In this document: positions 1-64,000 of the stretch, one piece after another
How positions within the stretch are numbered: position 1 is the stretch's first letter
Layout of the letters: each line of letters starts with the position of its first letter
Assembly: GCA_035291665.1 (NCBI GenBank)
Contig: DATDRP010000001.1
Location: 223,127 to 287,126 of the forward strand
DNA length: 64,000 nucleotides
Source: Patescibacteria group bacterium
Lineage (GTDB): Bacteria; Patescibacteriota; Microgenomatia; UBA8517
Direction: 5' to 3'
Notes under the pieces: generated by a model
Database searches by the model: none
What the model was told of the DNA's origin: nothing
Seen by the model: the letters and a program-made list of their open reading frames with translations, nothing else
Made by a program: the position numbers and the translations under genes

Positions 1-1444
1 CAATTTTTTTGGTTAAAGTTGTTACAAGTGTTCGTCTTCCTTTTTTAGTTTCTTTTTTTATCTCTTTAATGACGTCTTTAACCTGATGTCCAACGCTTCT
101 GATTTCGGTTAGAGGATCAGGAATTCCGGTCGGACGGACCAACTGTTGAACAATACTTGTACAATCAATGCTTTGTTTCTTACATCCCCCTGCTTCGTAT
201 GCCTGACTTAATTCCCATTCTGAAGGTGTTGCCGACATAGCTATAAAGCCGTTTATAGATCTTAGAAATTCTTCAAATCGTAATGGTCTGTTATCGAGCG
301 CTGACGGAAGTCTGAAGCCGTAATCAATGAGGGTATTTTTCCTTGCTTGATCACCATTATACATGCCTCTTATTTGAGGGAAAGTCATATGAGATTCATC
401 AATAAATAAAAGCCAGTTATTGCCGTGTTTTTCCTGAAAATAATCCAAAAGTGTATACGGAGCATCCCCGGGATTCCTACCGTCAAAATACCTTGAATAA
501 TTTTCTATCCCTTTTACATATCCGACTTCTTTTATCATACTCATGTCGTAATTGACTCTTTGTGAAATTCTTTGTGCCTCTACGATTTTTCCCTGAGATT
601 CCAAATACTTAATATGCTTTTTAAGGTCTTCGTCTATTTTTTCAAAAGCATTCTCATTCTCGGAAGGATCAGTTATGTAGTGTTTTGCAGGATATAGAAC
701 AAAGTTTGACATATCCTTTTCTATAACTTCGCCGGTTACCGTGTTAATTTGCGAAATATTTTTGATTCGTGTTTCATCGCAATCAAATCTTATCCCTATA
801 TCGGAATATGCCGGGTAAACATCCAGGATATTTCCCCTGACTCTGAAAGTGCCTCTTTTGAAGGAAAAATCGCTTCTTTCGTATTGCAGATCTGTCAACC
901 TGTCAATCATTTGCTTCCTTTGAATCTTCATATTTTTTCCTGTTTCAAAAATAAATTTTCCATATTGTTTCGGCGAACCAATGTTATAGATACATGAAAC
1001 AGATGCAACTACAATCGTGTCGGGACGGGTCAATATATTGGTTGTTGCAGCAAGACGGAGTTTGTCAATGGTTTCATTAATATCAGCATCTTTTTCTATA
1101 TAAGTATCGGTTGAAGGAATATAAGCTTCCGGTTGGTAATAATCATAGTAAGATACAAAATATGAAACTGCATTTTCCGGGAAGAAATCCCGGAATTCCT
1201 GATAAAGCTGTGCCGCGAGAGTCTTGTTATGGGAGATTACCAGTGCGGGCATTGATAATTTGTTAATCACGTTGGCAGCCGTAAAAGTCTTTCCTGAACC
1301 CGTAACACCTAAGAGAACCTGCCGATCAATTTTATTATTAATATTTTGGCATAGTTTATCTATCGCTTTCTGCTGGTCAGGAATTGGTGTGTATGCTGAC
1401 TTTAAAGAAAATTTATTCACAGGCAAACTAAAATTATACCACAT
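1..1444 (-). CDS. uvrB: Excinuclease ABC subunit B (UvrB), N-terminal ~481 aa; C-terminus runs off the window start
   Basis: Minus-strand translation from ATG at 1444..1442 gives MWYNFSLPVNKFSLKSAYTPIPDQQKAIDKLCQNINNKIDRQVLLGVTGSGKTFTAANVINKLSMPALVISHNKTLAAQLYQEFRDFFPENAVSYFVSYYDYYQPEAYIP. This is the classic UvrB N-terminus with a Walker A motif. Not in the ORF track because it is truncated by the window edge. Confidence 0.85.
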   Translation of the reverse strand, partial: MWYNFSLPVNKFSLKSAYTPIPDQQKAIDKLCQNINNKIDRQVLLGVTGSGKTFTAANVINKLSMPALVISHNKTLAAQLYQEFRDFFPENAVSYFVSYYDYYQPEAYIPSTDTYIEKDADINETIDKLRLAATTNILTRPDTIVVASVSCIYNIGSPKQYGKFIFETGKNMKIQRKQMIDRLTDLQYERSDFSFKRGTFRVRGNILDVYPAYSDIGIRFDCDETRIKNISQINTVTGEVIEKDMSNFVLYPAKHYITDPSENENAFEKIDEDLKKHIKYLESQGKIVEAQRISQRVNYDMSMIKEVGYVKGIENYSRYFDGRNPGDAPYTLLDYFQEKHGNNWLLFIDESHMTFPQIRGMYNGDQARKNTLIDYGFRLPSALDNRPLRFEEFLRSINGFIAMSATPSEWELSQAYEAGGCKKQSIDCTSIVQQLVRPTGIPDPLTEIRSVGHQVKDVIKEIKKETKKGRRTLVTTLTKKI

Positions 1445-1451
1445 TCCCCTA

Positions 1452-1480
1452 TTGACATCTTCGGGTAATATTAGTATAAA
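1452..1480 (+). promoter_or_regulatory. Sigma70-type promoter for lexA: TTGACA, 17-bp spacer, TATAAA
   Basis: TTGACA at 1452-1457, 17-bp spacer, TATAAA at 1475-1480, about 80 nt upstream of the lexA ATG. Confidence 0.5.
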
Positions 1481-1482
1481 TT

Positions 1483-1556
1483 AGAGTAGAAGAGCAGGTG
1501 AGCAAGAGAGTAGAAGTTTTTAACTTTTACTCTTACACTCTTTTACTCTTCTACTT
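1483..1556. promoter_or_regulatory. Candidate LexA operator cluster: 27-bp palindrome plus extra AGTAGAAG / CTTCTACT copies
   Basis: Palindrome AGAGTAGAAGTT-ttt-AACTTTTACTCT at 1507-1533 with 11/12 arm complementarity. Direct copy AGAGTAGAAGAG at 1483-1494. Inverted copy ACTCTTCTACT at 1545-1555. All lie between the -10 element and the lexA start codon. Confidence 0.35.
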
Positions 1557-1562
1557 TAATAA

Positions 1563-2186
1563 ATGGCTCCCATAATATATAAAAAACAAAGACAAATTCT
1601 TGATTTCATCAGACAAAAAATTCAATTGGTAGGATCTGCTCCGACTCTTAGGGAAATCGCAGATGCAATAGGCGTATCTTCGCTGGCAACCGTTCACGAA
1701 CATCTGACAACACTTGAAACCAAAGGTCTTATAAAAAGAAAATTCGGTAAAAACAGGGCTATTAAAATATCAGATGAAGAAATGTTTTCACAGGCCGATG
1801 GCGTAGAAGTTCCGATTCTCGGTTATATTGCCGCCGGTGCACCAATTGAACCTTATACCGACCCAAATGCAAGTATGAGCATTCCTCCATCTTTTATGTC
1901 CGGTAAAAAAAGGACATTTCTTCTTCAGGTTAAGGGTGAATCAATGATCGAAGAACAAATTAGAGATGGAGATTATGTTGTGATTGAGCAATCGGAGGGT
2001 GCTAGTAATGGTGATATTGTTGTTGCCCTTCTCGATAACGGAATGGCGACATTAAAAAGATTTTTCAAGGAAGCAACAAGGATCCGACTTGAACCGGCGA
2101 ATGCCGCAATGAGTCCTATTTTTGTCAAAAACGTTAAAATTCAGGGAAAAGTTGTCGGATTAATAAGAAAATATACAAGAAACTAA
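1563..2186 (+). CDS. lexA: LexA repressor (S24 peptidase)
   Basis: N-terminal winged helix-turn-helix. Ala-Gly cleavage site IAAGAP. Ser in GESM and Lys in TLKR form the catalytic dyad. Confidence 0.9.
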   Translation: MAPIIYKKQRQILDFIRQKIQLVGSAPTLREIADAIGVSSLATVHEHLTTLETKGLIKRKFGKNRAIKISDEEMFSQADGVEVPILGYIAAGAPIEPYTDPNASMSIPPSFMSGKKRTFLLQVKGESMIEEQIRDGDYVVIEQSEGASNGDIVVALLDNGMATLKRFFKEATRIRLEPANAAMSPIFVKNVKIQGKVVGLIRKYTRN

Positions 2187-2234
2187 AAATTAAAGATAAA
2201 AAAAGAAGAGTTTTTTTAATCAACCATCAAAGCT

Positions 2235-3503
2235 TCATTTTGATCGGGAAAGTTCGTTTTCTATTGCGAGCAGCCGGTTATATTTTACTACCCGTTCTCC
2301 TCTTGCCGGGGCACCGAATTTTACATAATCTGCACCGACTCCAGTTGCAAAATCGGCTATAAACCAATCGGTTGTTTCACCGGAGCGATGAGAAACAATA
2401 ATTTTCCAATTTGCACCCCTTGCAAGCTTAATAACCTGTAAGGTTTCAGTGACAGTACCAATCTGGTTTGGCTTAACCAAAATGGCATTGCAAGCTTTTT
2501 CTTTTATCGCTTTTTGAACTCTTTCAAAATTTGTTGCAAGAAGATCATCTCCAACCATCAGAATTTGGCCTTGAAATTCATTATAAATTTTCTTCCAGCT
2601 TTCCCAAGCATCTTCCTGGAACATGTCTTCCAATAAAGCAAGGTGGTAGTTTGCATTAATTGATTTATAGTAATCAAGAAGTTCATTGTCTGTCATGGGT
2701 GAAGATTTATCACGGATTGTATAAACGCCGTTTTTATAAAAAACCGATGCAGCTACATCAAGGCCCAAAAAGACATCCTTACCCAAAGAATAATCTGATT
2801 CGTTTATGGATTCGACCATTATTTCCAAAGCATCGGCATTTGTGAATAAATTCGGCGCATATCCTCCCTCATCGCCAACTGAATGTATGGCACCTCTTCT
2901 TTTTAGGTTGCCACCGATCTTCATGTAAATCTCAACTCCCATCCGCAAGCCATCAGAAAATTTCTTTGAGGTTGCAGGTATAACATGGAATTCCTGAAAA
3001 TCCAAGTTTCCGGCTCCATGAAGACCTCCGTTGATCATATTGAAAAGCGGTGTAGAGGCATGAGGACTTGCTGTTATTCCCATATTGGATGCAAGATTAT
3101 AGTAATGTTTGTAAAGTGGGATCCCTTGTGCAATAGCTGCTGTTTTTGAAATTACAACCGATGCTGCAAGTATTGCATTACCTCCGTACTTTGATTTATT
3201 TTTTGTTCCGTCGAGAGAAATCAATTTATTGTCTACTCCGAATTGGTCCGTAATTTCCATGCCAACTAAGGCAGGTCCCAGTATCGTATTTACATTATTT
3301 ACCGCTTTTAAGACTCCTTTCCCCAAATATCTGGGTGAGTCGGTGTCGCGTAGTTCAAGTGCTTCATATGTCCCGGTGGAAGCTCCTGACGGAACAGATG
3401 CGACTCCAACGTGGCCTGTGTCTGTAACACAGACTGCCTCAACCGTAGGTGTTCCGCGGGAATCCAGTATTTCTCTTGCAAAAATATTTTTTACTTTAGC
3501 CAT
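2235..3503 (-). CDS. eno: Enolase (phosphopyruvate hydratase)
   Basis: Begins MAKVKNIFAREILDSRGTPTVEAVCVT and has the full-length enolase signature. 422 aa. Confidence 0.95.
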   Translation of the reverse strand: MAKVKNIFAREILDSRGTPTVEAVCVTDTGHVGVASVPSGASTGTYEALELRDTDSPRYLGKGVLKAVNNVNTILGPALVGMEITDQFGVDNKLISLDGTKNKSKYGGNAILAASVVISKTAAIAQGIPLYKHYYNLASNMGITASPHASTPLFNMINGGLHGAGNLDFQEFHVIPATSKKFSDGLRMGVEIYMKIGGNLKRRGAIHSVGDEGGYAPNLFTNADALEIMVESINESDYSLGKDVFLGLDVAASVFYKNGVYTIRDKSSPMTDNELLDYYKSINANYHLALLEDMFQEDAWESWKKIYNEFQGQILMVGDDLLATNFERVQKAIKEKACNAILVKPNQIGTVTETLQVIKLARGANWKIIVSHRSGETTDWFIADFATGVGADYVKFGAPARGERVVKYNRLLAIENELSRSK

Positions 3504-5782
3504 TATTTTTTAGATTTTGTTACCAGATCCTTCTCTGCTTCATGAATTACATTTCTAACTCTTGTTACAGCATCTGGGTTAACAGATATACTTGTAACTC
3601 CGTAATTAATTAATTTTCTAACAAAATCTTCATAAACGGAAGGGGCTTGTCCGCAAATTGATGTCGTGACCCTTCTTTTGGCACAATGTTTTATCACCCG
3701 CCGTAAGCTCCACATGACGGCAGGAGAACGTTCATTGAATGATTCAGCTACTTCCGCATTGTCTCTGTCGGTACCAGTCACAAGCATCGTTAAGTCATTC
3801 GAACCTATTGAAACTCCATCAATTCCAACATCGATGAATTTATCAATCAGAATAACGTTTATAGGTATTTCTACCATCATCCAAAATTTGAATGTCGGAT
3901 CGTCGAAAAGCCCTTCGGATGCAACCAAGCGCCTGACTTTTTTGAGTTCTTCGGGAGATCTGACAAAAGGAATCATCATCCAAAGATTTTTGTATCTCTT
4001 CCTGACATTTTTAATCGCTTGAAGTTCTAATCCAAAAACATCCGGATTTGTGATATATCTGAAAGCTCCTCTGAATCCGAGCATTGGGTTTGCTTCCTCC
4101 GGTTCCCATGCTTTCCCACCGGGAAGCGATCGGTATTCGTTAGTCTTGAAATCTGTAGCACGATAAACTACAGGCCTCGGACTGAAGTTCTTCGCAAATG
4201 TTTCCATATCTTTACTTAATTTTTCGATAAAGACATTTTGTTTTTTATTTTTAATCGCTTCTTTGGGATGGATTCCGATGTTTGCGATCATAAATTCGGC
4301 ACGTAGGAGTCCAACACCCTGGACGTCCATTTTCGAAACTTCTTTTGCTCTTTCAGGCTCTGCCAAATTAACATAAAGGCGCGTTGCTGTTTTTAAGCCT
4401 TCCTTATATACGTTTACAACAGCTGCGTTTTCCAGATTTGCTTTAACTTTACCGCCTAAAAAGATAAGACCTTTAGAACCGTCTACGGTTACTACAGTAT
4501 TTTCCCTAAGATCGTGTGTTGCTGTTTTGGATCCGACTACGCAAGGAATCCCCAATTCTCTTGAAACAATAGCGGCATGAGATGTTAGACCGCCTTCGTC
4601 AGTTACAATTGCGGACGCTTTTTTCATTGCAGGTACATAATCCGGCGAAGTCATTTTGGCAACCAAAATATCACCGGATCTTACTTTTGATATTTCTTTC
4701 GGTCCGGATAATACTTTTACAGGTCCCGATCCGATTCCCGGACTTGCAGGAGTACCTTGAAGTACAGGTGTCTGGCCGATCAAATCTATTTCATCCTTTT
4801 TCTTGTCCTCTATAGTTGTAATTGTTGTGACAGGCCTGGTCTGAACTATATATATTTTACCTTTTTCGTATGCCCATTCAGAATCCTGAGGGAAATAATA
4901 ATGTTTCTGAAGACTTTCTGAAAGTTTTGCCAATTTTACAATATCTTCATCACTGATCTTCTGGAGCTCGCGTTTGTTTTTCGGTACTTCTTTTTCAATA
5001 TTTTTATCACCTTTTTTTACCAGCATAACCGACTGATCGGAGATCTCTTTTGATAAAAGAGCATGGGTCTCTTTTTGGACCAAATATTTATCGGGTACAA
5101 CTGATCCCTGGACTATCATCTCGCCAAGTCCCCATACAGCCTCGATAATTATCATATCTTTATTATTTGTGACCGGATCAATTGAAAACATTACTCCGGA
5201 AACTTCGGACTGGACCATTTTTTGAATAATTACCGATATTTTGACTTTTGAATGTGCAATTTTATTTTGTTCACGGTAGAAAATAGCTCTTGCAGTGAAA
5301 AGCGATGCCCAACATTCACGAACTGAAACCAAAATGTTATTGAATCCTTGTATGTTCAAAAATGTTGCCTGCTGTCCTGCAAATGAGGCACCGGGTAAAT
5401 CTTCTGCTGTTGCTGATGATCGTACCGCAACCTGAGCTTTTGATAATGGACCTGACAATTTTTTGTATGCAGTTATTATATCTTTCTGGACATCTTCCGG
5501 AATTTCGCTTTTATTGACTATTTTTTGAATTTTTTGCGAAGCTTCATCCAGCTGCCCCGGATCATCAACATCAACTTGTTTCAGATAGTCATTAATCGTA
5601 TTAAAAATTTTATTATGTTCAATAAATTTTTCGTAGGCAGCAACCGTGACTGCGTAACCGTTGGGAACGGGAAAACCAGCCTGAGTCATTTCACCTAGGT
5701 TTGCTCCTTTTCCACCTACCCTGGGTATATCATTTTTATCTATATCTTTGAAAAAGAGTATGTAATCGCCTTGGGCAGTCAT
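3503..5782 (-). CDS. ppsA: PEP synthase / pyruvate phosphate dikinase-family enzyme
   Basis: N-terminal PEP/pyruvate-binding domain. Mobile phospho-His domain GGLTSHAAIVSRELGIPCVVG. C-terminal PEP-utilising TIM barrel. 759 aa, closer to PpsA length than to PPDK. Confidence 0.8.
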   Translation of the reverse strand: MTAQGDYILFFKDIDKNDIPRVGGKGANLGEMTQAGFPVPNGYAVTVAAYEKFIEHNKIFNTINDYLKQVDVDDPGQLDEASQKIQKIVNKSEIPEDVQKDIITAYKKLSGPLSKAQVAVRSSATAEDLPGASFAGQQATFLNIQGFNNILVSVRECWASLFTARAIFYREQNKIAHSKVKISVIIQKMVQSEVSGVMFSIDPVTNNKDMIIIEAVWGLGEMIVQGSVVPDKYLVQKETHALLSKEISDQSVMLVKKGDKNIEKEVPKNKRELQKISDEDIVKLAKLSESLQKHYYFPQDSEWAYEKGKIYIVQTRPVTTITTIEDKKKDEIDLIGQTPVLQGTPASPGIGSGPVKVLSGPKEISKVRSGDILVAKMTSPDYVPAMKKASAIVTDEGGLTSHAAIVSRELGIPCVVGSKTATHDLRENTVVTVDGSKGLIFLGGKVKANLENAAVVNVYKEGLKTATRLYVNLAEPERAKEVSKMDVQGVGLLRAEFMIANIGIHPKEAIKNKKQNVFIEKLSKDMETFAKNFSPRPVVYRATDFKTNEYRSLPGGKAWEPEEANPMLGFRGAFRYITNPDVFGLELQAIKNVRKRYKNLWMMIPFVRSPEELKKVRRLVASEGLFDDPTFKFWMMVEIPINVILIDKFIDVGIDGVSIGSNDLTMLVTGTDRDNAEVAESFNERSPAVMWSLRRVIKHCAKRRVTTSICGQAPSVYEDFVRKLINYGVTSISVNPDAVTRVRNVIHEAEKDLVTKSKK

Positions 5783-5909
5783 ATAATTTCTAATAGCAAA
5801 TAGTGAAAAGTGAAAAGATAAGTTTATCTCTCATGAAAAACCCTTCACTAATCATATTGGCAGAGTTATAAATAATTTTCAATGGCATTTTCCCTACCAA
5901 TTTATACAA

Positions 5910-6992
5910 TCATTTTCCCAAAGGTTGGCCTAATTGAACTTTGAAGTAATCCACCCAGGGAATAGGCGTCGGGTCCTGTTCATACTGCATGGAGAGATAA
6001 AAGTCTAAATAAGCTCCGAATTGAATTACTTCAAATGCCTGCGAAAGAAAATTAGCTGATTTTGGTTTAAAAACTTGGAATTCGATATCGTTTTTACGAA
6101 CAACATTTTGAGTAATACTCATTCTTTTTTGTATACGCTCAGGATACAAATCCGATTCGAAAAATATAAATACTACATTTTCTGCGTTTCCAAATGGGTG
6201 AACAAGTCCTTCCATCAAATGGTGGTTAAGCTCAGGGACAGATACATCAAAACATAAATTTTTTGAATTTTCATTTTGCTGGTTATTAACAACGTGGCTT
6301 GCTCCGACAAGATGCTTCGCGGAAACGAATATGACAATTTTATCCTTAATTTTATTGGAAAGTTCAATTGAAGCATTTGAAATCACTACTTCTTTATTAT
6401 TTACCCTTTTCACTTCTTCCATCGCATTGGTAACACTTTTCAAGTCATCATTCGTAAGATCAATTAAACCCGATTTATATGCAAGTACCATTTGACCAAT
6501 CACCGAATAACCAATCGCCATTCTTGGCTGCTGCGAAGTGTTAAATTTGGGATCAATTTGATAATAAGGAACATGATGCTCCTTCGCCATATCAATTAAT
6601 TTACCTCCCTTGGCAACGACCATCCATTTTGCATTTTTCTGAATCGCTTCCCCGGCATTTTGTATTGTTTCTTCGGTTTCACCTGAATAACTTGAGCAAA
6701 TAACCAGAGAGTTTTCGCTGCAGTATGGAGGGAGATTGTAGTCATTGACCCGAACCAATGGACATTTCAATTTATCAAAATATACTGACTCAATTACCCG
6801 GGCGCCGAGTCCCGACCCGCCCATTCCGCACATAATAATATTTTTTATATCTTTATACGATTCAGGGACCTCTACCTTTCCAGCATCTTCCCAGGCATGT
6901 TCAACTTGTTTGGAAAGATCCTCAACCGATGCATATAGATTTTTGGGGTCATTTTTTTTAATCTTTTCGGATAAGTCCATATTGATTGACAT
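5910..6992 (-). CDS. Bifunctional phosphoglucose/phosphomannose isomerase (SIS domain, archaeal-type PGI/PMI)
   Basis: Motifs MCGMGGSGLG and SYSGETEET. 360 aa. Confidence 0.7.
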   Translation of the reverse strand: MSINMDLSEKIKKNDPKNLYASVEDLSKQVEHAWEDAGKVEVPESYKDIKNIIMCGMGGSGLGARVIESVYFDKLKCPLVRVNDYNLPPYCSENSLVICSSYSGETEETIQNAGEAIQKNAKWMVVAKGGKLIDMAKEHHVPYYQIDPKFNTSQQPRMAIGYSVIGQMVLAYKSGLIDLTNDDLKSVTNAMEEVKRVNNKEVVISNASIELSNKIKDKIVIFVSAKHLVGASHVVNNQQNENSKNLCFDVSVPELNHHLMEGLVHPFGNAENVVFIFFESDLYPERIQKRMSITQNVVRKNDIEFQVFKPKSANFLSQAFEVIQFGAYLDFYLSMQYEQDPTPIPWVDYFKVQLGQPLGK

Positions 6993-7004
6993 TTATTATT
7001 AAAA

Positions 7005-8432
7005 TTAGATTTTAAGGAGATCCTGACTTACTCCAAAATCCCAATTCACATCCTTGTAGCCGCTTATTTTTTCTGCCAAATAAATTCTAAGTTTTTCGTA
7101 CTCTTCAGATGTAATAGCTTCTATTTTGACGGTTATATAAGGACCATTCTGGGAGTACCTGACAACGAACATAGAATTACCGGTTTCAAACCTTACACCG
7201 TCGCCGATATTTTCCCCATCCATGACAATTGCATTCGGATAATCGTTTTTTATTTTACCTGCAAGATCCTTTATCATTTCTGCTTTTTTATCATCCGGGT
7301 AGCCTATTTTTATTTCAGGACTCGAGACATATTTTGGAAGCATTTCTATTAATTCTGAAAGCTTTTTACCGGAACGAGCCATATAGCTTATCAGTCTCAA
7401 AGAAGAATATATTCCGTCATCATGATTATAAAAATCCGCAGAGAAAAAGAAATGACCTGACAGCTCACCGATAAATGCTGCTTTAACTTCCTGATTCTTT
7501 TTCTTAAGAAAAGAATGACCGGTTCTCCACATATATGGAATTCCTCCGTATTTCTCGATAGTTTGGGTTACGGCCAGCGAGCAAAGAGAATTAAACATGA
7601 TCTTGCTTCCTGGATGTTTTTCCAAAATATCAAGAACAAATATTGCCAAAAGCATGTCGTTCCAAATTATTTGCCCTTTTTCATCAACTATTCCTATCCT
7701 GTCTCCATCAGAATCATAACTAAAACCCACATCAGCACCCGCCTCCAAAGTTTCTTTGGATACCCTTTCAGCAAGTTTTGTTGCTGTTGGATCCGGTGCT
7801 CCAAGAGGAAAATTACTGTCAACTTCGGTATGAATCTTTATAACATCCAACCCAAATGCTTCAAAGACATCAGGTACGATTGCGCCTCCTGTAGAATAAC
7901 TTGTATCAACCAATACCCTGAGTTTTTTATCTATATTTATCCTATTTTTAAGATCTGCTATATAATCATTTTTGATATCGCGTTCCTCAATTTTACCTTC
8001 AAAATCACCTTTTTCATAATCCTCATTTTCAACCATCTCCTTCATAATATTCATTTGCTCAGTCACCATCGTTTCCGAGAAATCTACGGATAATTTGGCT
8101 CCGTTATATTCCTTTGGGTTATGAGATGCTGTGATATAAATTCCACCCTTATGCTGAAGGAAATACTGCGACCAATAAAAATTTCCGACAAATGTGAGAC
8201 CAATATTAATCACATTAATTCCGGCCCATGAAAGGCCTCTCATTAAAGCATCGGAGTATTCAATACTGGTCGGGCGTGCATCTCTGCCGACGATTGCAGT
8301 GTCGTCAATCTTATTTCTTTTTAAATACGTCCCATAAGCTTTCCCTAAATGCTCAAAAAACTCTGAAGATAAATCGGTTCCCGATACTCCCCGAAGGTCG
8401 TATGCCCTGAATATTTGGGGGTTCACTTTCAT
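7005..8432 (-). CDS. Phosphoglucomutase/phosphomannomutase
   Basis: Active-site Ser loop TASHNPKEYNG, metal-binding DSDGDR, four-domain length. 475 aa. Confidence 0.85.
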   Translation of the reverse strand: MKVNPQIFRAYDLRGVSGTDLSSEFFEHLGKAYGTYLKRNKIDDTAIVGRDARPTSIEYSDALMRGLSWAGINVINIGLTFVGNFYWSQYFLQHKGGIYITASHNPKEYNGAKLSVDFSETMVTEQMNIMKEMVENEDYEKGDFEGKIEERDIKNDYIADLKNRINIDKKLRVLVDTSYSTGGAIVPDVFEAFGLDVIKIHTEVDSNFPLGAPDPTATKLAERVSKETLEAGADVGFSYDSDGDRIGIVDEKGQIIWNDMLLAIFVLDILEKHPGSKIMFNSLCSLAVTQTIEKYGGIPYMWRTGHSFLKKKNQEVKAAFIGELSGHFFFSADFYNHDDGIYSSLRLISYMARSGKKLSELIEMLPKYVSSPEIKIGYPDDKKAEMIKDLAGKIKNDYPNAIVMDGENIGDGVRFETGNSMFVVRYSQNGPYITVKIEAITSEEYEKLRIYLAEKISGYKDVNWDFGVSQDLLKI

Positions 8433-8439
8433 AGATTGT

Positions 8440-9117
8440 TCATTCTAAGTGTTTTATCAGGAGTAAATCAATAGACTCCTTGAGATTGGCACGGGAGGTT
8501 TTTACTTTGATATCAATCTCGGACATTTCTTCGATAATTTTTTCAACTTCATTTTTATCAAATTTCTTTGCCTGAGAAGAAATTTTTCCGATCCTCCAAG
8601 GTGGATACGGAATGGTTGAACCCTGAAAACTCACCCAATACAAATCCCGGAATAATTTCGCCATGAGTGAAAAAACAAATTCAGGAGCAGTTACCGCTGC
8701 CAGGTCATTAAAAAGTTTTAATGAGTATTTTAAATTTCCGGGATATATTGAATCCAAAAATTTCCAAAGAAGAACCGGAAGATCATATTTTTCAATTTTA
8801 ACAGACTTCGGAAGTGATTTTATTTTTACAGCTGAGAGTAATCCTTCGTTAAAAAATAAAACTGTTGCATCAAGTTTTTTTTCATATGATTTCAAAAATG
8901 CAAGATCTTTTTCCGTCAGATCGCTAAATTTATCAACATATATCAATCTGTCGGCAGAAAATAATAAAGGATTAGTAACGGCATTTTTAAAACCTGTTCC
9001 GTTTTTTGAGACGCTCACAATATCCCATCCCCGTTTTTTGGCAGCTGAGATCATCACATTTTTTCTATGATAGCTTTTTTCAATGTCATCTCCGTGTATT
9101 AAGATGGTATTAATCAT
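8440..9117 (-). CDS. Hypothetical protein, possibly a short DNA polymerase III delta subunit (HolA-like)
   Basis: N-terminus ILIHGDD...ISAAKKRG resembles the HolA N-terminal domain. 225 aa. Weak similarity, inference only. Confidence 0.4.
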   Translation of the reverse strand: MINTILIHGDDIEKSYHRKNVMISAAKKRGWDIVSVSKNGTGFKNAVTNPLLFSADRLIYVDKFSDLTEKDLAFLKSYEKKLDATVLFFNEGLLSAVKIKSLPKSVKIEKYDLPVLLWKFLDSIYPGNLKYSLKLFNDLAAVTAPEFVFSLMAKLFRDLYWVSFQGSTIPYPPWRIGKISSQAKKFDKNEVEKIIEEMSEIDIKVKTSRANLKESIDLLLIKHLE

Positions 9118-9134
9118 GAATCCCTATCTCCTGT

Positions 9135-9593
9135 TCATTCAGAATATTTTTCAATCAATCCGATCACCCGGTCATGGAAATTGCGTTTACCCCGTTTTCT
9201 GATATGTGGAAGAAGTCCTCCTGAAAAATTCTTTGGGATATGAGCCAGTTCATGGAGTATCACCCTATCTTTCTCATAACTTTCCAGCTTATCAAAATGC
9301 TGTGATAAAACCTCGATTATATAGCTGGGTTTTACTTTTAAAGCCATTTGCCAAAGCCGGGATAGACCCCAAATTCTTGCATAGGCTCGTGATTTTGAAT
9401 AATAGGAGCGGTAGTAATAGATATTAGTTGAATCAATGTCGGAATTCAGTTTTTTCAATATAACTTTAACTTTTTTTTCCACATCGTAAGCTTTTTCCCA
9501 CACAACAGGAGATGAAGTTTTCCTGCGTTTTTTTGGAGTCTTTCTTTTATGAGACCTTATAAACCTCAGCACCTTCTTTAACCTCCTTTTCAA
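9135..9593 (-). CDS. Putative zinc metallopeptidase-like protein (HExxH) with a very basic N-terminus
   Basis: HELAH motif followed by a conserved His (LPHIRKR). The N-terminal ~30 aa are Lys/Arg-rich (KRKTPKKRRK). 152 aa. Overlaps the upstream gene by 47 nt. Confidence 0.35.
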   Translation of the reverse strand: MKRRLKKVLRFIRSHKRKTPKKRRKTSSPVVWEKAYDVEKKVKVILKKLNSDIDSTNIYYYRSYYSKSRAYARIWGLSRLWQMALKVKPSYIIEVLSQHFDKLESYEKDRVILHELAHIPKNFSGGLLPHIRKRGKRNFHDRVIGLIEKYSE

Positions 9594-9801
9594 CCTTTAA
9601 TCCTACCATATCACCCTCTTTTGCACTTTCAACATTTGCATGTTCAACCTGCATCGAATCTACCGTTTGCTCAAAAAGGTCCTCTCCGCCTCGTACAAAT
9701 TTTATTTTATCTCCGACTTTCAAATCTGTGAGAATACTCAATATTGCAACCCCGATTTTATCGAAATAATGGTCAACGGTAGCTATTTTCAGATCAGCCA
9801 T
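9547..9801 (-). CDS. Small beta-barrel protein, EF-Tu domain-2-like (hypothetical)
   Basis: 84 aa. The VGDKIKF...EGDMVGLKV pattern is typical of translation-factor domain-2 barrels. Confidence 0.4.
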   Translation of the reverse strand: MADLKIATVDHYFDKIGVAILSILTDLKVGDKIKFVRGGEDLFEQTVDSMQVEHANVESAKEGDMVGLKVEKEVKEGAEVYKVS

Positions 9802-9917
9802 AAAATTCTCACCTCCGTCTAAGAGTCTCCAAATTTACCGGAGAACTCATGTTATATCTAAGACTAATAATCAACTAATCAATTTTAATCTCATCAACTT
9901 CAATTGGATTTGTTATT

Positions 9918-10415
9918 TTATATTTTACTACTTTTCCAAAGATGGCAAAGAGCAACGGCAAGAGCATCAGCACTGTTATCAAAATGGGTTTTTTTATGTT
10001 TTCTGCTTCTGATCTTCGGTCCGAAAATTTCACGCAGACTTTTCTGCATTTCTTTTTTATTTGACCTTCCCGAACCGCTGACAATTTTTTTAATCGTACC
10101 TGGAGCGTATTCTGCAATATCCAATTTCAGCTTGCTAGCACAGTAGATCATTACACCCAACGCCTGCCCAACGGCTATAGCTGTTTTTGCGTTTGTTGCA
10201 AAAAATATCTTCTCGATTGCCATAATGTCGGGTTTATAAGATATAATAATTTTTCGAAGCTCAGTATGGATAACGTTTAACCTCGCACCGGTAAGGCTGT
10301 TTTTATCGGTTTCAATTAATCCAAAGCCTATCACCTCAAATGAATTTTCGGACTGCGTATCGATTATTCCATAACCTGTTGTTGCGGTTCCTGGATCTAT
10401 TCCTAATACCCTCAT
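9918..10415 (-). CDS. ruvC: Holliday junction resolvase RuvC
   Basis: MRVLGIDPGTATTGYGI... with catalytic acidic residues and the C-terminal DALAVALCH motif. 165 aa. Confidence 0.9.
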   Translation of the reverse strand: MRVLGIDPGTATTGYGIIDTQSENSFEVIGFGLIETDKNSLTGARLNVIHTELRKIIISYKPDIMAIEKIFFATNAKTAIAVGQALGVMIYCASKLKLDIAEYAPGTIKKIVSGSGRSNKKEMQKSLREIFGPKIRSRKHKKTHFDNSADALAVALCHLWKSSKI

Positions 10416-10416
10416 A

Positions 10417-10737
10417 TTATCTTTTTGAAGGCCTTTTCCTGAGTACTTTTTTCTTTTCCGAAGATTCGGGAAGAATTGACATCTTTGAAAAAAATTTAAG
10501 ATATATTAACTCTAAAACTCCTAACGTGTTGAAAATCAATAGCGCGACAAACCAATATTTTTGGCTGTTTCTTGCCGATTTCCAAAGAGCGAATCCTTTC
10601 AGAACCAATGCGATTAGCGATAAAACGATAATTAGGTATTGATGACTGCTTATAAAGGCGGTCAAGGCAGTTGAAACATTGTTCATATTTTTCTCAGATA
10701 TTCTACAGTAGCTGCGTCTCTCTTTTCCTGGATCCAA
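10417..10737 (-). CDS. Small membrane protein (hypothetical)
   Basis: Two predicted transmembrane helices. The true start may be the internal Met (MNNVSTALTAF). Confidence 0.35.
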   Translation of the reverse strand: MDPGKERRSYCRISEKNMNNVSTALTAFISSHQYLIIVLSLIALVLKGFALWKSARNSQKYWFVALLIFNTLGVLELIYLKFFSKMSILPESSEKKKVLRKRPSKR

Positions 10738-11384
10738 GCCCTGTATGTTGATGTTAATTTTTCCTGAAATATCTGCAGTCTGATGTTTTCTCTTGCTGCA
10801 TTCAAATCGTCATCTTTTGTGTAAAAATCTTTGTTTTCATCAAGTTTAGCCTGTATTTCTTCATCTGTAACTACAATTTCGTTAGTTAATATTTTTTCAA
10901 GCAATTTTTGAATTTTTACATTCTCAAGTAAATCTTCATTTGTTAATCCCTGAAGTGCCAATAGCTCATCCAAAGTATTACCCTGTTTCTCAACTTCGCT
11001 TCGGAGTTTTTGTATTTCATCGTTGACTTCAGCTTCTGTTACATTGACTCCCTGTTTTTCAGCCTCCTGATAAATTATCTTTTTAGTAATTAAGTCTTCG
11101 AGGATATTTTTTCCTTCTTTCTTCTCCAATTCCCGATAAAATTCTATTTGATTTATGAATTGACCGTTTACGCGGACAACAAAGAAGCGTTTATATAAAT
11201 TAAATGTTAAAAATGTGATAAAAATCACTAAAAAAGAAAGTACTAGTATCTTGAAAAAATGTCCTTCAGAAATCTTTGCAAACCTGAATTTTGTTTTTGA
11301 AATTTTATCAGATGAAACCGATATAGGAGCGGTCTTGGTTTTCTTAACTGCTTTTTTTGTTGTCTTTCGTTTCTTAGCTGGCAT
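10683..11384 (-). CDS. Membrane-anchored SurA N-terminal-domain-like chaperone (lacks the PPIase domain)
   Basis: Lys-rich N-terminus, one transmembrane helix, then a SurA_N-like helical domain (FINQIEFYRELEKKEG...). Confidence 0.5.
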   Translation of the reverse strand: MPAKKRKTTKKAVKKTKTAPISVSSDKISKTKFRFAKISEGHFFKILVLSFLVIFITFLTFNLYKRFFVVRVNGQFINQIEFYRELEKKEGKNILEDLITKKIIYQEAEKQGVNVTEAEVNDEIQKLRSEVEKQGNTLDELLALQGLTNEDLLENVKIQKLLEKILTNEIVVTDEEIQAKLDENKDFYTKDDDLNAARENIRLQIFQEKLTSTYRAWIQEKRDAATVEYLRKI

Positions 11385-11403
11385 ATTTTTTGATTCTGAA
11401 AGT

Positions 11404-11649
11404 TTAAACTTTAAATATTATTTTTGCAAGTATAAATAAAACAATAGCCAAGAAAAATGAACTTCCGAATGGAATATATATTTTATTTGATCCTTTGATT
11501 GAATAAATATCACCGGGAAGAACAAGCGGATTTCCCGGACGCGACGCAACAAAATACATTATTCCAACAGCTATTGCCCAAAGAATAAAGAATAATTTCG
11601 GTCCTGTTATCTTCTGAATTTTTTCAGTATTCTCCATGAAGTTTTCCAT
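11404..11649 (-). CDS. Small membrane protein (hypothetical)
   Basis: 81 aa with two hydrophobic helices. Confidence 0.35.
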   Translation of the reverse strand: MENFMENTEKIQKITGPKLFFILWAIAVGIMYFVASRPGNPLVLPGDIYSIKGSNKIYIPFGSSFFLAIVLFILAKIIFKV

Positions 11650-11871
11650 ATGCTTTTAAATATAAATAAATCCGGATATGTTTACAAGGTGGAAATAGTC
11701 ACAACACAACGGGAAGTTTATTTTAATCTTTTTTGGATTTTTATATTTTTAATTCAGGAGTTAAGATTAAGAAAGATGGAAGCTTTTTCAAAACTCGGCT
11801 TAGAGCATCGTTTTGAGCGACTTCGTCGAGCTTACATTAACTTTTTTGAAACCAGTTGATAAAATTAAAAT

Positions 11872-12666
11872 ATGCAGGAAAGCCGTAATTTACGAAATGA
11901 AAATAGAATATCAAAAAGTTTTTTTAGGATATTAATAATTGCCGGATTAATTTTTGTATATGTATTTAGTAAAAACAGTAATGTAAAAATATCCGATACA
12001 TCACTTGCTCCTACACCCACGTTAATCTCCGAAGAAAATTCTGACATTATAAATATCAACGGCTATAATTTCTATCTTACAGAATTGGAATACTCGTCGG
12101 TAAAGTTAATTTATAACCTTAACTCAAAAGCTCATTCAACCGACCGGGAAGATCTTGAGGACTGCAAATATATATCCAGCACTTTTTTCTATGATAAAAA
12201 TAACCGCGCTCTCGGACTGATTAAAATCGGTAAAAATCAATTGTCTCCAGACCGAAAAAACAATGTTTTGAACGCATATATCAAAACAACAGATCAAAAT
12301 CTTTTTATTGATGATGGGAATGAGTTTACGAATAATCCAGATATTGTTTTCCAATCCGGTCCTTTGGTCAAGCTTAAGGGAGTCTATCAGAATATAAATA
12401 ATGTTTTGGATGAGAATGCCAGACGCGTTCTGATTGCAAAATCAAATGAAAAATCCTTCCTCATACTTCTGGTCGATCCAAATAATCTTTTTTCAGGACC
12501 GAAATTTTCAGAATTAAAGGATGTCTTAAAGTCTTTCGAGAAGATGGAAAATATTACGTTTGACAGTATTGCCAACCTCGACGGAGGATCAGCGTCTGTT
12601 TACAAAAATCAAGAAAATTACTTTACAGAATACTCAACAGTCGGAGGATTTTTGTGTTTTGAGTAA
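11872..12666 (+). CDS. Phosphodiester glycosidase family protein (DUF2233-like)
   Basis: N-terminal membrane anchor. The C-terminal NLDGGSAS motif is characteristic of the uncovering-enzyme-like phosphodiester glycosidase family. Confidence 0.45.
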   Translation: MQESRNLRNENRISKSFFRILIIAGLIFVYVFSKNSNVKISDTSLAPTPTLISEENSDIININGYNFYLTELEYSSVKLIYNLNSKAHSTDREDLEDCKYISSTFFYDKNNRALGLIKIGKNQLSPDRKNNVLNAYIKTTDQNLFIDDGNEFTNNPDIVFQSGPLVKLKGVYQNINNVLDENARRVLIAKSNEKSFLILLVDPNNLFSGPKFSELKDVLKSFEKMENITFDSIANLDGGSASVYKNQENYFTEYSTVGGFLCFE

Positions 12667-12673
12667 GACCCCA

Positions 12674-13021
12674 TCAATCAACGGGTATCAGCTTATAAAT
12701 CACTCTGTTGTCGGTAAATAATATTGATACGACCAAAATCCTAAACAATTCCGTTTTTACTTTTTTTTCTTTTACATACCAAAAGATACTTTTCCTGATG
12801 TGTTCGAGTTTTTTCTTGGTAACGGCTTCTTCAGGGTAACCTTTTTCAAGATTCCATCTGGCTTTCACCTCGACAAAATATAAAATACGTTTTTTATTGC
12901 AAATTATATCGATTTCCCCTGATTTACAACGATAATTTCGCTTGAGAATTTTATATCCATTTTCCACTAATATTTTTATAGCCGTATTTTCGCCAACATT
13001 CCCTCGTTTGACGCTAGTCAT
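12674..13021 (-). CDS. yraN: YraN-family (UPF0102) endonuclease
   Basis: GENTAIKILVENGYKIL...GEIDIIC...VEVK is the restriction-endonuclease-like fold signature. Confidence 0.8.
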   Translation of the reverse strand: MTSVKRGNVGENTAIKILVENGYKILKRNYRCKSGEIDIICNKKRILYFVEVKARWNLEKGYPEEAVTKKKLEHIRKSIFWYVKEKKVKTELFRILVVSILFTDNRVIYKLIPVD

Positions 13022-13098
13022 TAATAAATATTACCTTAAACTAGGAGTGGATATAATCCAATTCTGGGAAACAGTTATTTCTAATTCTTTGAATGACT

Positions 13099-13443
13099 TT
13101 ATTTTCTAAGCTTTTGTCTGGAGTAAATTTTATCAATCTCTCTTTTGGATTTCTTTCGCGTGTAGTAAAGTTTTGCACTTTTCGTTCCTTTGACCCCCTG
13201 CTTGGTAACTTCGATATCGGTAAGTGTTGGTGATTTGGTTGAAAATATTTTTTCGATACCGATATTTTGTTCGCCAACTCTACGGACACTGAATGTCCTA
13301 TTTTTTTCATCGCCTTTTATGGTCAAAACCATACCTGCGAATACCTGTTTCCTGCTCTTCCCGGATTCCATAATTCTTTGGTAAACTTTTACTTTATCGC
13401 CAACTCCTATAATTGTGTCTTTAAATGTAAATGTATTTGACAT
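13099..13443 (-). CDS. rplS: 50S ribosomal protein L19
   Basis: GDKVKVY...FAGMVLTIKG...TFSVRRVG...AKLYYTR. Confidence 0.9.
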   Translation of the reverse strand: MSNTFTFKDTIIGVGDKVKVYQRIMESGKSRKQVFAGMVLTIKGDEKNRTFSVRRVGEQNIGIEKIFSTKSPTLTDIEVTKQGVKGTKSAKLYYTRKKSKREIDKIYSRQKLRK

Positions 13444-13488
13444 ATTTTTTGAAACGAAATGTATTTTACAACAAAACAGTGTATTTAC

Positions 13489-16400
13489 TCAAGAGATACG
13501 TTCATCGCTTCCCAAGACATCGTTTATAAGGCCTGCAATCTGATTATTCCATTTTATCTTAACCGGTAGATCATATCTTTTTGAATTACCTTCAAATAAT
13601 AAACTGACATTCTGATTACCTTTTATTGAATGTAAGAATTTATTTAATTTATTAAGTGTATCGCGTGAACAACTCTTGGGGATTCGAATATAAAGCCGGT
13701 CGCCGGGATTGCCATTTGCTATCTCTTCGGTTTCCATCTTATCCACGATTATCGAATATTCATCGTCTCTTGAATCCAGTTTACCGGTTATGACAAACGG
13801 TTTATTTTCGGCCAGAACATCTTTAAATGACTCATAAACATTTGGAAATATCACAAGTCCGATATCTCCTGTTTCATCAATAGCTTTTGCAAACGCCATT
13901 TCTTTACCCGACTTTTTTGTAATAATTATCCGGATTTCGGATAACACACCCGCAATTTTAATATCAGAAACCAAATCGGGCATTTCGGTCAGTTCTTCAA
14001 CTTTATGCGTGGCGAAAGTTGAAATAGATGCTATTATTTCCTGCAGCGGTTTTGCGGACAATGAAAAGCCCAAAAGCTGCCTTTCAATGCTTTGAATTTC
14101 TTCTTCCGAAAACTCTTCGCTCGAATCCAAAATCTGCTTTGAATTTTGACTTGAACTCATTGAGTCTTCCTGATCCTGAGAGAAAAGTCCCTGCTGGTTC
14201 TTATTGCCTTCTTTCCTGGTGAGTTTTGCCCGCAGCTCTTCCATTGATGCCAGAAGCGTTGCACGATTTCCGAAGAGCTGCATAGCGCCGACCTTAATCA
14301 AACTTTCCAACACTTTTTTGTTAACTTTCCTGCCATCCACCCTAATCAATAAATCGGAAAAATTGTCGAATTTTTTCTCATTCCGGGCCAGCAGAATTGC
14401 TTCTATTGCTGCAGCTCCGACATTTTTTATTGCGTCCAAACCAAAGCGAATAGCAGAGCCGTCAAGCGACTTTGAATCCTTTTCAATAGTGAATCCAATT
14501 CCGCTTTTATTTATGTCAGGCGGAAAAACTTTTATTCCCATTTTCTTTGCTTCTCCTACAGCCATAGAGACTTTTTCCGTATCTTTGCTTTCAGCAGTAA
14601 GAAGAGCACACATATATTCAACTGGGAAGTTCGCCTTCATATAAGCCGTCTGATAAGCAACCATCCCATATGATGCAGCATGGGCTTTATTAAACCCATA
14701 AGATTGAAAAGGTTCAAAAAGTTTCCAAAGATTTTCAGCAAAATTTTTTGTCTGACCATTAGCAACAACTCCTTCAATAAATTTCTGTTTTTGTGCTGCC
14801 ATTTCTTCCGGAATCTTTTTCCCGACAGCCTTTCTGAATTTATCCGCTTCCTCCCAGGAGTATCCGGCTAAATCGAGAGCGCAGAACAATAAATCATCCT
14901 GATAAACAATAAGCCCATAAGAAGCACCCAAAAACTTCTCCATCCTTTTATCAAGGTATGTTACTAGCGAGGGATCCTTTTTCCTTCTTATGTATTCAGG
15001 GATCACAGCTATGGGACCCGGCCGGTATAAAGCTACCATTGCCATCAAATCCTCTACTCTTTCTGGTTTCAAATCGATCAGATATTTTGTCATCCCCGAG
15101 CTTGAAAGTTGGAAAACACCCATGGTTGATCCGTTACCCAGCATTATAAAAGTTTTTTCATCATCAAGAGGTATACTCTTCAAATTAATATCTATACCTC
15201 GATTTTCTTTAACGATCATTACGGCCGCTCCTAAGATTGACAAATTCCTTATTCCCAAAACATCAAATTTTATTAGTCCCACGTCTTCTGCTGCATGCAT
15301 TTCATATTGAGTGATAATTTTTTCTCCTGACGGTTCTTTTTGAACAGGTGTAAAGTTTGTTATTTCGGTAGGTGATATAACAACACCGGCAGCATGTACG
15401 GAAATATGTCTTGCATTGCCTTCAATCTGAATCGCCAAATCAAGGATCTTCTTCGCATCTGCATCAGTATCATAAACATTTTTCAGTTCATCAACAGTGG
15501 CGAGTGCTCTTGGAATTGTTATCGGAAAACCTTGTTTTGGCGGCGGAATTAATTTTGATATCCGGTCTCCCGTCTCGTAAGGGTAGCCTAAAACACGGGC
15601 AACATCCCGAACCGATTGTCGTGAAAGCATTCTTCCGAAGGTACAGATCTGGGCAACTTTATCATGGCCGTATTTCTCCGAAATATAATTTAGAAGTTCC
15701 TCCCTCCTGTCGTCAGCGATGTCCAAATCTATATCGGGTGGACTCGGCCTATAAGGATTTAAAAATCTTTCGAAAGGAAGGTAGTATTTCAGCGGATTAA
15801 CTGTTGTAATTCCGAGAATGAAAGATATTATAGATCCGGCTGCTGAGCCACGGGTATTTGTGATAATCCCTTTTGAGTCGCACCACTGAACCATGTCCAT
15901 GACAATGACAAAATATTCCGAATAGCCTTTATTGGCTATAATTTCCAATTCGTGCTCAATTCTATCTTTTACTACCTTACTAATATTCCCTAACTTGGCT
16001 TTGGCATTTTTTTCAACAAGATCCCTCAAATGTTGGTTTGCATCTTTATTCTTTGGAAGACTTATCTTCGGAAAGAACCATTTCCCCAATGTCGTGATAT
16101 TTAAGTTGCACTTTTCGGAAATCTTTATGGTATTTTGGATTGCATCGGGAAACTCGCGATAAGCATCCGCCATTTCATCCGGAGTTTTGACATAGTAATC
16201 CGGAAAGTCAATAAAGCGGAGTCTTTTGATATCATTTACAGTTTTGCCCGTAGATATGCAAACAGCGGCATCCTGTGCGGTCGCATCGCTTTTTTTTGTG
16301 TAATGAGAGTCGTTGGTGGCAACAAGAGGAATTCCCAAATCTCTGCTTAATTTTATTAAAAGAGGGTTAACCTTTTCTTTAAAATCGTTCATCTTTATAA

Positions 16401-16980
16401 GTTCTGCGCGGATTTGTTCATCTTTTGTTTTTTTGATGACTTCCGCATAATCCCGAAGCTGGAGTTCAATATAAAAATCTTCACCGAAAAGGTCAAGATA
16501 TTTTTGAGTAATTATTTTTGCTTTTTCATAACTTTCTTCAAATAGAGATGCCGGAATTTCTCCCATGCCGCAGGCACTTGTACAAATGAGGTTTTTTGAA
16601 TACTTTTTTAGAAGTTCAAAATCCATTCTTGGACGATAGTAGTAGCCTTCAAGATGTGCTATGGATGTCAATTTCATAAGATTTTTATATCCATCCTCAT
16701 TTTTCGCCAGAAGCAGAAGGTGATAATTTCGGTTGCTGGACCTATCGCGTGATTTCAAATCATTTGAAATATATCCTTCCATCCCAATAATCGGTTTGAT
16801 ATTCATTTCTTTAGCTTTTTTGAAAAACTCAATCACGCCATACATCACTCCGTGATCTGTTACTGCAATTGAATCCATACCGTTGTCTTTCGTGAAATTT
16901 AATAAATCTTTGATTCGGCTTAGACCATCCAGGAGTGAATACTCCGTATGAACATGAAGGTGTACAAATTTATCACTCAT
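13489..16980 (-). CDS. dnaE: DNA polymerase III alpha subunit
   Basis: PHP domain HLHVHTEYSLLDG, polymerase core, and an OB-fold region. 1163 aa. Its start overlaps the gatB stop. Confidence 0.95.
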   Translation of the reverse strand: MSDKFVHLHVHTEYSLLDGLSRIKDLLNFTKDNGMDSIAVTDHGVMYGVIEFFKKAKEMNIKPIIGMEGYISNDLKSRDRSSNRNYHLLLLAKNEDGYKNLMKLTSIAHLEGYYYRPRMDFELLKKYSKNLICTSACGMGEIPASLFEESYEKAKIITQKYLDLFGEDFYIELQLRDYAEVIKKTKDEQIRAELIKMNDFKEKVNPLLIKLSRDLGIPLVATNDSHYTKKSDATAQDAAVCISTGKTVNDIKRLRFIDFPDYYVKTPDEMADAYREFPDAIQNTIKISEKCNLNITTLGKWFFPKISLPKNKDANQHLRDLVEKNAKAKLGNISKVVKDRIEHELEIIANKGYSEYFVIVMDMVQWCDSKGIITNTRGSAAGSIISFILGITTVNPLKYYLPFERFLNPYRPSPPDIDLDIADDRREELLNYISEKYGHDKVAQICTFGRMLSRQSVRDVARVLGYPYETGDRISKLIPPPKQGFPITIPRALATVDELKNVYDTDADAKKILDLAIQIEGNARHISVHAAGVVISPTEITNFTPVQKEPSGEKIITQYEMHAAEDVGLIKFDVLGIRNLSILGAAVMIVKENRGIDINLKSIPLDDEKTFIMLGNGSTMGVFQLSSSGMTKYLIDLKPERVEDLMAMVALYRPGPIAVIPEYIRRKKDPSLVTYLDKRMEKFLGASYGLIVYQDDLLFCALDLAGYSWEEADKFRKAVGKKIPEEMAAQKQKFIEGVVANGQTKNFAENLWKLFEPFQSYGFNKAHAASYGMVAYQTAYMKANFPVEYMCALLTAESKDTEKVSMAVGEAKKMGIKVFPPDINKSGIGFTIEKDSKSLDGSAIRFGLDAIKNVGAAAIEAILLARNEKKFDNFSDLLIRVDGRKVNKKVLESLIKVGAMQLFGNRATLLASMEELRAKLTRKEGNKNQQGLFSQDQEDSMSSSQNSKQILDSSEEFSEEEIQSIERQLLGFSLSAKPLQEIIASISTFATHKVEELTEMPDLVSDIKIAGVLSEIRIIITKKSGKEMAFAKAIDETGDIGLVIFPNVYESFKDVLAENKPFVITGKLDSRDDEYSIIVDKMETEEIANGNPGDRLYIRIPKSCSRDTLNKLNKFLHSIKGNQNVSLLFEGNSKRYDLPVKIKWNNQIAGLINDVLGSDERIS

Positions 16981-18313
16981 GATTATTAAGCTTTGAAATT
17001 ACAAGATCAGAGATAACTTTAACATCTCCTTTGCCGTGTAGTTTTTTCTGAACCATTCCAATCAAATATCCAACTACTGCCGTCTTTCCATTATTATAGT
17101 CTGTCACCGCTTTAACTTCCTCAGCTAATACTTTTTTTACTGCAAGCTCAGTATCCTCGGCTGGTGTAAAATCTTTTTTAATTATTTCTAATAACTTCTT
17201 TATCAGCATTTCCGGTTCCGGATAATTCTTTAGCGCTTTTTTATTTACAATCATATCAGCTACAGTTTTTATTCCTACATTGTATTTTTGGGATAACTTC
17301 ACGGCTTTTTCGAAATAAGAGATTCTGTTTTTATCGGATGCAAGATAATCAGTAAAATCCTGCGAAAGTTCATAATTTTTCTTTAAGCGGGATCTTATTT
17401 GACCCGGAAGTTCGGGTAACTTCAAACTAAGCTTTCTGAGGTGTTCGTCGGTGAATGTGAGTGGAGGTAAATCAGGTTCGGGAAAATATCTGTAATCTTT
17501 TGCTTCCTCTTTACTTCTTTGCGAGTAAGTAGTTTGGGATTTTTCGTTGTAACCTCTGGTTTCCTGAAGAATCTTTTTGGAGTTTTCAAGAAGCTCCTTT
17601 TGACGTTTCAATTCATATTCGATCGCTTCAACTAAAAATTTAAACGAGTTGATATTTTTAAGCTCAATCTTATAATCCGGCAGGTCATATTTACCATCGA
17701 CTGTTTCCGCAAGCGAAATATTTGCCTCCAGCCTCATTGACCCTTTCTGCATTTCTGCATCAGAAATGCCTAGATATCTGACTATGAGCTGGACATCTTT
17801 GAGAAAGTTATTTACAGACGCTGCATCGTGGAAATCCGGTTCTGTCACCATCTCCATCAAAGGCACTCCGCTGCGATTGAAGTCTATGAGACTTGCTGCT
17901 TTACCGTTTACTTTTTCATGGACAAGTTTTGCCGTATCTTCTTCAAGATGAACTCTTCGAATACCTACTCTTCCTCCGTCAGGTGATTCCCAATAACCAT
18001 TGTATGTAAAAGGTAAATCATATTGGCTTGTCTGGAACGCCTTTGGAAGATCGGGATAAAAGTAATGCTTGCGGTCAAATTTCGAAAAAGATCTGATTTT
18101 GCATCCGAATGCAGTACCCATAAGAATTACATATTCAATTGCTTTTTCATTTGCATAAGGAAGGGCTCCGGGCAGACCCAAACACACAGGACAAGTCTGA
18201 GTATTGGGTTTTTTTGCAAAATGATCTGCACTGCATCCGCAAAACATCTTGCTTTCGGTTTTGAGTTCTACATGGACTTCTAAACCGATTATAGGTATAT
18301 AATTTTTATTCAT
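16973..18313 (-). CDS. gatB: Asp/Glu-tRNA amidotransferase subunit B
   Basis: IIGLEVHVELKTESKMFCGC... with the GatB/YqeY C-terminal domain. Confidence 0.95.
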   Translation of the reverse strand: MNKNYIPIIGLEVHVELKTESKMFCGCSADHFAKKPNTQTCPVCLGLPGALPYANEKAIEYVILMGTAFGCKIRSFSKFDRKHYFYPDLPKAFQTSQYDLPFTYNGYWESPDGGRVGIRRVHLEEDTAKLVHEKVNGKAASLIDFNRSGVPLMEMVTEPDFHDAASVNNFLKDVQLIVRYLGISDAEMQKGSMRLEANISLAETVDGKYDLPDYKIELKNINSFKFLVEAIEYELKRQKELLENSKKILQETRGYNEKSQTTYSQRSKEEAKDYRYFPEPDLPPLTFTDEHLRKLSLKLPELPGQIRSRLKKNYELSQDFTDYLASDKNRISYFEKAVKLSQKYNVGIKTVADMIVNKKALKNYPEPEMLIKKLLEIIKKDFTPAEDTELAVKKVLAEEVKAVTDYNNGKTAVVGYLIGMVQKKLHGKGDVKVISDLVISKLNNHE

Positions 18314-18317
18314 ATTT

Positions 18318-19559
18318 TTAAGAGATTAACAATTTAATATCGGACTTTTTTGAGAAATAAAAAATTGCCCAACAATAAGAGGCAATAATGATCAAAAGCA
18401 GCCTCACTCCGAATAACTCCACTAGTGCACCCGAAAAAACAATCGGCAATACCTGCGTAATTGTAATCAAAAACCACATATTGCCGAATATTCTCCCTCG
18501 CAATCCTTCCGGAGTTACTTCCTGCAAGAAAGTCTGAGTAGGAATAATAAGTGCTATAAAAAAAACTCCTACGAACATAATCATAATGAACGATACGATA
18601 ATTCTTATCATAGGAGGTAAATATCCAAGAAAAAGAGAATAGACTGTAAATAATATTCCAAGAGTCATAGAACCGATTTCGATCAGGTTTCTCTTTCTCC
18701 AGCCAATTTTCAGGAATTTCGGAAAGTATGCGGCTCCGATTACAGCTCCTATACCGGCAGGCACTACCAATAACACACCTGAAAGATTAGTATCTACCTT
18801 CAGAATATCTCGGGCTATTATCGGAACACAAACAATTACAACCGCAAAACATGCCTGTATCCCCAGCAAAAGAAAAAAGGGTATATAAATAAACTTTTTA
18901 TTTTTCAAATAACTATAGCCTTCAAAAAGAGTCTTAAAAAATTGAATAAATGAGTTTTCAAAGCTTTCTCTTCCTACATCCTTATTCTTTTCATCAGGAA
19001 TAAATAAAACCGAAATGGTTGCAAAAAACAAAAGCGATCCGCATAACATTAATGAAATATTAAAGCCAAATAAACCATTAATAATGCCTGCGACTGCGAA
19101 GCCCAAAATCAAAGACAGCTGCTGGGTTATAAAAAATAAACTATTGGCGTTCGGCAACTGGGATTTGTCGACGAGTTTTGGAACCATCGCACTTTCGGAT
19201 GGTCCATAAAATTGATTCAAAAGACTGTAAAAAAATGTAACTCCATAAAGTAAGAAAACATTATTACGGACAATAAATGAAGAAAAAGCGATTACCAGAA
19301 ACTGACCAAGATTGGTTAGGATTAAAACTTTCCTTTTGTCAACGATGTCCACCATCGCGGATGCAATCGGTCCCACTAGGATTGTCGGTAATGCATAGGA
19401 AATCCACAAAAAAGATACAGCGAGTGTTGAACCCGTGTGATTGAAAAGCCTGATGAGAATCAAAAAATTCATCATATTTATTGCCACTTGCGAGAAGATT
19501 TGCGACATCCACAAATACTTAAATTTAGTTTTTGTTAGGAGTCTTGTTATTTCTGACAT
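18318..19559 (-). CDS. MFS transporter
   Basis: About 12 transmembrane helices and an MFS-like loop motif. 413 aa. Inserted between gatA and gatB. Confidence 0.7.
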   Translation of the reverse strand: MSEITRLLTKTKFKYLWMSQIFSQVAINMMNFLILIRLFNHTGSTLAVSFLWISYALPTILVGPIASAMVDIVDKRKVLILTNLGQFLVIAFSSFIVRNNVFLLYGVTFFYSLLNQFYGPSESAMVPKLVDKSQLPNANSLFFITQQLSLILGFAVAGIINGLFGFNISLMLCGSLLFFATISVLFIPDEKNKDVGRESFENSFIQFFKTLFEGYSYLKNKKFIYIPFFLLLGIQACFAVVIVCVPIIARDILKVDTNLSGVLLVVPAGIGAVIGAAYFPKFLKIGWRKRNLIEIGSMTLGILFTVYSLFLGYLPPMIRIIVSFIMIMFVGVFFIALIIPTQTFLQEVTPEGLRGRIFGNMWFLITITQVLPIVFSGALVELFGVRLLLIIIASYCWAIFYFSKKSDIKLLIS

Positions 19560-19579
19560 GGATCTTTTTATTACTTTTA

Positions 19580-20989
19580 TTACTTTAAAGATGCGAACTT
19601 TGGTTCATACCCGCTTTCCTTTTCAAATTTTTCTCCCAAATTAAATAGCATTTCTTCACTAAACCGAGGTCCCATTAGCTGGAAACCCAAAGGAAGGCTT
19701 TCTTTTGAAAAACCAAAGGGAATTGCCAGAGACGGTATACCAGCCAGGTTTGCGGTGGCTGCGTAAATATCCGTAAGGTACATTTTCAAAGGATCGTTAA
19801 TTTTTTCTCCTAATTTAAAAGGCGGCGTGGGTGCAACGGGAGCGATAATCGCATCTACTTTTTTCAAAACATCGTCTACTTCGGATTTTATGATCGTACG
19901 TACTTTCATTGCTTTCAAATAATAAGCATCATAATATCCCGAAGACAATACAAACGATCCCAATATGATTCTTCTTTTGGCTTCACTACCAAATGAATCC
20001 CTTGAATTTCCATAGCGAATGCCATCGTATCTGCCAAGATTTGATGATACTTCGGCGGGCTGGATGATGTAGTAAACCGATAAACCGTATTTTGTATGGG
20101 GAAGGCTAATCTCAACCGTTTCCACTCCCAGATCTTTAAAAATTAAAATTGCTTTTTTAATATTATCTTCAACCGATTTATCAATACCCTTGACAAAAAA
20201 TTCCTTTGGTATTCCGATTCTTAATTTTTTATTTTTATCAAATATATAATCTGAAGTTTTCAGTGTAGAATCGTATCCATCCGGTCCTTTGGTTACGTTG
20301 AAAACTCTTCTTGCATCCTCAACAGTATTCGTGAGATGTCCGATAGAGTCCAGTGAAGATGCCATAGCCACAATCCCATATCTTGAAACCGAACCATAAG
20401 TCGGTTTGAATCCGACTTTATAGCAATAGTTAGCAGGCAAACGGATTGACCCGCAAGTATCAGTACCTGTTGTTACCTGACAAAATTGTGCTGCTAGTGA
20501 AGCACCCGACCCACTTGAGGATCCGCCGGGTGTGTAATCAAAATTCCAGGGATTTTTTGTGCTCCCGAAATCTGAATTCTCACCGCTCGAACCGTGCGCC
20601 CAGGCATCACAGTTCAACTTTCCTATCGTGATACAACCCGCTTTTTCCAGTCTTTCTACAACGGTTGCATTATAAGCCGGTATGTAGTTGTCAAGTACTT
20701 TTGATGCAGCAGTCGTTCGGACTCCTTTCGTTAAAAATAAATCTTTAAACGCGATAACTGTCCCTAAAAGTGGATACTCCTTTTCCGGATCCTTTGTACC
20801 TTCCGAAATTAACTTATCGATCCATCTCGCCTTCTCATAGGCGGCATTTTCGGTAATAGTAATAAAGGAATTAATATTATTATCAAACTTATTAATTCGA
20901 TCCAAAAAGTAATCCACCAAATTAACGGCTTTATAATTTCCTGATTTTAAATTATTGAGATTGTCTTTGATGCTTACAGAAGGAATCAT
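19580..20989 (-). CDS. gatA: Asp/Glu-tRNA amidotransferase subunit A (amidase signature)
   Basis: GGSSSGSGA amidase signature. 469 aa. Confidence 0.95.
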   Translation of the reverse strand: MIPSVSIKDNLNNLKSGNYKAVNLVDYFLDRINKFDNNINSFITITENAAYEKARWIDKLISEGTKDPEKEYPLLGTVIAFKDLFLTKGVRTTAASKVLDNYIPAYNATVVERLEKAGCITIGKLNCDAWAHGSSGENSDFGSTKNPWNFDYTPGGSSSGSGASLAAQFCQVTTGTDTCGSIRLPANYCYKVGFKPTYGSVSRYGIVAMASSLDSIGHLTNTVEDARRVFNVTKGPDGYDSTLKTSDYIFDKNKKLRIGIPKEFFVKGIDKSVEDNIKKAILIFKDLGVETVEISLPHTKYGLSVYYIIQPAEVSSNLGRYDGIRYGNSRDSFGSEAKRRIILGSFVLSSGYYDAYYLKAMKVRTIIKSEVDDVLKKVDAIIAPVAPTPPFKLGEKINDPLKMYLTDIYAATANLAGIPSLAIPFGFSKESLPLGFQLMGPRFSEEMLFNLGEKFEKESGYEPKFASLK

Positions 20990-20994
20990 ATTTA

Positions 20995-21321
20995 TTACAT
21001 TTCTTTATTTTCCAAAATCATTCCGACCTTGAAGTATCCGTTATAAACATTTCCCGATTGTGAAATAGCGTCATTTTGTGTGAGGGAAGGTCTTCGAATG
21101 TCTTTCCTTTTTTTATTAATTAGCCCTGTTGTTTGACTCGTGGGTTCAACCGATTCAGTATCAATTTCTGCAAGCTCATTTATATAGTTAATAACTTCAC
21201 CCAACTGTTTTGTAAAAATCTTAATTTCGCTTGCGTTCAAATTCAGCTTTGACAGCTTTGCAACATGTTCAATATTAATATTTTCGGATTTACTTGATTT
21301 CATCGCAGTCATAAAAACCAA
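20995..21321 (-). CDS. gatC: Asp/Glu-tRNA amidotransferase subunit C
   Basis: HVAKLSKLNL...FTKQLGEVINYINEL. 108 aa, immediately upstream of gatA. Confidence 0.8.
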   Translation of the reverse strand: MVFMTAMKSSKSENINIEHVAKLSKLNLNASEIKIFTKQLGEVINYINELAEIDTESVEPTSQTTGLINKKRKDIRRPSLTQNDAISQSGNVYNGYFKVGMILENKEM

Positions 21322-21492
21322 ACAAATATAACCATATATTAAACCGATAATGAGGTTTGCACAACGTCAGGAAGCACGTTATCTTTTTTTGACCATTTTG
21401 TTGGCGAAGTACAGTATGAGAATGGCGCCAAATAGGCTGACCCCGATCACAACTATACCCAGAGTGTATACCATCTTTTAAAGATAAACTAA

Positions 21493-22467
21493 TTACGCCA
21501 TTGATTCAAGTGCTTTTATCCGATCTTCTATCGGAGGGTGCGTGTTGAAAAGCCCCGAGAACCAGGATACCGCTCCTTTAATGTTACCTCTAAAAGGATT
21601 AACGATGTACAAATGGGCTGTTGCTTTATTGGCCGCCTCTAGAGGTTCGGTATCGCTCTCGAGTTTTTTTAGAGCGGAGATCATCGAATTAGGCTGTCTT
21701 GTTATTTCGACTGACCCTGCATCGGCCATAAATTCTCTTCTTCTTGAAATTGCCAATCTGATAAGCTGGGCAATAATCGGTGAAACGACTGCAAATATAA
21801 TCCCCAGAATCAATATTATTGCTCCGATTGATCCTTCATTGTCTGAATTTTTCCTTCCTCCGCCAAAATATCTTACCCTCAAAAGCCAATCTGCCATTAA
21901 AGCAATAATTCCTACCATTACGGATACGATAGACATCAAACGCATATCATAATTTTTAATATGTGATAATTCGTGAGCAAGAACTGCTTCCAGTTCGGAT
22001 CTGGTCATTTTATCCAAAAGTCCGGAGGTGGCACATATTACCGCATGGTCATAATCTCTTCCGGTGGCAAACGCATTAGGCGCAGAATCGTCGATTACAT
22101 ATATCTTGGGTTTCGGTAAACCCTGTGAGATGGCAAGGTTTTCGGTAACTGTGTAAAAATCGAAGTATTCTTTTCTATCAGCTTCTTTTGCTCCTGAAAT
22201 AGACAAAACTATTTTATCGCTGTAATAGTAGCTGACAAAGGTTGAAATACCTGAAAATGTTAAAGCGATTCCAAGGTATCCGAAACCACCGGGCTGATAC
22301 CCCATATAGATTCCAAAGGTTTGAGTCAGGATGTAAATAACAAAAGCAGCAAATAAGAAAAACCCAGCAATAACAATAAAACTTTTTATCTCATTAGACT
22401 GTCTAACCTCATAAATATTTTTCATATGTAGGCGTGCAAGAGTGGAAGAGCATAAGAAAATACCCAT
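21493..22467 (-). CDS. htpX: Membrane zinc metalloprotease HtpX (M48)
   Basis: HELSHIKNYD, with four transmembrane helices. Confidence 0.9.
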   Translation of the reverse strand: MGIFLCSSTLARLHMKNIYEVRQSNEIKSFIVIAGFFLFAAFVIYILTQTFGIYMGYQPGGFGYLGIALTFSGISTFVSYYYSDKIVLSISGAKEADRKEYFDFYTVTENLAISQGLPKPKIYVIDDSAPNAFATGRDYDHAVICATSGLLDKMTRSELEAVLAHELSHIKNYDMRLMSIVSVMVGIIALMADWLLRVRYFGGGRKNSDNEGSIGAIILILGIIFAVVSPIIAQLIRLAISRRREFMADAGSVEITRQPNSMISALKKLESDTEPLEAANKATAHLYIVNPFRGNIKGAVSWFSGLFNTHPPIEDRIKALESMA

Positions 22468-22507
22468 AAAAATAAAAAAACTAATGCCCCCCCTTTGTCC
22501 TTCTGAT

Positions 22508-23092
22508 TTACTCTAAATTTACTTTCGGTGTTTTTGTAGACTCGCGGGTAACTTTTGTTGCTTCACCTGCCTCGTCCATTTTCAATCCTTCTACTTCCGA
22601 AAAACCGAACATATTAGCGATTACATTAGATGGAAAAGTCGCCCTTTTAACGTTAAAGTCGGCACTCAAATCGATCAAAAGTCTCCGGGCGTACATCACT
22701 TTATCTGATGTGTCGCGAAGCTCATTCATAAGATTTTGAACGACTTCCGAGCCTTTAATTTCAGGATTGCTTTCGACGACTACTTTAATATCAGGAAGCA
22801 TTCCTGCAAGCTTCGCTCCTGCATCCGCCATTTTCTGGAGATCGCCTGATTCGACGGCTCTATTGATTGCCTTTCTGGCGTCAGCCAACTTTTCAAATAT
22901 TCCTTTTTCGTGTTTAAGATATCCTTTTGCTGACGATTCCAAATTCGGAATCAATTCAGATTGACGCTTTAGTTGGTTTCCAATTTCTTGAATTGAAGCC
23001 TTGATCCTGGCTTTACTCGAAACAAAAAAGTTGTAAACCGAAACTGCATAAAAGAATAATAATGCGAGTGGAATTACAAGTATCCAAATCAT
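22508..23092 (-). CDS. lemA: LemA family protein
   Basis: N-terminal transmembrane helix plus the LemA domain. Conserved pairing with htpX. Confidence 0.85.
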   Translation of the reverse strand: MIWILVIPLALLFFYAVSVYNFFVSSKARIKASIQEIGNQLKRQSELIPNLESSAKGYLKHEKGIFEKLADARKAINRAVESGDLQKMADAGAKLAGMLPDIKVVVESNPEIKGSEVVQNLMNELRDTSDKVMYARRLLIDLSADFNVKRATFPSNVIANMFGFSEVEGLKMDEAGEATKVTRESTKTPKVNLE

Positions 23093-23105
23093 AAATTAAT
23101 CACCT

Positions 23106-23157
23106 CTCTCCGAGCCGGAGGCTCTCCGAGCCGGAGGCCTTTAAATGAAATAGGCCT
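23106..23157. repeat. Tandem 2x16-bp palindromic repeat (CTCTCCGAGCCGGAGG) plus a flanking AGGCCT-stem hairpin
   Basis: Units at 23106-23121 and 23122-23137, each a CTCCG-agc-CGGAG hairpin. The AGGCCT(n11)AGGCCT stem is at 23135-23157. These are GC-rich islands in AT-rich DNA, 14 nt upstream of the lemA start and overlapping its SD region (GAGAGGTGA on the minus strand). Confidence 0.5.
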
Positions 23158-23171
23158 TCTTGCTTCAGATA

Positions 23172-23420
23172 TTATTGAACCTCAAGCGATTTAATGAAAT
23201 TATACTTTTTATCACTATGGTTTTTCAATTGGTACTCAAACCATCGCGCGTTATTACGGGTTTCAAATGTTTTAAACCCAATCAATTTCAACGGTATTCT
23301 GTTTTTCGTAGAAATCACTTTTCCTTTATTGTGCAGCATTAGTCTTTTATTAATATTTTCTGTTTGACCTATGTAATATTTGTTATCCTTCAAACTTTTT
23401 AATAAATATACATAAAACAT
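23172..23420 (-). CDS. GIY-YIG nuclease superfamily protein (YhbQ/UPF0213-like)
   Basis: FYVYLLKS..DNKYYIGQTENINKRLMLHNKGK. 82 aa. Confidence 0.8.
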   Translation of the reverse strand: MFYVYLLKSLKDNKYYIGQTENINKRLMLHNKGKVISTKNRIPLKLIGFKTFETRNNARWFEYQLKNHSDKKYNFIKSLEVQ

Positions 23421-23436
23421 TTTAATTTGTGAATTT

Positions 23437-25248
23437 TTATTTTAATAGCAAATTTTTTATTTCCTCTAAACTTTTTGCAGTAATAATATTTTTCTTTTCT
23501 GCCCAACCGCGCCTGGCAACGTAGACTGCATACTTCATATTATCCATGTGGTCAGCGTGATGAGCATCAGTACCTGTTGTTAGTAGAATTCCCATTTTCA
23601 CCGCTTCATGAATAAGATAGTCGGGCAAATCCAACCTCATCGGATCAGCATTAATCTCCAGATACTTATGATTTTTAAGACAGAATTTGAATATTAATTC
23701 CCAATCAACGTCTATTCCCTCGCGTTCATTCAACTTCCTTCCTGTCGGATGAGCGAATATTTTAACTTTCGGGTGCGATAAAGCACCGATGACCCTTTTG
23801 GTTGCTTCTTTTTTGGTTTGTTTAAAGCTTGAATGAATTGATACAAGTGCAAAATCCAAAATATCCAAACAAGATTCTGTTATGGGAATATTCCCATCGG
23901 ATAAAATATCTATTTCGAGGCTATTGAATACATATTTTACGCTTTGTTTTTCATCTAATGAGTAATTAACTTTATCAATTATTTCTTTACGTTTTTGAAG
24001 AAGACTCCTTATCTGAGAACTATTATGGCTGCCCATCGAAGGGTTGTGATCAGTTAATGCCAGATATTCGTATCCAAGAAGATTCGCTTTTTTAACTAGT
24101 TCTGTCATAGATGACAACCCCAAATCATGACTAGTTTGAGTATCGAAGTCACTATGAATCTGAAGATCGCCTTTGATGTCGGATAAATTAATGAGGTCTG
24201 GAAGCTTTCCATCAAGCGCAGCTTTTATTTCCCCACTGTCCTCCCTCAACTCTGGCGGAATCCAATCAAGTCCCAGATAATTATAAAAGCCTTCCTCATT
24301 TTCGAATTCTTTCACTTTTTCGCTATTAACTATTTTTATTCCGTATTCGCTTAAACTTAGGCTTGGTTTTAGGCTTCTTGCATATTCACGTAAAGCGATG
24401 TTATGGTGTTTGCTGCCCGTAAAGTGCTGAAGAACCGATCCATATTGACCAGGAGGACAAACCATTAAGTCAACTTGTATGTTCCCCGGAATAATAATTG
24501 AGGCTGTTTTATCCCCTTTTTCCAAAATTCTGGATTTATTTTTATAATTACAGAAATGTCCGATTGTTATTGACGGTTTTGTCGTCGCACAGGCAATGTC
24601 AATGTCTCCCACTGTAGATGCTTTCCTGCGAAGACTACCAAGTGCATCGACTTCCCGAACATTCAAATCTTCTTTCATCCACGAAATAATATTCGAGGCT
24701 ATTTCTTCAGCGTAGTTGAGAAGGTGCCGTTTTTCCCTTGATGAGTACTCTTTGATTGATTTGATGATGCTTTCCTGGGAATCGGCTCCGAATCCCTCAA
24801 GTATTTCGATCTTCCCTTTTTCTGCGGCTTTTAAGAGTTTCGAAACTGCATTGGGGGATTTTATTTCAAGTAAGGTCACAAGTTGATATGCCGTCTTCGG
24901 ACCCACGCCTTCAATCGGTAAAAGTTCAAATACCGCATCGGGTATTCCTTTGAAAAGTTCATCAAAATGTTTTGACTTTCCTGTAGAAAATATTTCTTTA
25001 AGATGTCCGGCAATTGATTTTCCAACTCCCGGAATTTCATCAAGTTTTCCGTCATCATATAAATCCTTTGCTTCAGAGCTCAAATGTTCAACAGCTGTTG
25101 CTGCTCGGTCATATGCAATGATTTGGAACTTGTACTTATTTTTATCCTTAATCTGATATGCAGCCGAAACATCTTCCAATAGATTTGAAAGATCAATATT
25201 GTTAATGTTTTTTGAGATTTTTACCATAATCATATTGTATATCAGCAT
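23437..25248 (-). CDS. polX: Family X DNA polymerase with PHP domain (PolX)
   Basis: HhH motifs and a Pol-beta-like nucleotidyltransferase core (GSLRR..TVGDIDI). C-terminal PHP phosphoesterase (HAHP...TDHN). Confidence 0.85.
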   Translation of the reverse strand: MLIYNMIMVKISKNINNIDLSNLLEDVSAAYQIKDKNKYKFQIIAYDRAATAVEHLSSEAKDLYDDGKLDEIPGVGKSIAGHLKEIFSTGKSKHFDELFKGIPDAVFELLPIEGVGPKTAYQLVTLLEIKSPNAVSKLLKAAEKGKIEILEGFGADSQESIIKSIKEYSSREKRHLLNYAEEIASNIISWMKEDLNVREVDALGSLRRKASTVGDIDIACATTKPSITIGHFCNYKNKSRILEKGDKTASIIIPGNIQVDLMVCPPGQYGSVLQHFTGSKHHNIALREYARSLKPSLSLSEYGIKIVNSEKVKEFENEEGFYNYLGLDWIPPELREDSGEIKAALDGKLPDLINLSDIKGDLQIHSDFDTQTSHDLGLSSMTELVKKANLLGYEYLALTDHNPSMGSHNSSQIRSLLQKRKEIIDKVNYSLDEKQSVKYVFNSLEIDILSDGNIPITESCLDILDFALVSIHSSFKQTKKEATKRVIGALSHPKVKIFAHPTGRKLNEREGIDVDWELIFKFCLKNHKYLEINADPMRLDLPDYLIHEAVKMGILLTTGTDAHHADHMDNMKYAVYVARRGWAEKKNIITAKSLEEIKNLLLK

Positions 25249-25303
25249 TCAAAATTTTCTTCTTATTGCTTATTACTTGAATATGTTCTAAATTTATTTT
25301 TTA

Positions 25304-25654
25304 ATGGCAGCACGTCCGGAGAATGATCAATATTCAACTACAATAAATTGGAAAAGCAACAAACAGGAAATATTGGGTCGAAAAGGTCCGGCAAACGATA
25401 GTGAATTTGGTGGTATAGTGATAAACCCGGGAAATGATTTGCAAATAAGAATTGAGGCTGACACTTTGATTTTAACCTCAAATCGAACAACCATATTCTT
25501 AAATTTTCCGGAATCTGTACAAAACACTCTTCAGAAAATGACCCCCACACCAAAATCATTGCTCAAGGTTCAGGGATATTTCATGCAATCAGACCTTCCG
25601 GAAGAAATTAAAAATGCTGTCATTGAGATGTTCAACGTCTTTGATAATATTTGA
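25304..25654 (+). CDS. Hypothetical protein
   Basis: 116-aa ORF with no recognisable motif. Confidence 0.3.
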   Translation: MAARPENDQYSTTINWKSNKQEILGRKGPANDSEFGGIVINPGNDLQIRIEADTLILTSNRTTIFLNFPESVQNTLQKMTPTPKSLLKVQGYFMQSDLPEEIKNAVIEMFNVFDNI

Positions 25655-25735
25655 GAGTTTTCGAGTCTCGAAACAGAAAAAATTTATTCCCGAAGTTATC
25701 TTGACCAAGGGGGCTTCATATAGTTAAATTAGCAC

Positions 25736-26056
25736 ATGGCACTTACAAAGACAGATATAGACAGGATAGATAAAAGATTTAATAGACGCTTGAAAAAACA
25801 AAAAGTAGAAATTCTTACTAAACTGGATTCGCAAAAAGAAGATATTCTGTTACGTATGGATTCACAAAAAGAAGATATTCTTGAAGAGATGGATAACAAA
25901 CTACAACACCTCAAAGGCGACTTTTTTGAGAGAATCGACCCGATACTTAAAGAAGTAATGACAGCAAGAGAAGAAAGACCTTTAATTGAAAATCGGCTTG
26001 AAATTTTAGAAAAAATTCATCCCAAAGGAAAACACATTTTATCATCCCAAACTTAA
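25736..26056 (+). CDS. Hypothetical coiled-coil protein with an internal tandem repeat
   Basis: 106 aa. The L(D/M)DSQKEDIL repeat is encoded by the 33-bp DNA tandem repeat. Confidence 0.35.
   Translation: MALTKTDIDRIDKRFNRRLKKQKVEILTKLDSQKEDILLRMDSQKEDILEEMDNKLQHLKGDFFERIDPILKEVMTAREERPLIENRLEILEKIHPKGKHILSSQT
25825..25890 (+). repeat. 33-bp tandem repeat (2 units) within a CDS
   Basis: GGATTCGCAAAAAGAAGATATTCTGTTACGTAT / GGATTCACAAAAAGAAGATATTCTTGAAGAGAT. Confidence 0.6.
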
Positions 26057-26066
26057 GCATATTAAG

Positions 26067-26100
26067 CTGAGTTTACGGATTCGACAATCCGATAGGTTGA
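26067..26100. repeat. Direct repeat copy A (degenerate tRNA-Asp 3'-end-like, att-like)
   Basis: ACGGATTCGACAATCCGATAGGTTGAATCG. About 30 nt shared with copy B at 27085-27117. Confidence 0.5.
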
Positions 26101-26226
26101 ATCGGAATACCAGAGGAACTGCGAACATACTGGACAGGCATTAGTATTCGAACTTCGAACTTTGTGGCATAAAATAAGTACTTTTGAGATTGGGAAAATC
26201 CAACAATTCCTCAATCCACAGTCTGC

Positions 26227-26967
26227 TTATTCTTTATCAGCTATTTGACTACTTTTCTTGTATCGAAGCCAAACACTACCTTTTGCCATTCGTTTTACAT
26301 CAGTCAAAAAGTAATCAGTAACATCTAGCGGTTCTTCAACTTTTCGTTCAAATAATGAAGGGGCGTTGCTTCTGTTTACAACTTTAGGAGTCATGAGGAG
26401 GCTGATTTCATCAATCATGTCAGCAGCCATGACTGATCCGTTTAGAAGTCCACCTCCTTCAAGCAGAAGAGTTTCCACATTCATTTTCTCTCTCATTGAA
26501 GCAAATAGTTTTGGAAAATCAATGTCTTCTTCTCCCGCAACCAAATAAGATATTTCCTTATCTTGCAAAGACTGGAGATATTCTTTTGGTGTAGCTTCTG
26601 TGACAACTATTACTAAGTGTAAAGGGTCGGCAACGTTTGAGAGTTTTATTGAGTTTTTTTCCCAGCGAAGCAATCCCTTTGTGTCGACCCCAAACATATA
26701 CAAGTTACCTTCGTGTTGAGCAATGAAGTCGGATGTGTCAATTTGTTGAGATGCAGTGGATAAGGGTTGTGCTTCACTACTTGCAAACATTTGCATTGTA
26801 ACTCTGCCACACATCCAAGCGGTATGGGAAGGAAGCATGTCTTCGGTTTCTGTGTATAGCCCAAAAAACTCATCGCTCATGATATCTACACCGTTTCCAC
26901 CAGTTATCTTTCCATCAATGGTGCTCATCATGTGACAAATGATATACGGTCTTTCTGCATTAGCCAT
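26227..26967 (-). CDS. Dihydrofolate reductase-family protein (RibD C-terminal domain)
   Basis: N-terminal IICHMMSTIDGKITG and C-terminal LLLEGGGLLNGSVMAADMIDEISLLMTPKV are RibD_C/DHFR-like. 246 aa. Confidence 0.65.
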   Translation of the reverse strand: MANAERPYIICHMMSTIDGKITGGNGVDIMSDEFFGLYTETEDMLPSHTAWMCGRVTMQMFASSEAQPLSTASQQIDTSDFIAQHEGNLYMFGVDTKGLLRWEKNSIKLSNVADPLHLVIVVTEATPKEYLQSLQDKEISYLVAGEEDIDFPKLFASMREKMNVETLLLEGGGLLNGSVMAADMIDEISLLMTPKVVNRSNAPSLFERKVEEPLDVTDYFLTDVKRMAKGSVWLRYKKSSQIADKE

Positions 26968-27075
26968 ATTGGAATTATATCAAGAAATAGCCGTTAAAGT
27001 CTCGTCCAAGTCTTTGGTTTATGAAGACAAAATGATGAGTGTTGATGCAGAGTTCAATGATGGCTAAACTAAGGT

Positions 27076-27117
27076 TTGCAGGGCTGACGGGATTCGACAA
27101 TCCGATAGGTTGAATCG
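27076..27117. repeat. Direct repeat copy B: 17-nt exact match to the tRNA-Asp 3' end plus a 30-nt match to copy A
   Basis: GGGCTGACGGGATTCGA at 27080-27096 is identical to tRNA-Asp positions 29270-29286. The following CAATCCGATAGGTTGAATCG is shared with copy A. Confidence 0.6.
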
Positions 27118-27223
27118 AAAGGCCGGCATGGAAGAACTGTAAAAGTATTAAGAGGGTTTGGAATATAAAATACGGAGCATCCCTTCAATAAAGTCAAAAG
27201 ATAACTAAGTCTCTTTCGGCACA

Positions 27224-27739
27224 CTACTCACCACCCACTTCTGTGATAATAGTCTTGAGCTTATTTCGTACGTCCTGATTGTATTTACCTGCTCTGCCAT
27301 CCTTGTTTATCTCAATTTCTAGCCCGGGAATGTTAAGTTTTTCAAGATGTTCGACAATAGTTATCTGGTCATTATCCCTGAAACCGGCTACAATTTCAGT
27401 GCTCAAAAGTTTGCCATATTCACGATAAAAGTATTCATTTGGATAATACTCCATCAAATTTCCTGAGTCCTTTCGTCCGTGGATATCGAAAACTACCTTA
27501 ATATTCTCTTTTTTTAGAATGCTATCGATTTTTTTACGAAACGGGGAATCTGTATACCAATTGGGGTCCTTCTGAATCTTTGTTGATACTAAAGCCCAAC
27601 ACTTTGTGGATTTAGCGAGCTTTCTTGCAATTTGACCTGTTCCAATATCACCTAGTTTTAAATTACCAGATCTTATTTGGGAATAAGCATGAGATGCAAT
27701 TAACAATACGGGTGTAGTACCTTTAATTAAATCCCACAT
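27224..27739 (-). CDS. Hypothetical protein, possibly N-formylglutamate amidohydrolase / succinylglutamate desuccinylase-like fold
   Basis: 171 aa. LLIASHAYSQ...GDIGTG...VFDIHGRK resembles the metal-site motifs of that fold. Weak. Confidence 0.4.
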   Translation of the reverse strand: MWDLIKGTTPVLLIASHAYSQIRSGNLKLGDIGTGQIARKLAKSTKCWALVSTKIQKDPNWYTDSPFRKKIDSILKKENIKVVFDIHGRKDSGNLMEYYPNEYFYREYGKLLSTEIVAGFRDNDQITIVEHLEKLNIPGLEIEINKDGRAGKYNQDVRNKLKTIITEVGGE

Positions 27740-27859
27740 TATATTGAGTATATCAATAATTCCGGTTATTTCAGGTAATAAACTAACCTAACATCAAATA
27801 CAGTAACTTTTATTCGTAAAATTATTTACAAAATCATCTTTGAGTGGGAAAATACTTTC

Positions 27860-28396
27860 GTGGTGGAACAAAAAACGAAAACAACAGATCCGCAAGGAGA
27901 GCTACTCACGCAGGTTAATGAGTATAATCAGGTAATAGGAAGTATAAGTAGGGGTGAAGCTCACGAAAAAAAAGGAGTTTTTTACCGGACAATTTATGTT
28001 TTGGTAAAAAACGATCAAGATCAAGTTCTTATTCAAAAAAGAAGTTCAACTAAAGATTTGTATCCAGACTGTTGGGACTTATCGGTTGGGGGGCATGTAA
28101 ATTTTGGTCAAAGCTACGAAGCAACGGCAGTAAGAGAACTAGAAGAAGAATTAGGCTTACATGTTTCAGAAGAAGACCTAATAACAAAAGGTAAGGTTTT
28201 AGTTAGACTTCCAAGTTCGGGTGAATACTTCAATGTTTTTGAATACAACCTAAAACCGAACGAGACTATCGCTGCTTCCGAAGAAGAAATTGGAGATACA
28301 AAATGGTTGACAATTGAAGAAATTAAGAACTCGATGAAAGATAAACCAATGAAATGGTATCCAAGACCGGAACAGACCATTGCTGCTTTATATTAA
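27860..28396 (+). CDS. NUDIX hydrolase
   Basis: Nudix box GGHVNFGQSYEATAVRELEEELGL. Confidence 0.8.
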   Translation: MVEQKTKTTDPQGELLTQVNEYNQVIGSISRGEAHEKKGVFYRTIYVLVKNDQDQVLIQKRSSTKDLYPDCWDLSVGGHVNFGQSYEATAVRELEEELGLHVSEEDLITKGKVLVRLPSSGEYFNVFEYNLKPNETIAASEEEIGDTKWLTIEEIKNSMKDKPMKWYPRPEQTIAALY

Positions 28397-28556
28397 ATTC
28401 CACCATTGACCCTAAAATCGTATTCAGAAGATCTAGTCTCGTTAAGTGTAAATAGTTTTTCGAAGCTAAAATTTTCTACCGGCTCTGGTTAACTATCTCC
28501 GGAACTTATATTTAACCTATCCATAACCGATTTATGTATAATCGAATTGATATTTT

Positions 28557-29000
28557 ATGGATATTGTAACAGAAACAATTAAACTTGGTTTCCCACTTGG
28601 TAGTTATGTAGTAATAGGAAGTGGTCATATTGTTGCTTTAGGACTTAAAGATGGACACGACATAGACATATTGGTTAAGAAAACGTTATTTGATAAATGT
28701 AAAAATGAGGGGTGGGAAGTTAAGAAGTGGACATACCCAGAAATGTTAGGCAAAATTTATTTAAGAAAAGGAATTTATGAACTCTATTTGGAGGCGAAAA
28801 TTGACGATTTCAAACCCACTACGGATGATTTAATTCAAAGAGCAGTGTTAATCGGTGGTGTCCCATTTGCTTCTCTCGAAGACATTCTTAAACTAAAAAG
28901 AGGTTATTTGAAGAATAATCCTAAACACTTAAAAGATATTGAGATAATTGAAAGATATTTGGCCTCAAAGAGTTCTACATCCCGTAAAGACTATGTTTAA
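28557..29000 (+). CDS. Hypothetical protein, possible minimal nucleotidyltransferase fold
   Basis: GSYVVIGSG...DGHDIDILV resembles the Pol-beta-superfamily GS...D.D motif. Weak. Confidence 0.35.
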   Translation: MDIVTETIKLGFPLGSYVVIGSGHIVALGLKDGHDIDILVKKTLFDKCKNEGWEVKKWTYPEMLGKIYLRKGIYELYLEAKIDDFKPTTDDLIQRAVLIGGVPFASLEDILKLKRGYLKNNPKHLKDIEIIERYLASKSSTSRKDYV

Positions 29001-29232
29001 GCATTGCTTTTAATCTCCTCCACCCCGCTGTTGTCTTGAAATACTTTTCACACTCAACAGCATCCTTTTTGGACTTAAAAGAGGAATAATAAATTAATTC
29101 ATACGGAATATGAAGCTTAGTTGCTTTATTTTCACCTTTGTTATGACTGATAATTCTTTTCTTTAAATCGGGCGTATAACCCAAATATAGTTTTTTATCT
29201 TTTAGGCTTTGAAGAATGTAGAAGTAAAACAT
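28975..29232 (-). CDS. GIY-YIG nuclease superfamily protein (YhbQ/UPF0213-like), second paralog
   Basis: FYFYILQS..DKKLYLGYTPDLKKRIISHNKGE. 85 aa, immediately downstream of tRNA-Asp. Confidence 0.8.
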   Translation of the reverse strand: MFYFYILQSLKDKKLYLGYTPDLKKRIISHNKGENKATKLHIPYELIYYSSFKSKKDAVECEKYFKTTAGWRRLKAMLKHSLYGM

Positions 29233-29266
29233 CTAGGCGGGCTACGTTCAGTTTACATGAACGTAG

Positions 29267-29340
29267 CGGGGCTGACGGGATTCGAACCCGCGACCTCTTC
29301 CGTGACAGGGAAGCACTCTGGCCAGTTGAGCTACAGCCCC
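29267..29340 (-). tRNA. tRNA-Asp (anticodon GTC)
   Basis: Folded manually: acceptor GGGGCUG/CAGCCCC, anticodon stem CUUCC/GGAAG with loop CUGUCAC, T-loop TTCGAAT. 74 nt, CCA not encoded. A 10-bp stem hairpin at 29241-29267 abuts the 3' end. Confidence 0.85.
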
Positions 29341-29470
29341 AAACTTAAATCGCAGAAGAATTATAGCTGATCTATGAAATCTGGACAATAGACGATGTGT
29401 TTCAGATGTTTTACAAATCTCATTTTCAAATTTTATTGATTTTAAATACTCACTATGCCAGTATTAAATA

Positions 29471-30010
29471 TTGGGAAGTATTAATAGAACGGGGGTGATC
29501 TATTTGAAAAATATATTTATTGTTTCGGCAGTATTGGTATTTTTTGCTCTTCTTGCCCTATCTTTGAGACCAACTACAAAAGTTGCCGGAGTCTCGGATT
29601 CAAATGGTATGCCTCTGTATGTGATTATTGAAGTTAACTGGGACGGAACAGGCATGGGTGACTGGAAAGTTTGGGGTCCCAAAAATGAACCGGTTGTCGG
29701 TACAGGTACAGTTTTGTCCGAATGTACGGAATGTCTTGAGATGAACTATAATTTTGAATTCAAGGGAAAGACGGTTCAGTTTAATGAAACTTATGTTTCT
29801 ACTGTTGACGGAAAACCTCAATCCCATAAAGTTGTCTTGACAGACACAGACGGTGATGGATCTTATACAGGATCATTACCAGCAGCCAGATATAATTTAC
29901 AGGAAGGATATATCTATTTGGACAGGATTGATTATGAGGCTGAATTTGGTAATGGAAAAGTGTCATCATTCAGATATTTTGAGTACGAGCATAAGAAATT
30001 ACTTAAGTAG
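29471..30010 (+). CDS. Secreted or membrane-anchored hypothetical protein
   Basis: N-terminal signal/anchor IFIVSAVLVFFALLALS. 179 aa. Confidence 0.45.
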   Translation: MGSINRTGVIYLKNIFIVSAVLVFFALLALSLRPTTKVAGVSDSNGMPLYVIIEVNWDGTGMGDWKVWGPKNEPVVGTGTVLSECTECLEMNYNFEFKGKTVQFNETYVSTVDGKPQSHKVVLTDTDGDGSYTGSLPAARYNLQEGYIYLDRIDYEAEFGNGKVSSFRYFEYEHKKLLK

Positions 30011-30114
30011 TCACGCTATACCTTAATTTTCAGCGAATTTAAATTCGGTATAACGAATCAATCCTCTGGATAATCGGATAGAGTAAGTGTCTAATGGAGA
30101 AGTGGAAATAATAT

Positions 30115-30714
30115 TTAGTCCTCTTGTGTGTAAATGACGCTTTTACAATATTGAACACCCTTTTCCCACCAACCTCGAATCAATACTCCCACGACCTTAC
30201 CCTCTTTAGTAAGCAACGGAGAACCCGAACAGCCAGGATAAGCTGTCTGTATTTCTTCAGATCCTATATGGTCTACTGTATTTTCATAGCTCCTGTTTAT
30301 TGTTTTTCGTGGATGTGTTTCCAAAGAAAGGCAACCCACATGTGTAGGTTTAACTTCGACTCGGGCACGCTCCCAACCGTTATAAGTTGAATAAATTATT
30401 TCTAAATTTTCACCACTTAAAAGATCATTATCTGATCCATGTTCAAGACCGTCACGATTTATTTCCGGGAGTTCAGATTCAGCAATGTCCTTCCATCCTT
30501 TTTTTTGAAATTGAAGGTTTACAATTGTGCTTGATCCATCATGGGCTTTTGCTTTAAGATTTCTTTGATCAGTGCCTTCAAAAGCAACATGAGCCGCAGT
30601 CGTTAAAACTGTTCTTCCATTTCGTTTGACCCTAAAACCGTTACCTAAAAATCTCTCATTACCATCTTCTCCGACATCATAAAGTTCAAATAAATGTTGT
30701 TCTAACTCTGACAT
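30115..30714 (-). CDS. Trypsin-like serine peptidase (S1 family), no signal peptide
   Basis: His motif LTTAAHV. Ser motif GCSGSPLL, the GDSGGP equivalent. 199 aa. Apparently cytoplasmic. Confidence 0.6.
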   Translation of the reverse strand: MSELEQHLFELYDVGEDGNERFLGNGFRVKRNGRTVLTTAAHVAFEGTDQRNLKAKAHDGSSTIVNLQFQKKGWKDIAESELPEINRDGLEHGSDNDLLSGENLEIIYSTYNGWERARVEVKPTHVGCLSLETHPRKTINRSYENTVDHIGSEEIQTAYPGCSGSPLLTKEGKVVGVLIRGWWEKGVQYCKSVIYTQED

Positions 30715-30780
30715 AATATAGATATTATATTACTATTATAGGTTAAATTCAAAAATGAACAGAGGCATATTCCGTCAGTT

Positions 30781-31221
30781 TTAATAATTCATTACCGATT
30801 TATAATCAGGATTAAGTCTTGGCCAGTATTTTTGAGGCAGATCGATTGTCTCAAAACCCTTTTTTCTTGCAATTCTTTCAATTCTTTTGCTGGGTACAAA
30901 CTTCAAGCAATGAACACCAGCCAGTGCTTGCATTGTCAATGAGCTGATCACCGTATCACATTGTTCACAAGACAAGGGTAAATATAAGCTATCGTTTTCT
31001 ACAATTCTACCTGAACAGGCTGATTTTGGATTTCCTCTTTGAAATACAGTGAATCCACTACTCAAATCTTCATGTTTAAAAGGTCTTATATCAAAATTTA
31101 TCCCGCTTGCCGCTTCTCCCATGAATTCATTGTGCGTAAGAGTGCAGCTGCCATCATTCTTACAATACTGACAATATGGAAAATATCCTCCTTTAATCTC
31201 ATTGCTCTTTTCAACGTTCAT
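30781..31221 (-). CDS. Cys-rich hypothetical protein
   Basis: CQYCKNDGSC near the N-terminus plus a CEQC pair. 146 aa. Its N-terminus is paralogous to the divergent neighbour. Confidence 0.4.
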   Translation of the reverse strand: MNVEKSNEIKGGYFPYCQYCKNDGSCTLTHNEFMGEAASGINFDIRPFKHEDLSSGFTVFQRGNPKSACSGRIVENDSLYLPLSCEQCDTVISSLTMQALAGVHCLKFVPSKRIERIARKKGFETIDLPQKYWPRLNPDYKSVMNY

Positions 31222-31418
31222 AGAAATTAAAACGAATTATATATCTAATTTTAAATGAGTATAAAGTTTTTTACTTTAAGTTTAGTATTTTTGCGGATTG
31301 TACTTGGTAAATTACGATGGTAATCTTGTGAAAGACACAATCAACAATAAGTGATTCGATTCCGACATCTCTCTTAACTTTCCACCCGTACGATTAGTCA
31401 ATTTTTTTATAGATCGAA

Positions 31419-31736
31419 ATGGCCAATGTAGAGAAACAAAGATGTGCTTTTAGTAAAAATGGTGATTGTCTGGCTGAATCAGCAAAACAATATATCAAAA
31501 AAATAGATGAAACTTTTCTCATATCCGGGATCGATCCTGTCAAATCCGGTGTTGAGCCAGAAATATTGGAAAAATACGAACCGGTTTTCAGGAGCCTGTA
31601 TTACGATACTACAGTTGCTACCGGTTTTAAGATAAGAGTTTACTTTTGTGAAGGCTGTGATAATTTCCCGAGCGATGGGAATGATTACTTCTCAAAAATC
31701 AAAAATTCGGGTGAAGCTCCAAGAGACTCCAAATGA
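31419..31736 (+). CDS. Cys-motif hypothetical protein, N-terminal paralog of 30781..31221
   Basis: MANVEKQRCAFSKNGDC versus MNVEKSNE..CQYCKNDGSC. Also CEGC. The 3' end overlaps the convergent FNR-like gene, so the true stop or length is uncertain. Confidence 0.35.
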   Translation: MANVEKQRCAFSKNGDCLAESAKQYIKKIDETFLISGIDPVKSGVEPEILEKYEPVFRSLYYDTTVATGFKIRVYFCEGCDNFPSDGNDYFSKIKNSGEAPRDSK

Positions 31737-32359
31737 CCTCTAATTTCTTTTACAAAGGGTTTCGGACCGCAGACATAAAAATGTTTCGAATAATCGTTGA
31801 TATGTTTTGATAAGAAATTACTGTCAATTCTTCCGTTTTCATAGTTTTCACGCTTTTCTCTTGTTAAAGTCAGGATCAAATTCTGAGGACTTTTTTTGAA
31901 CACATCTTTCCATTCATCTTCAAGAATCACATCGGATGAAGTCTTATTTGAAAAAATAAGTTTGTTATTCCCCAGAAGTCCCCTGCTTCGAAGCATCCGG
32001 AGAATTGCGATAAATGGGGTTACTCCCGCACCACCTGCAATAAACACTCCTTCTCCATCATAATGAATTGCTCCAAACGGTTTTGTGATTAACAATTCCG
32101 AACCGTTATCCAAAGCATGTATCCTTTTTGTGATACCTTGATGGTCATCATATCTTTTTATTGTAAATTCAAGGTCCTCGGCGCTTTCCAAACTTGTAAA
32201 AGTAAAGGGTCTGGTTTCGTCTTTGAGGTCTGGGGTATTAATAGACATGTCTATTGCTTGTCCTGGTGTGTAAGTGAAGCTGGAAGGTTTTTCAATAATA
32301 AATCTCTTTACGTCATGGGTTAACTGAACTGAATCGATAAGCTTTACTTTATAGCTCAT
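31685..32359 (-). CDS. Ferredoxin-NADP reductase-like FAD/NAD(P)-binding oxidoreductase
   Basis: FAD-binding RPFTFTS (RxYS-type) and NAD-binding GGAGVTP. 224 aa. Confidence 0.7.
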   Translation of the reverse strand: MSYKVKLIDSVQLTHDVKRFIIEKPSSFTYTPGQAIDMSINTPDLKDETRPFTFTSLESAEDLEFTIKRYDDHQGITKRIHALDNGSELLITKPFGAIHYDGEGVFIAGGAGVTPFIAILRMLRSRGLLGNNKLIFSNKTSSDVILEDEWKDVFKKSPQNLILTLTREKRENYENGRIDSNFLSKHINDYSKHFYVCGPKPFVKEIRGHLESLGASPEFLIFEK

Positions 32360-32439
32360 TATTCATATATTACATTTATAATCGAATTTGTGTCAAAAAG
32401 AAGTGAAAGTTTTTTATAGACCGAATCACTATTGACAAA

Positions 32440-32458
32440 TTTATACTCATAGTATAAA
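32440..32458. promoter_or_regulatory. Perfect 8-bp inverted repeat TTTATACT-cat-AGTATAAA overlapping the putative promoter of the LysM gene
   Basis: TTGACA at 32432-32437. The palindrome arms overlap the -10 TATAAA at 32453-32458. Confidence 0.35.
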
Positions 32459-32495
32459 TTTGCACTCAACAAATGGTCTTGCCCGAAATTAATCA

Positions 32496-33128
32496 ATGGA
32501 CCTGAAAAAGCTTCTCAAAACAATTAAGTTGAACGAATCCAGCATAAGCATGATATTGGGTGTAATTGTAATTGTTATCACGGGATATTTTTTGGTAAAT
32601 CTTTTCAAGAAAAATGAAGGTGAAACAATTCCTCCCGTAGGTATTGAAGAAGAGAAAGTCGCAACTGGTGGAACCCATATTGTTAAAAAAGGGGAAGATC
32701 TTTGGAAAATTGCTGAGAATTATTACCAGGACGGTTACAAATGGGTTGACATTGCCGAAGCAAATAAACTGGAAAGCCCATACCTCATAACCGAAGGACA
32801 AGAACTAAAAATTCCTGACCTTAATAAGCTTGCAGCAGTAACCACAACACCAACAGTCACAGGAACTATTGTCGCAACACCCGCACAAGCAATAACCGCA
32901 ACCGAAAAAATCTCACCCGCTATTGCTGCTCAGCCTGAATCAAAAGGCGGAGTCACATCGAGTACCGGTGCCGGAAAGACGTATGTTGTACAGCACGGCG
33001 ACTCGCTTTGGAAAATCGCCGAAGCACAATATAACGATCCCTACCGATGGGTCGACATCGCAAAAGCCAACAGCTTGAAAAACCCCAGCATCATCCACGC
33101 TGGAAATACATTTGTCATCCCCGAATAA
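32496..33128 (+). CDS. LysM domain protein (2 LysM repeats), membrane-anchored
   Basis: N-terminal transmembrane helix and two LysM repeats (..GEDLWKIAENYY..., ..GDSLWKIAEAQY...). Confidence 0.8.
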   Translation: MDLKKLLKTIKLNESSISMILGVIVIVITGYFLVNLFKKNEGETIPPVGIEEEKVATGGTHIVKKGEDLWKIAENYYQDGYKWVDIAEANKLESPYLITEGQELKIPDLNKLAAVTTTPTVTGTIVATPAQAITATEKISPAIAAQPESKGGVTSSTGAGKTYVVQHGDSLWKIAEAQYNDPYRWVDIAKANSLKNPSIIHAGNTFVIPE

Positions 33129-33205
33129 TCCACAAATATAAGCCCGTTTCATTTTGAATTTGAAAGCCTTTCCACTATAATTTCAGGTATATCTGTACCT
33201 ATTAT

Positions 33206-33276
33206 GCGGGATTAGTTAAGCGGCCTAACGCTACCTTCCCAAGGTAGAGAAACGGGTTCAACTCCCGTATCCCGCT
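33206..33276 (+). tRNA. tRNA-Gly (anticodon CCC)
   Basis: Folded manually: acceptor GCGGGAT/ATCCCGC, D-stem GTTA/TAAC, anticodon stem CTACC/GGTAG with loop TTCCCAA, T-arm ACGGG-TTCAACT-CCCGT. 71 nt. Confidence 0.7.
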
Positions 33277-33360
33277 CTCGTTGCACTCGATCGGGGTACT
33301 TACGTTTATGATGCAATTTAAAGTCTTGCAGGTTATGCTTACAACTCCCGTATCCCGCTC
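33258..33360 (+). repeat. Duplicated tRNA-Gly 3' end (19 bp, CAACTCCCGTATCCCGCTC), second copy 66 bp downstream
   Basis: Exact copies at 33258-33276 and 33342-33360. Confidence 0.7.
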
Positions 33361-33998
33361 CAATCAACAGTTTTCTACATAAATGTACAGAAAGTTACTA
33401 GAAACTACCTAAAAACGATCATAAAATGAGTTATAATTGAATTATGCAAATACTTGTTTTTCTTGGATTTCTTATGCTCATAGTTCTTTCTTTGAAAGGT
33501 AAACTATGGGCTTATATTGCCACCATTGTTTTAGGTTCATTGTATTTTCCTGCCAGTGTCGGTTTTCAGTTGAATATTAAAACTTGTGAGGTATTTTTCG
33601 ACCTGCCGCTTGCGATATATTCTTTGACTAATTATAAGCACATCATATTGTTTGCTATATTTTTTCTAATGACAAGAAGGCAAGTCAAGAAGAGTGGTTG
33701 GGTAAGTTTTGGCTGGGGAGCTTTAGGAACACTACTATTTGCTCTAATAATAGAACTTTTACAGGGGTGGACCGGAGATGGTCATTGTCGCATGAGAGAT
33801 CTTGTTCCAGACTTCGCTGGCGTTCTACTGGGACAAATGACGTATAGTTTATGGACGACCATTAAACGTACAAAACAGCGAAGGATTTAATACCCATATG
33901 TTCTTTAAGAAAACTAAGCTAGAGTTCCAAACTAGGCTCTATAAGAGGTCTTAGGTTCGAGCAAAGCATGGTGACCAGTTCTCGTTGCACTCGATCGG
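33277..33998 (+). repeat. 20-bp direct repeats (TCTCGTTGCACTCGATCGGG) bracketing the VanZ-like gene
   Basis: Copy 1 abuts the tRNA-Gly 3' end at 33277-33296. Copy 2 is at 33979-33998. Confidence 0.7.
33444..33890 (+). CDS. VanZ-like family membrane protein
   Basis: Four transmembrane helices. IELLQGWTGDGHCRMRDLVPDFAGVLLG is the VanZ-like signature. Confidence 0.6.
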   Translation: MQILVFLGFLMLIVLSLKGKLWAYIATIVLGSLYFPASVGFQLNIKTCEVFFDLPLAIYSLTNYKHIILFAIFFLMTRRQVKKSGWVSFGWGALGTLLFALIIELLQGWTGDGHCRMRDLVPDFAGVLLGQMTYSLWTTIKRTKQRRI

Positions 33999-34062
33999 GT
34001 TATTATCATTGAAAGTACAATTAAACTTGACATTAGTAGTAGAACTTTTCTAATATAGATAT

Positions 34063-34311
34063 ATGCAAATGTTTAATCTTCATAAAAGTAAAATTTATTT
34101 AGTAGTTTTTATCGTAACTGCTTCAATACTCGCCTGGGGTGTTTGGAACAATTACAGGCCTCAAATGGTGTATGCAAGCTGTGCGGACATTGCAGAAAAG
34201 ACTTCAAACTTAAGATCCCGGAAAGATTTTCTTAAAACCGATACTTCGAAGGATTTTGAAGAAGTCTTCAACGAATGCCTTTCAGATGCCGGTTATTTTG
34301 AAGTTAAGTAA
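34063..34311 (+). CDS. Small membrane-anchored hypothetical protein
   Basis: 82 aa with one N-terminal transmembrane helix. A TTGACA promoter-like hexamer sits about 30 nt upstream. Confidence 0.35.
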   Translation: MQMFNLHKSKIYLVVFIVTASILAWGVWNNYRPQMVYASCADIAEKTSNLRSRKDFLKTDTSKDFEEVFNECLSDAGYFEVK

Positions 34312-34390
34312 ATTCTCCTTTTCCAAAAATCCGATCAGATTCCTTGGTATCTCACATTTTGCTATAATCAACCAAAGAAGGACGTTATAA

Positions 34391-34463
34391 GCCTACGTAG
34401 CTCAGTTGGTAGAGCAACGGTATCGTAAACCGTGGGTCGTCGGTTCAATTCCGACCGTAGGCT
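34391..34463 (+). tRNA. tRNA-Thr (anticodon CGT)
   Basis: Folded manually: acceptor GCCTACG/CGTAGGC, D-arm TAGCTCAGTTGGTAGAGC, anticodon loop ATCGTAA, T-loop TTCAATT. 73 nt. Confidence 0.85.
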
Positions 34464-34485
34464 CAAGATACTATTAAAAATTAAT

Positions 34486-35202
34486 ATGCCAAATTATTAC
34501 TCCCGCAGAAGCAAAGTCCAGGATAAAAAAAATAAATCGAGCGCTTTCATCCTATTTTCTCTGACAATTGTAATTTTAATTCTTGTTTTTTTCTACGGAA
34601 TACCTGCGATGATTAAATTTGCCGTTTTTATTGCCGATCTTAAGAAAACTTCGCAGGTTGATGAATCTTCTGACACTCTCGCCCCTTCAACGCCGAGGAT
34701 TGATTCGATTTCTGAATTCACCAATAACGCCGACCTGGAAATCGTCGGTTATACGGAATCGGGGGCAATTGTCACCATCTATTACAATAATAAAAATGAA
34801 GAAACCGTTGCCAATAATGAAGGCGGTTTCAGGTTCAAAATTAGCTTAAAAGAAGGATTAAATACTTTTTCATTTATCTCAAAAGATTCTTCCGGAAATG
34901 AGAGTCCGCGGTCAAAAACACAAACCGTTACATATGACAAAACTCCGCCTTCATTAGACATCAAATCCCCCCCCGACAATGGAAACGTATATGGGGATAT
35001 TAACAAAAATCTTGAAATTACAGGTACAACTGACCCCGAAATCAAAATCTATGCTAACGACAGATTGACAAGCTCGGATGAAAATGGAAACTTTAAAATC
35101 CGAGTATATTTATCGGAAGGAGCAAACAGCATTACGCTGAAAGCTGTTGACAATGCGCAAAACGAAACAGAAAAGTCTCTAACTATCAATTTTTATCCTT
35201 AA
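34486..35202 (+). CDS. Membrane-anchored protein with bacterial Ig-like repeats
   Basis: Start moved to ATG 34486, because the tracked ORF start at 34432 overlaps tRNA-Thr. N-terminal transmembrane helix and two Ig-like beta-sandwich repeats. The C-terminus overlaps the convergent gene. Confidence 0.5.
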   Translation: MPNYYSRRSKVQDKKNKSSAFILFSLTIVILILVFFYGIPAMIKFAVFIADLKKTSQVDESSDTLAPSTPRIDSISEFTNNADLEIVGYTESGAIVTIYYNNKNEETVANNEGGFRFKISLKEGLNTFSFISKDSSGNESPRSKTQTVTYDKTPPSLDIKSPPDNGNVYGDINKNLEITGTTDPEIKIYANDRLTSSDENGNFKIRVYLSEGANSITLKAVDNAQNETEKSLTINFYP

Positions 35203-36352
35203 CTCTTACGGACAGAGCTCCCAATATCAGTACTAGTGGAACGGCAACATACGGGTAAAACAAAGTATTGTTAAAGAAAGAATGAACAAAGAGTGAGGCA
35301 AATAATGGCTTTACCAAAATTAAATCGCTTTTATAAATCTTCCCATAGATCTTTTGCCCCAAATCAATAAAAAGCAAAAGTCCTATTACACCGGTTGTAG
35401 AAAGAATATATAACATACTCGAATCGCTTCCGGCGCAGGAACGGGATTGTGTCTGAAACTCGCCCCGATAAGCGCAAAGATTGTTGTAACCAATTCCAAA
35501 AAGCGGATTTTGATAAATTATATTTGAAAATTCTTTATAATTTCTTATCCTGGTGAATACACTGTGAAGCCTTTCAAGTTTAACTCCCTCGCTTTGGTAT
35601 CTGGGAAGAAAAAGAATAAAAAAAACAGAAAATAGGAAAATCAGGAAATACTTCCAATGAAGTTTTTGTCTTAAAAATGCCACTGCTAAAAGTATAAATA
35701 GTCCAAGGTATGTTGCTCTTGAGTAGGTAAAAAGTATTGATATCACCAGAAAGATTATTGTAAGTAAATACTTTCGGTTTTTTGACCGGACAAAAAAATA
35801 GTTGGCAATGGAAATTCCGATCAAGAATAGCGCACCCAAATAGTTCGGATCCAACATTGTGGAAGTCATTCTATAAAGGTGGTCATCCCAGCCCAAAAAC
35901 TTAAGTTCGGTAAGGTTGGGAAAGATAAAATACTGAATCCATCCGAATACACTTAGTACTAAAACGGAGATTAGTAGATACAATAATAACTTATGTTTTT
36001 CAAACTGTTTTGAAATGCTTTCCCTGACAACAATAAACAAGCAAAAGTAAATTATCAAGCGAACGAAATAAAAACTCCCGATAAAGACTTGAGATGGATT
36101 GAATTTCAGAAGCGAAAGAAAATTGATAAAAACTATATAAACAATGATAGAACCAAAAAGTAATTTAAATTTTTTATAATAAGGCTTTATAAATATTACA
36201 GAAAGCAATGCTACCGCATCTATTGCCAGAAGGTTAAGGTGGTTGAACCCGAATAGGTTGTCAATTCTTACCAATTGCCCAAGAGGCAACACCGTTAGAA
36301 TCAAAACAAGGACTATAATTTTCAGATTAACTTTCATGCTTTTTGGTATCAA
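35186..36352 (-). CDS. O-antigen ligase / Wzy_C-family polytopic membrane protein
   Basis: About 10 transmembrane helices and a periplasmic loop with YSRATYLG (O-antigen ligase-like). 388 aa. Confidence 0.55.
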   Translation of the reverse strand: MIPKSMKVNLKIIVLVLILTVLPLGQLVRIDNLFGFNHLNLLAIDAVALLSVIFIKPYYKKFKLLFGSIIVYIVFINFLSLLKFNPSQVFIGSFYFVRLIIYFCLFIVVRESISKQFEKHKLLLYLLISVLVLSVFGWIQYFIFPNLTELKFLGWDDHLYRMTSTMLDPNYLGALFLIGISIANYFFVRSKNRKYLLTIIFLVISILFTYSRATYLGLFILLAVAFLRQKLHWKYFLIFLFSVFFILFLPRYQSEGVKLERLHSVFTRIRNYKEFSNIIYQNPLFGIGYNNLCAYRGEFQTQSRSCAGSDSSMLYILSTTGVIGLLLFIDLGQKIYGKIYKSDLILVKPLFASLFVHSFFNNTLFYPYVAVPLVLILGALSVRVKDKN

Positions 36353-37076
36353 GAAAATACTGCGACCAGGATAAAAATGAATGAAGAGACATGATAGCCG
36401 CGATCACAAATCCATGTATGCCATCCAAAAATCCAAATTTAAAAAAATAATTATCAATGAATTTTAAACCGGGATACAATAATACTTTTATAAAGCCGGG
36501 GTTCTTACCTTCCTTCTGATTGTCAATTGCATGCATCCGGGAATATTCATTAATTTTTGATATAAAGTCAAAAAGGTTTTTGTTTGAATCGTGGTAGAGT
36601 GGAAATGTTGCCTCTGTAACCGCGCCTTCCACATCCCAGTACTCATGAACGCTCCTTTTCCAGGTGCCGGTTCCCTTTTTAGCCATGCGGACAAGCCTGA
36701 CTATAGCGTTTTCACCATGGTAAATATATTTACCCAGAAATTTATCAATTCTTTGAAATTTTACCCCATTAATATCGGAACTTTTTATTAGTTCCCGAAT
36801 AACTTGCTTCAATTTAACCGATACACGCTCATCAGCATCAAGAAATAGTATCCACTCACCGCTTGCCTTTCCCAGTGCATAGTTTCTCTGGTCGGAAAAA
36901 CTTTTGAATTGCCGGGAAATTACAACAACATCCAGAGATTTCGCCAAATCAACCGTCTTATCGGTTGACCCGCCATCGCAAACTATTATCTCATCACAAA
37001 AATCCAAATTATGAATTGCAGATCTTATATTCTCCTCTTCGTCCTTTGTGATAATTATTCCCGTCAGCTTTGTCAT
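36327..37076 (-). CDS. Glycosyltransferase family 2
   Basis: GIIITKDEEENI...CDGGSTDKT...LDADERV motif set (DxD). 249 aa. Confidence 0.8.
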   Translation of the reverse strand: MTKLTGIIITKDEEENIRSAIHNLDFCDEIIVCDGGSTDKTVDLAKSLDVVVISRQFKSFSDQRNYALGKASGEWILFLDADERVSVKLKQVIRELIKSSDINGVKFQRIDKFLGKYIYHGENAIVRLVRMAKKGTGTWKRSVHEYWDVEGAVTEATFPLYHDSNKNLFDFISKINEYSRMHAIDNQKEGKNPGFIKVLLYPGLKFIDNYFFKFGFLDGIHGFVIAAIMSLHSFLSWSQYFLDTKKHES

Positions 37077-37082
37077 TTTTAC

Positions 37083-37820
37083 TCAGAATATTTTATAATT
37101 TACGATTTTACCCTTTGTTAATAAATATTTAAGGCAAACTTGAAGGGTTTTTACTCCGTAGATCACGGAATTTTTCAATGATATGGATGATGCGTCATCA
37201 AAATATCTGACGGGGATCGAAATTTCACCGATCCGAAAACCGTTGTAGACCGCAGAGAAAAGAAATTCCTGGTCAAAAACGAAGTCATCGGAAAATTTGG
37301 TGTAAGGAAGCTCTTTCAGTGTATTGGCTTTGTATGCCCGGAAACCCGTATGGAATTCTCCCAAATTTGTACCCAATATGATATTTTCAATTGCAGTTAA
37401 AATCCTATTTGAAATATACTTATAAAACGGCATTCCGTTCTCCAACGCTTCGCGTCTTGTGCGAATTCTATTCCCAAGCATAATATCCACCCACCCGTCC
37501 ATAAGCGGCCGGATCAGCTCTTCTGTCATTGAGCTGTCATATTGGTAATCTGGGTGGATCATCACAACAATATCTGCATGACTTTTTAAAGCTTGGTCAT
37601 AACAAGTCTTTTGGTTGCCGCCGTAGCCGGTATTTATTCCATGTACGACAACATTAATCCCCAGCTTCTTCGCAACCTCAACTGTTTTATCGGCACTTAC
37701 ATCATCAACCAAAATAATATTTTTCGGTATCCGTAATGATTTCGGAATGTCGTTAAAGGTTTTAATTAATGTTTTTTCGGCATTGTATGCCGGCATAACA
37801 ATCACGACTTTTTTATTCAT
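37083..37820 (-). CDS. GT2 polyprenol-phosphate sugar synthase-like (DPM1/Ppm1-like)
   Basis: VVIVMPAYNAEKTL...VDDVSADKT...IHPDYQYD. About 245 aa, soluble, typical DPM1 architecture. Confidence 0.75.
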   Translation of the reverse strand: MNKKVVIVMPAYNAEKTLIKTFNDIPKSLRIPKNIILVDDVSADKTVEVAKKLGINVVVHGINTGYGGNQKTCYDQALKSHADIVVMIHPDYQYDSSMTEELIRPLMDGWVDIMLGNRIRTRREALENGMPFYKYISNRILTAIENIILGTNLGEFHTGFRAYKANTLKELPYTKFSDDFVFDQEFLFSAVYNGFRIGEISIPVRYFDDASSISLKNSVIYGVKTLQVCLKYLLTKGKIVNYKIF

Positions 37821-37958
37821 AAAAATGTAAGATATCCTGATTTTATCACCACCTTGCTTAAAACCACGTATTCATGCCGTCGATGTATCAAGTTTTCGCG
37901 ATTAACGAAGTTAATCACTGGTGTCAAACTTCCACAATCTTTAGACTGTGGAAGTTTA

Positions 37959-40226
37959 TCAGATTCTTGACCTGAGAAGACTTTTGTACACTTTTACTCC
38001 CCCTTCCGTAAATATAAGATCCTGATTCGGAAGTTCAAACTCTCCCTCAACGATTGTGTAGGTCAATATGGCGTCTGAATTGCCTCTTATCCTTACTTCT
38101 CCTACCTTCACCGGTTCATTCCCTAAATACCAAAGAAGATATTGATAATTTTCAGCAAAATCTCCTCCGAATTGGTCATCTTTTCCCATCCGTTTCAGGT
38201 TATACGGTAAGCTTCCTGCATCTTTGATAATCCCATCGGACAGCTTTTTTTGTAATAAATACGGTACGCTTCCGTTGTCAATATGAGATCCACTCATGAA
38301 AAGCCAATATATCGAAAAAGACCATTTCAGTGATGAGAAAACTGCAAACAATAAAACGGTTATCAATAAGAATCGTATTTTATTGGAAGATAGTTCCAAA
38401 AAAAGTCCGATAATTAAAATAGGTATAAAAAATACAGGCAAATAGTAATGTAGAGGAGGTTTGCCATGAACAAATATTGATAAATAACCCAGTAATAAAA
38501 ATAGATAAAAAAGTTTTATTAATTTTTTATTTCTTGCATTCAAATTCGCTGACCGAAAATAAAAAAAACCGGATATAACTAAAATGAAGATTATCAATCC
38601 GAGTTCCTGGTTTTGAACTGTAAAAATGCTGGCTATGAAGTCATATAAAGACTTAATATTTGAAGATATTACATCTGACGTAGCGTTATTTTTCGGATAA
38701 AAACCCAAAAATCCGGCGATCCTGTATGGAATCCAAAGAAAAATATTTTTTGTCATTTGGAAGCCATTCTTGGCATCGTACACCAAAGAAGGAAGAACCG
38801 GGATCAACATTCCCCACGTAAAATATTTCCAAAATACCTTCGACTTCAAATATCCCAAAACCAAATAACAAAAAAACATTGGCGGAATAAGAATGAGGAC
38901 GCTAAGATGAAAATTCAACATTAGTCCGAATATCAAAAATACAGCGAAGAGGTACTTCTTTTTGGTCAATGATTTCATGAAAAAATGGAAAAACGGGAAA
39001 AATAAAACCAAAACCAGCGAAAAAAACATGCTTGCTTGCGATAGTTGAATGAAGGGGGCGGACACAGAAACTATCAAACTGGTGAGTAGTGCAGAGCCTT
39101 TTGTCATCCATTTCGAAACATATATATAATTCAAAAGAATTACCAAAGACGACATGGATGCCATGAATAAAGCCGGTGTGAACGGATTAAATTTTGAATA
39201 TTTGAAAATCGGAATCATTAGCCAATAATATAAAGGTCCGAATCTCATCCAGGGGTGTGAAGTTTGAGGACCAACCAAAGGAAGAATTCCTCGTACCATA
39301 TAGTTTTTTAATTCAACGTAAACATGTCCCAGCTCACCATGAAGTGTAAAATTTTCTTCCAGCCGGAAAAACCTTAAAAATATTCCTAACGCAAAAACGA
39401 GGAGAAACATTACATCAAATTTTGAGAACCGGCAAAAGCCTTCAACCAAGAGAGCCGGAAGTAGTCCAAAGTATTTCTTGAAATAATAAAAACGGCTGTT
39501 TTGGAATATTTTGTCGGGGGTTTTTGATTCGGAGGAATTTTCCTGATGATATGCAACCGATTCATTAACGACGTGTTCAGAATATCCCAGTTTTTTCAAG
39601 CGTTTACCAAGATCATATTCTTCAAAATATAAAAACATCTTCTCATCGAATCCACCGGCTTCCAAAAATAATTCCTTATTTACCATAACCACAGATCCCT
39701 GAACAGCATCTACTTTTATTCCTCGCGAGCTATTCTGTAAAGGTCTGTAAAATTGTTGCGCAACTTTATTATTCGGAAACACCTTGTTGATAAAACTCAG
39801 TGCAAATATACCCTTGAGAGGGGTAAGTTCTGAATACCCATGGACGGTCGGGGTTTCAAGTTCTTCATCTGAAAAAAGTCTCGGGGCGGCAACGGCCGAT
39901 TTCTTATTTTTCAACATAAAAGCCAGAAGTTTATCTGCATTTTCCCGGTCAATTCTAGCGTCAGGATTAAGAATAAGGACAAATTTTCCATTTGAGTTTT
40001 TTATACCCAAATTGTTCCCTCCCCCATAACCAGTATTTTTTACGTTTCGAATATATTTGATGTCGGGAGATATTTTCCGAAGTCCTTTTTTGAGATTCTT
40101 GGACTTCCCGTTATCAACCACCACAACTTCAACACCCTTCAGGTTGCCAAAATAAGATAGGCATCCAAGAGTTTCCCGATTACTTTTATACGAAACTATA
40201 ACAATTGAATATCCCCTTTGCTTCAT
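37959..40226 (-). CDS. Fusion: N-terminal GT2 domain plus C-terminal ~12-TM GT-C-like membrane domain
   Basis: N-terminus SIVIVSYKS...VVDNGKS...NPDARID (GT2). From residue ~250 a polytopic membrane region with a C-terminal periplasmic domain. 755 aa. Confidence 0.7.
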   Translation of the reverse strand: MKQRGYSIVIVSYKSNRETLGCLSYFGNLKGVEVVVVDNGKSKNLKKGLRKISPDIKYIRNVKNTGYGGGNNLGIKNSNGKFVLILNPDARIDRENADKLLAFMLKNKKSAVAAPRLFSDEELETPTVHGYSELTPLKGIFALSFINKVFPNNKVAQQFYRPLQNSSRGIKVDAVQGSVVMVNKELFLEAGGFDEKMFLYFEEYDLGKRLKKLGYSEHVVNESVAYHQENSSESKTPDKIFQNSRFYYFKKYFGLLPALLVEGFCRFSKFDVMFLLVFALGIFLRFFRLEENFTLHGELGHVYVELKNYMVRGILPLVGPQTSHPWMRFGPLYYWLMIPIFKYSKFNPFTPALFMASMSSLVILLNYIYVSKWMTKGSALLTSLIVSVSAPFIQLSQASMFFSLVLVLFFPFFHFFMKSLTKKKYLFAVFLIFGLMLNFHLSVLILIPPMFFCYLVLGYLKSKVFWKYFTWGMLIPVLPSLVYDAKNGFQMTKNIFLWIPYRIAGFLGFYPKNNATSDVISSNIKSLYDFIASIFTVQNQELGLIIFILVISGFFYFRSANLNARNKKLIKLFYLFLLLGYLSIFVHGKPPLHYYLPVFFIPILIIGLFLELSSNKIRFLLITVLLFAVFSSLKWSFSIYWLFMSGSHIDNGSVPYLLQKKLSDGIIKDAGSLPYNLKRMGKDDQFGGDFAENYQYLLWYLGNEPVKVGEVRIRGNSDAILTYTIVEGEFELPNQDLIFTEGGVKVYKSLLRSRI

Positions 40227-40307
40227 ATCTGTTTAAAATCGCTCATATCGCTTCATCTTTGCAAATAATATTTTGGATATCTATAATACTTCTAACCAAA
40301 AGTTGAA

Positions 40308-42194
40308 TTAATTGTGCGCTATTACATGTCCATTTACTGAAGTGGTTGGTATAACAGTCATCAATGCACCAGGTTGATTGTCATAAACTATATTATTGTT
40401 ATCCGTATCTCTGATCTGGATACGTATACCACCCCCATCAATACCGATTACGAAGAAAGTGTAATTACCCAAACCGTTAATTGTACCTGTTCCGGTAAGA
40501 GTTGCCATGTTGTTTGATATAACCAATGAAGAAAGAGTCGTTGCATTGAATTCCAAGTTTGCTGCTGGAAAGGTCATGGTAAATTGTCGGTTTTCTACAG
40601 GTATTGTACCTTGATATTTATAAGCCAAACCGAATCTGACTATCCCAGTAAGATTTTGGTCTTGCGGATAGGCACCGGAGGGTGAGCTATAATTCTGACC
40701 TGCGGTGAAGAGACCTTGGCTGGTAGGATTAAAAACAGACACAAATTGATAGGTTGATGAATTGCTAGTACTCGCGCTGTCAGTAACTGTAAGTACAACT
40801 GTATAAACCCCCGCAGAAGAATATGTGTGAGTATCAGTAATTGTACCAAATCCGTTTTCTTCTGTAACAGTCCCGTTTGTTGAAATACCATCTCCCCAAT
40901 CCCATACGGCAGTATGATCATCACCTGCGTTTGAGTCAGAGAAATATGTTGAGGCGACCATCTCTGTATTTACTTGAATAGGATTTGAAAACACATTGAT
41001 TGACCCGACACTTGGTGCTACATTTTTAAAAAGATATCCCATGCTGAAATCCTCATAAACTGTCTGAGCAGTGTGACCACCCCTCCTAAGTCCTCCAAAA
41101 CCAACTTCAGTAAGTGATGTATCAGTAGCATATATAACTTGAGATCCATCAACGTACCCTCTAATTTGATTCCCATTGACTTCAATCCGTAAAGTATGGA
41201 ATATATCAGAGGACAGGGGCAGGAGTTCGCCATCAAGTGCTGACCAAGCGCCATTTATTTTTTTATACAAATGAACTTGATCCTTCCCGATTTGGAGTAG
41301 ATAGAAGTTATTAACATCAACAAATCGTGCTAGAACTGCAGTGAAGTCATTAGTATTACTTTTTGTATCTACTTGAACATAATAATCTGCTAATTTTGGT
41401 GTAATACTATTATGGATAATGGATTCATCTTGAGTTTGAGAAGGAATCACTAATTGATTGGAATTTATAGCCCAATCACTACTATCCTCCACCCAACCGT
41501 TGCCCAAATCCGTCGAATCAGGATCGTCAAAACCATCACTAAAAAAACTATTAGAGGGGATAGGCGTGGGTGTTGGTGCGGGAGTAGATAATTCTCCAAC
41601 TTCGTAGTTATTGAAATTGAGTACACCTATTTCACCACCCCGTCTAAGACCTCCATATCCAGAGTTCGTAATTGAGCCGTCATTTGCACTAGCTACTAAA
41701 ACATTATCAATAAATCCACTAATTTGACTCCCAACAACTTCAATTCTGTAGGAATTAAAAGTGTTTGCTTGACGATCAAAAGGTCCACTGTAAAGAATAG
41801 TCCAACCTCCGTTAACTCTTTTCCATAATTGAGCAAACCCTTTTCCCGATTGGAATAAATAAAAATTGTTCGTATCGGTAAAACGAGCTAAAACCGCAAT
41901 AAAATCTACTTTTTCACTTGCAGATTCGTCAACTTGAACATAATAATCTGGAGATGAAGGAGTATTCGTATTGTGAACAATAGCTTCAACCTGAACTGGC
42001 GGAACAAGAATATTATTATTTATTGTCCAATCTCCCAAATCTTCCACCCATCCATCTCCCAAAATTGACGTATCGGCGCGATCAAAGTTATCGCTAACAA
42101 TAATTGCAGCAGAAATAGATTCTGCAGAAAATAATCCAAGAATACTAATAAACGAGAGAATTACTAAATCTTTAAAGAAGATTTTTATGTTCAT
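40308..42194 (-). CDS. Secreted protein: 2x LamG/DUF1080-like repeats, a PKD domain and a conserved C-terminal module
   Basis: Signal peptide. Repeated SD(N/G)FD..D...LG(D/N)GWVED..DW.IN.N.LV domains. PKD signature WDWGDG..HTY..GVYTVVLTVTD. The C-terminal ~150 aa are homologous to the C-terminus of 47683..49887. Confidence 0.6.
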   Translation of the reverse strand: MNIKIFFKDLVILSFISILGLFSAESISAAIIVSDNFDRADTSILGDGWVEDLGDWTINNNILVPPVQVEAIVHNTNTPSSPDYYVQVDESASEKVDFIAVLARFTDTNNFYLFQSGKGFAQLWKRVNGGWTILYSGPFDRQANTFNSYRIEVVGSQISGFIDNVLVASANDGSITNSGYGGLRRGGEIGVLNFNNYEVGELSTPAPTPTPIPSNSFFSDGFDDPDSTDLGNGWVEDSSDWAINSNQLVIPSQTQDESIIHNSITPKLADYYVQVDTKSNTNDFTAVLARFVDVNNFYLLQIGKDQVHLYKKINGAWSALDGELLPLSSDIFHTLRIEVNGNQIRGYVDGSQVIYATDTSLTEVGFGGLRRGGHTAQTVYEDFSMGYLFKNVAPSVGSINVFSNPIQVNTEMVASTYFSDSNAGDDHTAVWDWGDGISTNGTVTEENGFGTITDTHTYSSAGVYTVVLTVTDSASTSNSSTYQFVSVFNPTSQGLFTAGQNYSSPSGAYPQDQNLTGIVRFGLAYKYQGTIPVENRQFTMTFPAANLEFNATTLSSLVISNNMATLTGTGTINGLGNYTFFVIGIDGGGIRIQIRDTDNNNIVYDNQPGALMTVIPTTSVNGHVIAHN

Positions 42195-42287
42195 TAAATA
42201 TTATTAAAAGTAGTACAATTAATATACTATATTTATAACTTGTCGATAGACTTGTCAAGAAGTATAGAAAACCCAACTAAGTATATT

Positions 42288-43415
42288 TTATTCTAAAACT
42301 AATTTATCAAAATACCTCTCCAAATTAATAATATATTTTTCCCAAGTAAAATGTTGTTCAACATGTTTTCCAGCCATATCACCCAATGTATCTCTAACTT
42401 TTAAATTGGAAAATAAGAACTCTATTTTTGATGCTAATGCTTTTGGTGATCTCGGTAACAAAAATCCAGTTTTTTTATCTAAAATAGTTTCTTTATATCC
42501 ACCTTCAGAAACTGCGATTACAGGAGTAGAACAAGCCATGGCTTCCAGCGCAGTTAATCCAAAAGGTTCATTTCTCGAAAGACACAACAGACATAAAGCG
42601 TTAGAATATATTTTTGCCAAATCCTTATCACTTTCTATTATTTTTTGCCCCCGATCAAAACCCAATTCAATCCAACTTAATTTTTTCGAGTCTTTCAGCA
42701 AACTCTTAACCTTTAAATACGTATCGTATCCCTTCTCCATATTTCTTTTACCAATATAAAGAACGTATTTATTATTATTATTCTCAGAATTTTTGAAAAT
42801 ATCAGTATCCGCACCCAGATGAATAACTGTCGCACTTTTTTTGTAGAAAGTTTTAACCTGGTTTGCTATATATTTTGAACTCGTAATTATCTTCTGGGCA
42901 GATCTCGCGTTTACCAAATCAACATTTTTTCGTAATTTTCTGGTCAAATATTCATATAATTTTTTATGTAATGGTAAATTCATATCAATTTTCAAATAGT
43001 CTTCATATGCAATACGAAGCAGTTCATGACAATGATAAACATTTTTTGTTTTAAGGTATCGCAAAATAAATGGAGATTCTGTCCAACGATCTGAGTGAAC
43101 TAAAACTAAATCATATCTCTTTTCATCAATATCTCTTGCAATTCTTTTGTGAACCTTTCTCAAACTTATAAAATTCATAAAATCTACGGTTACTCTTTTT
43201 TTAAAACCATGTTTCTCATCAGGAACATTAAAAGCATATATATAAATTTTATTTAAAAAGCTCTTCATATCCTTATAATTAATGTTATTAAAACAATACA
43301 TATCGAGTTTATGATTTTCAGATAACCCTTTCACTTGTTCGTATACAGTTCTCATTGCTCCCCCATCTGGCAAATTTTGAAATATCGCAATTTTCATATC
43401 TACTTTATAGCCCAA
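42288..43415 (-). CDS. Glycosyltransferase family 4 (GT-B)
   Basis: EPFGLTALEAMACSTPVIAVSEGG (E-x7-E). 375 aa. Confidence 0.8.
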   Translation of the reverse strand: MGYKVDMKIAIFQNLPDGGAMRTVYEQVKGLSENHKLDMYCFNNINYKDMKSFLNKIYIYAFNVPDEKHGFKKRVTVDFMNFISLRKVHKRIARDIDEKRYDLVLVHSDRWTESPFILRYLKTKNVYHCHELLRIAYEDYLKIDMNLPLHKKLYEYLTRKLRKNVDLVNARSAQKIITSSKYIANQVKTFYKKSATVIHLGADTDIFKNSENNNNKYVLYIGKRNMEKGYDTYLKVKSLLKDSKKLSWIELGFDRGQKIIESDKDLAKIYSNALCLLCLSRNEPFGLTALEAMACSTPVIAVSEGGYKETILDKKTGFLLPRSPKALASKIEFLFSNLKVRDTLGDMAGKHVEQHFTWEKYIINLERYFDKLVLE

Positions 43416-44224
43416 ATAAAAAGCCAGTTTCCTGGTGAATCGTATGATTTCTTATAAACATGCAATAATGTTTCATAAATGAAAGTGGATATCAATTTTT
43501 TAGGAAACAACTTCCCATAGGGTGAATCTTTAAGATATGACCACAGTTCTCTTTTATAAACTCTTAAAGTTGTCATCCTGAATAAAATCCACCACGTTCG
43601 CATCCAATCATCAGGGTCGTAAGTCTTTGTATAAACTTTCGAAAAACCAACATCTTTCAATATCTTCACCCAATCGTCTTCACTCTTATAGTGATAATGA
43701 TTTACTCGTTTGTTATATCTTTTTAATTTGTCTTCCTTTAAATCCAATTTAAACATCGTTTTCAGAAAACGATCATTTGTGGTTGTTAATATAAACGATC
43801 CACCCTTTTTCAGTACTCGAGATGCTTCTTTGACAGATTCCAAATCATTTTTTATATGTTCGAATGTGCTGTTACTGACTATAGTAGAAAAATACTCGTC
43901 TTCAAAAGGTATTTTATCGGCCGATGTCAGAATTGTTTTTTTATATAAACCGGATTTTCTGGCTAATTTGATCAATCTTCTGTCATTGTCCAAGGCTACA
44001 TCAATATTTTTACCTTCAAATAAATACCTATCCATTCGTCCATCAGAACAGCCAATGTTAAGGGTAGGTTTCACAAATTTAATATTTTTCCAAATTGCTA
44101 TTTCAGGGGCTCTTAAAAAAGCATCACAAGGAGCAAACCAAAAATTTACAAGTAACGAAAATAAATAATCGGATTTTAAATTTTTTTTCTTAAATATTTC
44201 AGCAAGCTTTTTTGAGTATTGCAT
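43400..44224 (-). CDS. Class I SAM-dependent methyltransferase
   Basis: LNIGCSDG (motif I) and VLKKGGSFILTT (motif III). 274 aa. Confidence 0.7.
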   Translation of the reverse strand: MQYSKKLAEIFKKKNLKSDYLFSLLVNFWFAPCDAFLRAPEIAIWKNIKFVKPTLNIGCSDGRMDRYLFEGKNIDVALDNDRRLIKLARKSGLYKKTILTSADKIPFEDEYFSTIVSNSTFEHIKNDLESVKEASRVLKKGGSFILTTTNDRFLKTMFKLDLKEDKLKRYNKRVNHYHYKSEDDWVKILKDVGFSKVYTKTYDPDDWMRTWWILFRMTTLRVYKRELWSYLKDSPYGKLFPKKLISTFIYETLLHVYKKSYDSPGNWLFIWAIK

Positions 44225-45038
44225 AAAAATCGTTTCCCCAAAATACGTTAAAAGGAAAATATTTACTTAATGGTGACAAATATAACATAAAATTATAAAC
44301 AGCATCTTTCCAAGATAACACCGTGTTATTTACAGTTACATTCGTTGAATGAATTTTGCCTTTAAAATTGGTTTGTTTGAATAAATTCCATAGTGAAATA
44401 TAATCAGGCTCATTGATATGCATTATCTTATGGTAATGAGTTCTAAACAATTTCGGATGAATTAATCTGGGATATTCCTTATTGAAGACAAATTTGTATA
44501 CAACAGATATAAATAAACTCACAGGATAACACCAATACTTGTATATATAGATATTAAACCATTTATTGGGTGCAGTATGAATAAATAACAATCCATCTTT
44601 TTTCAACAAGTTATTAATTTTCCCGAATACGACGATTTGCTCATCTGGATATAAATGTTCCAATACTTCCGTCATAACGACAAGGTCATATTTTTGGATT
44701 GTTTTTAACTTTTTAATATCTAAGTGCTTGAAAGCGACTCTTCGTTGTACACTTTTTGGCCATCTTCTTTTCGCATCAACAGCCAGTTTAATAGCATCTT
44801 CAGAATAATCGATTCCTAAAACTTTGCCTCCAGTAAGTTTCGACATCCACAAAGCGAGTTCACCTCTTCCACAACCGATATCCAAAATTCTCTGATCTAC
44901 TTTCAAAGGAATTAAATCAAGTATTTTTTTCAGACGTACATCAATTACTTTACCAAAAGTTTTTCCAAATATTTCATACCCCGACGCATCATTAAGGTAA
45001 TATTCTTTTGTATAAAGATTGGGTTCGACTCTTTTCAT
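44199..45038 (-). CDS. Class I SAM-dependent methyltransferase
   Basis: ILDIGCGRGELAL, VLGIDYSEDAI, LLKKDGLLFIHT. 279 aa. Confidence 0.75.
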   Translation of the reverse strand: MKRVEPNLYTKEYYLNDASGYEIFGKTFGKVIDVRLKKILDLIPLKVDQRILDIGCGRGELALWMSKLTGGKVLGIDYSEDAIKLAVDAKRRWPKSVQRRVAFKHLDIKKLKTIQKYDLVVMTEVLEHLYPDEQIVVFGKINNLLKKDGLLFIHTAPNKWFNIYIYKYWCYPVSLFISVVYKFVFNKEYPRLIHPKLFRTHYHKIMHINEPDYISLWNLFKQTNFKGKIHSTNVTVNNTVLSWKDAVYNFMLYLSPLSKYFPFNVFWGNDFYAILKKAC

Positions 45039-46258
45039 TAAGATCTGAAAATCCTAAATATATTAAAAATGTTTAATAGAAGTGAAGCCACTGTTCCAAG
45101 CAAAACTGAATACACTGTTCCGTTTAATCCATAATTAATAGTTAGCGGATAAATTGTACTCGCCATTACAAATAATGCCGTAAAAGTGTAAAGAGTTACA
45201 TATTTTTGAAGTTTCAAAGAGTGGAATAAGGGATTACACGCGATAACAATTGATCTTAATACTCCAAATACAGCCAACGATTTCAGTATTGGAATTACAC
45301 CATACCACATGTCTCCAAGTAAAATCTTTACAATCATTTCAGGAAAAAAGTAGATTATTAATCCAACCGGAAATATTAACATTATTGTTACAATTAAAGT
45401 TTTTGAAAAGGCTTTCAATAACCTATTACGATCTTCAGATATTTTTACAAATATGGGAAAAGATACCGTATTCATTACATTTGTTACTTCAGTCAAAGGA
45501 AGTGTGGATATTTTATAAGCAACCTGATAAATTCCCAAACTGCTTTTTTCCATCAACTTTCCGACTAATGCATCATCACCATCCGTAAATAAAAAGTTAA
45601 ATATGGAACTGAGGGTAACCCATTTACCTCGATTAGTTATACTTTTGAGATTATACTTATTAAAACTTAATGTCGGTTTGAGCGACAGCATTAAAAAAGA
45701 CAATACAACTTCCGTAATGGCTCCGAATATTAGTCCGTAAACTAAACTGATTGGGTTTTTCAGTATGATCGTAAAAAACAGTGTGAATGTTAAGTCCACT
45801 ATTAAAACAATCGAACTGATAATAAATTCACCTTTAAACTTTAAATCTTTTATGAGAGTCGATCTTGCTGGATTAATAAATCCACGTATTAATGCAACCA
45901 GAGCAATTAGTCTTATTAAGATTACCGATTCTTCTGAGTTGAAAAAGGTTGAAACAAGCGAGGCGGATAAAAAAATTATAAAAAAGATTAAAACGCCTCG
46001 TAAAATTGAAATTAACCATGCTGTGTCAATATATTTTTCTAAATTTTCTTTCTCCTGAATAATAACTACTCCTATTCCTGTTTCCGTTATTGTCTCCAAA
46101 AAGGATAGCGTCAAAGTTGCAATTCCCAAAACACCAAACTGAAACGGAGTAAGTAATCTTGCTAAAATAATAATTCTCAAAAAAGCAAGTATTCTACTAA
46201 AAAGCCGGAAACTACCCATCCAACCAATTCCCGCTAACCCTGTTTTTGTGTATCCCAT
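45038..46258 (-). CDS. Wzx-type polysaccharide flippase (MOP superfamily)
   Basis: 12-14 transmembrane helices with the polysaccharide-biosynthesis-protein N/C pattern. 406 aa. Confidence 0.7.
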   Translation of the reverse strand: MGYTKTGLAGIGWMGSFRLFSRILAFLRIIILARLLTPFQFGVLGIATLTLSFLETITETGIGVVIIQEKENLEKYIDTAWLISILRGVLIFFIIFLSASLVSTFFNSEESVILIRLIALVALIRGFINPARSTLIKDLKFKGEFIISSIVLIVDLTFTLFFTIILKNPISLVYGLIFGAITEVVLSFLMLSLKPTLSFNKYNLKSITNRGKWVTLSSIFNFLFTDGDDALVGKLMEKSSLGIYQVAYKISTLPLTEVTNVMNTVSFPIFVKISEDRNRLLKAFSKTLIVTIMLIFPVGLIIYFFPEMIVKILLGDMWYGVIPILKSLAVFGVLRSIVIACNPLFHSLKLQKYVTLYTFTALFVMASTIYPLTINYGLNGTVYSVLLGTVASLLLNIFNIFRIFRS

Positions 46259-46419
46259 GTTTTTATATTCCTATATAGTTCAATTGTATTATACCCAGAA
46301 TGAAATTACCGTGAATTCAACTATCAAAAAAAATATAAAATATTGACACAATGTAATTTAAAGAGTAAAAAAGGAAGTATGTTATTTAAGAATTACTATA
46401 GTACTTAAATAACGGTATA

Positions 46420-46443
46420 GACCGCTTTTCGGCGGTCTTTTTT
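46420..46443 (+). terminator. Terminator-like hairpin plus T-run inside the 5' leader of the 46506 gene
   Basis: GACCGC-ttttcg-GCGGTC at 46420-46437, followed by TTTTTT at 46438-46443. Confidence 0.4.
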
Positions 46444-46505
46444 ATTGCTTTCGCACTGACGCCACAAAGTGCATAAAGATAGGCGTTAGAAGGAGGTGAT
46501 ATCAA

Positions 46506-46781
46506 ATGAATATTAAAAAGTTCGTAATTAGTGCTTCTACCGCAGCAGTTGCACTTAGTATTATGGCAATTCCAGTATTAGCTGTAGTGCCGGGGGCAGC
46601 AGTCAAAAATGACAATGCTAACCCGAATGCTTGTTGGGGAATGGATAGGGCATTCTATGCTAGTGAGGGATTTTTCCCGGAAAACATGGATATTAAGCAG
46701 TCTTTCCCAGGTAGTGATCTTAGTACTCAACTTCAGGATTGGGTAGCAACATATTGTGTAGCACACGGTCCTGTATTGTAA
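46506..46781 (+). CDS. Small secreted protein (signal peptide), hypothetical
   Basis: Strong SD AGGAGGTGA 7 nt upstream. N-terminal signal KKFVISASTAAVALSIMAIPVLA. 91 aa. Confidence 0.55.
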   Translation: MNIKKFVISASTAAVALSIMAIPVLAVVPGAAVKNDNANPNACWGMDRAFYASEGFFPENMDIKQSFPGSDLSTQLQDWVATYCVAHGPVL

Positions 46782-46808
46782 TAAATGTAGTAAGTATAAA
46801 ATTAAATT

Positions 46809-46840
46809 GCAGGGGAGAGAAAGCAACCCCTGCTTTTTTT
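46809..46840 (+). terminator. Rho-independent terminator
   Basis: GCAGGGG-loop-CCCCTGC stem followed by TTTTTTT, 28 nt after the stop of the 46506 gene. Confidence 0.7.
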
Positions 46841-46856
46841 GAAATCAAGTAGAATT

Positions 46857-47522
46857 TTATTCTGTTGTTATAACTATCGTAGGAGTCACTTTATCAGACA
46901 AATCGCTTTCGATTGGAGGTGTAATTATTAAAGTAGGAATCACTTCGACTTCTTCAGGTAATAGTTCTAAATTCGTAGCCTCTGTTATCAACAATGTTCT
47001 TGTTTCTTCATGATACTTTCCTGTTGCAAAAATACGTCTTCCAATAAATTCACTCAGATCAATATTTTCAGGAACTTCGAGGTTAATAGCTTCTGATGAA
47101 CTTGTAGTTAAATAATAACGATTTGACAAAAACGCTCGACGTAAAATACCAGTAAATGCAGTATTCCGATAACCAGAAGAATCAGATAATGGCTCCTTGA
47201 CTTCTTCAGAAGTATAAACAAAAAACGGTACTTTGAATGGTAATACAAATTTTCCTATACCCAAAGTGACAGTAAGAATTATTATAGAGATTGCGATCGC
47301 TGTTATTGGTCGAACCCTTACCCTCAGATCAATTCCTTCATTACCAACAATTTTAGCCCACCAGCTTTTTATATATGTGATAGGGTTAGTAATTTTTACA
47401 TCAACTAGCGGTGGTTCTTTTTTGCGTAAATCAGGTTTGATTTGTTTAGCTGTTACAACACCCTCCATATAAACCTTTTCAATTTTCTCTTCGAGTTCCT
47501 TTTTTACAACCTTTACAACCAT
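46857..47522 (-). CDS. Membrane-anchored hypothetical protein
   Basis: 221 aa with one central transmembrane helix (AIAISIIILTVTLGI). Confidence 0.4.
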   Translation of the reverse strand: MVVKVVKKELEEKIEKVYMEGVVTAKQIKPDLRKKEPPLVDVKITNPITYIKSWWAKIVGNEGIDLRVRVRPITAIAISIIILTVTLGIGKFVLPFKVPFFVYTSEEVKEPLSDSSGYRNTAFTGILRRAFLSNRYYLTTSSSEAINLEVPENIDLSEFIGRRIFATGKYHEETRTLLITEATNLELLPEEVEVIPTLIITPPIESDLSDKVTPTIVITTE

Positions 47523-47682
47523 TGATTAAATGTAATACGAATATTTTATTGTTGCAATAATAATATCTGAATTGAAAACTGGATTTTAAGCGCTTATTAT
47601 TCCGAAAAAGAAGCCAGATATAAATAAGGCATTTGATATTACGAGATATTACATCTTGTAATTAAAAACTATACGTGATATT

Positions 47683-49887
47683 TTGAGTTACTTAGTTCTA
47701 CGTATGCGGAGTTTTGTCTTGAAGTTAATCAAATCTCTCCTCCTTTTATTTTCATTTTCAATTTTTACAACTCCAACAATTATTAAAGCCCAGGATTTTA
47801 TTTGGCTGCCAACAAGTTTGGTTGGTGCACCAACGCCAAGAAGAGCTTACGGAACAGTTTGGACAGGTTCAGAAATGTTGGTATGGGGAGGATTTCCGGA
47901 AGGATGGGTTTGCTCGTTTAAAACAGGAGGCAGGTACAACCCAATTACAGACACTTGGAGACCGATTTCAACAATTAATGCGCCATCTCCCCGTAGGCAT
48001 TTTCAGGCTGTTTGGTCCGGGACGGAAATGTTGGTATGGACCGGAGCAAATGAATCTTTTTGTCCTGATGGAGCACAATTCCCCGCAGACGGAGGACGCT
48101 ACAATCCTGTCACTGACACTTGGACACCTATTTCAACGGTAAATGCCCCAAGTCCTAGGTGGACAACCGGAGCTGTTTGGACCGGAACGGAAATGATAGT
48201 TTGGGGAGGAAGGGGTTCAACATTGTCAGAACCTTTGTTGAATAGAGGAGCCCGTTATAATCCTATCACTGATACCTGGACTACAATGTCAAACGTTGGA
48301 GCCCCCTCTCCCAGGTCTACGGAATACCAAATGTTCTGGACTGGTAGTGAACTAATTGTATGGGGCGGCGGGCCAAGTTCCTCTCCAGAACCAGACGGAG
48401 CCATTTATAATCCTGCAACTGACTCTTGGAGACCAATGAATTCAGGTGATCCCAATGCGGGCTTTACAAATTATTCAGGCGCTTGGACAGGTTCGGAATT
48501 GGTAACATGGAGCGGATGGAACAAATACAATGTATTGGTACAAACGGGTCAAATTTATAACCCCGTAACAGATACATGGCGGCCAATGACCACTCTTAAT
48601 TCCCCAGCTGCCAGAGGGTTAATACCCACATGGACAGGAACTGAGTTATTTATTTGGGGCGGCGTTGTCGGGGCGAATTGGATGGATAATGGTGGTTTAT
48701 ATAATCCTACAACCGATACCTGGAGACCCACATCGGATCTAAATAACCTCTCTGCCCGCGGAGATACATTTCCGATATGGACCGGAAATGAAGTTATCGT
48801 TTGGGGTGGAGCTCTCACAACATATAATCCTTGGCATGAATATATTTACAATACAGGCGCAAGATTCAAGATCCACTATAACTCACCGCCAACTGTATCA
48901 TCGGGAGGTCCATATTCCGTTAACGAAGGAGACTCAGTTGATCTCACTGCAAATGGATCCGATCCGGATAACGATACATTATCTTACACTTGGGATCTCG
49001 ATAACAACGGCACCTTTGAAACCTCAGGACAAACTGTTTCATTCTCAGCTGTAAATTTGGATGGCCCCGGTATATCAAATGTCGCAGTCAAAGTTACCGA
49101 TGGTGGCGGTCTGACTGCTACAGATCAAACGAGTATCGATATTTTAAATGTTCAACCTACGGTTATCTCAATAAATGCACCACTAGACCCGGTCCTGATT
49201 AATACCGCTATTAACACTAGTGGAACGTTTACGGATCCATCATATTCTGATCTGCATACTGCCATATGGGATTGGGGAGATGGTTTTTCTTCTGAAGGAA
49301 ATGTTGATGAGTTGTATAATTCAGTTGCAGCTTCGCATACTTATCTAACTCCCGGAGTCTATGAAATCAAATTAACAGCAACCGACGACGATTCCGGATC
49401 GGGTAATTTAATTTATCAATATGTTGTAGTATACGATTCCAATGTAAACGGAGGTTTTGTAACTGGTGCAGGAACTATCATTTCCCCGCTCGGAGCTTAT
49501 ACTTCCGATTATTCAATGACCGGTATTGCGAGATTTGGATTTATATCAAAATACCAACCGGGCGCATCATCCCCGACCGGAACTACTCAGTTTCGATTCC
49601 AGACAGCGAAATTTGATTTTGCAAGTAAAGATTATCAATGGTTGGTTGTTGCAGGAGCTCAAGCAAAATTTAAGGGTACCGGAACAGTTAATGGTTCCGG
49701 CAATTATGGTTTTCAGATTTCAGCAACGGATGGTTTGATACAGGGTGGTGGCGATATCGATAAATTCAGAATAAAAATATGGGATCTGAACAACAATAAT
49801 TTTGTTGTATACGATAACCAATTAGGATCAAACGACAATACAAACCCTACAACTGAACTATTGGGTGGAAATATCGTAATTCACTAA
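47683..49887 (+). CDS. Secreted Kelch-type beta-propeller protein with PKD domains and the shared C-terminal module
   Basis: Signal peptide; the likely start is the internal Met at about 47704. Nine or more repeats of YNP.TDTW(R/T)P...AP.PR......WTG.E...WGG. PKD signature WDWGDG...HTY..GVYEIKLTATD. The C-terminal ~150 aa match 40308..42194. Confidence 0.7.
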   Translation: MSYLVLRMRSFVLKLIKSLLLLFSFSIFTTPTIIKAQDFIWLPTSLVGAPTPRRAYGTVWTGSEMLVWGGFPEGWVCSFKTGGRYNPITDTWRPISTINAPSPRRHFQAVWSGTEMLVWTGANESFCPDGAQFPADGGRYNPVTDTWTPISTVNAPSPRWTTGAVWTGTEMIVWGGRGSTLSEPLLNRGARYNPITDTWTTMSNVGAPSPRSTEYQMFWTGSELIVWGGGPSSSPEPDGAIYNPATDSWRPMNSGDPNAGFTNYSGAWTGSELVTWSGWNKYNVLVQTGQIYNPVTDTWRPMTTLNSPAARGLIPTWTGTELFIWGGVVGANWMDNGGLYNPTTDTWRPTSDLNNLSARGDTFPIWTGNEVIVWGGALTTYNPWHEYIYNTGARFKIHYNSPPTVSSGGPYSVNEGDSVDLTANGSDPDNDTLSYTWDLDNNGTFETSGQTVSFSAVNLDGPGISNVAVKVTDGGGLTATDQTSIDILNVQPTVISINAPLDPVLINTAINTSGTFTDPSYSDLHTAIWDWGDGFSSEGNVDELYNSVAASHTYLTPGVYEIKLTATDDDSGSGNLIYQYVVVYDSNVNGGFVTGAGTIISPLGAYTSDYSMTGIARFGFISKYQPGASSPTGTTQFRFQTAKFDFASKDYQWLVVAGAQAKFKGTGTVNGSGNYGFQISATDGLIQGGGDIDKFRIKIWDLNNNNFVVYDNQLGSNDNTNPTTELLGGNIVIH

Positions 49888-49914
49888 TAATTTAAAAAAT
49901 CAGCTTCCAAAATT

Positions 49915-50871
49915 TTAAACACTTATTATTCCGGAGAAGAAGCCGGCCATAACTGCGATATCCGAAGCAAATTGAAGTCCGATTCCGCAAAGCCCTGCTT
50001 TTGCGTCATGCGTTTCAAAATAAACCTTTCTGAACGCCCAGAAGCAGTAAAAAACAAATAAAAGAACAAATGGAAATTCCAAAACCTGCCAGATAATTGT
50101 TGCAAGAAGCAAATACAAACCAACTATATAACGAAGAAACACCAATGAGACTTTTATATTGTGGGTAGAAAGTTTTTTTACAGGATGCCACCAAATCCCC
50201 GACATGGCATCTCCTTTTGCATATAAATAGATTTTCTTGATGGCTTCAGAAAATGAAGTCGGAAGTTTCCAGTAAACTATTGCGTTTTTTACACGTACAA
50301 TTTTTGCCCCCGTTTTTATTATCTTGTAATTAAAAAGGGTATCCTCTGCCGTATCTTTTATGTCTTCCGGAAATCCGCCGACTTTCTGCCAAAGAGTTTT
50401 TCTGAAAGCTAAAGATCGGGCTGAAGCAACGAAAGAAGAACTGAATTTTGAAGGCGGAATTCCCAAGAATACAGATAGGGCTTTCCGGAAAGAGCTTTTT
50501 CCGCCTATCATTTCGTAAAATCCAGCCACCAAATCCACGCTTGCATCATCGAATGGTTTGGTGATCCTTTTATACCAGTTTTTATCGGCTATGCAGCCAG
50601 CATCGGTCGTAACGATGACATCTCCACCCGATGCGCGAATACCAATATTTCTTGCCTGCGAGCGGGAAGTGTTGAACTCAAAGAGTTTTATGTTTTTGCT
50701 GATCGATTGATACCTTTTTATAATATCAACCGTTTTGTCATCCGATCCCCCATCAACAAATATCATCTCGTAAGGTTTTTCCGTTTGCGTCAGAAGTGAT
50801 TCCAATAGAGCTGCTACAGAAGGTTCTTCGTTTAATACCGTGATCACCAATGAAGCTCTCATTAATGGCAA
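49915..50871 (-). CDS. Glycosyltransferase family 2, membrane-anchored at the C-terminus
   Basis: SLVITVLNEE...FVDGGSDDKT...TDAGC. 318 aa. Confidence 0.8.
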   Translation of the reverse strand: MPLMRASLVITVLNEEPSVAALLESLLTQTEKPYEMIFVDGGSDDKTVDIIKRYQSISKNIKLFEFNTSRSQARNIGIRASGGDVIVTTDAGCIADKNWYKRITKPFDDASVDLVAGFYEMIGGKSSFRKALSVFLGIPPSKFSSSFVASARSLAFRKTLWQKVGGFPEDIKDTAEDTLFNYKIIKTGAKIVRVKNAIVYWKLPTSFSEAIKKIYLYAKGDAMSGIWWHPVKKLSTHNIKVSLVFLRYIVGLYLLLATIIWQVLEFPFVLLFVFYCFWAFRKVYFETHDAKAGLCGIGLQFASDIAVMAGFFSGIISV

Positions 50872-50913
50872 TTATAAGGCTAATTTAAGCTTTTGCAAAG
50901 GCTGTTCCCAAAT

Positions 50914-53568
50914 TTATTTACTAATCTCTTCCGAATAGGATTTTATAAGTTCAATCAGTCTTGCGTCGCCAAGATCAATTGGTGATATACCAAAATTGTC
51001 ATCCGACGAAAGCGACCAGTTCCACAGCAAGATCCCATCGACTTCTTTTGCTTTTGCCTGTTTCAAAAGTGATTCATACAGTGTGTATCGATCAATTCCC
51101 CCATTATCTTCAGGCTTTTTGGAAAAACCGACTTCTTCGATAAGAAGCGGTATTGATGCTGAATCAGAAAAATTATCCCACCTGGCGACCACCTCATGAT
51201 CAATCAAGGAACGCTCGGATTTTACATTATCAAGATAATAATGCGCTGTCATTACTGAAATTTCTGCTAAATTATCCAGATCATCAATCATCGGACCCGT
51301 TGCATATGGCATAAGTTCATTATCCGTCAGAAAGCCTTCTGACCCGGTAAGAATCAAATGCGACGGGTCGATCGATCTCACAAATTTCGACATCTCATCA
51401 ATCCAGCCGACAACTTTATCGGAAGCGGCTACGCTCGAGCTTCTGGGTTCGTTCATAAGCTCCCATGCAAAGACTACCGGGTCGTCCTTGTAGGCAACGG
51501 CGCTTAACGAATTCGATCTTGTGAGTATCTTAAAAACAAAATTTTTATAGATATTTTTTGATTTTTGAGAATCAAAAAACTTATCTTTATCAATAGCTTC
51601 AACTGATTTGATGCCATCCCATTCCAAATATTTATCAACTCCCCCATAAGCCTCCCAATAATTGGCAAAAACGGGAATAACTTTCATATCCAAACGGTCG
51701 GCAACTGCGAAAATATAGTCAATTGCAGCAAGCCTGTCCTCATTATAAACACCCGGTTCCGGTTGGATAGCGCCTTCAAAACCCTCTCCGAAGATCCAAA
51801 AACGAACAACTTTTATACCGTTGTCCTTCGCAGAGGATAAAGTTGCAGATATATCAGCCGGGGATTTGTATATAAGGTCATATGAATTTACGCCTATGAA
51901 TTTAAATTTTTTATCGTTCAGCCAAAGTTCGCCATTCTTCGCATAGATTGTGTCCCTGGGGTGTTCTTTTCTTTTGTAAATTATTAGGTCGTCAAATTCT
52001 TTGACCTCATCAAAAGTTCGCAAAAACTTTGAGTTGCCGTCTTTGACCAACTTAATATACATCGGATTGTACTCGTTGCCTTTTGGCAGTATGAGCCACG
52101 TTGCATAAATACTCGGATCGATAATTGACGTTTCCCAGTACCTGCCTGTTCCTTCATGGATATATCTTTTCAGGGGGAAACCCATATCAAAGGCTAAGGA
52201 ACTGTTAACCATTGATAACATAATCAGCTCATCATTATTATTCATATTCACTTTTGCCCAATCGGACACAACCCGGGTATTCGAAGCGCTCGAACCGATT
52301 AATCCGTCTTTCAGAGTAATTACGTAATTTTCTTTAATTAACATAATCGGCTGAATGATGATAAGAAGTACCGTGAAATATTTCATAAATTTGCTTTTCG
52401 AAATAAGATATGATATATAAACCGAAATTGCCGGTAACATCATCAAACCGTAGCGGACGTTGAAAATACCCGCGGTAGTCCCCAAGTACGGATCCAGAAC
52501 TAATTCTGGAACATTTATCGTTGAATAACCCTGGTACAAAGAAACAATATTAAAAATCATCGGTGTCATTAAAACTAAAAGCGATAAATTATTTACAAAA
52601 TCTTTCTTTCGTAAATAAATATAAAACCCAAATATCGTAAATAACGTGAAGAAAAAACCGAAATTGTCAACCAATGACCATCCATAAGTTAAAACAGCCA
52701 TAACCAAATCTTTTTTGGCATATAAACCGCCTGCTTTCTCAATTAATTCCTGTTGAGCATGCGCAGAGTATTGACCCAACGCAAAATAAAAAGGGTCTTT
52801 AAAAATAAAAGCATTCCAGACTATCCAAAGGGCAATCCCCAATCCGGAAAGAGTCATAAATAGGGAAAGTTTTCCAATCGTATTAGAAACAAAATTTTTT
52901 AATTCAATAGTTTTAACATTCCCCAAGCGTCTTGACAGGTAGGTTTTGACTTCAATCAGAAATAATATTAATCCCGTAAAAGCAAATTGGAACCAGCCGT
53001 CATATCTTGTTAAAATCGCGAAAAATAAATATAAAGACATTAACAAGATATCGTTTAAATGTTTTTCTTTTTCCCACTTGAGTAAGTGATATGCCGATGC
53101 CAAGGAAAAAAACATTAGGGGAACCTCTGTCATCGGTGTTGTCTGCATATATAGTACATTTAAGTTTGTGGCAAATATCAGAAATCCTAAGAAAGCAATA
53201 ATTTTATTTTTGAAAATATAATTAATCAAACCATAAACATATAAAGAAGCTAAGATATATGCGATCATTGAAAAGACGGCACCGGCTAGCCCTGTTTGCC
53301 AAAGCCAATCATTCCATACCAGCGTCATAGTTAAAACATGCGTCAGAGGAAGCCAAACCGAACCGAGTTGCGCCAAACCGGGTTTTAAATTATCTGTAAC
53401 CAAGCGGGCAATATTCATATGCGCTCTTGCATCGCTATAGGCAAGGATTATGTTGTACTTGAATGAAATAAAAAGAGAAATCAAGCTCAACACGATTGAG
53501 ATAGAAAAAATCAGCTTCCAAGTGGGTTTAAATTTAAATATTTTGAAATCGATTGTTTTACTTTTCAT
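50914..53568 (-). CDS. Fusion: N-terminal polytopic GT-C/ArnT-PMT-like membrane domain plus C-terminal GH5 glycoside hydrolase
   Basis: N-terminal ~480 aa has 10+ transmembrane helices, with the first loop AYSDARAHMNIAR resembling the ArnT/PMT DE-loop. C-terminal GH5: VRFWIFGEG, acid/base ELMNEPR, nucleophile region LLIEEVGFS. 884 aa. Confidence 0.65.
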   Translation of the reverse strand: MKSKTIDFKIFKFKPTWKLIFSISIVLSLISLFISFKYNIILAYSDARAHMNIARLVTDNLKPGLAQLGSVWLPLTHVLTMTLVWNDWLWQTGLAGAVFSMIAYILASLYVYGLINYIFKNKIIAFLGFLIFATNLNVLYMQTTPMTEVPLMFFSLASAYHLLKWEKEKHLNDILLMSLYLFFAILTRYDGWFQFAFTGLILFLIEVKTYLSRRLGNVKTIELKNFVSNTIGKLSLFMTLSGLGIALWIVWNAFIFKDPFYFALGQYSAHAQQELIEKAGGLYAKKDLVMAVLTYGWSLVDNFGFFFTLFTIFGFYIYLRKKDFVNNLSLLVLMTPMIFNIVSLYQGYSTINVPELVLDPYLGTTAGIFNVRYGLMMLPAISVYISYLISKSKFMKYFTVLLIIIQPIMLIKENYVITLKDGLIGSSASNTRVVSDWAKVNMNNNDELIMLSMVNSSLAFDMGFPLKRYIHEGTGRYWETSIIDPSIYATWLILPKGNEYNPMYIKLVKDGNSKFLRTFDEVKEFDDLIIYKRKEHPRDTIYAKNGELWLNDKKFKFIGVNSYDLIYKSPADISATLSSAKDNGIKVVRFWIFGEGFEGAIQPEPGVYNEDRLAAIDYIFAVADRLDMKVIPVFANYWEAYGGVDKYLEWDGIKSVEAIDKDKFFDSQKSKNIYKNFVFKILTRSNSLSAVAYKDDPVVFAWELMNEPRSSSVAASDKVVGWIDEMSKFVRSIDPSHLILTGSEGFLTDNELMPYATGPMIDDLDNLAEISVMTAHYYLDNVKSERSLIDHEVVARWDNFSDSASIPLLIEEVGFSKKPEDNGGIDRYTLYESLLKQAKAKEVDGILLWNWSLSSDDNFGISPIDLGDARLIELIKSYSEEISK

Positions 53569-55111
53569 AATTATTTTTTAAGTCTTTTGTTAATATTATT
53601 AACGTCGGTAGTGACAATACTAAAACAATTAAAGCAACGAGTGCTATATAAAAGGTTCTTGCATCAGTATATGATTTCAAATAATTCTGAAATACAAACG
53701 ATTTTGATTTTCCTTCAAAGATTAATAGAATGTTCCTATCAAAAGAATACAACTCAGTTCTACCCGTCACCAATTGAAGACCGATTGCTTCATATTTAGG
53801 AGGATTTTTACTTGATGATATGGCTCCGGCAGTATTAACTGCTACCGAATAAATAAGAGCTAAATAAAATACTGCAAACAAGAATTTGTTTTTATTTTCA
53901 GATAAAAATGTTGAAAGAAGAATTGACAGCATCGCATAGGAAGGTACCAAGTAGCGGGACCCGAAAGACCATCCGCCTATTCCGAAAGATGAATATAGTG
54001 AAATATTGGTGATTGTAACTGACAATAACAAATAAGTAAAAGCTTTATTTTTCTTTCTCAAATTATTGATGCCTAAAAGTCCGAAAATAAGTACCGGAGT
54101 GAAAAAAAGTAATCCCCTGTCAACACTTAAAAGGTGCTCATATGCCCCCTGCGGTATATAGCTTAAATTAAATAATCCGCTGATTGATTTTCCGTCTGAA
54201 CTTTCCGATTCTTCTTCGCTTAACTCCTCAAACTTTTTTAATTGCGTGACTGATCCTGATAATTTGAACGGATTGCCATAGGAGTATTTATTAAATAACA
54301 GTAACGCCGATAAAGGTATAAGGATCGCAATTATTGGCAGTATCTGTTTTAAAGATAGAGTAAATCTAATTCTGTCTTCAGTTGCGGCGACATTGAATAA
54401 CCGGACTACTCCCAAAATTCCAACCGGCAATAACATAAAGAAATTGGGGAAATCAATAATAATTGATAACGAGCAAATGAAAAAAACAAAGATTATTCCT
54501 AAGAATCTTTTTGAAGTTAACAGAATATAACATGCCAAAAGCAATAAAAATGTTGACACATGATGCTGGAATAACGACACCGCATATGTAAAGGCTGGTG
54601 TTGCAAAAATAAAAATACCTGAACTAATCAATGAAACCGCCTTATTTGATGTCAACCTGAGGCAGATTTTATAAATTACAATTGTATTAAGAAATGCAAA
54701 TAAAGTAATAACCAAATAACCCCCAAGTTGTGTTGCATTAAATAACTTACCCAAATAAAATCCGGGAATTAATAAATATGAGATACCGGGAACAAACAAT
54801 GATACAAATTTTCCATTCACATAACCTAAATCCGGTAAAGAAAATTTCGCCAGCTCGTTATCCAGGAAAATTGATTTATTCTCTAAAATCGAATACGTCA
54901 GGGCAAAACGCGCCCGTTCAGGCGAAAGTTCAAAAGGACCGCTATCGGACCATTCTTTCAAATTTAATTCAGTTTCATTCGGGACTCCCGGTAGTCCGCG
55001 AACACTAAGCAAAAGAATTAATAAAATAAAAAAGAAAAAAACAGCAGTTATCAATCGTTCAATTAGTTTCATATTTTCATTTAGTTGTTGCGACAATTTC
55101 CCATATTCCAC
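53558..55111 (-). CDS. GT-C-like polytopic membrane glycosyltransferase (GT39/ArnT-like)
   Basis: 517 aa with about 12 transmembrane helices and the typical large first periplasmic loop. Confidence 0.5.
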   Translation of the reverse strand: MEYGKLSQQLNENMKLIERLITAVFFFFILLILLLSVRGLPGVPNETELNLKEWSDSGPFELSPERARFALTYSILENKSIFLDNELAKFSLPDLGYVNGKFVSLFVPGISYLLIPGFYLGKLFNATQLGGYLVITLFAFLNTIVIYKICLRLTSNKAVSLISSGIFIFATPAFTYAVSLFQHHVSTFLLLLACYILLTSKRFLGIIFVFFICSLSIIIDFPNFFMLLPVGILGVVRLFNVAATEDRIRFTLSLKQILPIIAILIPLSALLLFNKYSYGNPFKLSGSVTQLKKFEELSEEESESSDGKSISGLFNLSYIPQGAYEHLLSVDRGLLFFTPVLIFGLLGINNLRKKNKAFTYLLLSVTITNISLYSSFGIGGWSFGSRYLVPSYAMLSILLSTFLSENKNKFLFAVFYLALIYSVAVNTAGAISSSKNPPKYEAIGLQLVTGRTELYSFDRNILLIFEGKSKSFVFQNYLKSYTDARTFYIALVALIVLVLSLPTLIILTKDLKNNYEK

Positions 55112-55973
55112 GATTAATTTTTGATCGTTTTTTTGTCAGATCGGAATATTTATTAACAAGAAAAATATATACCGCCAATAGAGGGTGTTTTAAAAATTCT
55201 TCAATTCCATACCGCAGATACATCGATTTCGGTATTGAAAGTTCCCGGTCAACCAGATTTTTAGGGAAGATATCATATAGCTGTTCTTTGCTTAACTTGA
55301 ATCTGCGTGCCTGCTTGATATGGTCCTTTAATGAAGATGGCAGATTGTAATAAACAACCGCCTCCGGCACAAATCGATATACAAAACTTTCTTGAATGCA
55401 TTTCAGGTAAATATATCTGTCGTTACATACTACATTTCCGGGAATCGATGCTATGTTTTTGATGAATTCCCGTCTGAATGCAAGCATTGGTCCGGTTGCA
55501 GAAAAGATGTTGTTTCCACCCCGGAGAGTTCTTTTTATTTTTCGATAGATATTTACCGATAACAGATTCGCTCTCGCAATAAGCGATGTGCTTTCTACTG
55601 GAACAATATCACCCCCGCACATTGAAATACGTTCATCTGAACGCATTACCCTTACAACGCTTTCGATTGTGTGTTCAGAAAACACTACATCAGCATCCGT
55701 TTGTATCAAAATATCACTATCAAACTTTTTATATAACTCCCGCAGCCTCGTCATCTGACCAAGGTTGTCTTTGTTGTCAACAATTTCTATCTTCGGATTT
55801 TTAAGATTTTGGACAATTTCAACAGTTTTGTCGGTGGACCCATCAGAAATAATTAATACCTTATTGAGCTTGAAGTTTCGGCCTTTCTGCCTCACAACAG
55901 AGTTGATAAACTTGAGAATATTTCTTTGCTCATTAAAGGCGCTCAAACCCACTGTTACGGATAGCGTTTTCAT
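55077..55973 (-). CDS. Glycosyltransferase family 2
   Basis: LSVTVGLSAFNEQ...IISDGSTDKT...QTDADV. 298 aa. Confidence 0.8.
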   Translation of the reverse strand: MKTLSVTVGLSAFNEQRNILKFINSVVRQKGRNFKLNKVLIISDGSTDKTVEIVQNLKNPKIEIVDNKDNLGQMTRLRELYKKFDSDILIQTDADVVFSEHTIESVVRVMRSDERISMCGGDIVPVESTSLIARANLLSVNIYRKIKRTLRGGNNIFSATGPMLAFRREFIKNIASIPGNVVCNDRYIYLKCIQESFVYRFVPEAVVYYNLPSSLKDHIKQARRFKLSKEQLYDIFPKNLVDRELSIPKSMYLRYGIEEFLKHPLLAVYIFLVNKYSDLTKKRSKINRGIWEIVATTK

Positions 55974-55975
55974 AT

Positions 55976-56890
55976 TCAGATTTTCTTGGAACTTAAAGAA
56001 AAATCCCAGATTGAATATCTCCTATTGGAGTATTTTTTGTTAAAAAAATTATATATATAAATTAATATATAACCTAAAAATAAAGGATGTGTAATAATAT
56101 TTTTCAGGAATGCATAAACCCATATTAATACCGGTACCTTATATTCTTTTTCAATGAGATTTTTATTGTATATTTTTAGAAGTTTTTTCTTTCCCTCATA
56201 ATATCTATCACTTTGTTTTTTATAATCCTGGAAAACGGATGGAGATCTGAATATTATTTTCGGTTTTTTAATAAACTTAAAAAGAAAGCCCTTTTTCAAA
56301 CATTTCAAATATGAATATGCATCTTCAGGGTATTTATCATCCCAAACAAAATTTTTATAAAATCTTCTAAAAAATAGTCTTCCCCTACCGTGACACATAT
56401 AAATATTGTTGCCTTGTTTCCAGGTTTTATATGCAAATTTCTTAAATTCCCGTCCATCGACTATTACCCTTTCAAAAAATGATTTCGGGGTGGCGCTGAC
56501 TGTTTCAACACTGACTATCCCGACATTATCTTTATCGAATAATTTAATCTCACTTATTAAATTTTCTAAAAAATATTTATCAGGAAGTAATACATCCGCG
56601 TTCAATAAGAGTAAAAGATCGGAATTCGATTTCTTTATTATTTCGTTTTGAACGTTTGGCTGACCACTCCTTTTATTCATAATCATGTATTCAAACTTAG
56701 TGTGTTTAATGGTTTTTAATATGGTGTTGGTATTGTCAGTCGAAGAATCTGAAACAACTAAAATTTTTTGGAGTTCAAAGTTATACTCCTTTTGTAAAAA
56801 CAGGCTTTTTATAATCTTTTCAATATTACCCTCCTCATTATAAGCGGGAATTCCTATTGTTAATGTTGGTTTGTTATTTCTATTTACCAT
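55976..56890 (-). CDS. Glycosyltransferase family 2
   Basis: LTIGIPAYNEEGNI...VVSDSSTDNT...LNADVLL. 304 aa. Confidence 0.75.
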   Translation of the reverse strand: MVNRNNKPTLTIGIPAYNEEGNIEKIIKSLFLQKEYNFELQKILVVSDSSTDNTNTILKTIKHTKFEYMIMNKRSGQPNVQNEIIKKSNSDLLLLLNADVLLPDKYFLENLISEIKLFDKDNVGIVSVETVSATPKSFFERVIVDGREFKKFAYKTWKQGNNIYMCHGRGRLFFRRFYKNFVWDDKYPEDAYSYLKCLKKGFLFKFIKKPKIIFRSPSVFQDYKKQSDRYYEGKKKLLKIYNKNLIEKEYKVPVLIWVYAFLKNIITHPLFLGYILIYIYNFFNKKYSNRRYSIWDFSLSSKKI

Positions 56891-58496
56891 TGGTCGAAAT
56901 TATTTTTTTTATATACAAAAATGTAGGTGAAATTTTTAATTTGAATAAATCTTCACCGTCATTGTGTTTTACATTAATTCTTTGAATTTTAAATCGGTTG
57001 TCTTTTAATTTTGAATAATAATTATTTTCTGTTGTAAACGCTGCTTTAAATTTATTTACCTTTAATAATTTAACCATATTTTCATTGTGTTGTCCGTGAG
57101 GATAAGCAAAATATTTAGTTTTTATTCCAATATATTTTGACAGTAACATTTTTGACAAAATAATATCAACCGAAGCTTCTTCCGGGCTTATTTGGGTCAT
57201 ATCCCGGTGAGTATGGTTATGGGATCCGATCGTCCACCCTTCGGCTTTAAGGCGTTTCAAATCGAGTACATTCAAATATACTTTACCTTGTTTCTTATTC
57301 ATCAAATTATTGCTATTTATAAACACAGTTGGTTTGATAGCCAATTTATTTAGTTCTTCAACAATAGACAAAACACTCTTCAATCCGTCATCAAATGTAA
57401 GCATATAATTTCCTTTGAACTTATTTGCGAAGCTGAAAAATCTGTCAGGAAGAACGAATCGATATATATTGTTAATATAATTAATCTGACGAATAAAAGT
57501 GTTCTTGTCTACCGTATAGTCATCGTCATGATTTCCTATTTCATGATAATTAATTACTAATAAATCAATCTTTCTGACAAGAAATTTATCGCTCAAGGCA
57601 AATATTAATACGCTGAATTTAATACTAAACTTAACAAGTGTATCGATTGTTTTTTGGTTCTTTTGATATATCATTCCAACAATAAAGGCAATCAATTCAA
57701 TAAGTTTGACAAAACAATAACCAAAAAATACAAACGGTTCTTTGTAAATGTTCTCAACGTTTTTGAAAATATTCTTGATACTTCTGTCATACAAATTTAT
57801 TCTTTTTATCCCTTCAGTTCCTTTTGAGGCCACCCTGATGGAATAAAATCCCATCCAAAATTTTTTAATCATACTTTGGATCAATGTAAAATGGTCAAAA
57901 GATATATGAATTGGATTTTTTAAACGGCTAATTTTTAAGTTTTTCTTGTTTAAATTAATCCAAAATCCCCATTCATCAGATTGGCCGTAAAATTTGTTAA
58001 AAGGAAGCTGATGCTCAGAAAAAAGAGATCTTTTGAAAATCCTGGGAGTTTCTGAGTTCTGGTCTTTTACATAGAGACCCTTTTCGAACGTATAAATTCT
58101 GGACAAAACATTTTTATTGATAATCCCTTTTTCGGTTATATAATAAGCATCGGCAATCATTCGTAAACTCAAAATTTCATCTACCAGCTCTTTTGTCAAA
58201 ATCATATCGTGATCAATATATAAAATATATTTTCCCGATGAGTTCAGGAAACCTTTATTTCTTGCATCATTTTTTTCACCCTGGAAAGTTATAAATTTCA
58301 AATTATGAAGTTTGTAGCTTTTAATCAGATCGGCAACTTCTCCTCCGGCGACAATCACCAATTCCACCAAATTGCTTTTAATTTCTGAAAGAGCTTTTAA
58401 GCACTCTTTCAACTGCATCGGATTACCTTTTATACAAAGATTTATAGATATTTTACGATTTTGAAGAGTTTTCATATTATTCTTTCTCCGTTGCAA
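56880..58496 (-). CDS. Fusion: GT2-like N-terminal domain plus C-terminal polysaccharide deacetylase (CE4/NodB)
   Basis: N-terminus VIVAGGE...YIDHDM (GT2-like). Membrane segment. C-terminal NodB motifs LTFDDGLKS...HNHTHRD. 538 aa. Confidence 0.7.
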   Translation of the reverse strand: MQRRKNNMKTLQNRKISINLCIKGNPMQLKECLKALSEIKSNLVELVIVAGGEVADLIKSYKLHNLKFITFQGEKNDARNKGFLNSSGKYILYIDHDMILTKELVDEILSLRMIADAYYITEKGIINKNVLSRIYTFEKGLYVKDQNSETPRIFKRSLFSEHQLPFNKFYGQSDEWGFWINLNKKNLKISRLKNPIHISFDHFTLIQSMIKKFWMGFYSIRVASKGTEGIKRINLYDRSIKNIFKNVENIYKEPFVFFGYCFVKLIELIAFIVGMIYQKNQKTIDTLVKFSIKFSVLIFALSDKFLVRKIDLLVINYHEIGNHDDDYTVDKNTFIRQINYINNIYRFVLPDRFFSFANKFKGNYMLTFDDGLKSVLSIVEELNKLAIKPTVFINSNNLMNKKQGKVYLNVLDLKRLKAEGWTIGSHNHTHRDMTQISPEEASVDIILSKMLLSKYIGIKTKYFAYPHGQHNENMVKLLKVNKFKAAFTTENNYYSKLKDNRFKIQRINVKHNDGEDLFKLKISPTFLYIKKIISTNGK

Positions 58497-61400
58497 ATGC
58501 AGGTGCAGCTTGGGTTATTTTATGTTCATGAATATTCATAAGAATATTCAAAAACCTTTCTGACTGTACTACCCAAGAATAATTTCTGGACCATTCATAG
58601 GCGTTTTTTGAAAGGATCTTCCTGTATCCGTCCATTGTTGTCAGTCCGACAATCGCTTTAGCTAAGATATCAGAATTTTCCAAAGGCACCAAAAGGCCCG
58701 TTAAGCCGTCGGCAACGGAATCCCGAAGCCCGTTTGTGTCTGAAGCGATCACCGGTGTTCCCGACGCATTTGCTTCAACAACAGTAATTCCCCACCCTTC
58801 AAAAGATGAAGGCTGGATCATTGCCCAGGAACGGGCAAGGATTTCTCTTTTTTCCTTTTCACTCACAAAACCTTTAAATTCAATATTTTCCTGCAAACCA
58901 AGCTTCTCGGTTAACAATTTGAGCTTTTCTTCCGATTCTCCCCGTCCGGCAACTATAAATTTCGCATTGGGTATATCTTTTACAACATCTCTGAAAGCTT
59001 TAATTGCAATGTCAACATTTTTATAATCCATCACACGACCCAAATATGAATATGTTGGTACTTCATATTTTTTCATTCTTGAAAAATCTCTCAAATTAAT
59101 TCCCGGATTAATGACATTGATGTTTTCACCGAGAGTCATATTTTCCTTGAGAATATCGTTTTTACTGGACTCCGATACGGTAACAACTTCAACATTTCTA
59201 TACACATTGGGCATCAGTTTCCCTTCAAGAAAACTTGCAAAATACGAAAACGGAAAAATGAGGTGTTTCCTGAAAATTGCCTGATGAACATGATGAATCA
59301 GAAGAACTTTTGGTAAATTTGAAAACAATGGTGAATAAAAAGGAATCCCATTTTCACAATCGACGACAAAGTCAAATTTTCCTCTCATTTTCAGAATATA
59401 ATATATCGGTACCCAAGCATATAAAGTAAAAAACCCGCCTCTTCGTATAATATTAACTCCTTTCAATTTTTCGTCGAATTTGTTTTTACCGTCATTGCCG
59501 CAGAATATTGTTACTCCGTAGCCCTTTTTGACCCACTTTTTTGCAAGCTCGTTAACATATACTTCAGCACCACCTGCCCATCTGTGCTTTATGTCTCTCC
59601 AGTTAAGGATAAGAATATTCAGTCTATTATCTGAATGTGAAACATTTAAAGGCTTTAGCAAATACAATAAAGACACCAGGTTAATCCTCAATGACGTCAT
59701 TTTTACAGTCAGAATATGAAGTGCAAATGTTGAGACAAAATACGATAGCGATGCTGCATAGATAGAACTGACAATTTGTCCAATAGTATCGTGGTTTTGA
59801 ATGATGTATAAAACCTCAAATGCGCTGATCAAAAAACCCAAAAGAGAAAAAGAGTACTGCTTTTTGACTTGGTGATAGGAAACAATTGTCGTTGCCAGAG
59901 TAAACGCAGCAATCGCAAGCGCATAATGCGGTAGATATTCAATAATCTGATAAGCTTTATTTCCAAATAGAAATGGCGCAGAAAGGGTTGAAAATACACC
60001 CAATCCGATATACGAAATTACGATAACTCCGAAGGTTAACCCAAAGATAGCATAAAATGTTTTTAAGCTATCTTTACCTTCACCAATTTTCCTGGCAACC
60101 ACAGGTGTAACAAAACTCGGGAAGAGACTTCCCAAAAAGAAGATCATTTTTCCGCAAAGGGAAAGTATTGCATATTTCCCGGCACTTTCCGGATCCAGAA
60201 GAAAAGTTGCCAATACAACATCAGCGCTCAAAAAGAATGCGACTGTAAACCTATTCAAAAGAGTTGTCAAATAAAATTTGAAGGGAAAATCCGCTTTTAC
60301 TTTAACCCCCCTGCGAATTTTGTTTTCGGGTATTTTCGAAACAATAAACCAGCCAATCAGGAGCGACATAAATAATGAAAACGGCTGATTGTAATAAATG
60401 AGATTAACATTACCAAGAGTTACGGACACAAACGCACCCAGCAGTTTGATAATCGGTACAATAATAGTAATCGCAGCCAGCATGTTGAACTTATGGTTAC
60501 CGCTTAAAAATCCCTGATCAACTGCGGTAATTGCAGAAATAATCAAAGTCGGTGCAACAACGAACAAGGCTAAATCGTTATCATACAAACCCTTTTCTGA
60601 TAAGAATAGCGAACCTATTGCCCAAATAATTCCTACCGGAAGTAATATCAAAAAAGCATATTTTCTGTATTTTGACCAATAATCTTTCCTAATGCCTCCG
60701 CGCCTACCCAATAAATATGCAGCTTTGTAAGAAACTGTGATCAACAGCGTTGCCGTTACGACACTTATAATAAGGTATGCATTAGTCATCAGGCTGGCTG
60801 ATCCGAATTCGGAATAAGTCAAAACCCTACCCAAATAGGCGTTATAAATGTAATTAAGGATGTTGGCGATAATATTCGAAACAATTAAAAGTCCTCCCCC
60901 GAATAGCAAAGTATTAACTTTTCCGAAGATATTGATCGGACTCAAGCGGTTTTTTACTGCAGAATAGCTTGTAAACTCGTGAGAGTCGGATTTCGAATCA
61001 TAGAGAATTTTTTCGGTTGGTTTTTTATTAAAAGTTAATACATTAACGTTGGGAATTAAATTTTTAAGATATGCAAAAGAAATATTAATTTTCGGAAATT
61101 CAAACGTTGGAATAATTGTAATTTCAGGAATAAATGCAACTTTAACTTTGTTCTCGGCTTGTAAATGCAAACCATGTTTGGTTTTCTCCCAATAGTATGG
61201 TTTTGCGATTAATTGATAAAAAGCAATAAAGGCAGCCACGAATGAAAGCATCCAATAAAAAGGAATAAAAAATACATACTGTATTAAGTTCCAATAATTG
61301 CGTTTAGCAAGTCCAATCATATTGGAATAAAAATATGTAAAATTTCCGAAAACCATTGTAAAGACTGCGATATAGAAAATATAAGGCGGATACAAAGCTT

Positions 61401-63288
61401 GAATTTGCGGACCCACAAATCGGTAGAGTGTAAAATAAGCAAGCGTCATCAGCCATAAAAACGGATTAATCAGAATAAATACCATTCTCATTGCTATGAT
61501 CAACTGAAAAAGAACAGCATGCAGTTTAAATTCCCTGAAAAACTCTACAGGTTTACGCATATGAACAAAATATGTTTGCATGTATCCTTTGATCCAACGG
61601 GAGCGTTGTCTTATCCAGCTTTTTATTTTACTATTGGCTTCTTCGAAAGTTACGGAATCAATAATCGCACTTTTATACCCTTTTTTAAATAGCCTTGTTC
61701 CCAAATCACAATCTTCCGTAACATTAAATGCATCCCAGCCGTTTAAAGATTTCAAAACCTCTGTTTTAAAATGATTGCTGGTTCCCCCAAGAGGAATGAA
61801 GGTATCAAAAGACTGAAGACCGGGAAGAGCAATATCAAACCAGAATGAATACTCGGAAGTGAACAATTTGGTCAACAAATTCTGATCCTGATTATAGTAA
61901 TTAAGTTTTGATTGAAGACAAATTGTATTCCTGTCTACCTGCCTGAAAGCAAGAAATGCTTTTTTGAGCTGCAATGGATCGGGTTTATCCTCTGCATCAT
62001 AAATAACAAGATAATCACCTGTTGCTTGATTCAGACCGAAATTACAGGCTTTGGGTTTAGTCTTTGGAAGTGAGGCCGGTACAATTAATATTTTATAATA
62101 AGGAGGAAGCTTCAGATCATACGCTTTATTAATAGTAACCGTGTCATCTTCCTCCAAAAGTAGCAACACTTCAAGTTTGTCTTTCGGCCAATCTATTGAT
62201 TCAATTCCTGATACAAATTGTTTTATAACTTCAGCCTCTTTGTATAAAGGACATAAAATAGTGTAGACGGGTAATTTACTGTCATCTATGTCTGCAATCT
62301 GTGATGGCGAAATTGAGATTTCTTTTGATTTCTTCAAAGATCGGAAAATAGTCACGCCTGTAAACAAAAAATCCGATAAATAGATATACGACAATATTCC
62401 TATCAACAACGTAAGTGTTACTTTAGTAAAAAATATAAGTCCGATGACAAACGTAAATCCAAAAAAAGTCAAAACCAGTTTTTGAATCGGTGTAAAGGTT
62501 TTAACTGCCGATAGTTCAGGATCAAGAGCGGAGTGTGTAATATATTTCTTTCCATTGAAAAAATATCCTTGACCGTCGATACTATCAAACTTATATGCTT
62601 TATTCCCCCTGAGCTTAAGTTTTATCGATTCCCCAGCAATTTGTTTGCCCGCTTTTATAAAATCTATTTTTGAAATACCGGCTTTACGCGGTGAAAAACT
62701 AATTTTTATTGTATCAATTTTGTATCCACTTGCCAGGCACGCTTTAAGGATCGGCATGTCGATTGTCCATTCTTTCACATCGTTTTCACTCAGAAGATCG
62801 ATAACTTCGTGCCTGAAAGCCTTAAGTCCCGATTGAGTATCGCAATCAAATCCGTGAAGTAACTTCTCAAAAATGAGCTTATTCATTGCACTACCCAAGC
62901 GTCTTAGGATTGAGGTCTTTTTACCTGATCTATTCGCGACAACTACTCCAGTATTCTCATCCTCGAGCTTCTGAAGCATTTCAGGAATGGCTTCAGGAGG
63001 ATATTGAAGGTCTCCATCGATCATAACCAGCATCTTTCTGTCTGAAACACTTGAGGCTTCCAAAATGCTGTAAGCTTTTCCCTGACGACCTTTTTTCGTT
63101 AAAAGAATAATTGGGTAAAACTGCTTCAATGCCGAAACCATTGATGCCGTGTTATCCTCGGAAAGGTCGTCCACAAATATAATCCTATATTCATATTTAC
63201 TAGCCAAACTAACATGAATGCGTTTGACCAGTTCAAATATATTTTGTGCTTCATTTTTTACCGGAACAATTACATCAACCTTATTCAT
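58477..63288 (-). CDS. Giant multidomain synthase: GT2, processive GT2 (D, DxD, TED, QxxRW), about 14 transmembrane helices, GT4
   Basis: 1603 aa. Domain 1: VIVPVKNEAQNI...FVDDLSEDNT...IDGDLQYP. Domain 2: ILCPLYKEAEV, YDAEDKPDP, VTEDCDLG, QRSRWIKG, which is the cellulose/chitin/PNAG-synthase motif set. Long polytopic region. C-terminus EGWGITVVEANASGTPVIASDTNG (GT4 E-x7-E). Confidence 0.75.
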   Translation of the reverse strand: MNKVDVIVPVKNEAQNIFELVKRIHVSLASKYEYRIIFVDDLSEDNTASMVSALKQFYPIILLTKKGRQGKAYSILEASSVSDRKMLVMIDGDLQYPPEAIPEMLQKLEDENTGVVVANRSGKKTSILRRLGSAMNKLIFEKLLHGFDCDTQSGLKAFRHEVIDLLSENDVKEWTIDMPILKACLASGYKIDTIKISFSPRKAGISKIDFIKAGKQIAGESIKLKLRGNKAYKFDSIDGQGYFFNGKKYITHSALDPELSAVKTFTPIQKLVLTFFGFTFVIGLIFFTKVTLTLLIGILSYIYLSDFLFTGVTIFRSLKKSKEISISPSQIADIDDSKLPVYTILCPLYKEAEVIKQFVSGIESIDWPKDKLEVLLLLEEDDTVTINKAYDLKLPPYYKILIVPASLPKTKPKACNFGLNQATGDYLVIYDAEDKPDPLQLKKAFLAFRQVDRNTICLQSKLNYYNQDQNLLTKLFTSEYSFWFDIALPGLQSFDTFIPLGGTSNHFKTEVLKSLNGWDAFNVTEDCDLGTRLFKKGYKSAIIDSVTFEEANSKIKSWIRQRSRWIKGYMQTYFVHMRKPVEFFREFKLHAVLFQLIIAMRMVFILINPFLWLMTLAYFTLYRFVGPQIQALYPPYIFYIAVFTMVFGNFTYFYSNMIGLAKRNYWNLIQYVFFIPFYWMLSFVAAFIAFYQLIAKPYYWEKTKHGLHLQAENKVKVAFIPEITIIPTFEFPKINISFAYLKNLIPNVNVLTFNKKPTEKILYDSKSDSHEFTSYSAVKNRLSPINIFGKVNTLLFGGGLLIVSNIIANILNYIYNAYLGRVLTYSEFGSASLMTNAYLIISVVTATLLITVSYKAAYLLGRRGGIRKDYWSKYRKYAFLILLPVGIIWAIGSLFLSEKGLYDNDLALFVVAPTLIISAITAVDQGFLSGNHKFNMLAAITIIVPIIKLLGAFVSVTLGNVNLIYYNQPFSLFMSLLIGWFIVSKIPENKIRRGVKVKADFPFKFYLTTLLNRFTVAFFLSADVVLATFLLDPESAGKYAILSLCGKMIFFLGSLFPSFVTPVVARKIGEGKDSLKTFYAIFGLTFGVIVISYIGLGVFSTLSAPFLFGNKAYQIIEYLPHYALAIAAFTLATTIVSYHQVKKQYSFSLLGFLISAFEVLYIIQNHDTIGQIVSSIYAASLSYFVSTFALHILTVKMTSLRINLVSLLYLLKPLNVSHSDNRLNILILNWRDIKHRWAGGAEVYVNELAKKWVKKGYGVTIFCGNDGKNKFDEKLKGVNIIRRGGFFTLYAWVPIYYILKMRGKFDFVVDCENGIPFYSPLFSNLPKVLLIHHVHQAIFRKHLIFPFSYFASFLEGKLMPNVYRNVEVVTVSESSKNDILKENMTLGENINVINPGINLRDFSRMKKYEVPTYSYLGRVMDYKNVDIAIKAFRDVVKDIPNAKFIVAGRGESEEKLKLLTEKLGLQENIEFKGFVSEKEKREILARSWAMIQPSSFEGWGITVVEANASGTPVIASDTNGLRDSVADGLTGLLVPLENSDILAKAIVGLTTMDGYRKILSKNAYEWSRNYSWVVQSERFLNILMNIHEHKITQAAPAFATEKE

Positions 63289-63608
63289 AGAAAAAAAAAT
63301 AGCCTCAACGGCTATTAAATAATTATAGGATATTATACTTAATTAAGTCTTCAAAATCAAGCTAAAAGGTCAATATGTTGACAATATTTACTCATATTAA
63401 ATTGCTGGCAGGATGTTTCTATACTTTATGGGTTAATAACCGTTTAGAATAACCCCGTTATAACCTGCGAAAACAGTATATCAATTCCGTGTCTATAATC
63501 AAGAAACATTAAATAAAATCCTACGAAGGTATTAGAAAATAAAGTTTTTTATTTGAGAAAATGGAAGCTTTCAAACTGTGAATCACACTCAAACTTTGGC
63601 CATGAACT

Positions 63609-64000
63609 TTATGATTTGTTGCTTTTTATTTTATCGGCCATATAATTATTAACCTTAAGGAGCGATTCAAACGTTCCCGCATCTTCCCACAAACCATCAA
63701 TTATATTCACTTTCAGATTACCTTTCTTCAGATAAATATTATTTATATCAGTAATTTCCAACTCACCGCGTTTTGATGGTTTTAAATTTTTTGAATAACT
63801 GACAACTTTTGAATCATAAACATATAACCCGGTAACTGCAAAATTACTTTTGGGTTTATTCGGTTTTTCCTCAATACTTACTGCTTTCATTTGCGAATCA
63901 AACTCGACTACGCCAAACCTATCCGGATCCGGAACTTTTTTGGCAAATATCATACCGCCACTCCGGAATTTCTCAATATCCGATTCAAAATTATCATCAA
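63609..64000 (-). CDS. rmlA: Glucose-1-phosphate thymidylyltransferase-like sugar nucleotidyltransferase (C-terminal part; N-terminus beyond the window end)
   Basis: In-frame upstream translation continues to the window edge (DDNFESDIEKFRSGGMIFAKKVPDPDRFGVVEFD...), matching the RmlA core and C-terminus. Confidence 0.7.
   Translation of the reverse strand, partial: DDNFESDIEKFRSGGMIFAKKVPDPDRFGVVEFDSQMKAVSIEEKPNKPKSNFAVTGLYVYDSKVVSYSKNLKPSKRGELEITDINNIYLKKGNLKVNIIDGLWEDAGTFESLLKVNNYMADKIKSNKS

What the first reader, a model, noticed from the sequence alone, without database searches (positions are those of the whole stretch)
26060..29340. tRNA-Asp followed by two degenerate direct repeats of its 3' end delimiting two integrase-less gene cassettes
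The 17-mer GGGCTGACGGGATTCGA, which spans the T-loop 3' half to the acceptor stem of tRNA-Asp, recurs exactly at 27080-27096. The sequence continuing from it (CAATCCGATAGGTTGAATCG) recurs with the same partial tRNA end at 26067-26100. This is the footprint of successive site-specific integrations at a tRNA 3' end, giving attL, attR and an older attR. Cassette 1 (27118-29266) carries an FGase-like hydrolase, a NUDIX hydrolase, a nucleotidyltransferase-like protein and a YhbQ-like GIY-YIG nuclease. Cassette 2 (26101-27075) carries a RibD-C/DHFR-like reductase. No integrase remains, which suggests decayed islets or cassette-type shuffling of small accessory genes.
Basis: seen in the sequence. Interest (0 to 1): 0.6.

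Follow-up and report, generated by a model that had tools for sequence, protein, structure and literature searches.

The report
Decayed integration scars beside tRNA-Asp
In a tiny-genome groundwater bacterium (Candidatus Woesebacteria), the stretch after a tRNA-Asp gene holds small foreign-looking gene packets bounded by leftover copies of the tRNA's tail, the ordinary footprint of mobile DNA inserting into tRNA genes, here with no insertion enzyme gene in the 64-kb window.

Summary
tRNA-Asp(GTC) lies at 29266-29340 on the minus strand. Its last 20 nt, from the T-loop to 2 nt past the acceptor stem, recur at 27078-27097 (19/20; an exact 17-mer at 27081-27097), in direct orientation on the tRNA's 3' side. 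A sharply bounded 31-mer that overlaps this copy recurs at 26077-26107 (30/31). Neither repeat occurs elsewhere in the 64 kb.

Relatives (PolX 57-64% identical) keep rigid flanking synteny. Their tRNA-Asp-to-PolX slot holds 0, 1 or 2 unrelated genes, against 7 here. The RibD_C gene between the two 31-mers looks horizontally acquired: 79-87% identical homologs exist, against 64% for PolX. In three other genomes it sits downstream of tRNA-Trp on the same strand, once beside a pseudo-tRNA fragment.

The same kind of scar occurs at this window's tRNA-Gly (19-nt repeat, 64-nt insert). In all, 7 of 22 tRNA genes in related loci carry one, against 1 of 64 controls.

No integrase was found in the window, and there was no phage or defence signal. 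All same-species contigs are identical.

Best reading: decayed, tandemly accreted islets at a tRNA integration hotspot. This is a new member of a known kind, of modest interest.

The parts
29266..29340 (-). tRNA-Asp(GTC), intact. Its 3' 20 nt (29266-29285 on the + strand) form site A, the attL-like identity block.
   Evidence: ARAGORN. Rfam RF00005, 69.5 bits. A sigma-70-like promoter lies upstream at 29388-29360.
27078..27120 (-). Site B, an attR-like site. 27078-27097 is a 19/20 copy of the tRNA-Asp T-loop-to-3'-end block. 27098-27120 is unrelated sequence 'X'. 27090-27120 is the 31-mer shared with site C.
   Evidence: Similarity to the tRNA ends abruptly in the T-loop: X matches the tRNA body at 6/20, which is random (read).
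26067..26107 (-). Site C. 26077-26107 matches site B at 30/31. 26067-26076 is a degenerate remnant that aligns only with gaps.
26108..27077 (-). Islet 1, the RibD_C cassette. It comprises the promoter region 26968-27032, the RibD_C / DHFR-like reductase gene 26227-26967, and a conserved ~87-nt non-coding element at 26129-26215.
   Evidence: Pfam RibD_C E=2e-18. Homologs at 79-87% identity, against 64% for PolX. Nucleotide homology to L020 spans window 27032-26136. The 87-nt element flanks the gene on both sides in L020.
27121..29265 (.). Islet 2. Genes: a 171-aa zinc-hydrolase-fold protein (27224-27739, -), NUDIX (27860-28396, +), a 147-aa minimal nucleotidyltransferase-like protein (28557-29000, +), and an 85-aa GIY-YIG nuclease domain (28975-29232, -).
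   Evidence: None of these genes except GIY-YIG has a homolog in the relatives' loci.
25304..26056 (+). Two lineage-specific ORFs (116 aa and 106 aa) between site C and PolX. Both are absent from the same interval in all relatives.
23437..25248 (-). PolX (family X DNA polymerase with a PHP domain). This is the conserved flank that directly follows tRNA-Asp in relative L007.
33206..33360 (+). A second scar of the same type. tRNA-Gly(CCC) lies at 33206-33277. A 64-nt insert follows, then an exact 19-nt copy of the tRNA's T-loop-to-3'-end block at 33342-33360.

Best explanation
The 4-kb interval between the 3' end of tRNA-Asp and PolX is an insertion hotspot. Integrative elements recombined with the T-loop/acceptor region of the tRNA gene. 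Each insertion regenerated the tRNA from the element's own copy and pushed the previous 3' end downstream.

Site B (27078-27120) is such a displaced fragment joined to element sequence X. It marks the far end of a 2.2-kb islet carrying the hydrolase-fold protein, NUDIX, the nucleotidyltransferase-like protein and GIY-YIG.

The 1.0-kb RibD_C cassette beyond it is bounded by a second copy of the same 31-nt junction (site C). It was added by a second recombination at the same type of site, that is, by tandem accretion. The recombination modules have since been deleted, or the recombinase acts from elsewhere in the genome, leaving integrase-less islets.

Shown: the repeats, their polarity and sharp limits; the lineage-specific content of the slot; the horizontal-transfer signature of RibD_C and its recurrent position after tRNA genes; the recurrence of such scars at other tRNA genes.

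Inferred: that a tyrosine-type integrase made them, the order of the two events, and the loss of the integrase.
For: 1. Anatomy. The A/B block runs from the T-loop to discriminator+1, in direct orientation, on the 3' side, with an abrupt boundary. This is the principle used by Islander, where a regenerated tRNA gene plus its displaced 3' fragment marks island ends. In that survey 3760 of 3919 islands had 3' fragments, 1836 had T-stem-region sites, and 125 were tandem arrays (PMC4383910).

2. Comparative data. The flank PolX-LemA-M48-GatCAB-DnaE is rigidly syntenic in relatives. The slot between tRNA-Asp and PolX holds nothing in L007, one NUDIX in L009 and L014, a GIY-YIG in L011, a GNAT plus a 180-aa gene in L012, and 7 genes here. 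The NUDIX genes are not orthologous to one another.

3. Independent scars at the same slot. L012 has a 15/17 tRNA-Asp fragment 108 nt before PolX (16/22 in the scan; 1 of 300 shuffles reached it). L009 has a homologous fragment with different cargo. L013 has a 20/24 fragment 97 nt downstream of its tRNA-Asp.

4. The RibD_C cassette. It has 79-87% identical homologs, against 64% for PolX. Homologs at about 54-58% identity come from records named as other phyla. In L017, L020 and L021 it lies downstream of tRNA-Trp on the same strand, and in L017 it sits directly after a mosaic pseudo-tRNA-Trp.

5. Generality. 7 of 22 tRNA genes have a match of at least 16/22 to their 3' end within 3 kb downstream on the same strand, against 1 of 64 controls (Fisher p=2e-4). 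This includes the window's own tRNA-Gly, whose block has the same limits.

6. A mobilisable element beside a tRNA in a relative. In L012 a relaxase plus coupling-protein element lies downstream of tRNA-Gly, behind a Fic islet bounded by a tRNA-Gly fragment.
Against: - No integrase or recombinase domain was found in any ORF of at least 120 aa in the 64-kb window.
- There is no GC anomaly.
- No donor element or second copy of the junction was found in viral or metagenome collections. The source genome itself is not in the collection that was scanned.
- No presence/absence polymorphism was seen. All same-species contigs are identical, and no relative closer than 64% PolX identity exists.
- Site C's tRNA-derived part is degenerate while its X part is perfect. 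A simple 'older attR' does not predict this.
- A GIY-YIG gene also follows tRNA-Asp directly in L011, so that gene might be resident rather than cargo.
- The 171-aa gene's 56% homolog sits next to a LysM gene in L036, hinting at local ancestry.
Confidence: 0.62

Rival explanations
1. There was only one tRNA integration, giving the A/B pair. The 31-nt B/C repeat arose separately, either when a RibD_C-bearing circle or fragment recombined with the pre-existing junction B, or by a local duplication. [quoted passage not shown]
For: B and C are identical only over a sharply bounded 31 nt, and the flanks are not significantly similar. C keeps just 8 contiguous tRNA bases, while its non-tRNA part is perfect. 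The cassette's nucleotide homology to L020 stops inside the repeats, at window 27032-26136.
Against: A simple target duplication would leave the complete tRNA-derived block on the outer copy (C), not on the inner copy (B) (read). The mechanism would still be recombination at an att-like junction, so this differs from the main explanation only in the order of events.
Confidence: 0.2
2. The repeats are not recombination scars. They are remnants of a partial tRNA-Asp duplication, or a short regulatory or terminator motif placed after minus-strand genes. The variable gene content simply reflects the large divergence from the available relatives.
For: Both repeat copies lie about 105-120 nt downstream of minus-strand stop codons. 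The relatives are distant, at 57-64% PolX identity. There is no integrase and no GC anomaly.
Against: - There is no significant RNA fold (z between -0.3 and -1.7), no terminator-like site and no Rfam hit at the repeats.
- Similarity to the tRNA ends abruptly rather than decaying.
- Only two copies exist in 64 kb.
- The flanking genes are perfectly syntenic in the same relatives, and only the tRNA-adjacent slots vary.
- The polarity bias across 22 tRNA genes (7 against 1 of 64) is not expected from duplication or chance.
Confidence: 0.1
3. An active, integrase-poor cassette-exchange system. Small non-autonomous cassettes carry a tRNA-tail mimic. They are captured and swapped at tRNA T-loop sites by a recombinase encoded elsewhere, or with help from the small GIY-YIG nucleases scattered beside tRNA genes.
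For: Different cargo sits between a conserved tRNA/fragment pair in L009 and L012. Very short inserts (61-97 nt) are flanked by tRNA-tail repeats at three tRNA genes. GIY-YIG genes lie next to tRNA-Asp here and in L011 and next to tRNA-Gly in L014, and one is inserted into the otherwise invariant PolX-LemA junction.
Against: No recombinase was identified, no excision products or polymorphism were seen, and no shared cassette-end motif exists across cassettes. The 85-aa GIY-YIG lacks any DNA-binding domain. Plain decay of ordinary islands explains the same data.
Confidence: 0.08

Closest known systems
tRNA-gene-integrated genomic islands, as mapped by Islander (T-stem/T-loop class, including tandem arrays)
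   Same: An intact tRNA gene sits at one end. A displaced 3' fragment lies in direct orientation at the other end. The identity block starts in the T-loop and ends just past the tRNA. There is a second junction in tandem, and the content is absent from relatives.
   Different: There is no integrase in either islet or anywhere in the 64-kb window, and Islander requires one per island. The islets are only 1.0 and 2.2 kb. There is no compositional anomaly. The host is a Candidatus Woesebacteria (CPR) genome.
CIMEs (cis-mobilisable elements) and tandem accretion of ICESt1/ICESt3-type elements in Streptococcus thermophilus (Pavlovic 2004 and Bellanger 2011, as listed in the references of PMC5812530; the content of those papers is from my own knowledge)
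   Same: The elements are flanked by att sites, have lost their recombination and transfer modules, and lie in tandem at one attachment site. L012 shows a comparable arrangement at tRNA-Gly: a Fic islet followed by a relaxase/coupling-protein element.
   Different: No related integrase-bearing partner was found for this locus. Cis-mobilisation is untested. The target here is a tRNA gene, not fda.
Genomic islets (under 10 kb, tRNA-adjacent, flanked by direct repeats)
   Same: The size, the position next to a tRNA, the direct repeats, and cargo made of small accessory enzymes.
   Different: The term is descriptive only and implies no mechanism.
Integron cassette arrays and CALINs (attC clusters lacking an integrase)
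   Same: Small promoter-plus-gene or single-gene units, each followed by a repeat, with no integrase nearby.
   Different: The repeat is 31 nt, not a 57-141-nt imperfect palindrome. It has no significant single-strand fold. It derives from a tRNA tail. Only two copies exist, and genes lie on both strands.

Membership tests
tRNA-integrated genomic island (Islander criteria) | An intact target tRNA gene at one end | tested here: met
   tRNA-Asp at 29266-29340, 69.5 bits, full length.
tRNA-integrated genomic island (Islander criteria) | A displaced fragment of the same tRNA gene, in direct orientation, on the side matching the fragment type (3') | tested here: met
   27078-27097 is a 19/20 match on the same strand, 2.2 kb beyond the 3' end. 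For site C the result is inconclusive: 8 contiguous bases plus gapped remnants.
tRNA-integrated genomic island (Islander criteria) | [quoted passage not shown] | tested here: met
   The block runs from T-loop position ~55 to discriminator+1. The tRNA-Gly scar at 33342-33360 has the same limits.
tRNA-integrated genomic island (Islander criteria) | An integrase gene inside the island | tested here: not met
   No Phage_integrase, Resolvase or Recombinase hit in any ORF of at least 120 aa in the window, nor in the precomputed Pfam table of L001.
tRNA-integrated genomic island (Islander criteria) | Island absent from related genomes (an empty site exists) | tested here: inconclusive
   In L007, tRNA-Asp lies 40 nt from PolX. 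The other relatives carry different cargo. All of these are distant (57-64% PolX identity). Same-species contigs are identical.
CIME / tandem accretion | att sites related to those of an integrase-bearing element that uses the same target | tested here: inconclusive
   The junction 28-mer and 22-mer are absent from the viral and metagenome collections, but the source genome is itself missing from the metagenome collection.
CIME / tandem accretion | Excision or mobilisation when an integrase is supplied | not testable with these tools
   This needs read-level junction analysis or an experiment.
Integron cassette / CALIN | attC sites: 57-141-nt imperfect palindromes with R''-L''/L'-R' boxes that fold as single strands | tested here: not met
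   The repeat is 31 nt. Folds of 81-nt windows on both strands give z between -0.3 and -1.7. The flanks are not conserved.
Interspersed repeat (REP / MITE) | Many copies dispersed in the genome, unrelated to the tRNA | tested here: not met
   Only the two copies in 64 kb, even at 5-9 mismatches. The rest of the genome could not be read.
Decayed tRNA gene duplicate | Patchy similarity along the whole tRNA length | tested here: not met
   Similarity stops abruptly in the T-loop. The next 20 nt match the tRNA body at 6/20 (read). No Rfam or ARAGORN hit at sites B or C.

The most novel reading that the evidence does not exclude
In CPR bacteria, tRNA genes may serve as standing docking sites for very small, non-autonomous cassettes (here 1-2 kb; elsewhere inserts of only 61-97 nt). 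These would be swapped by a recombinase encoded elsewhere in the genome or on a transient element. That would make a tRNA-anchored analogue of integron cassette exchange and a main route of gene turnover in these streamlined genomes. Two observations fit this reading. Two lineages (L009 and L012) share a tRNA/fragment pair but carry different cargo. One third of the sampled tRNA genes carry scars.
Probability: 0.1. Interest if true: 0.7.

Novelty: new member of a known kind. Interest (0 to 1): 0.35.

Why it matters
Mobile DNA and routes of gene gain are poorly documented in Candidate Phyla Radiation bacteria, whose genomes are very small and uncultured. This locus shows the classical tRNA-targeted integration footprint in a Woesebacteria genome. 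It contains at least one clearly transferred gene (RibD_C). Similar scars appear at about a third of the tRNA genes sampled in related loci, none with an integrase among the genes examined nearby (for loci brought in by the DNA scans this was not checked). If that holds genome-wide, tRNA-adjacent slots are the main places where these streamlined genomes exchange small accessory genes, and the inserted elements decay quickly. For annotation, it warns that integrase-dependent island finders will miss such islets.

Tried and rejected
- **Structured RNA, terminator or known RNA family at the repeats.** Rfam at E up to 5 gives only the tRNA itself. Folds are not better than shuffles. No terminator-like site lies at B or C.
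- **Longer homology around B and C.** Local alignments of the 60-nt flanks are no better than shuffles. I consider an 11-mer, CCCAAACTTAA, shared between the left of C and the 5' edge of the tRNA to be chance, because it is in the wrong order for a pseudogene.
- **Integron attC reading.** RYYYAAC- and GTTRRRY-like heptamers lie only 10 nt apart, which is too short, and there is no fold.
- **Donor element search.** The 28-mer is absent from viral contigs and the 22-mer from metagenome contigs. RibD_C, the 171-aa and the 147-aa proteins have no relatives in viral contigs. Phage and plasmid hits to RibD_C are at most 35% identical and uninformative.
- **Defence or phage association.** PADLOC gives only a generic NUDIX hit. 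PHROGs gives only generic NUDIX hits and one weak family of unknown function.
- **Conserved RNA structure in the ~87-nt element after RibD_C.** None was found.
- **Structure of the 171-aa protein.** The single-sequence model failed (pLDDT 40). A 3-sequence alignment gave a usable model (pLDDT 74).
- **Profile search of the 147-aa family against solved structures.** Nothing significant.
- **Similarity between the trailer after site B and native tRNA-Asp trailers of relatives.** Only a TTTAGCC heptamer is shared with L012, which is too weak to use.


Full report
**Source and setting**

The window comes from a Rifle aquifer metagenome contig (JGI 3300002503, 106 kb). Named homologs of its PolX protein come from Candidatus Woesebacteria, in Patescibacteria/CPR. 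The window has 33-44% GC, with no compositional step at the locus.

**The observation**

- tRNA-Asp(GTC) lies at 29266-29340 on the minus strand.
- On the plus strand its 3' end reads GCGGGGCTGACGGGATTCGA (29266-29285). The same 20 nt recur with one mismatch at 27078-27097.
- In tRNA terms the block begins in the T-loop (T55) and ends at the discriminator plus one base.
- The copy is on the same strand as the tRNA and lies on its 3' side.
- Similarity stops abruptly. The next 20 nt (CAATCCGATAGGTTGAATCG, called 'X' here) match the tRNA body at chance level.
- A 31-mer made of the last 8 tRNA-derived bases plus X (27090-27120) recurs at 26077-26107 with one mismatch. Beyond it the flanks are unrelated.
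- Left of the third copy, the tRNA-derived part aligns only with two indels.
- Neither repeat has other copies in the 64 kb, even at 6-9 mismatches.

I call the three sites A (in the tRNA), B (27078-27120) and C (26067-26107).

**Genes in the interval**

- Between C and B: a RibD_C / DHFR-like reductase (26227-26967, minus strand).
- Between B and A, four genes:
  - A 171-aa protein with only three homologs among 5.8 billion proteins. Its model (pLDDT 74) best matches poly-gamma-glutamate hydrolases and the N-formylglutamate-amidohydrolase-family protein Atu2144.
  - A NUDIX hydrolase closest to IDI/YfcD-type models but below their cut-offs.
  - A 147-aa protein of a 653-member family with the GSG...DxD motif of minimal nucleotidyltransferases. 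Three of 40 sampled members are fused to NUDIX domains, which suggests the adjacent NUDIX and this gene work together.
  - An 85-aa GIY-YIG domain protein starting 34 nt after the tRNA.
- There is no phage or defence signal.
- No integrase or other recombinase domain occurs in any ORF of at least 120 aa in the window.

**Comparison with relatives**

The nearest non-self PolX is only 64% identical, so only distant relatives are available. In all of them the flank PolX-LemA-M48-GatC-GatA-(MFS)-GatB-DnaE is conserved. On the other side, LysM, tRNA-Gly, tRNA-Thr, a Big-domain protein and Wzy are conserved.

Contents of the tRNA-Asp-to-PolX slot:

| Locus | Contents |
|---|---|
| L007 | nothing (40 nt between tRNA-Asp and PolX) |
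| L009 | one NUDIX |
| L014 | one NUDIX |
| L011 | one GIY-YIG |
| L012 | a GNAT acetyltransferase plus a 180-aa gene |
| this window | seven genes |

- In L013 the tRNA is inverted, with a NUDIX on its 3' side.
- The NUDIX genes share only the Nudix box, so they are not orthologs.
- None of the window's 116-aa, 106-aa, RibD_C, 171-aa, NUDIX or 147-aa proteins has a homolog in those loci.
- The contigs L009, L011 and the same-species contig L002 all break inside tRNA-Asp.
- Same-species contigs from several samples are 100% identical, so they give no polymorphism information.

**Independent scars at the same slot and at other tRNA genes**

- L012 has a 15/17 copy of its tRNA-Asp tail 108 nt before PolX, bounding its two-gene islet. 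The match is 16/22 in the scan, and 1 of 300 shuffles reached it.
- L009 has a homologous fragment with the same lead sequence (AGTTCnAGATAAG) but different cargo.
- L013 has a 20/24 copy 97 nt after its tRNA-Asp.
- In the window itself, the last 19 nt of tRNA-Gly (33206-33277), from the T-loop to discriminator+1, recur exactly at 33342-33360 after a 64-nt insert.
- L017 has a mosaic pseudo-tRNA-Trp 5 nt after tRNA-Trp. L021 has a 13-nt tRNA-Trp tail repeat around a 61-nt GC-rich insert. L012's tRNA-Gly has a 17/22 fragment 1.3 kb downstream, bounding a Fic gene. Behind that fragment lie a relaxase and a coupling protein.
- Across 22 non-redundant tRNA genes, 7 have a match of at least 16/22 to their tail within 3 kb downstream on the same strand. 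Upstream and inverted controls give 1 of 64 (Fisher p=2e-4).
- The sample of loci is small and was not drawn at random.

**The RibD_C cassette**

- Its protein has homologs at 87, 83, 80 and 79% identity, far above the 64% ceiling for PolX. Homologs near 54-58% identity come from records named Cerribacteria and Weeksellaceae.
- Its neighbours differ in every genome examined.
- In L017, L020 and L021 the gene lies downstream of tRNA-Trp on the same strand, at 95 nt, 745 nt and 1.4 kb respectively.
- Nucleotide homology between the window and L020 (78%) covers the promoter, the gene and an ~87-nt non-coding element (window 27032-26136). It stops short of sites B and C.
- In L020 that element flanks the gene on both sides.
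- The element has no conserved fold. Its conserved end (ACTAATGCCTGC) loosely resembles a tRNA-Trp tail, but that is only an impression.

**Interpretation**

A and B have the standard form of a regenerated tRNA gene and its displaced 3' fragment (PMC4383910). The slot is a hotspot in this clade, and at least the RibD_C unit is acquired DNA.

The B/C pair shows that a second recombination happened at the same junction sequence. Whether C was ever the tRNA's own tail, and which event came first, cannot be decided.

The absence of an integrase, the small size of the islets and the lack of a compositional signal fit decay in a deletion-biased small genome. They equally fit mobilisation by a recombinase encoded elsewhere. 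I could not read the rest of the genome.

The closest described situation is tandem accretion and decay into att-flanked, integrase-less elements (CIMEs).

Readings as an integron, an interspersed repeat, an RNA motif or a tRNA pseudogene were tested and not supported.

**Verdict**

This is a real and correctly described feature, and an ordinary mechanism in an under-studied lineage. The point most worth following up is the high frequency of tRNA-tail scars without integrase genes among the nearby genes examined, some enclosing only 61-97 nt.

Noticed in passing
window 33206-33360: tRNA-Gly(CCC) is followed by a 64-nt insert and then an exact 19-nt copy of its T-loop-to-3'-end block (33342-33360). 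The block limits match the tRNA-Asp repeat. The gene after it (VanZ-like, 33444-33890) is absent from that position in L007.
   Followed up: partly
L012:8256-10001, L009:1-719, L013:9690-9930: Other Woesebacteria carry tRNA-Asp tail fragments just upstream of PolX, or about 97 nt after the tRNA. L009 and L012 share a homologous fragment (AGTTCnAGATAAG-ACCC..CCCCGC) but hold different genes between the tRNA and the fragment.
   Followed up: partly
L012:1-7320: Downstream of tRNA-Gly lies a Fic gene bounded by a 17/22 tRNA-Gly fragment (~5918-5950). After it come a DUF87/TrwB-like coupling protein, a Replic_Relax relaxase, DUF2958 and another Fic protein. This looks like a mobilisable integrative element in tandem with a small islet. 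No integrase lies within the 10 kb that was fetched.
   Followed up: no
L017:2798-2929; L021:2593-2741: L017 has a mosaic pseudo-tRNA-Trp 5 nt after tRNA-Trp: two 19-nt identity blocks, with the middle replaced by the hairpin CCCGCCGTGGCGGG. It sits directly before the RibD_C promoter. L021 has a 13-nt tRNA-Trp tail repeat around a 61-nt GC-rich insert.
   Followed up: partly
window 26129-26215; L020:1256-1342 and ~2185-2269; L017:3718-3742: A conserved ~87-nt non-coding element follows RibD_C in three genomes and flanks the gene on both sides in L020. It has no conserved fold and no Rfam match. Its role is unknown.
   Followed up: partly
window 23172-23420: A second small GIY-YIG gene (82 aa, 47% identical to the one beside tRNA-Asp) is inserted between PolX and LemA. 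That junction is uninterrupted in all relatives. Similar small GIY-YIG genes sit after tRNA-Asp in L011 and at tRNA-Gly in L014, a sporadic distribution that suggests selfish mobility.
   Followed up: partly
window 27860-29000: The NUDIX gene and the 147-aa nucleotidyltransferase-like gene are adjacent. 3 of 40 sampled homologs of the 147-aa protein are fused to NUDIX domains, and others to nucleotide or shikimate kinase-type domains. This suggests a two-gene nucleotide-metabolism module.
   Followed up: partly
window 29341-32495: The 5' side of tRNA-Asp is also lineage-specific. It holds a 179-aa protein, a trypsin-like peptidase, 146-aa and 105-aa ORFs and an FAD/NAD oxidoreductase, all lying between tRNA-Asp and the conserved LysM gene. 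Of these, only the oxidoreductase has a weak homolog in a relative, 23% identical, in L014.
   Followed up: no
window 25824-25889 and 23110-23150: There is a 33-nt tandem repeat inside the 106-aa ORF, encoding a repeated DSQKEDIL motif. A tandem GCCTCCGGCTCGGAGAG repeat lies after the second GIY-YIG gene.
   Followed up: no

What the first reader, a model, noticed from the sequence alone, without database searches (positions are those of the whole stretch)
33206..33998. tRNA-Gly with duplicated 3' end and a second 20-bp direct repeat bracketing a VanZ-like gene
The last 19 nt of tRNA-Gly (CAACTCCCGTATCCCGCTC) are repeated 66 bp downstream at 33342-33360. The 20-mer TCTCGTTGCACTCGATCGGG, which immediately follows the tRNA at 33277-33296, reappears at 33979-33998. 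The VanZ-like membrane protein gene (33444..33890) lies between the second tRNA-end copy and the second 20-mer. The pattern fits an original tandem tRNA-end + 20-mer unit that was duplicated by an integration event and then split by, or carrying, the VanZ gene. This would be a minimal mobile insertion at a tRNA.
Basis: seen in the sequence. Interest (0 to 1): 0.55.

Follow-up and report, generated by a model that had tools for sequence, protein, structure and literature searches.

The report
Recombination scar beside a tRNA gene
A small membrane-protein gene (VanZ-like) sits in a gap between two tRNA genes that are normally adjacent, flanked by short exact repeats of the tRNA end and its trailer; this looks like an ordinary scar of past DNA acquisition at a tRNA hotspot, not an active mobile element.

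Summary
The repeats are real. Five independent assemblies give the same sequence, and both repeats are far beyond chance. The 20-mer lies 1 nt left of the stated coordinates, at 33276-33295 and 33980-33999. The two repeats abut in the first copy, sharing the 2 nt TC, as one 37-nt unit: the last 18 nt of tRNA-Gly plus 19 nt of trailer. Downstream that unit is split. Its tRNA half is at 33342-33360, followed by CA so that it reads CCA. Its trailer half is at 33980-33999. VanZ lies between the two halves.

In related Patescibacteria, tRNA-Gly(CCC) and tRNA-Thr(CGT) are 5-10 bp apart, or the gap holds unrelated cargo of 1-4.5 kb. None of these relatives has VanZ there. The closest VanZ homologues (63-68% identity) sit in unrelated accessory contexts. 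So VanZ is acquired cargo at a tRNA-linked insertion hotspot.

No integrase, transposase or terminal inverted repeats were found. No second copy of the module, no close-relative empty site and no population variant turned up. The repeat order (A-B-A-B) cannot come from one simple insertion with a target duplication.

Best reading: a fixed, non-autonomous recombination scar, most simply a single-crossover integration of a ~0.7-kb circle at the 20-mer. It is a known kind of feature and of low interest.

The parts
33206..33276 (+). tRNA-Gly(CCC), intact, with no encoded CCA (followed by CTC)
   Evidence: 60.4 bits. It is 100% identical to tRNA-Gly in L015, L016, L022, L023, L034 and L036.
33259..33277 (+). 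R1a: the 19-mer, running from the T-loop to the discriminator plus 1 nt. It is the left half of the 37-nt unit S.
33276..33295 (+). R2a: the 20-mer, made of the discriminator T plus 19 nt of trailer. It overlaps R1a by TC and is the right half of S.
33296..33341 (+). Spacer C, 46 nt. It resembles nothing fetched. In-register similarity to the sequence after R2b is weak (15/26).
33342..33362 (+). R1b: the orphan tRNA-Gly 3' fragment (19-mer at 33342-33360), which reads on into CCA (33360-33362)
33363..33443 (+). Leader of VanZ, with promoter-like boxes: TAGAAA-17-TAAAAT at 33399-33427 and TATAAT at 33432-37, 6 nt before the ATG
   Evidence: plus direct reading
33444..33890 (+). VanZ-like membrane protein, 148 aa; the cargo gene
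   Evidence: Pfam PF04892 at 29.3 bits against a gathering cutoff of 30.1. All 23 aligned homologues match VanZ. NCBI names it VanZ family protein, HLE48696.1.
33891..33979 (+). Spacer E. It has no significant structure or tRNA similarity. It holds part of the cluster of strain differences (33854-33940).
33980..33999 (+). R2b: the second copy of the 20-mer, 27 nt upstream of the -35 box of the next gene
34027..34311 (+). Promoter-like site (TTGACA-18-TAATAT, 34027-34056) and an 82-aa membrane-anchored protein (34063-34311). This is older resident cargo of the same gap; homologues sit before tRNA-Thr in six related contigs.
34391..34463 (+). tRNA-Thr(CGT), the right boundary of the variable gap

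Best explanation
The locus is a fixed, non-autonomous recombination scar in a tRNA-linked insertion hotspot of a Patescibacteria (Microgenomates/Woesebacteria-like) chromosome.

Shown:
- The ancestral arrangement is a tight tRNA-Gly(CCC)-tRNA-Thr(CGT) pair.
- In this lineage the gap has been filled repeatedly with unrelated cargo. Here it holds an 82-aa protein gene and, upstream of it, the VanZ-like gene.

Inferred mechanism for the last event:
- The recipient carried tRNA-Gly followed directly by the 20-mer, as the contiguous 37-nt unit S.
- A circular DNA of about 704 bp, in the order 20-mer, 46-nt spacer, tRNA-Gly 3' fragment with CCA, leader, VanZ, spacer E, integrated by one crossover within the 20-mer. 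The crossover was catalysed either by a recombinase acting in trans or by host homologous recombination.
- This duplicated the 20-mer (33276-33295 and 33980-33999). It placed the donor's orphan tRNA end inside the insert at 33342.
- The orphan's CCA marks it as coming from a tRNA-Gly gene of the kind seen in other lineages. Those genes have identical tRNA bodies and an encoded CCA, unlike the tRNA genes of this genome.

This accounts for the interleaved repeat order, the sharp repeat edges and the absence of any recombinase. VanZ is expressed from its own promoter-like leader. By family analogy it modifies or protects the cell envelope.
For: Hotspot:
- Synteny LysM / tRNA-Gly / [gap] / tRNA-Thr / Big6 / Wzy / GT2 holds in L005, L010, L015, L029 and L042.
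- The gap is 5-10 bp in L012, L026, L027, L033 and L042 and about 90 bp in L029.
- The gap is 1114 bp in the window, 1172 bp in L015, 1843 bp in L010, 4078 bp in L005 and 4.5 kb in L053. Each holds different cargo: an endonuclease/exonuclease/phosphatase-family (EEP) protein, an unknown membrane protein, a P-type ATPase (by reading, not Pfam-scanned) plus a PHP protein, and a 1254-aa protein with no Pfam match. L054 holds a LexA-like protein plus a proteasome-like protein (weak Pfam match); its gap length is unknown because tRNA-Gly is not on the contig.

VanZ as cargo:
- tblastn finds no VanZ in any of 43 loci sharing the tRNA end.
- The nearest homologues are 63-68% identical and lie in unrelated contexts, next to PLDc_2, TraC/TraG-like, Abi and toxin-antitoxin genes. 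Similarity stops at the CDS edges.
- Homologues of 40-50% identity occur in an acidobacterial MAG and on a Gemmatirosa megaplasmid.

Geometry:
- R1a and R2a abut with a 2-nt overlap, and the order is R1a, R2a, R1b, R2b.
- An A-B-A-B order requires the inserted DNA to carry a copy of a sequence next to the target. A circle integrating at R2 provides exactly that.

CCA:
- Only the orphan has it. The window's tRNA-Thr, tRNA-Asp and tRNA-Gly do not.
- L016, L023 and L036, whose tRNA-Gly is identical, do encode it.

No mobility genes in the window or in the gaps of the relatives examined (L005, L010, L015, L053, L054, L057).

Analogous scars occur in the same hotspot elsewhere. L054 has a 118-bp direct repeat of about 78% identity that contains a tRNA-Gly-end-like core and flanks two cargo genes.
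Against: - No empty site with the 20-mer was found. The predicted junction gave 0 hits in metagenome contigs, though that collection did not return the window's own contig either.
- No donor-type junction (tRNA-Gly-CCAATCAAC...) occurs among the 43 genome loci.
- A crossover on only 20 bp of identity is inefficient for RecA, and no recombinase is identified.
- Why the circle would carry the 20-mer 46 nt to the left of a tRNA fragment is unexplained without a further prior event.
- VanZ has native-like composition: GC 0.378 and GC3 0.32, against a window GC of 0.363.
- About 20 contigs of this population are all collinear, so there is no sign of current mobility.
Confidence: 0.45

Rival explanations
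1. Two-step integrase history. First, a tyrosine-integrase island integrated into the T-loop-to-3'-end segment of tRNA-Gly. Its attP carried the whole 37-nt unit, so the unit was duplicated. The island was later deleted down to the 46-nt spacer. Second, a 619-bp VanZ segment was inserted into the orphan copy exactly at the tRNA-end/trailer boundary, at the TC dinucleotide. That step would be a 2-bp target duplication, the central dinucleotide of a serine recombinase, or a microhomology join.
For: - The orphan fragment starts in the T-loop and has the same orientation as the tRNA. This is the commonest class of displaced fragment in Islander: 3760 of 3919 islands have a 3' fragment and 1836 have T-stem crossover sites (PMC4383910).
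- The 2-nt TC is shared by both halves.
- An 11/12 match to the start of the 20-mer directly follows tRNA-Asp in L022. That could be a conserved element arm.
- L020 and L037 show partial tRNA-Gly duplications at short range.
Against: - It needs a whole island to collapse to 46 nt while both 37-nt sites stayed perfect.
- It needs a second, independent insertion to hit the junction of a non-functional orphan.
- The 619-bp segment has no terminal inverted repeats.
- There is no integrase in 64 kb.
- No viral contig carries either repeat.
Confidence: 0.25
2. VanZ is the older resident: tRNA-Gly-CCA, leader, VanZ, spacer, 20-mer, p82. The contiguous 37-nt unit arose in a sister lineage by deletion of VanZ at the TC microhomology. 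DNA from that VanZ-less sister then recombined into this genome, anchored by homology on the LysM/tRNA side and joined illegitimately in the resident T-loop. The result was a net addition of 83 bp. Nothing here was ever a mobile element.
For: - VanZ composition is native-like.
- The strain variant L070 has 10 differences clustered in 87 bp at the VanZ 3' end and spacer E, and none in the flanks. This shows allelic recombination at this locus.
- No mobility genes are present.
- The 83-bp piece needs no circular element in this model.
Against: - No syntenic relative has VanZ in the gap.
- VanZ homologues are scattered in accessory regions.
- The model needs a deletion plus a homology-facilitated illegitimate join.
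- The CCA on the 'resident' tRNA end conflicts with this genome's other tRNA genes, which lack CCA.
Confidence: 0.12
3. The repeats are functional motifs kept identical by selection rather than scars. For example, the 20-mer could be a tRNA-trailer processing or termination signal, or a regulator site used both after tRNA-Gly and upstream of the p82 promoter. The orphan tRNA end could be a regulatory decoy.
For: - The 20-mer is exact while its flanks are dissimilar.
- R2b lies 27 nt upstream of a good -35/-10 pair.
- A similar 12-mer follows tRNA-Asp in L022.
- There is a weak hairpin with the acceptor strand, -7.7 kcal/mol.
Against: - Fold z-scores are -0.97 to +0.39, indistinguishable from shuffles.
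- No Rfam match other than the tRNAs reaches its gathering score.
- The motif is absent from 77 other tRNA trailers and from the p82 upstream regions of relatives.
- Apart from this locus, the rest of the 64-kb window holds no copy, and the metagenome scan gave only chance hits.
- This reading does not explain why the two repeats abut as one unit.
Confidence: 0.06
4. Assembly artefact: a spurious join or duplication at k-mer-sized (19-20 nt) overlaps.
For: The repeat lengths are close to the small k values used by iterative de Bruijn assemblers. Several short contigs break near the tRNA.
Against: - Five or more independent assemblies from different samples and pipelines, including k=31 Logan and k141 MEGAHIT contigs, are identical through all four repeat copies.
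- The contig breaks fall inside the tRNA, which is 100% identical across species. That explains the graph branching.
Confidence: 0.02

Closest known systems
Genomic islands integrated in tRNA genes (Islander definition: an intact tDNA plus a displaced 3' fragment marking the island ends; Williams 2002; Hudson et al. 2015, PMC4383910)
   Same: An intact tRNA is followed downstream by an orphan 3' fragment in the same orientation, starting in the T-loop. The locus is hypervariable among relatives.
   Different: Only 64 nt lie between the tRNA and the fragment. The cargo gene lies beyond the fragment. There is no integrase. A second repeat is interleaved with the first.
tRNA gene fragments as remnants of integration events (van der Gulik et al. 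2023, PMC9897764)
   Same: A partial tRNA gene left next to its full copy, described there as a pervasive remnant of incoming DNA.
   Different: The cases described there flank 9-23 kb (up to ~121 kb) of integrated DNA (viral or genomic-island) and have repeats of about 44 bp. Here the fragment is 19 nt, at 83 bp distance, with a single-gene cargo.
Campbell-type single-crossover integration of a non-replicating circle, and homology-facilitated illegitimate recombination (de Vries and Wackernagel 2002; cited from my own knowledge, not read here)
   Same: It yields a direct duplication of the shared segment around the insert and needs no element-encoded recombinase.
   Different: Only 20 bp of identity is available here. 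Neither the donor nor the circle has been observed.
Recombinase-less modules moved in trans (pdif modules, Xer-dependent IMEX elements, integron cassettes; cited from my own knowledge)
   Same: One gene bounded by short recombination-site-like repeats, with no recombinase inside.
   Different: The 20-mer has no clear dyad symmetry (7/10 imperfect arms). No other module with this site was found anywhere. No integron or Xer context is present.
VanZ family (PF04892). VanZ of the VanA cluster reduces binding of lipoglycopeptide antibiotics (PMC7146870).
   Same: A small multi-pass membrane protein that matches the VanZ profile across the conserved E...R-x-R-D...P-D...G region.
   Different: The score is just below Pfam's gathering cutoff (29.3 against 30.1). 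This is a distinct subfamily with invariant Cys48 and a C-R-M-R-D-L-x-P-D motif. Its function is untested, and the host is a Patescibacterium.

Membership tests
tRNA-integrated genomic island (Islander criteria) | An intact tDNA plus a cognate 3' fragment downstream in the same orientation | tested here: met
   19/19 identity at 33342-33360, + strand, downstream of the tRNA
tRNA-integrated genomic island (Islander criteria) | An integrase gene between the tDNA and the fragment | tested here: not met
   Only 64 nt lie between them. None of the ORFs scanned across the 64-kb window (most of those of at least 120 aa) is an integrase, recombinase or transposase.
tRNA-integrated genomic island (Islander criteria) | Cargo lies between the tDNA and its displaced fragment | tested here: not met
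   VanZ (33444-33890) lies to the right of the fragment
tRNA-integrated genomic island (Islander criteria) | An uninterrupted (empty) site exists in relatives | tested here: inconclusive
   Distant relatives have tRNA-Gly and tRNA-Thr 5-10 bp apart. No close relative is available, and the predicted junction gave 0 hits.
Transposon / IS / MITE | Terminal inverted repeats | tested here: not met
   The best alignment of the two ends scores 12, against a shuffle mean of 12.6; p=0.70
Transposon / IS / MITE | Multiple copies in the genome or in related genomes | tested here: not met
   The flanks and repeats are unique in the window and in 70+ fetched loci. The metagenome scan gave only chance hits. 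The rest of the genome was not searchable.
Transposon / IS / MITE | Target-site duplication | tested here: inconclusive
   The 2-nt TC shared at both edges of the 619-bp segment would fit a 2-bp duplication, but it has a 1-in-16 chance of arising by accident.
Generic intergenic repeat family (REP-like) | Many dispersed copies | tested here: not met
   There are two copies each in 64 kb, both in this locus. Viral contigs gave 0 hits. The 9 metagenome hits are all in unrelated DNA of higher G+C (0.47-0.72).
Recombinase-less cassette (integron cassette, pdif module) | The same flanking site is shared by other cassettes, and a cognate recombinase is present | tested here: not met
   No other occurrence of the site and no recombinase in the window
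VanZ family (PF04892) | Match to the family profile at the curated threshold | tested here: inconclusive
   29.3 bits against a cutoff of 30.1, E=1.5e-6, over profile positions 55-125. All 23 aligned homologues hit VanZ at E<=1e-3. NCBI names it VanZ family protein.
VanZ family (PF04892) | Confers lipoglycopeptide tolerance or an envelope function | not testable with these tools
   Needs expression and phenotype assays

The most novel reading that the evidence does not exclude
The 704-bp unit (20-mer to 20-mer) is a functional, recombinase-less single-gene cassette. A chromosomally encoded recombinase acting in trans inserts it at a 20-bp site abutting tRNA genes. If so, this would be a cassette system specific to Patescibacteria that uses tRNA trailers as docking sites. 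The 11/12 match directly after tRNA-Asp in L022 would then be a second docking site.
Probability: 0.06. Interest if true: 0.6.

Novelty: new member of a known kind. Interest (0 to 1): 0.22.

Why it matters
The finding documents that the tight tRNA-Gly/tRNA-Thr pair of Patescibacteria becomes a recurrent landing pad for small, recombinase-free cargo in one lineage. It also gives a precisely mapped example, with interleaved 19-nt and 20-nt repeats, of how a streamlined genome with few mobile elements still gains accessory envelope genes. This is useful as an annotation caveat about orphan tRNA fragments, and as a marker locus for strain-level comparison. It does not change the current understanding of tRNA-linked integration.

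Tried and rejected
- **Viral contigs.** Both repeats gave 0 hits. A VanZ family search in viral contigs found no relative. A phage blastn of 33200-34100 found no match.
- **Predicted empty-site junction** (tRNA end + 20-mer + TTAT) in metagenome contigs: 0 hits. This is weak evidence, because the 19-mer scan of the same collection did not return the window's own contig.
- **19-mer scan of metagenomes.** The 9 hits are all chance matches in unrelated DNA of higher G+C (0.47-0.72).
- **Longer homology behind the repeats.** The 51-nt, 75% family reported is carried by the exact 20-mer.
  - Local and gapped alignments of the flanks are not significant: p=0.41, 0.13, 0.57, 0.56 and 0.2-0.3.
  - Only an ungapped in-register test after the 20-mer is suggestive: 15/26, p about 0.01, post hoc.
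- **A decayed tRNA in spacer E.** ARAGORN at a 70% threshold reports a poor tRNA-Ser-like fold on the minus strand (33911-33996) with many mismatches. Rfam finds nothing. I rejected it as noise.
- **RNA structure of the repeat regions.** Z-scores range from -0.97 to +0.39.
- **Terminal inverted repeats of the 619/621-bp segment:** none.
- **Compositional foreignness of VanZ:** none.
- **Population variants lacking VanZ or the 83 bp.** All contigs found through VanZ, p82 and LysM are collinear. Contig breaks at 33234, 33248 and 33279 are explained by cross-species identity of the tRNA.
- **Closest LysM relative** (63% identity): its contigs end just before the tRNA, so they are uninformative.
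- **Alignment of p82 upstream regions across relatives:** only promoter boxes align.

Full report
**1.

tRNA-Gly(CCC) occupies 33206-33276 (Rfam, 60.4 bits; ARAGORN). The 19-mer CAACTCCCGTATCCCGCTC occurs exactly at 33259-33277 and 33342-33360 and nowhere else in the window, even with three mismatches (0.01 expected).

The VanZ-like ORF (33444-33890) lies between the second 19-mer and the second 20-mer.

The sequence is not an assembly artefact. Contigs from three JGI samples, an ENA scaffold, a Logan k=31 contig and several MEGAHIT contigs are identical across the locus. Short contigs that break at 33234, 33248 and 33279 do so inside a tRNA that is 100% identical in several other species. These breaks reflect graph branching, not strain variation.

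**2.

- The two repeats overlap by TC in the first copy. Positions 33259-33295 are therefore one contiguous 37-nt unit, S: 18 nt of tRNA plus 19 nt of trailer.
- The second copy of S is split. Its tRNA half is at 33342-33360 and its trailer half at 33980-33999. Deleting 621 nt would rebuild it.
- The order is R1a, R2a, R1b, R2b, that is, interleaved. One insertion with its own target duplication gives a single flanking pair. Two independent insertions give nested or tandem pairs. An A-B-A-B order means the inserted DNA already carried a copy of a sequence next to the target.
- The orphan tRNA end reads on into CCA (33360-33362). The window's tRNA-Gly, tRNA-Thr and tRNA-Asp genes do not encode CCA. 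Identical tRNA-Gly genes in L016, L023 and L036 do.
- The repeat edges are sharp.
  - Flank alignments are not significant.
  - One post hoc in-register test after the 20-mer gives 15/26 matches, p about 0.01.

**3. Context**

The window is a housekeeping chromosomal region of a Patescibacteria MAG from the Rifle aquifer. It encodes enolase, PGI, RuvC, LexA, GatB and a polysaccharide gene cluster. No integrase, transposase or other recombinase turned up among the ORFs scanned, which were most of those of at least 120 aa.

**4. Relatives**

A scan of GTDB species representatives for the 18-nt tRNA end returned 43 loci. The synteny LysM / tRNA-Gly / gap / tRNA-Thr / Big6 / Wzy / GT2 is shared with L005, L010 (Woesebacteria GW2011_GWA1_39_21, the closest), L015, L029 and L042.

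- tRNA-Gly and tRNA-Thr are 5-10 bp apart in L012, L026, L027, L033 and L042, which span Microgenomates, Saccharibacteria and Parcubacteria. The tight pair is therefore ancestral.
- Elsewhere the gap holds unrelated cargo:
  - L010: an endonuclease/exonuclease/phosphatase-family (EEP) gene plus a p82 homologue.
  - L015: a 372-aa membrane protein.
  - L005: a P-type ATPase plus a PHP protein.
  - L053: a 1254-aa protein.
  - L054: a LexA-like protein plus a proteasome-like protein.
  - L057: an HD-domain protein.
  - Sources.
- None of these gaps encodes a recombinase, and none of the 43 loci encodes VanZ.
- Homologues of the 82-aa protein precede tRNA-Thr in six contigs. That gene is older resident cargo, and VanZ is the most recent addition.

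**5. The cargo**

The protein matches Pfam VanZ at 29.3 bits against a cutoff of 30.1. All 23 aligned homologues hit VanZ. The subfamily has invariant C48, S-L-x-N-Y-x-H, E104 and C-R-x-R-D-L-x-P-D.

Its nearest homologues (63-68% identity) lie beside PLDc_2, TraC/TraG-like, Abi and toxin-antitoxin genes. DNA similarity ends at the CDS, and no tRNA is nearby. More distant homologues occur in an acidobacterial MAG and on a Gemmatirosa megaplasmid. None was found in viral contigs. The gene's composition is native-like.

**6. Is the 20-mer a repeat family?**

No. Viral contigs gave zero hits. The nine metagenome hits are chance matches in unrelated DNA of higher G+C (0.47-0.72). Apart from this locus, the rest of the window has no copy.

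One unexplained lead remains. The first 12 nt of the trailer recur with one mismatch directly after tRNA-Asp in L022. It is the only such case among 79 tRNA trailers.

**7. Mechanism**

The simplest history that produces the observed order is as follows.

- The recipient carried tRNA-Gly followed by the 20-mer.
- A circle of about 704 bp (20-mer, 46-nt spacer, tRNA-Gly 3' fragment with CCA, leader, VanZ, spacer E) integrated by one crossover in the 20-mer.
- This duplicated the 20-mer and left the donor's tRNA fragment inside the insert.

This history explains the interleaving, the sharp edges, the foreign CCA and the lack of a recombinase. It does not explain how the circle came to hold both sequences. 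No empty site or donor was found.

The main rival is a collapsed integrase island between two copies of S, followed by a separate VanZ insertion at TC. It fits the classic T-loop fragment signature (PMC4383910; PMC9897764). It needs two unlikely steps. A third model makes VanZ ancestral and the first S a recombinant joint brought in from a VanZ-less sister lineage. The clustered differences in strain variant L070 (33854-33940) show that allelic recombination does occur at this locus.

Functional-motif and artefact readings are poorly supported.

**8. Comparison with known systems**

This works like the scar of a tRNA-linked integration, and the locus is a tRNA-associated hotspot. It is not a member of the Islander class of islands: it has no integrase, the cargo lies outside the tRNA/fragment pair, and only 64 nt lie between them. 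It is not a transposon or MITE either, having no inverted repeats and no other copies. It is not a repeat family, and it is not a demonstrable cassette system.

**9. Verdict**

It is a new example of a known kind of feature, of low general interest.

The one more novel reading still open is a trans-mobilised single-gene cassette docking at tRNA trailers. I put its probability at about 6%. It can be tested with junction-spanning reads and with the rest of the genome.

Noticed in passing
window 29341-32495: A 3.1-kb block of five ORFs lies between tRNA-Asp and the LysM gene: a 179-aa protein, a trypsin-like protease, 146-aa and 105-aa proteins, and an FAD/NAD oxidoreductase. In L010, L022 and L034, tRNA-Asp sits only about 150-230 bp from LysM. 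This is a second lineage-specific variable block beside a tRNA.
   Followed up: partly
L054 5-122 and 2223-2342: A 118-bp direct repeat of about 78% identity contains a tRNA-Gly-3'-end-like core (CCAATTyCCkTAwCCCGCTC). It flanks a LexA-like HTH gene and a 344-aa proteasome-like gene, immediately upstream of the p82 homologue and tRNA-Thr. It looks like an att-like pair around a 2.2-kb insert in the same hotspot.
   Followed up: partly
L020 about 3200-3445 (minus strand); L037 6561-6770: In two Roizmanbacteria, tRNA-Gly(TCC) is followed by a partial second copy. That copy is interrupted in the anticodon loop by a hairpin-rich insert of roughly 90-125 nt, and its 5' part is degenerate.
   Followed up: partly
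L022 1682-1693 (minus strand): TCGGTGCACTCG matches the start of the window's tRNA-Gly trailer / 20-mer at 11 of 12 positions and directly follows tRNA-Asp. It is the only such case among 79 tRNA trailers examined. It is unexplained.
   Followed up: partly
window 33854-33940 (compared with L070): A strain variant that is 99.3% identical over 33604-34957 has all 10 of its differences within 87 bp, at the VanZ C-terminus and the spacer after it. They are an in-frame 3-nt deletion and 7 SNPs. This suggests a short recombination tract or relaxed constraint.
   Followed up: partly
L048, L049 and the contig of P0003: VanZ-like homologues repeatedly sit next to a divergently oriented PLDc_2 (phospholipase D-like) gene. 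In L048 they lie within a region with TraC/TraG-like, Abi and HTH genes. This may be a functional pairing on a conjugative-type element.
   Followed up: no
window 33432-33446 and 34047-34065: Both VanZ and the 82-aa gene begin ATGCAAAT, only 6-10 nt after a -10-like box and without a visible Shine-Dalgarno sequence. Their transcripts may be leaderless.
   Followed up: no
window 34432-34608: The mechanical ORF 34432-35202 starts inside tRNA-Thr. The real start of the Big6/Glucodextran_B surface protein is further downstream; JGI calls a 197-aa product starting at 34609.
   Followed up: no
L008 5777-5799; L046 2290-2312: The orphan tRNA end plus the 5 nt before it (GCTTACAACTCCCGTATCCCGCT, 23 nt) is exact in a non-tRNA context in a Bacteroidota MAG and an Ignavibacteria MAG. 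This is probably chance.
   Followed up: no

What the first reader, a model, noticed from the sequence alone, without database searches (positions are those of the whole stretch)
35186..64000. Envelope glycan locus of about 29 kb built around a synthase-dependent exopolysaccharide core
The right half of the window is a single block of glycan-assembly genes, several overlapping by 4-35 nt as if translationally coupled. One lipid-linked, Wzx/Wzy-type set is present: an O-antigen-ligase-like protein, a Wzx flippase, a DPM1-like GT2 and two or three GT-C membrane transferases. A synthase-dependent set sits alongside it: a processive TED/QxxRW GT2, a CE4 deacetylase and a GH5 hydrolase. Two SAM methyltransferases and an rmlA-like gene are also present. 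The Wzx/Wzy-type lipid-linked set and the synthase-type set do not usually co-occur in one locus. The domain fusions suggest a compact, possibly undescribed envelope-polymer machinery in a small-genome organism.
Basis: partly seen in the sequence, partly recalled or inferred. Interest (0 to 1): 0.7.

Follow-up and report, generated by a model that had tools for sequence, protein, structure and literature searches.

The report
Fused glycan factory of CPR bacteria
The right half of the window is a real cell-surface sugar-polymer gene cluster from a tiny-genome groundwater bacterium; its centre is a 1,603-residue protein that fuses three sugar-adding enzymes to a lipid flippase, and this protein works with membrane transferases in a partnership that recurs across many single-membrane bacteria and, as far as I could find, has not been described.

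Summary
From 35186 to the window end, 15 of 20 genes carry glycan-assembly domains: Wzy_C, Wzx, GT2s, GT4s, CE4, GH5, two methyltransferases and an RmlA-like gene.

The block is not one operon. It has two minus-strand sub-loci, A (49915-64000) and B (35186-46258). Three non-glycan genes separate them, two on the + strand.

The TED/QxxRW synthase is one module of a 1,603-aa fusion:
- a GtrB/DPM1-like GT2;
- a processive-type GT2;
- a cryptic MOP-fold flippase domain, confirmed by AlphaFold2 and Foldseek;
- a GT4.

At least 120 full-length homologues occur in Microgenomates-type bacteria.

- Of 37 relatives with enough flank, 25 keep both GT-Cs, adjacent and in the same order. CE4 occurs in 10 and the GH5 fusion in 2.
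- Outside CPR, the synthase sits directly before a GT-C in 21 of 32 loci, often with MshEN, GtrB or GtrA.

Best reading: a synthase-made backbone, possibly beta-mannan-like, is decorated or ligated outside the cell from polyprenyl-phosphate sugars. Sub-locus B is a variable add-on. I rate it a new variant of known kinds.

The parts
63609..64000 (-). 3' part of an RmlA-like sugar-1-phosphate nucleotidylyltransferase. The gene continues beyond the window and is 240 aa in L001.
   Evidence: Pfam NTP_transferase. NCBIfam rmlA gives 306 bits on the full protein, below the cutoff of 360. A GalU-like 304-aa gene lies about 1.5 kb further on.
58477..63288 (-). 1,603-aa four-module membrane protein, referred to here as the 'giant'.
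   Evidence: At least 120 full-length homologues at 43-57% identity. Catalytic motifs are invariant in all modules across 38 sequences. Fourteen of the 86 fetched loci carry all four modules in one ORF (three are copies of the window's own contig).
62599..63288 (-). Module 1 (aa 1-230): polyprenyl-phosphate sugar synthase-like GT2 of the DPM1/ArnC/GtrB type. Two TM helices follow at aa 281-310.
   Evidence: PDB profile hits: DPMS 5mlz 5.6e-31, ArnC 9hwj 1.6e-26, GtrB 5ekp 3.8e-22. DGD91 motif.
61189..62313 (-). Module 2 (aa 326-700): processive-type GT2 'synthase' with DAED431, TED524 and QRSRW561, followed by 3-4 hydrophobic helices.
   Evidence: PgaC_IcaA 111.6 bits over aa 326-696, below the cutoff of 422. 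BcsA 7lby 1.5e-10. 45% identity to the Paenibacillus MshEN-GT2 but only 19% to NfrB.
59644..60921 (-). Module 3 (aa about 790-1215): cryptic MOP-superfamily (Wzx/MurJ/MATE-fold) flippase-like domain.
   Evidence: Pfam Polysacc_synt hits 12 of 20 homologues (best 1.2e-10). The window's own copy scores 20 bits, below the threshold. AF2 gives pLDDT 78.8 and pTM 0.77. The listed Foldseek hits (top 50) are all MOP folds: 4mlb, MurJ 6nc9, WzxE 9g95, with TM 0.6-0.7.
58519..59574 (-). Module 4 (aa 1239-1590): GT4 (GT-B fold) glycosyltransferase.
   Evidence: Pfam Glycos_transf_1 at 137.7 bits. PDB hits to MshA, TarM and PimA at 1e-31 to 1e-22. In relatives the MOP module is usually followed directly by this GT4.
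56880..58496 (-). GT2 (partial, DHD95), then one TM helix, then a CE4 deacetylase (TFDDG367, HNHTH426). Gene callers place the start at 58475 or 58418.
   Evidence: The CE4 domain is present in 10 of 37 CPR-type relatives. Its position outside the cell is inferred from the single TM helix.
55976..56890 (-). Core GT2 of 304 aa, a synthase-like catalytic domain (PED188, QSDRY226) without a membrane channel.
   Evidence: Pfam and NCBIfam. It recurs next to the giant in most CPR-type loci.
55077..55973 (-). Core GT2 of 298 aa, PgaC-like (79 bits), with QARRF221.
53558..55111 (-). 517-aa GT-C-fold membrane glycosyltransferase from a family with no Pfam model.
50914..53568 (-). 884-aa fusion of a PMT_2-like GT-C membrane domain (aa 1 to about 520) and a GH5 beta-1,4-mannanase-like domain (aa about 530-884).
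   Evidence: Pfam. About 50 full-length homologues, plus hundreds of stand-alone ~540-aa GT-C versions. PDB mannanases 9m20 2.5e-43 and 3pz9 1e-39. hhalign to the 517-aa family gives probability 95.6%.
49915..50871 (-). GT2 with 2-3 C-terminal TM helices, an architecture like GtrB/ArnC (318 aa).
   Evidence: 68% identical in the closest relative, L034.
46506..49887 (.). Spacer of three non-glycan genes: a 91-aa secreted protein (+, 46506-46781), a 221-aa single-TM protein (-, 46857-47522) and a 734-aa secreted Kelch-propeller/PKD protein (+, 47683-49887).
   Evidence: These genes are absent from the syntenic position in L034.
45038..46258 (-). Stand-alone Wzx-type MOP flippase (406 aa), the first gene of sub-locus B.
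   Evidence: PF13440 at 219 bits. MOP flippase NF007773 at 159 bits and TuaB at 138 bits.
43400..45038 (-). Two SAM-dependent methyltransferases (279 and 274 aa) that overlap by 26 nt.
   Evidence: Their GC is low (0.31) against 0.37 in the left half of the window.
42288..43415 (-). GT4 glycosyltransferase (375 aa).
   Evidence: Pfam Glycos_transf_1 at 88 bits. The best NCBIfam hit is weak: GlcNAc-phosphatidylglycerol synthase, 72 bits against a cutoff of 480.
40308..42194 (-). Secreted 628-aa protein with two lectin-like (3-keto-disaccharide-hydrolase/LamG-like) repeats, a PKD domain and a C-terminal domain shared with the Kelch protein.
   Evidence: Internal duplication at 49% identity. The C-terminus is 41% identical to 47683-49887 over 250 aa.
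37959..40226 (-). 755-aa GT2 fused to a membrane domain of about 10 TM helices from an unknown family. It may be a third GT-C, but this is unverified.
   Evidence: The GT2 domain is confirmed. The membrane domain has no Pfam hit at E<=1 and no hhalign link to either GT-C family.
36327..37820 (-). Two small GT2s: a 245-aa DPM1/AglJ/PpgS-like protein (37083-37820) and a 249-aa protein (36327-37076).
   Evidence: NCBIfam AglJ 74 bits, PpgS 65 bits and dolichyl-phosphate hexose transferase 56 bits, all below their cutoffs.
35186..36352 (-). Wzy_C-domain membrane protein (polymerase, ligase or O-oligosaccharyltransferase family), the last gene of the locus.
   Evidence: PF04932 at 49.4 bits against a cutoff of 31.7, with about 10 TM helices.

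Best explanation
This is the envelope-glycopolymer locus of a Microgenomates-type (CPR/Patescibacteria) bacterium. It has a conserved core and variable accessories.

**Core (sub-locus A, shown by homology and synteny)**
- The 1,603-aa fusion protein.
- Two soluble synthase-like GT2s.
- Two GT-C membrane transferases.

**Proposed mechanism (inferred)**
1. RmlA-like and GalU-like enzymes supply NDP-sugars.
2. Module 2 polymerises and extrudes a beta-linked backbone. The fused GH5 mannanase suggests a beta-1,4-mannan-like polymer.
3. Module 1, and perhaps the 245-aa and 318-aa GT2s, load a monosaccharide onto polyprenyl phosphate.
4. The GT4 module (module 4) makes a lipid-linked primer or sugar, and the MOP module (module 3) flips the lipid-linked sugars.
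5. Outside the membrane, the two GT-Cs transfer those sugars onto the polymer, or ligate the polymer to its acceptor.
6. In this lineage a membrane-tethered CE4 removes acetyl groups, and the GT-C-tethered GH5 trims or releases chains.

**Sub-locus B**
It comprises Wzx, two methyltransferases, GT4, GT2s and Wzy_C. It is a lineage-variable add-on of lower GC. It probably builds a methylated lipid-linked side unit that Wzy_C polymerises or ligates.

The logic matches the multi-component transmembrane glycosylation of Gram-positive wall polysaccharides. The differences are that the backbone comes from a synthase rather than an ABC-transporter route, and that the cytoplasmic parts are welded into one protein.
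For: **The fusion is real and under selection.**
- At least 120 full-length homologues exist, and catalytic motifs are invariant in all four modules.

**Each module is identified.**
- Module 1 matches DPMS, ArnC and GtrB.
- Module 2 carries DAED, TED and QRSRW, with PgaC-like and BcsA-like matches.
- Module 3 has a MOP fold.
- Module 4 is a GT4.

**Modules occur split and fused in relatives, a Rosetta-stone argument that they work together.**
- The same modules occur as MOP alone, MOP+GT4, GT2+MOP, synthase+MOP+GT4 and GT2+synthase.

**Partners are conserved.**
- Of 37 CPR-type loci with at least 8 kb of flank, 25 have both GT-Cs, always adjacent and in the same order.
- The GT2 pair is likewise conserved.
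- Outside CPR, a GT-C follows the synthase directly in 21 of 32 loci.
- Paenibacillus has ManC-like NTP-transferase, MshEN-synthase, GtrB, GtrA and PMT_2 GT-C in one row.

**The GT-C fold is established**.

**The GH5 domain looks like an active beta-mannanase.**
- Its best matches are beta-1,4-mannanases, and the catalytic Glu residues are conserved.
- The GT-C+GH5 fusion recurs next to synthases in three distant loci.

**There is precedent for a Wzx-type flippase serving a GtrB/GT-C system.**
- GacI/J/K/L in streptococci (PMC8035078) and mixed routes in lactococcal CWPS (PMC9574508).

**Sub-loci A and B are contiguous in L034**.
Against: - No experiment exists for any member, so the polymer, the donors and the acceptor are all inferred.
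- QxxRW-type membrane GT2s are not always polymer-extruding. The second-best PDB hit, 6yv7, is an archaeal membrane GT2 with a minimal cellulose-synthase-like fold.
- Every match to a characterised equivalog is far below its cutoff: PgaC 112 against 422, and NfrB at 19% identity.
- The window's own MOP module is below the Pfam threshold, so its identification rests on homologues and a predicted fold.
- GtrB-like and GtrA genes are seen near the synthase in only 7 and 4 of the 32 non-CPR loci.
- The adjacent nucleotidyltransferases here are RmlA-like and GalU-like, not ManC-like. This weakens the mannan guess for this organism.
- CE4 lacks the usual RxPY motif.
- The topology that places CE4 and GH5 outside the cell is inferred, not tested.
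- The link between sub-loci A and B rests on a single relative.
Confidence: 0.55

Rival explanations
1. A secreted PNAG-, chitin- or cellulose-like biofilm exopolysaccharide is made by a classical synthase + deacetylase + hydrolase triad. An independent Wzx/Wzy capsule or O-antigen-like pathway merely lies next to it.
For: - All three triad domains are present, and the GH5 catalytic residues and two of the three canonical CE4 motifs are present.
- The best NCBIfam hit for module 2 is PgaC_IcaA.
- CE4 resembles GlcNAc deacetylases.
- Wzx and Wzy_C are both present.
Against: - CE4 and GH5 are accessory, present in 10 and 2 of 37 relatives. The GT-Cs and the GT2 pair are the conserved partners.
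- The GH5 domain is mannanase-like, not a PNAG or cellulose hydrolase.
- The PgaC score is 112 against a cutoff of 422.
- No PgaD, PilZ or MshEN regulator is present.
- The synthase is covalently fused to GtrB-like, MOP and GT4 modules.
- No initiating phosphoglycosyl transferase, Wzz or LCP is in the window.
Confidence: 0.15
2. A lipid-linked assembly line without polymer extrusion. It would resemble the dolichol N-glycan pathway or mycobacterial lipomannan.

- The GT4 and GT2 modules build a glycolipid or lipid-linked oligosaccharide in the cytoplasm.
- The MOP module flips it.
- The GT-Cs elongate it outside from polyprenyl-phosphate mannose made by module 1.
- The product is a lipoglycan, or is transferred to secreted proteins, with Wzy_C acting as a PglL-like O-oligosaccharyltransferase.
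For: - Module 1 best matches DPM synthase. Module 4 matches PimA and PimB. The closest structures to the 517-aa protein are Dol-P-Man-dependent ALG12, GPI-MT-I, ALG9 and PimE.
- MOP and GT4 are the most tightly linked pair of modules.
- The PDB hit 6yv7 shows a cellulose-synthase-like fold in a membrane GT2. I recall it as non-processive, but did not check this.
- Secreted PKD, lectin and Kelch proteins with Thr/Pro-rich linkers lie inside the locus.
- The Paenibacillus neighbour is ManC-like.
Against: - The minimal conserved unit outside CPR is synthase + GT-C, with no MOP or GT4. There the glycan must cross the membrane through the synthase itself.
- Module 2 keeps the full motif set associated with processivity, plus membrane helices after QxxRW.
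- A tethered endo-mannanase fits a long polymer better than a short oligosaccharide.
Confidence: 0.25
3. A glycan 'island' of functionally unrelated units. Sub-locus A, sub-locus B and the secreted-protein genes are neighbours only because variable surface genes accumulate at one site. They would make separate products.
For: - Two + strand genes and a gap of about 3.7 kb split the block.
- Apart from L034 (Wzx, first methyltransferase) and scattered single-gene matches, sub-locus B genes are absent from the other related loci.
- Part of sub-locus B has a lower GC (0.30-0.32) than the genome (0.37).
- Downstream content after the giant differs widely between Woesebacteria, Amesbacteria and Gottesmanbacteria.
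Against: - In L034, homologues of the Wzx (52% identity) and first methyltransferase (45%) genes follow the 318-aa GT2 homologue with no spacer.
- Sub-locus B lacks an initiating transferase of its own, so it probably depends on another pathway.
- All glycan genes share one strand.
Confidence: 0.3

Closest known systems
Synthase-dependent exopolysaccharide synthases: E. coli PgaC (PNAG), BcsA (cellulose) and NfrB (ManNAc polymer, phage N4 receptor; PMC8669469, PMC8669472)
   Same: - Membrane GT2 with D, DxD, TED and QxxRW motifs, and TM helices on both sides of the catalytic domain.
- Deacetylase and glycoside hydrolase accessories nearby.
- The Firmicute and Actinobacterial homologues of module 2 carry an MshEN c-di-GMP domain, as NfrB does.
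   Different: - Similarity is only remote: PgaC model 112 bits against a cutoff of 422, NfrB 19% identity, BcsA 1.5e-10.
- The CPR protein has no PilZ, PgaD or MshEN, and no outer-membrane parts.
- It is fused to three further modules and is always partnered with GT-C transferases. None of the classical systems has these.
Multi-component transmembrane glycosylation systems of Gram-positive wall polymers: GtrB/CsbB + GtrA/GtcA + GT-C; streptococcal GacI/J/K/L; lactococcal CsdAB and Wps (PMC8035078, PMC9574508)
   Same: - A polyprenyl-phosphate sugar synthase-type GT2, a flippase and PMT_2/ArnT-like GT-C transferases are encoded together.
- A Wzx-type flippase stands in for GtrA, as GacK does.
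- The locus combines a conserved backbone part with a variable side-chain part.
   Different: - The backbone enzyme here is a synthase-type GT2, not an ABC-transporter route.
- The GT2, the flippase and a GT4 form one polypeptide with the synthase.
- One of the GT-Cs carries a glycoside hydrolase.
- No LCP ligase or initiating transferase is present in the locus.
Uncharacterised Paenibacillus macquariensis cluster (L069): ManC-like NTP-transferase, MshEN-GT2 synthase, GtrB-like GT2, GtrA and PMT_2 GT-C
   Same: - The synthase is 45% identical to module 2 over 475 aa.
- GtrB-like and GT-C partners are homologous to module 1 and to the 884-aa N-terminal domain.
- A nucleotidyltransferase sits upstream, as it does here.
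   Different: - The genes are separate rather than fused.
- It has a c-di-GMP (MshEN) input domain.
- It uses GtrA instead of a MOP domain.
- It has no GT4, no second GT-C, no CE4 and no GH5.
- I found no published function.
Mycobacterial lipomannan/LAM and eukaryotic dolichol pathways (from my own knowledge): PimA/PimB GT4, Ppm1/DPM1, a flippase (Rft1-type in eukaryotes), and GT-C mannosyltransferases
   Same: The enzyme set is the same: GT4, DPM1-like GT2, a MOP-superfamily flippase, and several GT-Cs that resemble Dol-P-Man users (ALG12, ALG9, PimE).
   Different: - Those pathways have no processive synthase-type GT2 and no tethered hydrolase.
- Their enzymes are separate proteins.
- Mannose as the sugar is not established here.

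Membership tests
Synthase-dependent EPS synthase (processive membrane GT2) | GT-A catalytic domain with D, DxD, TED and QxxRW motifs | tested here: met
   D382, DAED431, TED524 and QRSRW561 are invariant in 38 homologues.
Synthase-dependent EPS synthase (processive membrane GT2) | Transmembrane channel helices flanking the catalytic domain | tested here: inconclusive
   Hydrophobicity shows 2 helices before and 3-4 after the domain. No structure of this module was predicted, so the channel is not shown.
Synthase-dependent EPS synthase (processive membrane GT2) | Processive polymerisation coupled to export | not testable with these tools
   This needs an enzyme assay. The PDB neighbour 6yv7 shows that a membrane GT2 with a minimal cellulose-synthase-like fold exists outside the polymer synthases.
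PgaC/IcaA PNAG synthase (TIGR03937 equivalog) | Score at or above the curated cutoff of 422.3 bits | tested here: not met
   111.6 bits over aa 326-696. BLASTP gives no alignment of the synthase part to E. coli PgaC.
NfrB-type c-di-GMP-activated synthase | An MshEN c-di-GMP-binding domain fused to the GT2 | tested here: not met
   The 1,603-aa protein has no MshEN hit and is 19% identical to NfrB. MshEN is present in the Paenibacillus and Nocardioides homologues.
Wzx/Wzy-dependent pathway | Wzx (MOP) flippase | tested here: met
   45038-46258: PF13440 at 219 bits and NF007773 at 159 bits. A second, cryptic MOP domain lies inside the giant.
Wzx/Wzy-dependent pathway | Wzy polymerase or Wzy_C-family ligase | tested here: met
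   35186-36352: PF04932 at 49.4 bits against a cutoff of 31.7. Polymerase, ligase and O-OTase roles cannot be told apart.
Wzx/Wzy-dependent pathway | Initiating phosphoglycosyl transferase (WbaP/WecA type) | tested here: not met
   No Bac_transf or MraY-like domain in any window ORF scanned. One could lie elsewhere in the genome.
Wzx/Wzy-dependent pathway | Chain-length regulator (Wzz/PCP), or an LCP ligase in monoderms | tested here: not met
   None found in the window (same calls).
Multi-component transmembrane glycosylation system (GtrB / flippase / GT-C) | A GT-A enzyme that makes a polyprenyl-phosphate monosaccharide | tested here: inconclusive
   Module 1 matches DPMS, ArnC and GtrB structures by sequence at 1e-31 to 1e-22. 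It stays below every NCBIfam equivalog cutoff, and activity is untested.
Multi-component transmembrane glycosylation system (GtrB / flippase / GT-C) | A flippase of GtrA or Wzx type | tested here: met
   There is no GtrA, but the MOP-fold module 3 and a stand-alone Wzx are present. The substrate is unknown.
Multi-component transmembrane glycosylation system (GtrB / flippase / GT-C) | A GT-C-fold membrane transferase | tested here: met
GH5 endo-beta-1,4-mannanase | (beta/alpha)8 GH5 domain with an NEP acid/base and a nucleophile Glu | tested here: met
   PF00150 at 61.6 bits. Mannanases 9m20 at 2.5e-43 and 3pz9 at 1e-39. N706-E707 and E812 are conserved in 13 of 13. Substrate specificity is untested.
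CE4 polysaccharide deacetylase | NodB-homology motifs TFDD, H(S/T)xxH and RxPY | tested here: inconclusive
   TFDDG367 and HNHTH426 are present, but the third motif reads AYPHG without the Arg. PF01522 at 69.6 bits.

The most novel reading that the evidence does not exclude
The synthase + GT-C pair may define an unrecognised, widespread route of glycopolymer assembly in single-membrane bacteria (Bacillota, Actinomycetota, Chloroflexota and CPR).

- A processive GT2 extrudes a backbone.
- A dedicated GT-C then decorates it or ligates it to its envelope acceptor, using polyprenyl-phosphate sugars.
- In Microgenomates all cytoplasmic steps plus the flippase have been welded into one ~1,600-aa 'glycan factory'.
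- This factory would make the major envelope polymer of these cells, a beta-mannan-like lipoglycan or wall glycan that stands in for teichoic acids.
- In free-living relatives the same system is switched by c-di-GMP through MshEN.
Probability: 0.25. Interest if true: 0.8.

Novelty: new variant of a known kind. Interest (0 to 1): 0.55.

Why it matters
CPR/Patescibacteria cells live attached to hosts, and their surface chemistry is almost unknown.

- **A candidate for the main envelope polymer.** This is a conserved set of about five genes, headed by a single four-module protein, and it can be recognised directly from sequence.
- **Evidence that the parts work together.** The fusion argues that a synthase-type GT2, a GtrB-type GT2, a MOP flippase and a GT4 act in one pathway with GT-C transferases. 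I did not find this combination described.
- **It can be tested in culture.** The same synthase-GT-C pair occurs in culturable Paenibacillus and Nocardioides, so the function can be studied without growing a CPR organism.
- **A new family to curate.** The 517-aa family has no Pfam model and has a confidently predicted GT-C fold.

Tried and rejected
- **Promoter and terminator scans** gave counts equal to shuffled controls. I did not use them to define operons.
- **Module 3 against the locus's own Wzx.** hhalign of the giant-family profile against the Wzx was not significant (E 0.09). A sequence search of module 3 against PDB found nothing. The MOP assignment therefore rests on Pfam hits in homologues and on the predicted fold.
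- **517-aa protein against the 884-aa protein.** BLASTP found nothing. Only the profile-profile comparison linked them.
- **The 755-aa C-terminal membrane domain** could not be assigned:
  - no Pfam hit at E<=1;
  - no hhalign link;
  - a loop after its first TM helix looks ArnT/PMT_2-like from memory, which I count as a lead only.
- **Literature searches** for CPR or Microgenomates glycosyltransferase fusions, and for MshEN-GT2 proteins in Gram-positives, found no description. This is a limited library, not proof of absence.
- **One contig look-up failed** because the longest-ORF start (TTG) is not the deposited protein.
- **PNAG identity rejected.** The score is far below the cutoff, and the hydrolase is of the mannanase type.
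- **Fusion as an assembly or gene-calling artefact rejected.** The fusion recurs without stop codons in many independent assemblies.

Full report
**1. What is in the window**

The left 35 kb holds housekeeping genes of a low-GC (0.37) bacterium:
- enolase, PPDK, a bifunctional PGI/PMI and a PGM/PMM;
- DnaE, GatA and GatB, L19, RuvC and LexA.

The same contig occurs in JGI metagenome 3300002503, ENA ERZ27254858 and SRR3989307. The nearest named relatives of the locus proteins are Woesebacteria and other Microgenomates. The organism is therefore a CPR/Patescibacteria bacterium.

From 35186 to the window end, 15 of 20 genes carry glycan-assembly domains. No gene in the left half is a glycosyltransferase.

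**2. Organisation**

All glycan genes lie on the minus strand, in two groups.

Sub-locus A, in transcription order (from 64000 down to 49915):
- RmlA-like gene;
- the 1,603-aa protein;
- GT2-TM-CE4;
- GT2 (304 aa);
- GT2 (298 aa);
- 517-aa membrane protein;
- 884-aa GT-C+GH5;
- GT2 with C-terminal TM helices (318 aa).

Sub-locus B, in transcription order (46258 down to 35186):
- Wzx;
- two methyltransferases;
- GT4;
- a secreted lectin/PKD protein;
- GT2 plus a 10-TM domain (755 aa);
- two small GT2s;
- Wzy_C.

Three genes sit between the sub-loci:
- a 91-aa secreted protein (+);
- a 221-aa single-TM protein (-);
- a 734-aa Kelch/PKD protein (+).

Independent gene calls give overlaps of 1-26 nt and several gaps of 1-6 nt. 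Tight packing is real, but 'one block' is not. Consensus promoter and terminator scans were at chance level.

Beyond the window end lie an RNaseH-like gene and a GalU-like nucleotidyltransferase.

**3. The central object: a four-module protein**

The processive 'TED/QxxRW GT2' is aa 326-700 of the 1,603-aa ORF. Its modules are as follows.

- **Module 1 (aa 1-230).** It matches DPM synthase (5mlz, 5.6e-31), ArnC and GtrB. These are enzymes that load a sugar onto polyprenyl phosphate.
- **Two TM helices** follow module 1.
- **Module 2.** It carries DAED431, TED524 and QRSRW561. It matches the PgaC model over nearly its full length, but at 112 bits against a cutoff of 422. It matches BcsA at 1.5e-10.
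- **Module 3 (aa about 790-1215).** No Pfam hit passes the threshold in this protein.
  - The Wzx family PF01943 hits 12 of 20 homologues (best 1.2e-10), and PF13440 hits 3 (3e-13).
  - An AlphaFold2 model (pLDDT 78.8, pTM 0.77) matches only MOP-superfamily structures among the listed Foldseek hits. These include the P. furiosus MOP 4mlb, MATE transporters, MurJ and WzxE, with TM-scores of 0.6-0.7 over about 440 columns.
- **Module 4.** It is a GT4 (137.7 bits; MshA/TarM/PimA-like).

**4. The fusion is real, conserved and modular**

- At least 120 proteins of 1,500-1,600 aa cover 99% of the query at 43-57% identity. Named sources are Woese-, Ames-, Gottesman- and Roizmanbacteria and 'Microgenomates'.
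- Catalytic residues of all modules are invariant across 38 sequences.
- A scan of one genome per species found 594 relatives.
- Among the 86 loci held, the module patterns (GT2 / synthase / MOP / GT4) were:

| Pattern | Loci |
|---|---|
| 1111 | 14 |
| 0111 | 8 |
| 1101 | 5 |
| 1100 | 12 |
| 1110 | 1 |
| 0101 | 1 |
| 0100 | 45 |

- A profile of module 3 found 460 clusters at E<=1e-30 in a 1.8-billion-protein library. Their architectures include MOP alone (465 aa), MOP+GT4 (831 and 923 aa), GT2+MOP (738 aa), synthase+MOP+GT4 (1,291 aa), MOP+GT4+GNAT and MOP+GT4+GT2.

Repeated fission and fusion of the same parts is classical evidence that they act in one pathway. MOP and GT4 are the tightest pair.

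**5. Conserved partners are GT-C transferases, not CE4 or GH5**

*The 517-aa protein.* None of its 120 listed homologues (163 found) has a Pfam domain.
- Its AlphaFold2 model is confident (pLDDT 92.1, pTM 0.93).

*The 884-aa protein.* Its N-terminal half is PMT_2-like. It is remotely homologous to the 517-aa family (hhalign probability 95.6%, E 1e-8, 340 columns).

*Synteny.* tblastn of all locus proteins against the fetched loci gave the following.
- 46 CPR-type loci were found, and 37 have at least 8 kb downstream of the synthase.
- Among those 37, the 517-aa homologue is present in 28 and the GT-C in 31.
- Both are present in 25, always adjacent and in the same order.
- The CE4 domain is present in 10 and the GH5 domain in 2.
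- The 304-aa and 298-aa GT2 pair recurs in most.

*What varies.* What lies between the giant gene and this core differs by lineage.
- Woesebacteria and Gottesmanbacteria carry dTDP-sugar genes, C-methyltransferases and extra GTs.
- An Amesbacterium carries a PIG-L+GT2 fusion where the GT2+CE4 fusion sits here.

The architecture is thus a conserved machine with a variable sugar-specific cassette.

**6. The same pair outside CPR**

Module 2 is 44-53% identical to proteins of Chloroflexota, Actinomycetota (Nocardioides, Paraconexibacter) and Bacillota (Paenibacillus, Cohnella, Desulforamulus).
- In 21 of 32 such loci with enough flank, a PMT_2-type GT-C starts directly after the synthase.
- MshEN is detectable in 12, GtrB-like genes in 7 and GtrA in 4.

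Paenibacillus macquariensis has two tandem sets.
- The first set has a ManC-like NTP-transferase, an MshEN+GT2 synthase (768 aa) and a GtrB-like GT2.
- The second set also includes GtrA and a PMT_2 GT-C.

This is the textbook three-component glycosylation set (PMC9574508, PMC8035078), attached to a synthase that is probably c-di-GMP-controlled.

The only characterised MshEN-GT2, E. coli NfrB (PMC8669469), is just 19% identical to module 2. This is a distinct subfamily. I found no paper describing it.

**7. Accessories in this lineage**

- **GH5.** The domain is most like endo-beta-1,4-mannanases (9m20 at 2.5e-43, 8gf3, 3pz9, 1rh9). It keeps N706-E707 and E812 in all 13 GH5-bearing relatives. 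The GT-C+GH5 fusion recurs right after a synthase in three loci:
  - a Woesebacterium (L034);
  - an unclassified bacterium (L059);
  - a Minisyncoccia genome (L060).
- **CE4.** It has TFDDG and HNHTH but lacks the Arg of the third motif. It resembles peptidoglycan GlcNAc deacetylases.
- **Location.** Both domains lie after membrane segments, so an extracytoplasmic position is likely. This is inferred.
- **Sugar identity.** The mannanase and the ManC-like neighbour in Paenibacillus hint at a beta-mannan-like backbone. However, the nucleotidyltransferases next to the giant here are RmlA-like and GalU-like. The sugar remains open.

**8. Sub-locus B**

- Wzx (219 bits) and Wzy_C (49 bits) are solid.
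- The window contains no initiating phosphoglycosyl transferase, no Wzz and no LCP ligase.
- Four of its genes have low GC (0.30-0.32).
- Apart from scattered single-gene matches (the 249-aa GT2 in L036), its genes are absent from the related loci except L034. There, homologues of the Wzx (52% identity) and first methyltransferase (45%) genes follow the 318-aa GT2 homologue with no spacer.
- I read it as a variable side-unit module that depends on the core. A PglL-like protein-glycosylation role for Wzy_C cannot be excluded.
- The 755-aa protein's membrane domain stayed unassigned.

**9. Mechanism and verdict**

*Shown:*
- the domain identities;
- the MOP and GT-C folds (predicted);
- conservation of the fusion;
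- the synthase-GT-C synteny across phyla;
- the accessory status of CE4 and GH5.

*Inferred:*
- the synthase extrudes a backbone;
- module 1 and the MOP module supply flipped polyprenyl-phosphate sugars;
- the GT-Cs decorate or ligate the polymer outside the cell;
- CE4 and GH5 tailor it.

The main rival is a lipid-linked lipoglycan or protein-glycosylation line without polymer extrusion. In its favour is the ALG12/PimE-like GT-C together with the DPM1-like and PimA-like modules. Against it is the minimal synthase+GT-C unit in genomes that lack the MOP and GT4 modules.

The system is built entirely from known families, but in an arrangement and pairing that I could not find described. I therefore rate it a new variant of a known kind, of moderate interest.

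Noticed in passing
window 63292-63360 (- strand): A 7-bp hairpin (AATAGCC-GTTGA-GGCTATT) followed by a run of T lies 10-28 nt upstream of the ATG of the 1,603-aa gene. A TTGATT-17-TATAAT match precedes it. It could be a 5'-leader attenuator or the RmlA-like gene's terminator. No Shine-Dalgarno sequence is visible.
   Followed up: no
window 46419-46438 and 46506-46781 (+): A perfect 8-bp GC-rich hairpin with a T tail on the + strand lies just upstream of a 91-aa ORF. The ORF has a strong GGAGGTGAT ribosome-binding site and a signal peptide, and no Pfam family. Both sit in the gap between the two sub-loci.
   Followed up: partly
window 40308-42194 (-) and 47683-49887 (+): Two secreted proteins share a C-terminal region of about 250 aa (41% identity, E 2.6e-42) that includes a PKD domain. 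One has tandem lectin-like repeats (49% identical to each other). The other has a Kelch propeller and an unusually high GC (0.43). Both give weak hits to the CPR pilus protein PamR. They are absent from related loci and may be glycan-binding or glycosylated surface proteins.
   Followed up: partly
window 42288-46258 and 55976-58496: Six glycan genes (GT4, two methyltransferases, Wzx, GT2-304 and GT2-CE4) have a GC of 0.28-0.32 against 0.37 for the left half. This pattern is typical of exchanged, variable glycan cassettes.
   Followed up: no
window 32496-35202 (+): Immediately left of the locus lie envelope-related genes: a LysM protein, a VanZ-like protein and a secreted Big_6/Glucodextran_B protein. 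The nominal GTG start of the last one overlaps tRNA-Thr (34391-34464), so its true start is probably further downstream.
   Followed up: no
L069 7534-19965 (Paenibacillus macquariensis): A tandem duplication of a cluster comprising a ManC-like NTP-transferase, an MshEN+GT2 synthase and a GtrB-like GT2. Only the second copy is followed by GtrA and a PMT_2 GT-C.
   Followed up: partly
L005 15683-17299 (Amesbacteria): A 538-aa PIG-L (LmbE-type deacetylase)+GT2 fusion occupies the position that the 538-aa GT2+CE4 fusion holds in the window. A different deacetylase family is fused to a GT2 at the same place.
   Followed up: no
L009-L011, L018-L020, L023, L025, L027, L030, L032, L033, L035-L038, L046, L048, L049: About 20 MAG records that carry the full Microgenomates-type giant and its GT-C partners are titled 'uncultured Gammaproteobacteria', 'Bdellovibrionales', 'Pseudomonadales' or 'Verrucomicrobiia'. 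The labels look wrong for this gene content, but I did not verify them.
   Followed up: no
L031 (Saccharimonadales MAG): Three copies of the two-module gene (GtrB-like GT2 + synthase) lie within 10 kb. There is also a separate MOP and GT4 on the opposite strand, an unfused and amplified version of the system.
   Followed up: no
window 9135-9593 (-) and 23437-25248 (-): A 'putative phage metallopeptidase' domain protein sits among housekeeping genes, and there is a family-X (Pol beta-like) DNA polymerase. Neither relates to the finding.
   Followed up: no
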